Part shown: piece after piece, positions 1 to 36,367 of the stretch
Layout of the letters: each line of letters opens with the position of its first letter
How positions within the stretch are numbered: the first letter of the stretch is position 1
DNA from: Chiloscyllium plagiosum
Lineage: Eukaryota
NCBI RefSeq assembly: GCF_004010195.1
Contig: NC_057751.1
Coordinates: 10,987,051-11,023,417 of the forward strand
Reading direction: 5' to 3'
Length of the DNA: 36,367 bases
Position numbers and translations under genes: made by a program
The notes under the pieces: generated by a model
What the model saw: only the letters and a program-made list of their open reading frames with translations
Database searches by the model: none
Told to the model about the DNA's origin: nothing

Positions 1-362
1 CTTATAGAAGTTTATAAAATCATGAGGGGCATGGATAGGATAAATAGACAAAGTCTTTTCCCTGGGGTCGGGGAACTAGAGGGCATAGGTTTAGGGTGAG
101 TGGGGAAAGATATAAAAGAGACTTAAGGGGCAACTTTTTCACGCAAAGGGTGGTACGTGTATGGAATGAGCTGCCAGAGGATGTGGTGGAGGCTGGTACA
201 ATTGCAACATTTAAGAGGCATTTGGATGGGAAAATGAATAGGAAGGGTTTGGAGGGATATGGGCTGGGCGCTGGCAGGTGGGACTAGATTGCGTTGGGAT
301 ATCTGTCAGCATGGACAGGTTGGACCAAAGGGTCTGTTTCCATGCTGTACATCTCTATGACT
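1..362 (+). mobile_element. CR1-type LINE, 3' end (ORF2 C-terminus and 3' UTR)
   Basis: ORF 96..287 (FFTQRVVRVWNELP...FKRHLD) is the typical CR1 ORF2 tail; ends in ctctatgact. Confidence 0.85.
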
Positions 363-369
363 TTATCAA

Positions 370-2578
370 GTCCCTCATTCAACCTGGGGATGCCCTCCAC
401 TGTGTTGTGTGACAATACCCACCATGCAACTGAAAAGGGATATCCATGAATGCTGTGGGCTGATATCAACAGTGTTCGACCTCTGTCAAATCATGACACA
501 TCATGTCCCCAAATCTACCATGACCATCAAACCGTGTGATTGACCAGGTCCAATGAAAAATGCAGGAGGGTATGTCAGGAGTAACACCAGGTATACCAGG
601 TGTGAAGCTTCAACACAAATTTTTTGCAAGCCAAACTGTGGAAGCAGCTTGTTATGGACAGGGCCAAACAATCCTATACATCAACAAGTCAGATGGCTGC
701 TCTGCTCTCCTGCCACATCCATATGGAAATGGTGCTCAATTAAACAAGAGGAGGTGGCTGCTTCACAACCATCATGTTTGTCAATGATGTTGAGGCCCAG
801 CATGCAAGGCTGAGATATGAGCATCCATGTCGAGACAGAAGTGGGGAGAGATGATCCATCTTAGCCTCTTCCTGAGGTCCCCAGTATCTCAGGTGCCAGT
901 CTTCAAACCATTTGATTCACTCCACCTGATATCAAGAAGCTTCTGAAGGCACTGTGATCAGATCTATGCTCTTCAGTCCTGCCAATTCAGTGTTGTTGGC
1001 AGGCAACTCTCCAACCAACAGGAGGTGGGAGTTCCACAAAAATCTCCATCTTGCATGATGGGGAAATACAGCATTGCAAAAGACAAGGCTAAGTCTTTAA
1101 ATCCACTTTCAGCTCAAAGTGCCAAGTGGATGACCCCATCTTAACCTCAATCCCGACATCACGGATACCAGTCTTCAACCAATTTGATTCACACCACAAT
1201 GTTTAGAATTAGCTGCTGGTACTGGAGACTGCACAGGTTACAGGTCTTGAAAATGTTCCAGTAATTCTACTGAAGACCTCTGCTTCATAACTTGCCATTT
1301 CCCAGTTCAAGCTGTCTCAGTACAGCTACAACACTGTGGAATTTTGGCCAGCTATGTCCTCAAAAAAAAACTGGTGAAACTCAAACCAGACAATTACGAC
1401 TCCATCAGTGCACTTGCAATCCAAGTGATGGAAGGGGTCAGTGCTATCAAATGGCACTTGCTTTGCATTAATCTCTGCCAGGGTCACTCTCTCAAGCTCA
1501 TTTGTCTTGATGCAAACACGGACAATGGAGTTTAACTCTCGAGGTGAGGTGAGAGAGAGGCTGCCCTTGATATCAAGGGAGCACTCCAATGAGAATGGCA
1601 TCAAGGAACCCTTCCTAAACCATTTCAGCTGAAATCATCCCGGGAACAAGAAAAGATGGCTGTGATTGTTCTATGTCATTCATCTCGTTCCCGGGATATC
1701 TCTGCACAAGATGCTCAGGGTCGTGTCTTGTGCCCAGCCATCTTAAACTGCATCCTCAATCACCTCCTTTCCATCTTAAGGTCATACCTGGGGATGTTTG
1801 CCAATGCATAAATGTTCAGCACCCATTCCTGACTCCCCATGCACCAAAGTTGTCTCTGTCCAAATTCTGCAAAATGTGAACAACCTCCAGACTTGGGCTG
1901 CTTAGTAGCAACTAACATTTTTGCCAGTCAAGTGCCAGGGAATGGCAATCTTCAACAACAGAGCATTTAACTATTGCTCTTTAACATTCAATGTGTGATG
2001 ATCACGGAATCCCTCATATAAACATCTTGACCAGAAACCATGCTGGACCGTATAAATACTGTAGCTGCAGTAGCAGTTCAGAGGCTATGAATTAGTTGTC
2101 ACTGCATTCCTCGCCAGATCTTCAGTGCCTGTCCACCATCTACAAGGCACAAGTCGGGAGTGTGATGGAATGCACCCACTTTCCTGGATGAGTGCAGCTC
2201 CAATACCACTCAGGAAGCTCAACACTATCCAGGAGCAAGCAGTCAGCTTAATTAGCACCACATTCACCAGCTACAATATTAACTCCATTCAAAAGCACAG
2301 CCCAAAGCCTCAAGGACAACTAAACAGAAATACAAAAACAGCATTTGCGGGTGAATAACTCCACCCACAGGTGTCTCTCCAAGCAACGCTCCAGTCCAAC
2401 TTCAAACTACATCATTGCTCTTTCATGGTTGCTGGGTCAAAATCATGGAACCCGCTTTCTCACATCACTGTTATCCTGTTCATGAACGAGGTTCACCAAC
2501 ATCTTCCCAAAATCAACAAGGACAAGAAAGAAATGATACCCAAAACAGCAAGCCCACATCTCATGGGCATATAAAACA
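370..2578 (+). mobile_element. Highly degenerate CR1/L2-group LINE relic(s), same family as 23392..25623
   Basis: Colinear similarity with 23392..25623 (e.g. ctgcccttgatatcaag, cctgtccaccatctacaaggcacaagtc, gggtcaaaatc.tggaa). Boundaries approximate. Confidence 0.7.
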
Positions 2579-2961
2579 CAACTCCATGTCTCAGCTGAGA
2601 CAGTACATGGTGAAAGTATAGAAGTGTCAACACAATAAAATACCAATTTCTTCCTAAGATGGACAAAGGAGATTGATTGGGAAAGGGTAAACAATATATT
2701 AAAATAAAAACAGGGAATCAAACTGTGCATTAACAATGCAGTACAACTTGCTTGAAAACAGTACAGTTGACATGCAGGAAGCAGATGGGATAAACAGAAA
2801 CAATATGCTAATGCTTAAGCTGATATTTAAGATTATGCAACTGAAATTCAAAGGAAATTTTGAGCAGGCGTACAGATTCTTGCTCAACAAGTCAGCCTCA
2901 AAAACGGATCCAACTCAATAGTTGGTAAAATGCACTGCAACTCTTTGGTTACCTGGGTCTA

Positions 2962-3012
2962 ATGATGCTGCCTGACCTGCTGTGCTTTTCCAGCAACACA
3001 TTTTTAAGCTCT
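2962..3012 (+). mobile_element. Short fragment of PLE-derived terminal repeat
   Basis: gatgctgcctgacctgctgtgcttttccagcaacacattttt matches the copies at 18120, 24427 and (reverse) 36220. Confidence 0.7.
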
Positions 3013-3737
3013 ATTGATAGTTGTTGGGTTATCCTGAGATTGGAGGGAGCAGACATAGAAAGAAACCCAGGGACACGCTCTGTACCTTGTGAATGCATAA
3101 TTGGAGGTGGTTTGCTGTGACTCCTCAGAAGGAAAGAACATGCTAATCAATGTTTAACTTCACGCATCAAAAATGCTTGACAATGGAGCTGAGGTGAAAT
3201 GCCGCCAACTAATATGCACAAAGGCTTTTGGTCAAGGTGCCAAGAAAACATCACGTGTTTGGGTGGAGCACAACTGACCAGTAGGTGGGCTTTTCCTTGC
3301 CTTGCTCTGTTTGCACTTTGCAGTTCTTTGCAGGAAGACAGCTAAGTTGTTGTTGTTGTGGAAACAGTGAACACAGAAATGGCACACGGTCTTGGAGCGC
3401 ATCAGAGAGAATGTTTCTTATGTTCAGAGAGTCGAACAGAGAGACGTCATCTACACTCGGGGAAGGAGACACTTTTCCCCAATTGTTTAAGCTGCAAGTA
3501 ACAAAGAACTAGACAGTTCGAAAAGCACTTGAAACTTGATGAGAATTGGTGACTTATAGCACATTTTCTTTCCACCAACTGTGGCTAAATAACCCCACTG
3601 AATTTTGAGAAGTAAGGGGCTTCTGTGAAACATTTCCAAGCTACCTTTGAATTGGTAATTCCTACTTTCCTTCATAGCCTGGTTTAGTTCCAAAATTACT
3701 TGCTGTAACCAAATTTATTTCGCACTGACTCTCCTTT

Positions 3738-3860
3738 TCATAGGAACATAAATAATGAGAACAGGTGTCAGCCATGGAGCCCTTTGAACCTGGTCGGCCA
3801 TTCAATATAACCATAGCTGATCATCTACTCAGTCCCCTTTTCCAACTTTCACACCATAGT
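3738..3860 (-). mobile_element. Degenerate CR1 3' UTR fragment
   Basis: Resembles the reverse-oriented tail at 35125..35250 (ggagc..ggccattca...gctgatc). Confidence 0.5.
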
Positions 3861-3991
3861 CTGATCTCTTTAATTCCTGGAACGATATCGGATTAGCTCT
3901 TGATTAGCTCTCCAGTTCATCCCAATGCTTAGCTCTTGAAAAAATTCTCGCATTACACAAAGATGCCCACAGCAAACATCATGACACTTAC

Positions 3992-4098
3992 CTTTGGACG
4001 CACACCCAGGTACCCACTGCAGTTGGGAGCTCCACACTTGCATACCGTCTTTCCATTGCCCAAACAATCCAAATTATAGTTGAAGGTTAATTCAGAAC
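3992..4098 (-). CDS. NSD3: NSD3 exon, end of SET and post-SET ((G)[35 protein letters not shown])
   Basis: Acceptor tcttcag|, donor AAG|gtaagt; 107 nt; ELTFNY and CxCxxxxC motifs. Confidence 0.96.
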
Positions 4099-4793
4099 CT
4101 GAAGATAAAACAAATGGGCATTATTTCGACACGTGGTTAGCACTTCTGAGGGTGCAACCCATTCAGAGGTTTCAAGAAATCAAGTCAAAAAGCTATGCTT
4201 GTTTTGCTGATGATGCTGTAGGACACAACATGTTTTAATACCTTCACGCACCCAGCCCTTGATAATTCAGTCACAATCCACAGCAGAGGGATAAAGAACA
4301 TTCTGAAACCAGTTTGCAACATCCTCCTGCAAATCTATTGTTAAATGCTAAGTGCCTCAGTTTTTAAAATCACAGAATGCCATGTGCAAGGAACACATGA
4401 CATTACTGATGTTGACTGAGCTGCCAGGGTTTAAGCAGACAGCTTTACTCAACTTGAAAACCACATGCTTCATTGCAAACAATGATGATGACTGGGCTCT
4501 GGTATGCTGAGAAACAGTTGTGCAAATACCACTGTTCCTTTCTATTTTAAGCCACATTAATTATTTGCAGTCTAATAACAAGAGAAGAAATAACATCATC
4601 CAGTATGGTCTGAAACACATCTCACTGCACTTTGCTCCCCCATTTCAAGACACAGTGACTTACGCTATTCAGTATGTGTCTGTATGTTCACAAGTGGAGT
4701 TTCCCATCAACTTCATACCTGCCCACAATAAGGCAAAGATCTTGCCTCGCATCCAGTTCTCATGAAGACCCTTTCTCTCCCGCGTACTCTCAC

Positions 4794-4935
4794 CTGCTCG
4801 AATGTCGCAAAGTGCAAAAAGTCCGACACGTGTGTCACCATTCACTGTCCATTTCTGTGTCTCGCAGTTTGGATTGCAACTGTGGTTCATGAAGCGGGAG
4901 TAATTGCCTTTGGGCCCAGCATCAATGATACGATC
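4794..4935 (-). CDS. NSD3: NSD3 exon, SET ([47 protein letters not shown])
   Basis: Acceptor ttcccag|, donor CAG|gtgaga; 142 nt; RFMNHSC SET signature. Confidence 0.97.
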
Positions 4936-5797
4936 CTGGGAAAATGCAAATCAAACAAATGCTTTCAGCTTCACTCTTAACTGGTAACAATCACCTTGTT
5001 TCCCACAGCCTTGTCAGAACTTACAAAGAAACCCTATTATGGTCCAAATATCCAGTTCATTTGCAAATGATGCAATGTAAGGCATTTATAGGTTTACACA
5101 TGAAAACCTATGTCAAAGTAACTCCAGGCTGTTCTGATGATGAGTCACTGGACACTGCACAGACTGAGCCAGATCTGTTCAGACTCTCGTCCAATTCCCG
5201 TTTTTGTTCAAGGCAGTTCTTCATTTTGGACACTGGACTTGGCAGAGTTTGCATTAAACCCTTCTATTTAATTCAGGGCTTCATGTTGTTTGCCAGTGAT
5301 GGCATTAAGATGGACACCCAAAGGACAAAGTTTATTATAAGACTGATATAAATAGTCATGACTCCAAGAAATTTCATGCCATTGCTCAAAATATTTGGAC
5401 ATGACAAAAACAATGGTGGTCAAGTCAGGCAGTAATATGTACTAAAATACTCAAGCAGCTATGTCTACTAAAGGACCAATTATAACTCAAAACATTTCAT
5501 CTTGAGGATCCAGCTTTCTACTAGTATCAAGACATCCAACTTCTCAACAACAGCATGTATTCAGAAATGGAGACAGAACTCTGGACAAGGAACTCAAGAG
5601 AAACGGACCACAAGGTCCTCAGGAAAAGGAGTGTGCCATTCAGCTATTTCAACATGATCCACCATTCAATAAGAACATGGCTCATTTCATTATGCCCCGA
5701 ACTTCCTAATGGCAGACCCCAAAACCCTCAATTCACATCGATCCAAAACCTGTTCAACTCAAAAAATGAAAACATTTCAGATGCTGTACATCCGAAG

Positions 5798-5921
5798 CAA
5801 AAACAGAAATTGCTGTTCAACAGTTCTGAGGAAGAGTCACTTGACCTGAAAAATTGACTCTAATTTCTTTCCACAGATGCTGCTAGAGCTGCTGAGTTTT
5901 GTCAGCAATTGCTGTTTTTGT
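5798..5921 (+). mobile_element. Short PLE-derived element with 18-bp inverted ends and a decayed hammerhead-like core
   Basis: caaaaacagaaattgctg (5798-5815) / cagcaattgctgtttttg (5903-5920); internal agttCTGAGGAagagtcacttgacctGAAA..ttgact. Confidence 0.6.
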
Positions 5922-6504
5922 CTCTGTTTAGCTCAGTTCACAATGTATTCAAATTCCCAATCTCAAATGTTCTTTGTGTCAAAGTAGAACAAAAAAAAAA
6001 CAAACTCCACCAATCAAAACTTAACTTTGGTTGAACCTTTTTTGAACTGGTTCCAATGTGATTAACTGTCACCTGTAGTCAGGAGAAGGAGATTGTACAC
6101 AATTGTAAATGCGATCTGAGCAATGCCCTCTACAGTTGTATCAAGACTTAGCTACTTGTATTCTCCAGCTCTTCGCAGCAGATGCTGCAACATTCACAAG
6201 CCCAGAGGAGCTAAAACACATTTTCTGCCTGAAATTTAACTACAAACAGAGTATTCTTGTCTTGGTGCAAAAGCAGCTTCTCTGACTTCTCAGACACTTT
6301 GCCATGATGGACCTGGGTGGCCACTCATCATAAATGCTTATGCCCTATCAATATTCACAGAGTCAGAAGGAACCTCGTTAATACGTTCACAGTTCTTGAC
6401 CAATAGCATTCCAGTTGACCACAAGAGAGGTGCACAGAATCCAGTTTGATGACTCAGGACAAGACACCATCCTATCACCATCAGAACATAGAAAACCTTG
6501 GCCT

Positions 6505-6660
6505 CAGCTGATCTCTCAGGTGGACATGAAAGATCATAGCACTATTCAAAAGAAACAAACAATGCTGAGGATTTACTAAGCTTATCGATCACCCAGTGTC
6601 ACTTAAAAATATCAAGCCTTATTATTTGACAGACTTTGTCATGTGCAACATTACTCAAAT
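6505..6660 (+). mobile_element. Possible ancient Deu-domain SINE remnant
   Basis: tctctcaggtggacatgaaagatcatagcactattcaaaagaa resembles the Deu-SINE core as I recall it; very diverged. Confidence 0.35.
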
Positions 6661-7005
6661 CTGTCTCGGTTTCTTTCCATGGCCGCATGTCAAAAATTCT
6701 GTATTTGCTACAACACACCCCAGAATGTTTCAAGCTCGCTGTCAGCACAATGTAAACGCAACCCTTTGTTTTCTTTGCACAACAAATTATCACATTAACT
6801 TCTTGAGGGAGCATTTCCACCTCAGAAACACCATGCTCTTTACTGAATATTCAAACCAGTGGCACTGGACCTCAGAATGAATGCAAATTGTCACATTAAA
6901 CACTCAGTACTGTAGTGTGCGCACCCCAAGGACCAGTGCTTCGTCAATCAAACTTTCATCCGAGCTACTGAAGAAATAATTTCACTCGAGAAACTCACTC
7001 CTTAC

Positions 7006-7122
7006 CTTGGTTAAAGTCAACAAATAGAAATTGGTAACGTTGTTTTCGTGAGCATGTTTTATGCGGTTTCTGCATTCTTCTTCATCAATTAACTCACCAA
7101 CATATTCAGTTACAAATTGACC
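7006..7122 (-). CDS. NSD3: NSD3 exon, SET ([39 protein letters not shown])
   Basis: Acceptor catgcag|, donor AAG|gtaagg; 117 nt; EYVGE motif. Confidence 0.96.
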
Positions 7123-7330
7123 CTGCATGCAAGGATGACAAAAGGAGGACTTGTAAAAGGTGCTTTAAAACGTCATCGCTCTCTAAAGCCAAGTAAAATA
7201 CTGGGGTTGCTAGAAATCTGAAACAAATGCAGAATGCTGAACTTTCCCAAGCCATTTCTGTGGTTGTTCCACTCTCATGTCACGGTCATCCTTGACGAAT
7301 CTAAAGAAGGAAAGTACAAAGAGAAGTCAC

Positions 7331-7600
7331 CTTTTTAATATCTACTTTTGTGCAGAGGCCCCAGCCCCGTGCTTCTGTCCTCACAAGTTCTGTCTCAGGG
7401 TAGAGTCGTTTGCTGAAGCACTGGTTCTGGCAGCTTTCTCCAGCTGGACAGACAAGAGGATGGCACTCGTACATCAGAATCCGGTTCAGGCATTCCGAGT
7501 CCAGTCCACAAGGGTTTTCATCTGTGGGCTTACAGTTGCATCGTGGGATTTCTGACACATCAGCAACATGAATCTGCACTTTGCCAACTGGTTTGTTTGT
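7331..7600 (-). CDS. NSD3: NSD3 exon, AWS/pre-SET and start of SET ([10 protein letters not shown]...[12 protein letters not shown]...[13 protein letters not shown])
   Basis: Acceptor atactag|, donor AAG|gtgact; 270 nt, phase 0-0. Confidence 0.96.
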
Positions 7601-8652
7601 CTAGTATAGAAAAGAGATAACATTGGAATTCACTGGTGTCCACACTTCAGCATTTTACACTTTTCTTGTCATTCATAACTGAAGAGCTAAGTTCACCTCT
7701 CAGCAGCAGCTGACCAACAACTGATATTTAATATTTTAGCTGTTTTAATTAATAATGTTTGATTTATTTTTTCACTTTTCTGAATCAGTCAAGGTCAAGA
7801 CTTAATTCACTGTGATAAGTAGCAATATGTGATGAAAAAAATCAATACATTCAAGAAAAACATCGAAAATTATCTTAACAATAGTTCAAGTGGTCCAAAC
7901 CCTTGCAAATTGAAAGATCTGTTGCACAACCGTGGATTTCTGGTTTGTTCATCAAATATTGGTCCAAACTACGAGCGAACAATAATTCACCAGTGTCCTG
8001 CTCCTCATCGCTGTCAAAGCTGACAAGTGACTCTGTGACACAATTGCAATTGTTTACTCTGCTCCCAAACACTGGTGACAAAACATGTCAGGACCCAAAG
8101 ACATGTATGTCACCTGCAATGTTAGCAGGTGAACACTCCATTTATGGTGGCATGGCACTTCCCTGCAGGAATTCTAGGTGTTATCAATCACTTCAGGCCT
8201 CCAGGAATATCCCCATTGTGAACAGCAGAGAGGGGATTTTCTCATGCTCTTTCCCCAGATTCATCAGCATTCAATTCCAGTTTAATGGCTCATTTCAAAA
8301 CTGAAAGCTAGAGTAATGATCACAGAAGCAAAATAAATGTCAAGAAATAATGTGGCATACTATTGAGATATGTTTAAGTTGGATACCTATTCATTTTTCA
8401 AAGCGCAAGCTCAGTTTTGTCAAAAGAGACATTATCAGATCTTGTGAATTGTAAATATGAACTTCATTTTAAGATGAAAAATTGCAAAAGGATGGTGGAA
8501 GCAATTCCGACCTCATGCGTACATCTGAATGGGGCTACACATAATTAATTGGCTACAAAATGAAAACTCATTTTAAAAATTTATTTCAAACACCAATTCT
8601 TGAGAAAAATCATGAAACCCATGCCCACTGATGATGGAGACTTTTACCTTAC

Positions 8653-8765
8653 CTTAATAAATCTGTACGCTGGTGGCTTTCTTTCATTGCGTTCATTTTC
8701 TAGTGCTTCCTTACTTTCTTTCAATAACTTTAGCTCCTGGAAACGTTTTGCAGCTTCTTCCAGTG
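8653..8765 (-). CDS. NSD3: NSD3 exon ((A)LEEAAKRFQELKLLKESKEALENERNERKPPAYRFIK)
   Basis: Acceptor ctcacag|, donor AAG|gtaagg; 113 nt; translated by hand. Confidence 0.95.
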
Positions 8766-9229
8766 CTGTGAGTAACAAAAAAAATGTTTGGTTTGGAACA
8801 AGCTTCATCTCCCCATGCCATGCAACACCCAGTGTTCAACTTAATGGATTACGGCTGTGGGTAACTCAGTTGCATTTCACTTTTTCCTGGTAGGAGCTAA
8901 TTAACAGGAGCATTGATTGAATTTTGCAAAGCCAGTTATTAGGCAACAACAGCATCCAAATTCTCACCAGAAAATACAGGCAAAATACCATGTATTAAAA
9001 CATTGTGCACTTCAGTTCAAACAACTCAAACAGATTTCTAATAGTATTCTTTAGACAAACTCTGAACAGAGCGATCCCATTCCACCTGAGAATTGCTATG
9101 TTCTAACAGTTGTAGATTTATTTTGTTACCTTACAGCAAAGGCTGAGAGCAAGGAAACAATAAAAAGCAGCTGACAAGGAAGTGACAAAGTATAATAATC
9201 ATATTTTGCATTAGGGCAACAGAGGTTAC

Positions 9230-9438
9230 CTTTTTTGAAAATCTCGTTAATACCACCAGCTCGACCATCAGATACGTTGCCTTTGTCACCTTCTAAGTAA
9301 GGAAAGACTCTACCCTGATGCACCCAATAGTAATCATTCGATCCAAAGAAACGTACAGGGAATTCTCCTATGTGGTGCTTCATTGCTTGAATGTTAAGTG
9401 GCACAGATTTGGGATTACAAACCTCTGCTGGCCACCAC
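9230..9438 (-). CDS. NSD3: NSD3 exon, PWWP2 ([13 protein letters not shown]...[18 protein letters not shown]...IFKK)
   Basis: Acceptor gtttcag|, donor AAG|gtaacc; 209 nt, phase 2-1; RWWP motif forms across the junction. Confidence 0.96.
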
Positions 9439-10213
9439 CTGAAACAAACATCATGGTCAGAACAATTGTGAAAAATCATCGGTTATCACCATGTCAAATA
9501 TGGCCAAGCAGATAGCACATCGAGCAACAATCTCTTATTGAATCGCATTGACCAACAGAAGTGGTTTTAGAAACACGCAGCGTTCCTTTCACTAATCTAA
9601 AACTATCACTAATCCAAAGCAATACCAAGGAAGGAGACAAATTCTGGAAAAAGGCTACATGCTTTCAATCTGTCCATCCCAAGATGCCAGTTGCATTGAT
9701 CTGATTGGCTGAATCTTCACAGGAGCTGTATTTAAGTACTTGACCACCATCTTGGCCTCGTCATCCCCGCCATCCTCAACTATTCCCATAGTGTTCTTCA
9801 ATTGCAAACATCACTTCTGATCACATCAATGTCTCCCTCACCACCTAGATCCATTTCAATTTTACCTTCCTTCTGTTTCTGGGTTAAACTCTTATTGAAA
9901 TTGCTTGACTGGATTCGCCTCAACTAAGTCGATGGCAAGGCTCTCCAAGGTCCCACTGTGGCTTGAAACGTTGCCCATCACTCTATTTCCTTCATTTCCA
10001 AACATTGAGTATATGCTCTGGCACACATCTGGATTCACAATCAGAGATTTCTCGTGAGCAAGTCTAAAGGGTCTGAAATTTGAATCGTGGGCAGACCTAG
10101 AAATGCTGCAACCTGCATTTTATTGAACATAGGTCCTTGTCCTGAAGCAATAATCTGTTGTCCATGCACAGATGCCATATGAACCTCTACCAAGTGTGGC
10201 ATGGCGGCTCAAA

Positions 10214-10577
10214 GGGCAGCATGGTGGCTCAGTGGTAGGGCCGGCACAGTGGCTAGCAGTGCTGCCTCACAGTGCCAGAGACCTGGGTTTGATTCCAGCT
10301 TTGGGCGACTGCCTGTGTAGAGTTTACACATTCTCTGTGTCTGCATGGGATTCCTCCAGATGCTCCGGTTTCCTCCCACAGTCCAAAGATGTGCAGGTCA
10401 GGTGAAATAGCCATGCTAAATTGCCCCATAGTGTTCAGGGATGTGTCTGCTCGATGCATTAGTTACGGGAAATGTAGAGCAATAGAGCTAAGAGAATGGA
10501 TCTGGAATACTCTTCTGAGGGTCGGTGTGCACTTGTTGGGCCAAATGGCCTGTTTCCACACTGTAGAGATTCTATGA
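10214..10577 (+). mobile_element. HE1-like tRNA-derived V-SINE, near full length
   Basis: Pol III A box tggctcagtgg (10225-10235), B-box-like gggtttgattcc (10285-10296), V-domain core tgctccggtttcctcccacagtccaaagatgtgcagg, and CR1-like tail ggcctgtttccacactgta. Confidence 0.85.
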
Positions 10578-10852
10578 ACCATTGACCAGTGCCATCATTT
10601 TATATTTATGTTGAACTGACTTTGTTGAACTGAAGCTTCTGGCTTAACATGAAGACCTGTTTTGAAATGATGCAAGTCAATAACATGGACCTAACCTATC
10701 AATACTATTCATTCCACACCATTCTGTGGTCTATCAAAGCAGAAACCGATGAAATCCAACTCCGCATTGTCCACACTCAGCCAGACAGGTATGACATGTA
10801 TGGAATCAAGATTGTAAGGATTGCACGTACAACTCCAAAACAATCCAGCATA

Positions 10853-10990
10853 TAGTCATAGAGATGTACAGCATAGAAACAGACCCTTTGGACCAACCCA
10901 TCCATGCCGACCAGATATCCCAACCCGACCTAGTCCCACCTGCCAGCACCTGGCCCATATTCCTCCAAACCCTTCCTATTCATATACCCA
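10853..10990 (-). mobile_element. CR1 3' end fragment
   Basis: Reverse complement of 225..362. Confidence 0.85.
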
Positions 10991-11502
10991 CTTCACTTTT
11001 ACTTATTCATAGTATTTGACATGATATTTTCATGTTCTTATTTAGGACTACAATTTTTACATGAGTTCAGAGCTCTATCAGAATTATAACCGTTAAACCC
11101 TTCCAACTCACTGCACAAGGGCGAAAGGGTAATGCGTTTCAGTCCCTCACCCTGACAATTTTTCAAAAAAATGCTGACTTAATGCACACCATCACAAAAT
11201 GCACCAAGTAATTAAGCAAGATGGCAATGTGACTAGCTGTTTACGCTGTTGCTTGCTGCTTCTCACATCTCGACTGTAAGCTCGCTAAGAATTTGGACAT
11301 GGACAGCAACTACTAACAAAAATCACTTCTCAACACTTGTGATTTTAGTCCAACATTTTTCGTGGTGGATCATAATCACATTTCAGCATAATTGTTGCCA
11401 ACACATTCAGTAAAATAGTATTTCTGATCCAAAGCCTGTAACCTTTTTGTTTAAGACATCTGTTGTGAAATGTTTTCATCACTTTGAAACAAAATGACTT
11501 GC

Positions 11503-11659
11503 CTGTATATACCGAGCTTGACCCAGACTATTTCCTTGTATCGTGATTTCTTGCCAGCCTTGCAGTCATTACAATACCAGTTCCCTTCTGGCATTTCAAT
11601 CGTCAGGCATTCAGGATGGAAGGATGCTGGACAGGATTCACAGCACAACAGGTGACCAC
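11503..11659 (-). CDS. NSD3: NSD3 exon, rest of PHD4 and start of PWWP2 ([18 protein letters not shown]...IVWVKLGIY(R))
   Basis: Acceptor tgttcag|; non-canonical donor CAG|gcaagt; 157 nt, phase 1-2. Confidence 0.95.
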
Positions 11660-14532
11660 CTGAACACAAACGGAAACATACTTTTTTTTTTAAGTGTCTT
11701 GCATAAATGCACTCAACTGCTGCTGCTTCCTTTCACGCTCACCACTTTAAAGTCACAGAAACGTGGGCATTTCAAGGTCAATTGAGGCAATGCTTATTGA
11801 GTAACACTGATCACTACAATTCAGCATCATGCAGATACACAATTCCCCACTGCAGAGAACTATCTGCACCATACCCAGAACAACTGAGCAATGTCCCATA
11901 TTAAACTCCAAAGTCCAATGTTTTGAGTGTTACAGATTGAACATAAACACAGTTCAAGTGTCTTAGTGTTTTAATTTAAACCATTAATTGTCATTTTTAA
12001 ACTCTAAGTTGTGAGCTATTCTGTTTGAAGGATCTGAAGAGTTTCTTTTTTATTAGTATCTAACTGTGTTGTTGCTTCATGAACCAGAGAGTTACAGTAA
12101 TAGGTACCACAGTGGGCAGCAGTTTGCACATTAATCCTCCAACCCAAAAGTCAAGCAACACAGTTGAGCACCTGACTACACTAAGTTTGAACTGGTGTGC
12201 ATAAAACCAATAGCACGAAATAAATGGTCAGCTGCAGCAATGTGTCATAGACAGAACGCTCATCACAGTAGAAACATGAGAGGAAAAAATTAGAGCTGAG
12301 AAATACAAAGCCATTTTGCCAGAGCTGAAGAGGGAAGTTGCTCAGTTCACATTTGTTAACGTGAATCTCAATGAATACACGAATCTGCCCAGGAGAGGGA
12401 ATGGAAGCAATCATCAATGTTGACCAGCCAGTAGCAGTCGGTGATTTCCCCAAGAATAATGATGTGGATTGCAGCATGATAACGGTTAGTTTGTCCTGAA
12501 GCAATGTGTATCCTTTCAAAGACAACCTCATCCCTGGAGTTATTACTCCAGATCTGCAATATCCCCCCGAACCGACATATACACTGTGCTCAGATCAAAG
12601 CTGATGAAGATGAATGAAAACACATGATGCAATGACAGACAGCAGCTGTGAGATAAAACATGCTCAAGAACTGTTTCATTGCTGGCAATTCCCACACCCT
12701 TTTACCTTGAATTACATGCATTAAACATTGCAAAGACTCGTCAGTTGTGAAGGGGGGCAGGTTGGAAATTTTAGGCTGTGCATGAAATTCCTGGCATTGC
12801 TTTGGCTACATCCGACAATTCCTGCATGATATTCAATTCTCTTGCAATCAACAGAACCAAACAAGACACAGAATGTGGAGCAGGCAGCTGATGCAATACA
12901 GTTTGTTCCTCGTGATCAGCCAATACAAATTTCTACCCCCAGTTCTTGGTACAATCATGTTTTCTTGTTAAAAAATGGGAGTCGCAAAAGAAAGCATACT
13001 CCTCTGATATCCCACAATATGTAGCTTGCCAGCAAACCCAGTTATCCATCTAACATGTAAAAGCGTGGATGCAATATTCTCCAGTCAGCAAGATAGAGAG
13101 GTGAAGCAGAAACGTGGAATAAAAACATGAAGCAGGGAGAACAGTTGCCCTTTCACAGAAGCATGTTAAGCAGCATTCTGTTCATGCTAAGCAACACTAG
13201 GGCTCAAAATAACTGCAAGGCTTCCCTCCCTTAAGACATAATTTTACCCAAAATTACAAACTGAATACTCAGATCAAATCAAACACAGCACAAATTGTCA
13301 CTGTTTTCCATGTGCTGCTATGTAATTAAAACAACTTGATTTCTAATTACATGTTTTTTTACATCAGAAGTGTAACTGGATTGTTTGTCCCGGTGAAATT
13401 GGACATTTGTGCGAACCATGACTAAATCCAGACAGTCACAAAGAGGTGACCGACCCAAAGAGGGCAAAGAGAAACTGGACAACTGTGATCATTCCCAATG
13501 TCAAAGACAAATTACAAAAGTAAATGATTTTACAGCAACAGGGATATGATCACATTACTAGCCACTTCGAGTTGCAGACAACTCTGGAGGGTAATATCAC
13601 AAAGACTGAGAAGCAGAGCAGCACAGCATCAGAAACAACTAACATCAGTAACCAGAGTCTCTGAAATCATTTCTGCATGAGCAAGGTATACCCCAGGCCC
13701 ATTTCTCTGTCTGAGACTACGTGTTAGAGGGTGAAATGTAAAGCCCAAAAGTCAATGCAAAGTCTAAATCAAGGGTTCAGGACAGATAATGGTATGGAAC
13801 AACCACAATTCAGTATTTAATCAGAAAATAAAGAAAAAAAACACATATTTTCATGTTTCACTCAGACAAGATACATCTTGCCTTACTTATTTTCAAATCC
13901 AGACAATTAATGTCTTATCTTTGAAATGAACTTATCCAAAAATCAAATTAGCAAATGGCCAGAAGTGAACATGCAGTGATTTCTTTCACAGTCTGAGAAT
14001 ATCTTCTGTTGAAAACCAATAGCATGCAATTTCATCTGTGGAACATGGAGATTCCTTAATAAGACACTTTTCCCAATTCTAACATATGTGTATTGTTCCA
14101 CAAAAGAAATCGCAATTCTCAAACTACCTCAAATGGAGCACTGGTAAATGATGATATTATCCAAGCAAACTCAGTGTCCAGAAGTGGGGGGAAAAATACC
14201 TGTAATGTCAAAGAAAACGTGTCCAATGACAATTGCACCACTTAAGTCATGAAATGCATGACTCGGGATCAAAAGTTGACCTTGTAATTATTTCAAGCCC
14301 AGGCTTACTCAATCTCTCTTAAATTTGTGATCATTAAGTAGGTTCGTCAAAAAAAAAGTGAAAAAATTCAGTTTACACACTTTCATGAACAAGATCACAC
14401 AGGATTTTAAAAAGCCACAGATTTAGCAGATGCAGGGGGTAGGGAGAAAAGCATGGTAGGTGGGTGTGGAGGGGGGTAGGGGGAAGAAAATTCAAGCACA
14501 TATGGTTCCGGAGATAAACTGGTTTTTATTAC

Positions 14533-14685
14533 CTTTCCCACATTTCTTTACTGTAGTTGACGGTGAGGGAGGAATCATAGGTTTTTTCAACAACTCAGCC
14601 GAACGATTTGACTCGCTCAGGAGGTAGTGCGACTTATATGTATAAGAACTGATAAGGGTTTCGGATTGGTCTTGCTCAATCAACC
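14533..14685 (-). CDS. NSD3: NSD3-specific exon inserted within PHD4 (LIEQDQSETLISSYTYKSHYLLSESNRSAELLKKPMIPPSPSTTVKKCGK); probable cassette exon
   Basis: Acceptor catgtag|, donor AAG|gtaata; 153 nt, symmetric phase 1-1; resembles human GLIVQDHSDPMFSSYAYKSHYLLNESNRAEL. Confidence 0.92.
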
Positions 14686-14892
14686 CTACATGAAACAAAT
14701 AAAACACATGAGGTGCAATGAAAAGACCCATGATTCCCTCCGAAAAAAAATCTGAAAAACATGAATTTAATCTTGAAGATTTTTTTCTCAAAAAAAGGGA
14801 AAAAAAATGCTCTAAAAAAGACTGAACTAACGCATGCTCCATTTTAAGCTGATCCATCACAGAAACTGAAGGCAGGGGGAAAGTTGTCTTAC

Positions 14893-15072
14893 CTCTTGCA
14901 CAGATAAAGCACCAGCTTACATTGACTTGGAGAGACGCGCGACTGCCTTTCTTCAAGCTGGAATGGTTGTTGCAGATGATGCTTTGGGATGAAAGGACAA
15001 GGCTGCCAGCTGCAATACAACTCTCCCCCGTGTGATAAGCCACAGGACACCGCAAACAGCGCAGCATGCGAC
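14893..15072 (-). CDS. NSD3: NSD3 exon, PHD3 and start of PHD4 (RMLRCLRCPVAYH...VNVSWCFICAR)
   Basis: Acceptor tggccag|, donor GAG|gtaaga; 180 nt, phase 1-1. Confidence 0.95.
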
Positions 15073-15639
15073 CTGGCCATATTTAAAGAAAATACAATTC
15101 TTTTTCAAAAGGACTTGCCGATTGTTTGGTGACATAGAAGAGCAATAAAACAATAAGTCTGTCCCGAGCAAATTTCACAAAGATCATCACATTGCAAGCC
15201 TGTCAACAGATACACTTAATGTCAAACACTGACTTTCAGTGTTTATTCATCAGCTAAATTTCACATCAAGTACATGCAATAGTAGACTTACAGGATTTCC
15301 AAACTATGTTGCGCTTATTTGCCCCAACTCAGAAATCATAGCCACGTATTGGCAAGTTATTTAAATAGCTTTTTGATAGATGGCTGAAGCACAGTGGGAT
15401 AAGGGGAAAAGTGAAAAGAGTCCACATGCGATCTTGCTTGCATCATGTATGGGACACGTGAACAACAATCTGGGTTGAGTGTCTCCTTCCTGACATTCCT
15501 ATCTCCTCTCACTAACCTTTACGTCAGAGGCCACTCTTGCGAATGTTGGCATATTTCAACTCCACTGTGGAGCCACTCAACCCCTGAAGCCCCTGGCACC
15601 GAACCAGTCTACCCACACTGGACCACTGTGACCAAACGT

Positions 15640-15950
15640 CCAAATCCCCCTCCCTTCCTGATAGACCCTTCACTGCACCATCACCACCCCAATCGAACGC
15701 AACTTACTTGTCAACCCATTCACCTGTTCCCTGATAACCTGTTCCATTCCTCCTCTAACTCCTCCCCTCCAGTCCCCGATCCTCACCTCACCTTTTTCTA
15801 ACTCTCCTTTCTTATCCCTCATTATTCCCTCCCCTCCAATTCTTCCCTTTCCTCTTGCCCGCTTTGCCCTCTTACCCTGTCATCCCACCCGTCTCCTCTC
15901 TCCCCTCCTTCACCCACTTCTGAATGCCCCACTCTTCTCCCCTTCCCCAG
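15640..15950. repeat. Low-complexity polypyrimidine (plus) / polypurine (NSD3 sense) tract
   Basis: About 300 bp dominated by C and T. Confidence 0.7.
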
Positions 15951-16153
15951 AGAAATCTGAAGCCCTCAACGTGAACTACTCAGCAAGCAAACAATCAGAA
16001 GACAATTCTTCACTGAGATGGCACCAGACCCCAAGTCACTTTTACAAAAATGATGCAATTTACGTTTGCTACTTGAATCACACTGGCTAGCTTGTGGTCC
16101 AATAAGAACCATTCTTACTTGATTTGGAGCTGGCATCAGGCTGATATGCTCAC

Positions 16154-16354
16154 CTTTCGTTGCTTTAGCCATTTCACAGTTGTCCACTAAACATGCCAAA
16201 CAGCAGTGCAGAGGGCAACGGAAACCTTTTCCCTCAAACTGTGCAGAAGAGTAACTCCTCAAACAGGATTCATGGTAAAATCTTCCACATGAGTTCACCG
16301 AACACCTTTTCACGACATTGTCAGACAACTTGCAAGAAAAACAGGTGTGGTTTC
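16154..16354 (-). CDS. NSD3: NSD3 exon, PHD2 and start of PHD3 (NHTCFSCK...CGRFYHESC...FRCPLHCCLAC...AKATK)
   Basis: Acceptor cccacag|, donor AAG|gtgagc; 201 nt, phase 1-1. Confidence 0.95.
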
Positions 16355-16886
16355 CTGTGGGAGGACCAGTGTACCAGAATAGAGAAATATGTAAAATAGA
16401 AGAAAAATGCCTTGAAATATTCAGCAGGTCAGACAGCTTTCACAGACACAAACATATGTTTGTATTTTGACAAATGACAACCCTACTTCAAAACTGTACT
16501 TCGTATTACAGAAATATTCCAATTCTATAGTGTGGAATTCTAATAAACTTCAATCCTTCTGACTGCAATGTCAACTTTGTCATGAAAAGCTACATGAACA
16601 ATGACACTGGATATTTTCTTCCCGAGCCACAAGACAAAATCCAAACACAATCCAACCTCAATCTCAGCTCTGCTGAGGCAATTAGGGAGTTGGTAGAGGT
16701 GGGAGCAGAGGCTACGCCCTCAAGATCCCACAAATTTATTTTCGCAATATTTTCTCAAATCTTAAACATCTCGAACCAGCTGGTCATTGAGCAACTGGAA
16801 GTGGACTGTGGTCAAATCATCTAGTGTTTAACATGTGGGCTTGTCCAGGAAGGCAGCTGAAGAACGCATTCAACATTTGTCATTAC

Positions 16887-17013
16887 CTGTAGTGCATTCC
16901 ATGCAGGTGAACTTCCCATTAGGTATCTCTGCCAATCTGAGACACTCCATGTGAAAGACTCTGCAGCACTCCCCTTCACAAGGCACGAGAGACTCGCCTG
17001 GTTTCTCACAGAC
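16887..17013 (-). CDS. NSD3: NSD3 exon, PHD1 (VCEKPGESLVPCEGECCRVFHMECL...FTCMECTT)
   Basis: Acceptor gcctcag|, donor CAG|gtaatg; 127 nt; PHD Cys/His spacing. Confidence 0.95.
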
Positions 17014-17571
17014 CTGAGGCAGCAGATGGTCCAAAAACAAAAAAAAAACAACTTCAGACAAATAACCTACATATAATTTATGATATTGTTGTTTTACTAT
17101 TTTCTAACTAACAATGAAACCCATGCCCTACCTACATTCTACTGTAAGATCAAAACTTGCTTTGTTGAGTGTTTCAAAGAATCATGGTGGAAAATACTTC
17201 AAATATCCCATGAATACTAAAGAATAGGGAGAGGAATTAACTGCCATCACCAGCACCGGACAACTATTAGTACAAACTGCTGCGGCTCAAAGCAGCCAAG
17301 TCCCCTGGTCCTGACTGGTTGCATCCTCGGATCCCAGAAGTAGTGGCGACAGGAGGTAATGGATGCATTGGCTGTAATTTTCCAAGAATCCTTGGATTCT
17401 GGAGTATTGGCAAACTGCCAATGTGTGACACCCCGATTCAACAAGGGAGGAAGGCAAAACGTGGGAACAATAGATTAATGAACCAATCATCTATTATTGG
17501 AATCAATTATTAAGGAAGCAGTAGCAACATATTTGGAAAATCATAATCTAATGGAGCAAAGTCAGCATGAC

Positions 17572-17716
17572 GATGTGCAGGTAAGGTGAATTGACCATGC
17601 TAAATTGCCTGTAGTGTTAGGTAAGGGGTAAATATAGGGGTATGGGTGGGTTTCGCTTCGGCGGGTCGGTGTGGACTTGTTGGGCCGAAGGGCCTGTTTC
17701 CACACTGTAATGTAAT
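17572..17716 (+). mobile_element. 5'-truncated HE1-like SINE inserted in the CR1, with a 6-bp target-site duplication
   Basis: Matches the 3' half of 10214..10577; catgac at 17566-17571 and 17717-17722. Confidence 0.8.
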
Positions 17717-18026
17717 CATGACTTCAAGAAAGAGAAATCGTGTCCTATTTATTTGAGTTATGATTGAAGTGTCAACGGAAATGGACAGAAGGGAACCAGA
17801 TGAATTTTATTTGGATTTCCAGAAGGCATTTGACAAGGTACCTCGTGAAAGGGTAACGCAATAAAATAGGAGACCACAGTGTTGGAGGGAGTATATTGGC
17901 CTAGGTACAGATTTCACTAATAGGCCAGAGATTGGGGATACAGGCCTCCATTTCAGGTTGGTGAACTATGACCAGTGGGACTCCACACGGATCAGTGTTT
18001 GATTGTTAACAATGTATACTGATGGC

Positions 18027-18201
18027 CAGGCAGCATCCGAGGAGCAGAAGAATTGACATTTCGGGCATAAGCCCTTCTTCAGGAATGACGGCTCAAAACG
18101 TTGATTCTCCTGCTCCTCGGATGCTGCATGGCCTGCTGTGTTTTTCCAGCACCACATTTTTCAACTCTGCTCTCCAGCATCTGCAGTCCTCACTTTCTCC
18201 T
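18027..18201. mobile_element. Palindromic PLE-derived short element with a 16-bp target-site duplication
   Basis: Inverted arms (gcagcatccgaggagca / tgctcctcggatgctgc); flanked by aatgtatactgatggc (18011-18026) and aatatatactgatggc (18202-18217). Confidence 0.8.
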
Positions 18202-18291
18202 AATATATACTGATGGCTTGGAAGAAGAAAGTGAACGTACTATAGGTAAATTTGCAGAAGACACAAGAACAAGTAGGAAGGTTGATGAAGT

Positions 18292-18428
18292 GTCTGATGA
18301 ATAGTCACCAGATTCAGAACGTGAACTCTGCTTTCCCTGCACAGATGCTGCAAAACATGCTGACTTTCACCAGCAACTTTTGTTTTCATGTCAGATCCCC
18401 AGCATCCTCAGTTCTTCATTTTAGATTA
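18292..18428 (+). mobile_element. Degenerate PLE-derived short element (family of 5798..5921)
   Basis: ctgatgaatagtcaccagattcagaacgtgaactctg...cacagatgctgc matches 5826..5890. Confidence 0.6.
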
Positions 18429-18612
18429 CAGAGAGATATGATCAGTTAACTAAGTGAGCAAAAAAACAAAACTTGTGAGAAAATGTGAACTTGTTCATTT
18501 TATTATTAGTTGACTGAAGAAAAGCTGCAGAAAGGGGCTTGATTGTACTTGTGCCACAACACAAAACAGCACATACATGGTCCCAGCAATGAAAAGCTTA
18601 ACATGAGGAACG

Positions 18613-19030
18613 TTTGAGGACTCTGGATTTCTCCTTGATGGAGTTTAGAAGGATATAGGGAGGGATCCAATTGAAACATACAGAATACTGAATGGCCTAG
18701 ACAGAGTAGATGTTGGGAAGATGTTTCCATTGGTATGAGAAATGAGGACCTGAGGGCACAGCCTGAGAGTAAAGGGAAGACCTTTTGGAACAGAGATAAG
18801 GAGAAACTTCTTCAGCCAGAGTGTGATGAATCTATGGAAATCAGAAGGCTGTGGAGGCCAGGTCATTGAGTATAGTTAAGACTAAGATAGATAGGTCCTT
18901 GAGCATCAAGGGGATCAAGGCTTGCAGGAGACAATGGGAGAATGGTGTTGAGAAACTTATAAGCCATGATTGAATGGCGGAGCAAGCTTGATGAGCTGAA
19001 TGCCTGATTTCTACTCTTGTATTTTATGTA
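18613..19030 (+). mobile_element. Second CR1 3' end nested in the CR1 relic
   Basis: Complete ORF2 tail and 3' UTR, followed by a second, distinct CR1 tail at 19035..19645. Confidence 0.75.
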
Positions 19031-19992
19031 ATCAGGAAGACTATTGGAATGCTGGCTCATGGGGCTTTGAGTACAAGAGTATGGGGGTCTTACTGCAACT
19101 GTACATGCACTCCTCAGACCACATCTGGAATAACTTCAACAGCTTTAATCCCCTCAAGGAAAATGTTATTTTGCTGGAGGCAGTTCAGAGAAGGTTCCCT
19201 TGGATGATTCCTGGTACAGAGGGATTGCCATCAGAGGAAAGGCTCAACAGGATGGGACTTGACTCATTGGAGTTCAGAAAAATAAGAGATGATCTCAGTG
19301 AAACATGCAGGATTCCAAGAGGTTTGACAGGGTGAGAGTCTCAGACCAGAGGGTCGAGTCTCAGAAAAAAGGGGCATCAATTTAAGACCGAGGTGAGGAG
19401 GGACTTTCATCTCTCAGAGGGTGTGAAGTCCTCTGGAACTCCTTGCCACAAAGATCTGCAGGAGCAAAGTCCATGTGTAAATTCAAGCCTGTGATAGATG
19501 GATTCCTATTATGTTGGGATTCAAGGGTTCCGGCGAATAAGCAGCCAAGTGGACATGACGAAGATCCCATCAACCCTGATTCAATTCAACAGAGGAACAG
19601 GCTCAAATGACTGAATAGCCTACGCCATTGTTTCTGGTCTTATAACATTGGATGATGGTAAAGTCATTTCATCATCATCACTTTCGGAATTTGTGTACAA
19701 TGAAAAGGGTTTAATGCTACAATGAACATAGTGCCAATGACTGCACACAAGTAATCTGTGGCATCACACACGCATGCAGACCCAAAGCACAGTAATGTAG
19801 GCTAGTCAACAGCTCTATATTCGCAGATTCAAGAATGAAGGTAATCAGGGACTTGTTCTGATCAGCTAATCAGATACCAATGTATTGTTTTAATTGTCAT
19901 CAAGTAATCCACAACGATTGGCAAATGAATTTCAATGAAGTAGTCCCCAATCATGGAGCAATGGTCAAGTTCTCCCCCTGCACAGCTCTCAC

Positions 19993-20121
19993 CTGACAAA
20001 TATTATCCTTCTTTGATGTTCCACTGCCACGTCTGGACAAACACGAATCCATGGATGCTTCATCGGAGACATCTGTACCTGGAGGAACTGCGGGACTATC
20101 AGCTCTCTTCTCCAAACCAAT
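19993..20121 (-). CDS. NSD3: NSD3 exon (IGLEKRADSPAVPPGTDVSDEASMDSCLSRRGSGTSKKDNICQ), start of PHD1
   Basis: Acceptor tttgtag|, donor CAG|gtgaga; 129 nt, phase 0-0. Absent from the ORF track; translated by hand. Confidence 0.92.
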
Positions 20122-20865
20122 CTACAAAGTACAGAAGAGGTTAAAAACCTCACCTAGTCAACAGAATGCTCAGAAATCTAACTGAAGGTGACTGATATTA
20201 TGCAAACCAGGTTGGAGTGGGCCAGCACGTCAGTTAGTCATCTGGAAAGTTAAGACGATCTATTCATCTTTATTGAAGTTCCACTTCAGGAGAACAGAAC
20301 AGCAGTCAGCTGTCACACCATAGAGATGATTCTGTGACCAACAGCCTGGACAACAGGTTCAACATAAAATGAGCCAAACTGTTTCTCCAAGCAAGGCCTA
20401 ATGGAATGCAAAGAAGCCAAGTCAATCACAGGTGAAGACCAAAGCCCAGACCTGTATTACACATCGAACAATGGGAGAGTTATCGTGACCCAAACTCATT
20501 AAACAGTACTGAGCCACAATAATAGAGAGAAACATTATCTCTATGTATTCCCCAGTTTCAACCAGACCCCTTGGCACTATGGAGTAATTATATCTTGGAA
20601 AGGAATGAGTACACCAAGGGTGACCTGACCTCATCTTATTGGGTACTGTGACCCCACTAGCTGAAGTCAGAGAATGTTCTGCAAGGACTCAGAAAAGGGA
20701 ATGTGAAGGAACACCTGGCAGCCACTGTGTCGGTGAAGACTCTTCCTGAAGCTCAGCTTCATACCAAAAAACCCTGAGTGCTTTGGCGACAGAGTGCAGT
20801 GAATTGAATCCAGCAGCCTACTCATGTTCACCAGAGCAGGTCATCCATGTGTTTTTCAGGCAGGC

Positions 20866-20988
20866 GAAAGTGAGGACTGCAGATGCTGGAGATTAGAGTC
20901 ACGAGTGCGGCGCTGGAAAAGCACAGCCGGTCAGGCAGCATCCAAGGAGGAGATTCGACACTTCAGGCAAAAGCCCTTCGTCAGGAAA
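20866..20988 (-). mobile_element. PLE-derived terminal repeat with a mutated hammerhead-like core
   Basis: Near match to 36190..36316; minus strand reads CTGACGAAGGGCttttGCCTGAAGTGTC. Confidence 0.75.
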
Positions 20989-21210
20989 GCCTGCTTTTCA
21001 GGAAGTCAATCAAGTTTGTGCAAACCTTTATTGCGCAAGCACTGCTTCTTCAATTTGCCATGGCTTTAACAAGAGTGTATTTGAACTGCAGGCCTTTGTT
21101 TGCGTCATCAACTAAAAGCACACGAGTTAAACAAGAGCTACAAGATGGTGGTGCCAGTACGGTACAGTGTGTTAGGGCTCCTCAGCCCGTATGCTCCAGG
21201 CTGGCCACAT

Positions 21211-21265
21211 TTTCTGTCTGTCTCTCTCTCTCTCTCTCTCTGTGTCTTTCTCTTTTCTTTTCTGT
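21211..21265. repeat. (TC)n microsatellite and pyrimidine run
   Basis: (tc)10 at 21221-21240 with imperfect flanks. Confidence 0.9.
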
Positions 21266-21529
21266 CATCTTCTGATGTCATGTTGAAGCCGGAAGGTCAT
21301 TGGCAGCCGCAATGGCAGTGCCCAGACTTTGGTGCGTCATTAGCTGCGGGGGAACTCTAGTCCGGAGCGGATCTGTAGTAGGTCCGCTGAGACCAGGTCA
21401 GCAGCAACTGGTGAGGTGGGGGAGGCCCAGCACAGACTGCTTGAAAGACTGGAATCCTTAAGTTTTTATTTGTTATTTTCTAAATTATTGCTAAGATTTT
21501 GTACCTGGGTACCTTGTACCAAAGATGGA

Positions 21530-23275
21530 ATATGGAACATTACAGCGCAGTACAGGCCCTCCGGCCCTCGATATTGCGCCAATCTGCGAAACTAATCTGA
21601 AGCCCATCTTATCTACTCTATTCCATTTTCGTCCACATGTCTATCCAATAAACATTTAAAATGCCCGTAAAGTTAGCACGTCTATTACTGTTGCAGGCAG
21701 GCCATTCCACACCACTGCTACTTTGAGTAAAGAAACTACCTCTGACATCTGTCCTATATCTATCATCCCTCAATTCAAAGCTATGTTCCCTCGTGCTAGC
21801 CATCACAATTATCTTCTATGTTTCAATTAAGTAACCTATCAACCTTCTCTCTAACAAATACTCAAGTCCCTCAACCTTTCCTCCTCAGACCTTCTCTCCA
21901 TACCAGGCAACATCCTGGTCAATCTCCTCTCAATCTTTCCAAAGCTTCCACATCCTTCCTATGATGTGGTGACCAGAACTCTAAGTGCAGCCTCACCAGA
22001 GTTTTGTACAGCTGCAGCATAACCTCACCAATAAAGGTTAACACACTTTATGCCTTCTTAACAGCCTTATCAACCTGGGTGGCAACTTTAAGTATCCATG
22101 CACATGGACACTGAGATCTGTCTGCTCAGCCACACTATCAAGAATCTTACCATTTACCCAATATTCTGCATTTCTGTTACTCCTTCCAAGGTGAATCACC
22201 TCATACTTTTCTGCATTAAACTCCATTTGCCACCTCTCAGCCCAGCTCTGCAGCTTATCTATGTCCCTCTATAACCCACACCATTTTTCAGCACAATCCA
22301 CACCGACCTTAGTGTCATCCGCAAATGTACTGACCCATCCTTCTACGCCCTCATCTAGGTAATTTATTAAAATGACAAACAGCAATGGCCCGAAAACAGA
22401 TCTGTGCGGTACACCACTTTGAACTGAATTCCAGGATGAACATTTCCCATCAACCACCACCCTCTATCTTCTTTCAGCTAGCCAATTTCTGATCAAAACT
22501 ACTAAATCACCCACAATCCAATGCGTCCATATTTTGTGCAATAGCCAACCGTGGGGAACTTTATCAAATGCCTTACTGACATCCATATACACCATATCAA
22601 CCGCTTCACCCTCATCCCCCTGTTTAGTCATCCTCTCAAAAACTCAGTAAATGATGGTGAGGCACAACCTAGTCTTCACAAAACCATGTCAACTATCCCT
22701 AATCAACTTATTCCTTTCTAGATGATTATAAATCCTATTTCTTATAACCTTTTCCAACCGTTTACTCACAACCAAAGTGAGGCTCACTCGTCTATAATTA
22801 CTTGATCAAGGGAACATCTGCTCTCCTCCAATCTTCTGGCACTATTCCTGTAAAACAATGATGACAAGGATCAAAGCCAAAGGCTCGGCAATCTTCTCCC
22901 TGGCTTCCCAGAGAATCCCAGATAAATCCCATCTGGCCCAGGGGACTTACCTGTTTTCACACTTTCCAGAATTGCTAACACCTCCTCGTAAACCTCAATC
23001 CCATCTCATCCAGTAGACCAGTATCTCAGTATTCTCCTCAAAACATTGCCACTTTGTGTGAATACTGATGCAAAATATTCACTTAATGCTTCCCTCCTCT
23101 GACTCCATGCACAACTTCTCACTACTATCCTTGATTAGCCCTAATCTTTCTCTGGTTTATTCTTGATATACTGATAGAAAGCCTTAGGGTTTTCCTTGAT
23201 ACTATCCGCAAACGACTTCTCATGTCCCCTCTTGGCTCCTCTTCGCGCTCTCTTTAGATCATGCAAAGAACGAGA
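21530..23275 (-). mobile_element. CR1 LINE relic (RT domain to 3' UTR, with internal deletions)
   Basis: Minus-strand ORFs: SGVPHRSVFGPLLFVILINYLDEG...FADDTKV, MEFNAEKYEVIHLGR, IKENPKAFYQYIK, RGSFFTQ. Confidence 0.88.
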
Positions 23276-24181
23276 ATACTTAACTTTTTTTATTTCTTTA
23301 TTTTTCAAATTTATTCCTGAGATCCTGCCCCTAAGTACCTTTGTATCAAAGGTGATGCCAGAAGTGGTGACAGGTGAGTACATGTGACAATACCCAAAGA
23401 TGCGGTGTCAACTGGTGAAGCTACCAAACATGACTACTTGCATGGCAAACAACATAAGCAGCAACTGACAGACAGAACTAAAAGATCACACAACCAACCG
23501 ATCAGATCGAAGCTCTGCAGTCCTGCTTCATCCTGTTGTGAACCAAAGTGGACAATTAAACAACTCACTGGAGGAGGAGGGTCCAGAAATATCCCCATCC
23601 TCAATGATGGAGGAGCCCACCACATCAGTACCAAAGATCAGGCTAAAGCTTTCACAGGAATTGTCAGCGAGATGTGCCAAGTGGATAATCCCTTTTAGCC
23701 TCTTCCAATGGTTCCCAATTCACAGATGCAGCTCTTCAGCAAATTCTATTCACTCCACCTGACATCAAGCAACAGTTGGATACACTAAATATTGCAAAGG
23801 CGATGGGCTCTGACAACATTCCAGCAATAGCCCTCGAGACTGGTGCTCCAGAACGTATCGTAGCCCAAGCCAATTTGTTCCGGTACAGTTACAACTTTGG
23901 CATCTACCTGACAAAATGGAAAATTGCCCAGCAATGTCTTGTACACAGAGAACAGGACAAATCCAACCCAGCCAATTACTGCCCCGTCAGTTTCCTGTCG
24001 ATCATCAGTCAACTGATGCAAAGCGTCATCACAGTGCTGTCCAACAACCTGCTCAGTGATACCCAGTTTGGGTTCCACCAGGGCCACTCAGCTCCTGAGC
24101 TCATTACAGCCTCAGCTCAAACATGGATAAAACAGCTGAACTCCAAAGGTGAGAATGAAAGTGACAGCCCTTGATATCAAG

Positions 24182-24507
24182 TGGGTAAAAACAATGACTG
24201 CAGATGCTGGAAACCAGATTCTGGATTAGTGGTGCTGGAAAAGCCAAGCAGTTCAGGCAGCATCCAAAGAGCAGTAAAATCAACGTTTCGGGCAAAAGCC
24301 CTTCATCAGGAATAAGTGGGTCAGGCAGCATCCGAGGAGCAGGAGAATCAACATTTTGGGCATAAGCCCTTCATTCCTGATGGGAGGAACGTCGATTCCT
24401 GAAACTTCGATTCTCTTGCTCCTCGGATGCTGCCTGACGGGCTGTGCTTATCCACTGCCATACGTTTCCACTCTGATCTCCAGCATCTGCAGTCCTCACT
24501 TTCTCCT
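24182..24507. mobile_element. Composite PLE-derived insertion inside the LINE (palindromic element carrying a second element at 24187..24313)
   Basis: Outer duplication agcccttgatatcaag / agcctttgacagcaag; inner duplication aagtgggt (24179-24186, 24314-24321). Confidence 0.78.
24278..24313 (-). ncRNA. Minimal type I hammerhead-ribozyme-like motif (PLE-associated)
   Basis: Minus strand: attc CTGATGA A GGGC tttt GCCC GAA ACGT T|gatt. Core and helix II intact, palindromic helix III, weak helix I. Confidence 0.55.
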
Positions 24508-25765
24508 AGCCTTTGACAGCAAGGCCACATCTGACTGTGTGTGGCATCAACAAGCCCTAGCAAAACTGGAATTAATGGGAATCAGGGGGCAGACTCTCCA
24601 CTGGTTCAAGTCATATCTGACACATAGGAAGATGGTCATGGTTGCTGGAGCTCTGTTATCTCAGGTCCACTCCATCTCTGAAGGAGTTCCTGGTCACAAC
24701 CGTTTTCAGCTACTTCGGCAATGACATTCCCTCCATGTGAGGTCAGACATGGAGATGTTTACCAATATCTTGACAATGTTCAGCACCATTTACAACTCCT
24801 CAGATACCTAAAACAGTCCGTGCTTAAATGCAACAAGATCCATACAATATCCAGGACAAGTGGTATTTAAAATTCATGCCATACAAATGCCAGGCAAAGC
24901 CTATCTCCAATAAAAAAAATCAAACTATTGTCCCTTGATGTTCAATAGTATTACCATCTCTGAACCTCCCATTGTCAACATTTTTGCTGTTACTGTTGAC
25001 CCAAACCTCATCTGGACTCGTCACATAAATATAGTAGCAACAAAAGCAACTCAGAGGCATGGAACACTGTAGTGAGTAACTCACCTCCTGACACCCCAAA
25101 GCCTGTCCACCATCTGCAAGGCACAAGTCAGCAGTGGGATGGAATACTCCCCACTTACCTCGATGAGTGCAGCCCCAACAACACTCAAGCTCAACACCAT
25201 CAAGGACAAAGCAGTCCACTGGATTGGCACCACATCCCACTCCCCCCCACCACTGTCACTCAGTAGCAGCACTGTGCACCCTCTGCAAGACACCCTACAG
25301 AAATTCCCCAAAGATCCTTAGACAGCACTTCCCAAACCTACAACCACGTCCATCGAGAAGGACAAGGGCAGCAGATACACGGGAACCGCCTGCAAGTTTC
25401 CCTCCAAGCCACTCACCATCCTGATGGAAATATATCACCATTCCCTAACTGTTCCTGGGTCAAAATCCTGGAATTCTCACTTCAAGGGCATTGTGAGTCT
25501 ACCAACAGCACATGGACTGCAGAGGTTAATGAAGGCAGCTCACCACCACATCCACAAGGGCAACTTCAAGGCAGGCAATAACTGCTGGCCAGTCCACATC
25601 CCATCAGTGAATTGAAAAAAAATTCAAAAGCCTCCAAAGACAGGAATGCTTTAGACATTAAAGTCTTTGAAGACAATGGATTTGGTATCTTGTGCACAAT
25701 TTCAGAGCCCTGATGGCCTCAGGATTTTTATCCTTAAGTCAAACCTTTCTTCTGCATGTTTTGGA

Positions 25766-25926
25766 GGTGTCGGTATTAGACTGGGGTGTACAAAGTTAAA
25801 TATCACACAACACTAGGTTATAGTCCAACAGGCTTCTTTGGAAGCACTAGCTTTCGGAGCAACGCTCCTTCAGCACTCCGAAAGCTAGTGCTTCCAAAGA
25901 AGCCTGTTGGACTATAACCTGGTGTT
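25766..25926. mobile_element. Fold-back PLE-derived element with a 51-bp near-perfect inverted repeat
   Basis: Arms 25809-25859 and 25876-25926, one mismatch, 16-nt spacer. Confidence 0.8.
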
Positions 25927-25938
25927 AAAATCAACGAA

Positions 25939-26215
25939 GTAAAAACAATGACTGCAGATGCTGGAAACCAGATTCTGGATCAGTGGTGCTGGAAGAGCAC
26001 AGCAGTTCAGACAGCATTCAGGAGCAGCGAAATCGACGTTTTGGGCAAAAGCCCTTCATCAGGAATAAAGGCAGAGAGCCTGAAGTGTGGAGAGATAAGC
26101 TAGGGGAGGGTGGGGGTGGGGAGAAAGTAGCATAGAGTACAATAGGTGAGTGGGGGAGGGGATGAAGGTGATAGGTCAGGGAGGAGAGGGTGGAATGGAT
26201 AGGTGGAAAAGGAGT
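25939..26215 (-). mobile_element. PLE 3' region and terminal repeat (same subfamily as 24187..24313)
   Basis: Near match to 24185..24315, followed by the purine-rich tract seen next to the other PLE ends; core CTGATGAAGGGCttttGCCCAAAACGTC. Confidence 0.78.
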
Positions 26216-28349
26216 TGCATGATTTTTAATTTTTCTTTTGCAAGCCGTTCTGAACAGACAAAACATTTGGCCACAAGGTGGCACCAAACCTAGCCTTGAA
26301 AGCAGTCAGAAAATGTGGAAGGTGCAGAAACTCTGACAACCATTTAACAAATTGCATCAACCGAGAGTTAGACTATCTTTCTTCACTTGAATTCCCACAA
26401 TCCCAGGCAATGCAAGAGGCCAAAAACATCCAATTAAAACAGCATGGTATCCTCCACAGTGCATGGTTTTGATGCAGCTTTTGTGCCACATCAGGGTGAA
26501 GGATTGCGACATCAACAATGCAAGTGAAGTTTTCCACTCAATGTCAAACTCCTGTACTCTGAGAATTAGGGAAACAAAAGAGTTAGGAGAGAGAAAATAA
26601 ACCAAGGAAAATGTAAAAAGTTGTAATTAAAATAAAACAAAAGAACAAAAAGCTGGAGGACTAACAGCGCACATGCAGAATAGTTAATGCTAAGTACCTG
26701 AAAGGTTGACGCAGTATTTACAGTGTCATGGAGTCACAGAGGTGTACAATACAGAAAGACACCATTTTGTGAAAACCATTATTACACTTTCAACAGCAAG
26801 CTTCATTTGAGCGAACTGCAAACATACAGCTCCTTCATACCATTCAGGGCATTTGAATAGCAACCTAAGAAAGCAATGGTGACAAAGGCAGGCAACCTTT
26901 GCAACAGTAACTTTTCAATGACCCAATCTGAATCAAGCACACACCATTTCGATTAAAACTGCTTTCACACTTGCACTTAAAACTCAGCAGATATTTTGAC
27001 AGCATTTCTTTTGGCCCAATTGTGGGACTTGTGAAAGGAGAAAGAAAAATGGAAAGAAGATGCCATCATCATTCTTTCCTTGTTGATTACATCATTCCAC
27101 ATCCTGCCCACAGCCCAAGACCTACACTCTGTTGTAAACCCACAAAGACAAAAGACTCAGATCAAATGAATCGACCGGAATGTACTCATTCACCAAGTTT
27201 CAAACTTACACTAGCACTAATTAAAACCCTTAGGCAGGGACAGCTTTCCGATAACGCTGCCAACTTTTTTGGCTCCAATTGCATACATTTGTTTCATGAA
27301 CACAAAAAGCCAAGTATCATTACAGCATGGTTTTAACCAGTTCATTGATGGATGATCCAAATAACACATCTTCTTAATAACCGTTAGGACTTCTAACAGA
27401 TCGTAATCAAGCTGGAACTGGTGGCCAAGTATTACAATCCAACATGACAGCACTAAAATATATGGTACACTTCAATGAAAAGTCTGCAACTTTCATTTAT
27501 CAAGTACATCGGATGAGAGACATTGGAAACTTATGAAGGGAATAAGACCACAAGATTTCTCAGTTTTTAAGAAACAGCAATAAACTTGATGAGTCTATGT
27601 TAGGACAGGAGTATCATCTACAATACATGCACATCTTTTTGCCAACATGTGTAAAAAGACATGTGGTAAATATGGTTAAATAGGCTGTGATCAAATACTC
27701 TACTGTACACATTAAAAAGCTAAAATAATCAAGACACTTCTTAGTTTCTCTGACTTCTCAATCAGTTTTCAACAGAGAACCTGTCATTCAGTTGCCTTGC
27801 CAGCAATACATTTAAACATGGAATGTACATCTGCATCTCCTGATCACAGATTGACTTGACCGACTGCTTTGGATTTCTTCAGCAATTGGCCATGACCTAC
27901 CGAAACCGTGACATGCTGAAACACTTGCAATAGGCCTAGCCTCTATTGCCCAGCAGAGGTGAATACAGCCTTCTCACAAAGTCTTGGAGCTGCACGCACT
28001 TGACATGTTACAATTCACAGGTTGCTGGCAGCCCCAGGACAACTGGAAACAACAGGAGGAAATGGCTGTCAGCACAACAGTTATTGAATTAGCAATCCAG
28101 AGGCTCAGACTAACTAAGGCCATGGTTTAAAAACGAATCATCACAACCCGTGGAATTTCAATAGACAAGAACAAAGAAAACGGGAATGGGCCTTTCAGCC
28201 CATCAAGCCTGCTCCTGGGTGAGCGAACATTTCAAATCCTTTTTATCTATCGCATCCCTGTGACCCTCCACACCTGATCAGAAATCTATCCCTCTCTAAC
28301 TAAAACATGCTGCAAGATTGAGTATCCACAGCACTCTGATGCAAAGGCT

Positions 28350-28775
28350 GACTGGACCTCCCAGTCACCACCCATTTTAATTCCTCTTCCCACTCCCTTT
28401 CCGACATGACCATCTTTGGCCTCCTCCATTGCCACAACAAACCAAACTGCGAATTGGAAGGACCTCACCGCATCTTCCACCTGGACAGCCCATAGGCCAG
28501 AGGACTCAACACTGAGTTCTCCAATTTCCAATAACCTCCCTTCCCAGCCCCACACGCTCCTTCCTGCCACCAACCAGATTCATTCCTCCTATTGACCAAC
28601 AGGGTCATACCCTCGACCTGTCTTCACCTATCCTGTCTTCACCTATCCCCACTTCACCACCCTGCCCCCACCACTCCCTTTATCTGCAGCTCCATCTACA
28701 ACCACCTCCAGTCCTGAAGAAGGAAGGGTTACACTCGCAACATTGACTTCTCCATCTCCTGATGGTGCCTGGCTT
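28350..28775 (+). mobile_element. Penelope-like element 3' fragment: endonuclease C-terminus, C-rich UTR and decayed hammerhead-like motif
   Basis: 28355..28534 reads DLPVTTHFNSSSHSLSDMTIFGLLHC...RIFHLDSP*ARGLNTEFSNFQ* (resembles a PLE GIY-YIG C-terminus, P.GLN motif); agtcCTGAAGAAGG...gact at 28710-28748. Confidence 0.75.
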
Positions 28776-28889
28776 ACGGTTACTTTGAACGGTTTATTCT
28801 TGCATATCTCAACAATTTGACCCAGGAAACTAGTTACCGATGGGTGGCTCAATCTTGTCTCAATGACAATTCACAAGATAACAACTAAT

Positions 28890-29160
28890 GAAAATGTCTC
28901 AGGGTGTTTCACAGAACAGATGTAAAGCAAAATCTGACACCATGGTATAAAAGGAAATGTCAGGGCAGATCAGCAAAACCTTCAGCGAAGTAATAAATGA
29001 TGTAGATTTTGAGGAGTGATTTAAAGATAACCAGAGCAGGGAAATTAAGTGGTCAAATGCGGGCATTTCAGAGTCGAGGGCCTTGGCAAGACATTAACTG
29101 TAAAGAAACTGACATCCAGGATGCTCAAGATGTCCAACTAGAGCAGTGCAGATACTTTGG
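28890..29160 (-). mobile_element. Possible degenerate L2 LINE 3' fragment
   Basis: Resemblance, from memory only, to reverse-oriented L2 tails of cartilaginous fish. Confidence 0.4.
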
Positions 29161-29332
29161 GAGGTCAGGGGAGGGGGAGGGGGGGTGGGGGGGCTGGAGG
29201 AAATTATATACATACAGACCAATGGATTCTAAGCTTTTTTCAAACACTGTTCCTTGTTTAGAGAGTTGATCTGAGCTTCTCAAAGAGGTGACTTGTTGTC
29301 TATTATTAGTTTTGCTCCCATCATGCTCCTAC

Positions 29333-29460
29333 CTCACTCAGCAATCCTCTAGCATCAGAATCATTGATTTCTCTGCAACCCGGACTTGTCATCTCCACAT
29401 CGGTAGATGCCCGGCTACGTTTTTTCAATGGCTTGCATGAATCTGAAAGTTCGCTGGCAC
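29333..29460 (-). CDS. NSD3: NSD3 exon ((G)ASELSDSCKPLKKRSRASTDVEMTSPGCREINDSDARGLLSE)
   Basis: Acceptor gcttttag|, donor GAG|gtagga; 128 nt; strong peptide match. Confidence 0.93.
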
Positions 29461-29650
29461 CTAAAAGCAAAACAGGGAGGCTGTTTGGCTTCAGTCTTTT
29501 CACAGGACATTCTGTTACACAGCAAAATGAAAGCAGACCCAAGTCACGAAACAAAGCAATTCATGTTTGCAAGATGCCTCAAAAATTCTTATGGCAAATG
29601 CTCAGCATCAAGGATCACAACAGTATAACATGTCGCTGGTAGGACCTTAC

Positions 29651-29741
29651 CTGGCAGAGTTGAACTCATTGTTCCATGCGCATGGGGTAATGATGTTCCT
29701 CTCTGTGGGCCAGTCATCTCAGTTGTTGGAACAGTTTCCAC
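29651..29741 (-). CDS. NSD3: NSD3 exon (VETVPTTEMTGPQRGTSLPHAHGTMSSTLP)
   Basis: Acceptor ttcgcag|, donor CAG|gtaagg; 91 nt, phase 0 to 1; begins with VETVP as in NSD3. Confidence 0.85.
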
Positions 29742-31397
29742 CTGCGAACCAAAACACAAATTATAAATCCAAATTAACAGTGAATCCAAAGATGAATAAC
29801 TCTATGTTGGCTGTGGTATGACGGCACACTTCACTCATTCCAGGTACTTCCAGTTACTATATCTGTGAACTCTGTAAGACTCTTATTGGAATTCAAATAA
29901 TCACAGTGACAGCAACACTACTGTGTTCACACAAATCAACTGGATTTCTGAATTAACTACTTTTACATTCACTGCGTCTCCTTTCAAATGGAATAGCGTT
30001 TCTAAAGTGAGTTGTAAAATAAACATACATTGCTTTTTCACAATAAGGTGATTGAATTAATTTAGTGAATCTCCAGTCTTTGGTCAAATTCCCTGGCCTC
30101 TGCCAAAACAGCATGGACTAAAATATAATTTTTCTCTCCACAACAGTGACTTGAATTAATGTGCAGTTTACTCATTATTCTTTCATGTACTGTTTAACAG
30201 TTGTACTGATGGGATGGTTTTCTTCAACTCCTGGACATCCACTATTCTGTTTCCTATTCTTCATACATACAACAAGAGAGGAGAATGAATTTTTAAGCAT
30301 TGGCAGTAAAATCTTTATGTGGTTTTTTTCGTTGAAATATTGTATTCATGTCATTTAACTTTTCAAATAAAAACTGAAAACCCTATTTGTCTCCCTTTTC
30401 CTTTATGTTAAAGGGTGTGACAGCAGATGACAGGAATTTCACTTCACATCAGTTCAAATTATTTTGTGAAAGTGAAGCTCAATTCTGTAACAACTTGAGC
30501 TCCTCATAGGCATTTAATGCAGATCCAGTACCCAAGCCTAGCAGGCTGAAAAACAGTTCTCCTTACAAGAAGTCATTTGTCTCTCTGGGTCATGCGCAAT
30601 CTTAACATAATTTACCTGGGGAGCTCAAATAACATGCATTCAGTTGCTGTCCTGGATTGTGCATTTCATGATCTACCATTCTGAGTATGAGTTGGATTGA
30701 ATCATTCACTGAAAATACATGATTTAAACACAGACAGCAATCGACCCAAGATTTGCATAAAGCTACTCTGGTAGTCACAATCCTGGAAAATCCACCACGA
30801 CAATTAACAGCAGACACAAAAACATTCTGGTTTTGTTTTTATATTCAGTATATTGGAGTCAATGAACAAACAAAACCCCTTTTTCAATCAAGCAAGGAAC
30901 AGGAACAGGGAATTTTGCAAAGGAAAGCCTGGTCATGGAAGAATAAACAGATTGTGAAGTTGAGTGGAGTAAGAGAAAGTCTCTTGGATGAAGACAGTAT
31001 AGTATTGCTGAGTGTGGAGGAGCCATAACTTATGAGATGGGAGGAATATGAGACAAAGGGACCTGATGAACTGAACTGATTAAACTACAAAATTGGTATT
31101 CCAACTGGGAAGTGAGAGGTCACTCACATTGAATCCAATCAACAAAAATCCTACCATTCAAGAGTGAGAGACTTAGAGTTATAGAACAATAACATCATTC
31201 TGACTTCAATGTGTACAAACTAACCGGTATGACATGGTGGCATAGGAAACCAAGAACAATTTGGAAGGAGAATGAACTGCAGTGTCAAGAGGCTTAAAAT
31301 TCACAAGTGACTAAGGGAAATGTATACCAAAACAGTATAGACAGTTTCAGTAGAATAACATCAAGAACCAGACAACAGAACCCAGTACAAGGAAGGG

Positions 31398-32212
31398 AAA
31401 AAGTGAGGATTGCAGATGCTGAAAAGTCACAGTTGATAAAGCATGGCACAGGACAAAACACAGCAAGTCAGGCAGCATCCAAGGAGCACGAAAGAGTCAA
31501 CATTTCGGGCAATCCTTCCTCAGGCCTGGGGAGGGGGAACAGGGCTGAGAGATAAATTGTGTGTTGGGGTGGGGCTAGGGGAAAGGTAGGTGAGATGGCA
31601 ATAGGTGGGCGAAGGTTGGAGTGATGTTGATAAGTCAGAGCGGAGGGTGGAGCGGATAGGTGGGAGGGAAGATGGGCAGGTAGATCTACCCTCTTGACGA
31701 CCTGAGTCGGAGGGTTAGATGTAGGATGTGGTGGGGGGAGGGGAGATTTGAAAATTGGTGAATTCAATGTTTATATTGTGTGGTTGTAGGCTGAGGATGT
31801 GGAGTTCCTCCTCCAGTTTTCAGGGGAAAAAAAAAACATCCACAAACTGGAGAAGGAACGTCTCATCTTCCATCTGGGGAGGCACCAACCACATGGCATC
31901 AACACCGAATTCACCAATTTCCAAATCTCCCCTGCACCCACCACATCTCAGATCCAACTCTGACTCAGATCCACCCTCTTGACCTACCTGGCCATCTTCC
32001 TTCCCACCTATCCACTCAACATTTCCCACTGACCTATCAACATCACCTATGACCTTCGCCCACCTACCTTTCCCCGAGCACATCCCCATGCCACCCAATT
32101 TACCTCTCAGGCCTGTTCCCCCTGCCCATGTCCAAAACATTGATTCTCTCTTGCTCCTCAGATACTACCTGACCTGCTGTGCTTTTTCCAGCGCCACGCT
32201 TTACCAACTCTT
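31398..32212. mobile_element. Inverted pair of PLE 3' ends (about 800-bp imperfect palindrome)
   Basis: Left arm (minus) 31398..~31820 mirrors right arm (plus) ~31841..32212; right arm encodes HKLEKERLIFHLGRHQPHGINTEFTNFQI. Confidence 0.78.
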
Positions 32213-32454
32213 CAGTGCAAGTAAGGCCAACCTAATAATTTTTCTACTTTTGCATTTCCATGGCTTATTAACGATCCAACAGCCATATTAAACTTAAAAG
32301 CATATTCAATAAAATTGATCAAGTTGAGCTACTCCTTTTTATTGGAACCAAAAGGCATAAAATTGGAGCTGGGAAATTGAGCACAAGATCACAAGTTTCA
32401 CATAAATGCCAGTGCGAATTTTATTCCTTCTCTCCCCCTCAAATGAGATAGTGT

Positions 32455-32635
32455 TGGACTCTAGGCCTTTGAGGTTTTCAAGAATAAGGTTCACAGATTT
32501 TCATCAGTGAAGTGCAACTGGGGCCATGGATCAAAGAGAAGGAAATGGAGTTGAGGGACAGATAAGCTGGTGACTTAATTGAATGATAGAATTGAGTCGA
32601 GGGGATGAATGGACTACTTCTGTTCCCTTGGTCTT
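32455..32635 (+). mobile_element. Degenerate CR1 3' UTR fragment
   Basis: ttaattgaatg...gtcgaggggatgaatggactacttctgttcc resembles the CR1 tails at 18960-19030 and 19580-19640. Confidence 0.55.
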
Positions 32636-32679
32636 CCCTGACCCACTAATAACCAAACCTCCATGGTCCCAGGATGTAC

Positions 32680-32771
32680 CTGTTCTTTTCGCATTTTCTT
32701 TTTCGGTACAACTTCAGTGACTTTCTCCGATTCAGAGCGACTTCGAACTGATCTTCTTTGTTGTTTCCTTT
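32680..32771 (-). CDS. NSD3: NSD3 exon ((E)RKQQRRSVRSRSESEKVTEVVPKKKMRKEQ)
   Basis: Acceptor ccttcag|, donor CAG|gtacat; 92 nt; close match to the NSD3 basic linker. Confidence 0.93.
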
Positions 32772-33521
32772 CTGAAGGATGCGAAAGACAATTTTAAACC
32801 GAAAAAAAAAACAGAAACATGAAAGGAAATATCAAAAGGCACAGAATGCATCAGGGAGAAATTAGGTGGATCTGGAATCCTTAATGGCTGACGCAGAAGG
32901 AAGCCCCACTTGTCTTAAAATGCTCAGACTGTTCTTGCCTCACCTCCCCCATCTTTATCGAGCTGTCTAATAATTTCTCTTTAACCCCCCCACCCCCAAC
33001 CTTAAATAAATATTAGACACCGACAGTTAAATTAAATAATCACGAGATTGAGCAGCAAACAAAAACCTCTTTTACAAAAACTCTCAAATCAAGGTTCACA
33101 AAGAGCAGGAAAAAGCCTGACTTGGATCAGCCCCAAACTTTCTCACAAAGATCAGAATGGAATTTTATCAGTTGGCTTCATTCCGTAATCTGAGAGTTGC
33201 CTGGCCAAAACTTGTGACATAACAAAATGAAAAACTTCAAGCTGCTGCATTTATGCTCACATTTCCCAGTGTAGCGAATCTGCAAAATCAACAACTTTAT
33301 GGGGTCATGCCTGCAATGGCTCCATATCAGCACAAGCAGGCACAGAATACATGCAAACATACAGATGAAAGTCAGTTATTCTGCATGTGCCATCCAGTTA
33401 ACTTGCAGAGACAGCTCAGGAGATCAGAAAGCAAGTCAAGTGTCAGCCTGCATTCCAGAGGAACATGAAGTGGAAAACAATGCAAGGCATTTTCATGAAG
33501 GGGACAAAGACAATTGTTTAC

Positions 33522-33660
33522 CTGAGGAAATCAGGTGTGCTTCTCCACGCACAGAGAACTGAACCTCTGCGTCTCGCTTCTCACTTCGCAGACTTAAAGG
33601 GGTGATGAGAACTTCCTTAACTTCTCTTTGCGATGGCTCTGCCTTAATACTTGCTCCCTT
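33522..33660 (-). CDS. NSD3: NSD3 exon, linker (KGASIKAEPSQREVKEVLITPLSLRSEKRDAEVQFSVRGEAHLISS)
   Basis: Acceptor ttcctag|, donor CAG|gtaaac; 139 nt, open. Phase 1 end fits the next exon. Only weak similarity to human KGIGNKTEISVRGQDRLIIST. Start could be 33657 (tandem TAG AAG). Confidence 0.75.
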
Positions 33661-35124
33661 CTAGGAATAAAACAATTTCATTAGCCACACAAAATCAATA
33701 TCAACTAGCTGCAAGTTTTAGCTCCCTGAGGCGCCCCAAACCCAAAAGGAAGTCAAGAGTAAGATTGAAACAAAGACTTTTTTATTGATGGGAATAAACA
33801 GCAGGGTGAAAATTAAATTCTTTTCAATGTGCTGGTCACAAAAATTGCAAAGTATTACTTATTTCAAAACAATCCAGAGCCACTTGCAATTTTGACAAAC
33901 CACAAGTTGATAAAATGTCCTAAGGAGATCAACTGCAAGGAAGATAATTATTTCTATTAAGAGAAAACCTAACTTCTTCAAGAAACACATGCCGAGAACC
34001 ATAGATGCCTTTTTTGTGTGTTTTGCAAATTGTAAATTAAATATGAAGCCAGGTATAAAACTGAAATCACAAATGGCATGTTTTAAACCAAATGAGACGG
34101 GGAATGGGAGATGTCGGATAGCAACTACTTTTTAATCCACAGACCTGGTTTAATTTAACTTGGATACAGTCATATATTTAAAGCTTCAATGGTACATTTC
34201 TTCACCCTCTCTCAACCATTCAAACAACCTCACCCAAAATCTCTCATTTTACTGTCTTGTCCCCTTGTTGACTTTCAATCTTCTTCCAGCCAAGATGGAA
34301 TTCTCTGCTGCCATTTTAAATCAGCTAAACTGAATAGTTGATTTTAGTTTAGACGATCCAGACATTAGTCTGACTGAAAGAATGCCAAGTGTCAAGTCTT
34401 CGCGTTTGGAATATTTCCAAAAGAGTCAAGTACACTTTACAAACATTCCAAAACAACAGAAAACACTCATGATTTTTAAAAGCAGAAATGAAATATTGAA
34501 CAGGAATCTTAATATGCCAATCATCACCCATGACTTGAAGCTGGAAGGCAAGAGAGAAAACATAGGATTTCTCTTTATCAAAATGCTAATTTAAAGATCT
34601 CTGAATTACATTCTTGAATGTCCAGGAATTACTTGAATCAAAATAGGAATGTGTGCACCCTATAGAAAAATACAAGTTCTATTCAGTTTCAGAAAATATT
34701 TCTAACTCAACGCCTCAGCGCTGTGGATTACCATTGCACAAATATGCACAGTTTAAGGCTAAAAGCAATCAGCATCTCCAGTCAAGAGGTGTATCGCATC
34801 ATTGTGCTCGGCCGTTACGTGAACATTTGATATTTGGTTTCCAATAGAAAATTTATGTATGAATTAGGAACAGGAGTAGGCCAATTTCTGCAATTCTGCA
34901 TTACACAGTCAAATGTTATGCAAATACTGATGCACAATTGATTTCAGAAATTTGAAGCGTAGTTTACACCACAACCTGATGTCTGCCAAACGAACAGCTA
35001 AGAATTCAAAATTCCAAATCTCAGGAACAATGGAGACAGAAAAATTCCACAATTTTCTCATTTTAAATGAGGATGTATAAATAGGATTGGAACTGTAGGC
35101 CCTCAGAACGTCATCGGTCAATAA

Positions 35125-36187
35125 GACCATAAGGCCATGAGATACAGGAGCAGCATTTGGCCATTCAGCCCATCGAGTCTGTTTGGCCATTTGATCTTGG
35201 CTGATGTTTCTTAGCCCCATCCTCCTGCCTTCTCCCCATAACCCTTGACCCCCTCACTCATCAAAAACCTACCAATCTCAGTCTGAAATATACTCCATGA
35301 CTTTGGTCTGCACACCCCTCTGCAGCAATGAGTCCCACAGATTCCCCACTCTCTGGCTGATGAGATGGAATTTCTTGAGCCAAAGTTCTCAAGGGTCATA
35401 CCTTCTCATGGAGGCTGTTCCCCTAGTTCCTAGTCTCTCATACTCATGGAAATATCCTCTCCACGTTCACTCTATCCAAGCCTCACAGTATCCTGCAAGT
35501 TTCAGTCAGATTCCCCTTCATCCTTTTGAGCTCCATCAAGTACAGACTCATAGTCCTCAACCACTTCTCACATGACAAGCCTTTTATCCCCGGGTCCTTC
35601 TTGCGACCCTCCTCTGGACCTACTCCAACACCAGTATAACCTTCCTAGGATATGGGGCCCATAACGGTTCACAATATTCTAAATGTGGTCTGACCAAAGT
35701 CTTATGCAACCTCAGCAGTACACTTCTGCTCTAATATCTTAGCCCTCTCTAAATGAATGCCTGCTTAATCGCCAACTGAACCTGCATGTCAACCTGAACA
35801 TAAGACTCGCGAGTCCCTTGCGCTTCCGATTTCTGAAGCCTTTTAAGGTGAAGAAAACAATCTTCACCTGTGTTCTTTCTACCAAAATATATCACTTCAC
35901 ACTTTGCCATACTGTCACTTCTTTGCCCCTCACCTTGCATATCCAGGTCCTTCTGCAGCTTCCCTGCCTCCTCACCACTATCTGTCCCTCCTCTGCAAAC
36001 TCAGCAACATTGCCCTCAGTTCCTTCATCCAGATCATTAATACATCATGTGAAGAGCTGTGGTCCCAATACTGATGCATGCAGAACTTCACTCATCTTCG
36101 GTTGCCATTCTGAAAAAGACCATTTAATCGCTTCTGCCAGTCTGCCAATCCCTACCAGTGTCAGTACCTTGCCTCTAACACCATTCA
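35125..36187 (-). mobile_element. CR1 LINE relic
   Basis: Minus-strand SVLGPQLFT and KCEVIYFGRKN remnants; reverse-oriented CR1 3' tail. Confidence 0.82.
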
Positions 36188-36367
36188 GAGAAAGTGAGGA
36201 CTGCAGGTGCTGGAGATCAAAGCTGAAAAATGTGTTGCTGGAAAAGCGCAGCAGGTCAGGCAGCATCCAAGGAGCAGGAGAATCGACGTTTCGGGCATAA
36301 GCCCTTCTTCAGGAATGAGGAGGGTGTGCCAAGCAGGCTAAGATAAAAGGTAGGGAGGAGGGACTTG
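36188..36367 (-). mobile_element. Young-looking PLE terminal repeat, runs off the window end
   Basis: Same family as 20866..20988 and 18027..18201; CpGs intact. Confidence 0.8.
36281..36316 (-). ncRNA. Minimal type I hammerhead-ribozyme-like motif (PLE-associated)
   Basis: Minus strand: attc CTGAAGA A GGGC ttat GCCC GAA ACGT C|gatt. GUC cleavage triplet; weak helix I. Confidence 0.55.

Follow-up and report, generated by a model that had tools for sequence, protein, structure and literature searches.

The window, a stretch of 36,367 nucleotides of the Chiloscyllium plagiosum genome (contig NC_057751.1), overlaps the gene of an NSD3-like histone methyltransferase (Table 1). The SET exon lies near 4789-4941 and the PWWP2 exon near 9228-9443. 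For two exons a structure database ranked NSD3 first, with NSD2 a close second. Spliced transcript contigs from two runs (minus strand) place exons at 16886-17011, 19991-20121, 29333-29458, 29649-29739, 32678-32771, and 33522-33662, and a PWWP exon was found further upstream, in locus L066.

Dispersed through this region are eleven sites resembling the hammerhead ribozyme, all of which belong to four repeat families. An earlier note, made from the letters alone, had placed them in NSD3 introns. Because the spliced contigs fix the exon positions, this holds directly for eight sites, which are intronic or lie upstream of 33522-33662, the last mapped exon; the sites at 5131 and 5822 sit between the SET exon and a candidate exon near 7301-7600.

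Table 1. Host gene and ribozyme-bearing repeats of the window
Feature	Coordinates	Strand	Basis	Details
Host gene, NSD3-like histone methyltransferase	4789..33662	-		Runs on upstream, beyond the window
Family B relic, GAAAC half of ribozyme deleted	5131..5208	+	Family alignment	
Family B stub (GAGUC/GACUC-type stem II), start ~-5, helix III palindrome lost	5821..5928	+		
Head-to-head family A pair	18028..18204	Minus core 18051-18086, plus from 18091	Covariance model	Bracketed by 12-bp direct repeat, 18015-18026 and 18206-18217
Badly eroded family B stub without G12 and NUH	18288..18415	+	Covariance model, E 0.033	
Family A short unit, start -3, A15.1 and helix III mutated	20860..20987	-	Covariance model	
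Family A2 short unit, complete hammerhead	24185..24313	-	Descriptor and covariance model	From position -4 to near +125; bracketed by 7-bp direct repeat CCCACTT, a likely target-site duplication
Head-to-head family A stub pair	24319..24505	24319-24384 minus, 24395-24505 plus	Covariance model, core inspection	Neither stub with intact core; pair self-folding
Minus copy of family D (AGCU helix III) and inverted partner 25876-25926	25754..25926	Both		Minus copy broken off inside core; inverted repeat with partner 51 bp, 98%
Family A2 terminus with ~78 nt of upstream 3' UTR, G12 mutated	25939..26140	-	Covariance model	
Family C 5'-truncated PLE	28354..28771	+	tblastn, E 1e-5 for endonuclease remnant	In order: endonuclease C-terminal remnant (28361-28528), 3' UTR, decayed hammerhead (28710-28748)
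Old fold-back PLE insertion, inverted halves	31394..32192	Both	tblastn, E 2e-7 and 0.006	Minus copy: decayed hammerhead 31495-31526, endonuclease remnant 31724-31813; inverted plus copy: endonuclease remnant 31790-31951
Family A PLE terminus, complete minimal hammerhead, long tail	36189..36367	-	59 bits, model training member	C3 at 36312, predicted cut after 36285; reaches window edge and adjoins assembly gap, with inverted copy past gap

Hammerhead copies and their decay

The coordinates and strands first reported for the motifs proved correct against the sequence. A structure descriptor (core, helix II of at least 4 bp, and helix I of at least 2 bp) matches the window twice, where shuffled sequence averages 0.02, and a further 580 kb of genomic DNA 30 times, where two shuffled sets average 0 and 0.1. 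With a covariance model trained on 10 real copies, of which the window supplied two, nine of the ten listed motifs score E<0.05; family D was excluded from the model because the aligner displaced it by one column. The exception is the site at 5131 (7.3 bits, E 6.6, not significant), which scores 52 when aligned to its own family with the GAAAC half deleted, whereas the best of 1000 shuffles reaches 31.5. The eleventh site, a broken copy near 25848, belongs to an AGCU family of 12,463 copies. A search of the window in Rfam gave no match to a hammerhead family, even at E<=10, and its MIR807 match at 31741-31931 is merely the fold-back of a Penelope-like element (PLE).

The motifs were said to be in various states of decay, and indeed the core and helices are complete only at 36281-36316 and 24278-24313. 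The copy at 18051 has kept its core with damaged helices I and III, and the remaining eight sites have lost G12, A13, A15.1, stem II, the NUH site, or half of the core. Additional partial copies were found at about 18091(+), 24342(-), 24395(+), 25876(+), and 32134(+), and the window holds four fold-back pairs. It contains no hammerhead tandem array; the closest two intact copies are 12 kb apart. The motifs of the window are thus genuine, mostly broken copies of a motif that is predicted to be self-cutting and is already known from PLEs.

Ribozyme class and element of origin

The assignment to the minimal type I hammerheads of PLEs is borne out. The CUGANGA and GAAA boxes with the NUH site are complete in two window copies and at least 77,000 genomic copies (exact-pattern counts of 64,742 for the ACGU family and the above number for the AGCU family). 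The 15.1-16.1 stretch is palindromic, with no intramolecular helix III, and among 184 collected copies the palindrome reads ACGU in 120 and AGCU in 18, while 39 others carry single CpG-type changes. An extra core nucleotide is present in 32/32 descriptor hits and 184/184 collected copies, although the descriptor permitted zero; this extra A after CUGANGA, pointed out in the earlier note, has already been published as characteristic of these ribozymes and is no novelty. Covariation across subfamilies was also found, as four of eight pairs have changed on both sides and the helix pairs are 92% paired against 14-48% when slid, in a sample of 10 hand-picked copies from three families and a test without phylogeny correction; the count of pairs with change does not exceed that of shuffles (122/500). 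PLE hammerheads reportedly cleave as dimers, according to a 2017 paper.

In its accessible text, PMC4209133 (Cervera and De la Pena 2014) describes min-HHRs in the pLTRs of metazoan PLEs that likewise have the type I core, a single additional nucleotide between A9 and G10.1, the G10.1-C11.1 pair, a palindromic 15.2-16.2, and the absence of their own helix III. They likewise occur as several covarying families per genome, mostly in lone or inverted truncated copies. Helix II is shorter here (4-5 bp in families A-D), and the exact copies number at least 77,000, whereas coelacanth has ~4,000 and Xenopus 9,000. Since class, extra nucleotide, and PLE link of the ribozyme are all in print, the catch itself is ordinary. 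The fresh point is where the copies start, namely a 5' edge within the opening bases of helix I. That text names no cartilaginous fish and describes no pile-up of 5' ends, and a search of the accessible literature found neither a shark description nor a fixed 5' edge.

That the motifs lie on Penelope-like termini was confirmed, since the same terminus stands behind RT/EN-coding elements elsewhere in the genome. At locus L049 a hammerhead follows 160 nt behind the stop codon of a frame with RT, a CX4CXXC linker, and GIY-YIG, and hammerheads were found after RT/EN frames at many RT loci. In Pfam this frame matches RVT_1 (E 6e-8) and GIY-YIG (E 3.5e-4; 21 bits, just below the 22.6 cut-off); two frameshifted fragments gave no match, and neither did a PDB sequence search with the PLE protein. 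RT and, at the C terminus, GIY-YIG share one frame at both L049 and L032, and in protein P0001 the CX4CXXC linker, of a type common to Neptune and Nematis, lies between RT and EN. By sequence, the source is several PLE families, represented mostly by decayed terminal-repeat copies, and the main one appears Neptune-type by domain layout. Neptune-clade EN+ PLEs, as far as PMC8557442 is accessible, have the same single frame of RT, CX2-5CxxC Zn-finger-like linker, and C-terminal GIY-YIG, as well as 5' truncation, an inverted partner, and an optional 30-40 bp tail; here, no complete element flanked by two pLTRs came to light. None of 30 N-terminal loci and 111 long tails had a pLTR joined upstream to the ORF, and assemblies upstream of the ORF end in GC-rich repeats and gaps. 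Because no full-length element was found, both the 5' repeat and the transcription start in it have to be assumed.

Ends of the short copies

In unselected DNA, 22 of 77 copies have their 5' end at -6..-1 against six at -50..-7 (18 are long), and only one starts at the predicted cut site (+28..+30). Among 126 resolved family A copies, 39 start at -5..-3 and four at -20..-6; in a similar set, 98 copies were exact-match hits on contig 1. A second random sample gave 4/29 at -5..-1 by crude extension and, more clearly, 7/34 with a proper aligner. Family D has no sharp 5' peak (1/48 at -5..-3). As for a cleavage footprint, 3/184 family A copies start at +28..+30 where 3.4 are expected, a footprint of a few percent being compatible with the sample size.

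The 3' ends cluster at +86 to +92 and at +124 to +127, ~36-40 nt apart, and no shared sequence was found past +127. Raw RNA reads have their commonest left loose end at -4 and right ends at +81/+86 and +125/+126, and 94% of them continue into unrelated flanks. The base preceding a -4 start is G in 1580 cases genome-wide against 1094 for A and T together (~0.36 expected from composition), a roughly fourfold enrichment. Target-site duplications or head-to-head partners accompany many of the short copies; a flank word of at least 8 nt is repeated on both sides of 21/41 non-inverted short copies against 1.1% of controls. The extra G may partly reflect microhomology, since it equals the target DNA base in four of five inspected duplication cases and often adjoins an inverted partner (13/20 G cases; 10/20 A/T cases).

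Starts at -6..-1 rather than at the cut site, together with the preceding G and the duplications, are best fitted by RT running off a capped, uncleaved 5' end. We thus consider it likely, with a probability of roughly 0.7, that the window holds decayed terminal repeats of several PLE families whose 90-130-base copies are run-off products of uncut capped RNA. Transcription would start at an initiator-like A at -4, the first base of helix I; the initiator look is not independent evidence because helix I also requires that A. The PLE protein would prime reverse transcription inside the RNA, at either of two tail sites. When primed in the 5' repeat, synthesis would run off at the capped end after 90-130 nt and add the extra G, when primed in the 3' repeat it would give ordinary 5'-truncated copies with endonuclease remnants, and RNA left uncut by the ribozyme would be the productive template. 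The broader proposal that hundreds of thousands of such insertions are "strong-stop" copies, so that the genome preserves where transcription starts, where both priming sites lie, and that the productive template is uncut, has a somewhat better than even chance.

The accessible parts of several papers provide precedents. In vitro, the PLE of Anolis primes internally, its tail lies between two RT starts, uncleaved RNA is the dominant substrate, and cleavage is protein-assisted (PMC11167929). This element, Poseidon PAc of Anolis carolinensis, resembles the present one in its two RT start sites ~35-40 nt apart downstream of the hammerhead, in inserted copies from uncleaved RNA, and in having no RNA-seq ends at the cut site; it belongs to a different clade, and the accessible text does not report run-off copies that have a fixed 5' edge and an additional G. 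In full-length LINE-1 insertions, an extra G is the mark of cap copying (PMC11702581), and the pLTR has an internal TATA-less promoter (PMC2377424).

Other origins of the copies

The short units might instead form a separate, SINE-like non-autonomous family with an internal promoter, mobilised in trans by the PLE protein. Fixed boundaries with target-site duplications, the excess of short over long copies, and the old GAGUC/GACUC family (family B), in which 16 loci showed no coding sequence in common upstream, fit this origin. In the accessible text of PMC3846280, rotifer pLTRs suffice for mobilisation in trans, and that of a 2026 preprint views animal retrozymes as non-autonomous PLE derivatives (bioRxiv 10.64898/2026.07.22.740005). 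Yet variants occur in like proportions in short and long copies of family A, and none is private to the short ones (93 short and 29 long copies, including 40 loci chosen for the -4 start; three marker sites), and the missing common sequence past +127 also argues against a separate family. The non-LTR retrozymes of that preprint, present in the sole chondrichthyan sampled, have a type I hammerhead derived from PLE pLTRs and form tandem arrays with a hammerhead per unit; no such array with intact hammerheads, which retrozymes require, was found in the window, whose copies are single or head-to-head. Such a family is therefore unlikely. The label of non-autonomous PLE derivatives stands as to PLE descent, but non-autonomy is not shown, since the same terminus ends RT/endonuclease-coding elements, two window copies (28710 and 31495) keep endonuclease remnants upstream (tblastn), and short and long copies share variants; for family B it may yet hold.

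About equally improbable is that all copies are plain 5'-truncated 3' ends, the -4 edge arising from RT stalling or from DNA-level joining (endonuclease preference for ATT, or microhomology) rather than from an RNA 5' end. The -4 site does read ATT, the motif most often cut by the Anolis PLE protein in the accessible data of PMC11167929, several junctions show 2-3 nt of microhomology, and 5' truncation with an inverted partner is the standard PLE pattern (PMC8557442, accessible text). The start wall is sharp, however, with few ends immediately upstream and G in excess ahead of it; family B stubs read AGTT and also start near -8..-1 (blast), and stalling should occur on stem II's 3' side rather than behind helix I.

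The importance is modest: what PLE hammerheads do is still a question, and for it this genome supplies no fewer than 77,000 sequence-perfect copies together with a junction record on a population scale. Should run-off copying be correct, it would confirm in the germ line the in vitro lizard result of internal priming on uncut RNA, pin the start site to one base, and explain why ribozyme stubs litter vertebrate introns while genes such as NSD3 remain unharmed.

Nothing links the motifs to NSD3, and they show no sign of a role for this gene. Their density is near the genome average (14 copies against 8.4 expected, p 0.048; 51 in 195 kb of flanking DNA), and the window copies divide into eight sense and six antisense to the gene. 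It is very improbable that the intronic hammerheads are functional cleavage elements regulating NSD3 pre-mRNA: both complete copies do lie on the sense strand, but only 2/11 copies are complete, no intact tandem pair exists, helix I has a pairing probability <0.16 in the monomer, and density and strand ratio are ordinary. Published work indicates that the ribozyme cuts only as a dimer or with the element's protein, so that intronic copies standing alone or folding back are predicted to ride silently in the pre-mRNA. Read ends showed no pile-up at the cut site in one single-cell RNA run, whose library was poorly suited to reveal cuts, and in two runs spliced NSD3-like mRNA crosses the motif-bearing introns, which also speaks against regulation. 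Separately, a single contig end beside adapter falls at 36284, one base past the predicted cut, and was given no weight.

Hammerhead motifs in the NSD3-like gene

Hammerhead-like motifs were confirmed at all eleven sites where the earlier note had placed them. A structure descriptor tolerating 0-2 extra bases after the core (position +1 being C3 of CUGANGA) gave 2 matches in the window versus a shuffle mean of 0.02, as well as 14 across 195 kb of flanking sequence and 16 across 385 kb of scattered DNA (with shuffles averaging 0 and 0.1, respectively), and one extra base was present in 32/32 matches. A covariance model was trained on 10 real copies of families A (ACGU helix III), B (GAGUC/GACUC stem II), and C; it returned E<0.05 for nine of the ten motifs listed in that note, including two that were training members. 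The remaining one, at 5131, fell below significance and is a family B relic without the GAAAC half; the only complete hammerheads in the window are the 36281 and 24278 copies. An Rfam search of the window gave no hammerhead match. The covariation claimed across subfamilies held: in the small 10-copy alignment, both sides change in 4 of 8 pairs; the number of changing pairs by itself is not above that of shuffles. In the same 10 copies, 92% of the cells are paired, compared with 14-48% in slid controls.

Helix I of family A (e.g., 36281-36316) contains a U-U mismatch in most copies, its 3' strand reading GAUU in 109/137 and GAAU in 10/137. Because of this mismatch, the commonest family A subfamily has a weaker predicted ribozyme fold. 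Two more hammerhead families, carrying an extra U and an internally bulged, longer helix II, were seen elsewhere in the genome (L057, L062, L085, and L138) and are absent from the window.

The window motifs are a real feature of an already known ribozyme kind. Exactly this motif, with extra nucleotide and palindrome, was described by Cervera and De la Pena 2014 (PMC4209133), so the extra A is not new; the same source reports numerous families with covariation, copies that stand alone or are inverted, and a low activity observed in multimers only. A 2026 preprint reports hammerhead tandem repeats in the sole chondrichthyan it sampled (bioRxiv 10.64898/2026.07.22.740005). Our literature search, with most subscription journals outside its scope, found neither a shark-specific description nor an account of a fixed 5' edge. 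The value of the case lies in its copy number and in this testable 5' edge.

Two window exons match NSD3 best, with NSD2 a close second. Six minus-strand exons were mapped at 16886-33662 with spliced contigs from two RNA runs, in which an NSD3-like spliced mRNA is present; a PWWP exon lies farther upstream in the gene (L066). Cleavage of the NSD3 pre-mRNA by the window copies is unlikely because lone copies cannot form helix III, the monomer has a weak helix I, and long hairpins arise where four of the window insertions fold back on themselves.

Penelope-like origin and coding capacity

The proposed origin from Penelope-like elements (PLEs) was borne out by PLE endonuclease and reverse transcriptase (RT) sequence upstream in the nearest genomic copies of the 36281 terminus. 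An RT query of the genome gave 59,641 first-look candidates. At one locus (L049), an 893-codon frame matches both RVT_1 and GIY-YIG, a CX4CXXC linker separates the two, and a hammerhead lies 160 nt behind its stop codon. Such linkers are a mark of Neptune or Nematis elements (PMC8557442), and this one would point to one of the two groups. Endonuclease remnants also lie upstream of the 28710 and 31495 motifs, with longer ones in genomic relatives of 28710. No full-length element with an upstream repeat was recovered from this assembly. The PLE frames of L049 (3500-4030) and L041 (4042-4687) contain internal tandem duplications of 40 codons and 129 nt, which are either template slippage or assembly artefacts.

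A loop II ATG in family A (window 36269-36299, minus strand; L006:1504-1671) begins an open frame, reading MPETSILLLL at its start, that extends for 37 codons or more through the entire tail, and NTG is kept at its place in loop II variants. Since the ORFs of Anolis and rotifer PLEs begin within the PLE terminal repeat (pLTR), this ATG may, by analogy, be the element's start codon. The end of the long family A tail (window ~36189-36200, minus strand) resembles a 3' splice site, being branch-point-like and pyrimidine-rich and often followed by TAG; introns near the pLTR are known in PLEs.

It had been suggested that the short units are non-autonomous PLE derivatives. In family A, 93 short copies, among them 40 loci selected because they start at -4, and 29 long copies carry N7, loop II, and +37 to +44 variants in like proportions, which favours a common autonomous source for both and makes separate derivatives less likely. 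Family B, in which 16 loci showed no common upstream coding sequence, would fit such derivatives.

Ends of the copies and a possible run-off origin

Family A copies have the two 3' ends of the PLE tail pattern (+86 to +92 or +124 to +127) and a fixed 5' edge. A tail-anchored set of 140 copies left 126 resolved after 14 were dropped for gaps or locus edges; in these, mostly exact-match copies near one end of contig 1, 39 start at -5 to -3 and 4 at -20 to -6, and the peak appears in non-inverted (21) as well as inverted (18) copies. In a second scattered sample, 4/29 starts fell at -5 to -1 by the same crude extension and 7/34 at -6 to -1 by a local aligner. With the latter, three unselected samples pooled (n=77) gave 22 starts at -6 to -1, 6 at -50 to -7, and 16 at +1 to +10, 18 copies being long; 1/77 starts at the predicted cut site (after +28), without a peak at this sample size. 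Family D (AGCU) starts show no sharp peak.

Raw RNA reads on a long copy show these edges too: on the left, 70 reads come loose at -4, and right ends lie at +81/+86 and +125/+126. They represent both strands and 94% continue into unrelated flanks, as expected of passengers in host transcripts; no pile-up of molecule ends was found. The two flanks have a word of at least 8 bases in common in 21/41 non-inverted short copies versus 1.1% of control pairs, each such copy being an insertion in its own right. In the window, the 24278 copy with its 7-bp duplication exemplifies this.

Copies spanning +28 must derive from uncut RNA. An internal promoter, as in Drosophila Penelope (PMC2377424), would start this RNA at the A at -4, whose context is initiator-like in families A, B, and C. 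Primed internally in the front repeat, reverse transcription would yield short run-off copies; primed in the rear repeat, it would yield ordinary truncated ones. Frangieh et al. 2024 (PMC11167929) showed that priming occurs internally at two sites, that most of the substrate is RNA left uncleaved, and that protein assists cleavage. In LINE-1, cap copying is marked by an extra G (PMC11702581). Here, where the two bases before a copy do not match those of the element, position -5 is G in 1580 copies versus A or T in 1094. As 13 of 20 inspected G cases adjoin an inverted partner and the G also matches target DNA in 4/5 inspected cases with a clear duplication, a trace of cap copying is plausible rather than proven.

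Copy number and neighbouring repeats

Exact patterns found 64,742 copies of family A, 12,463 of family D, and 6 of old family B in the 3.56-Gb shark genome, each with 0 in the reversed control. A blast search of 385 kb of scattered DNA recovered 89 copies, all families taken together, which if extrapolated amounts to roughly 800,000 genome copies. The 14 window copies (8 sense and 6 antisense to the NSD3-like gene) are a mild excess (p 0.048). Past a ~1.4 kb assembly gap at the window end (L065:1-1523) lies an inverted family A copy, so that a larger head-to-head insertion has the 36281 copy as one of its arms.

Insertions and other repeats in the window
Feature	Position	Strand	Remark
Family A2 (family A variant) short unit, 24278 copy	-4 to +125	minus	7-bp duplication
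Family D fold-back and family A2 tail	25754-26140		directly abutting each other
Clustered PLE stubs	18028-18415, 24185-24505		differing families
Decayed LINE fragments	850-2450, 23378-25600		two related copies ~22.9 kb apart
SINE-like repeat	17572-17717, 10388-10565		presumably HE1-type

The LINE fragments have a weak RVT_1 match (E 0.14). From 17710/17717 in the SINE-like repeat, >200 RNA reads run on into TAATC repeats and poly(A).
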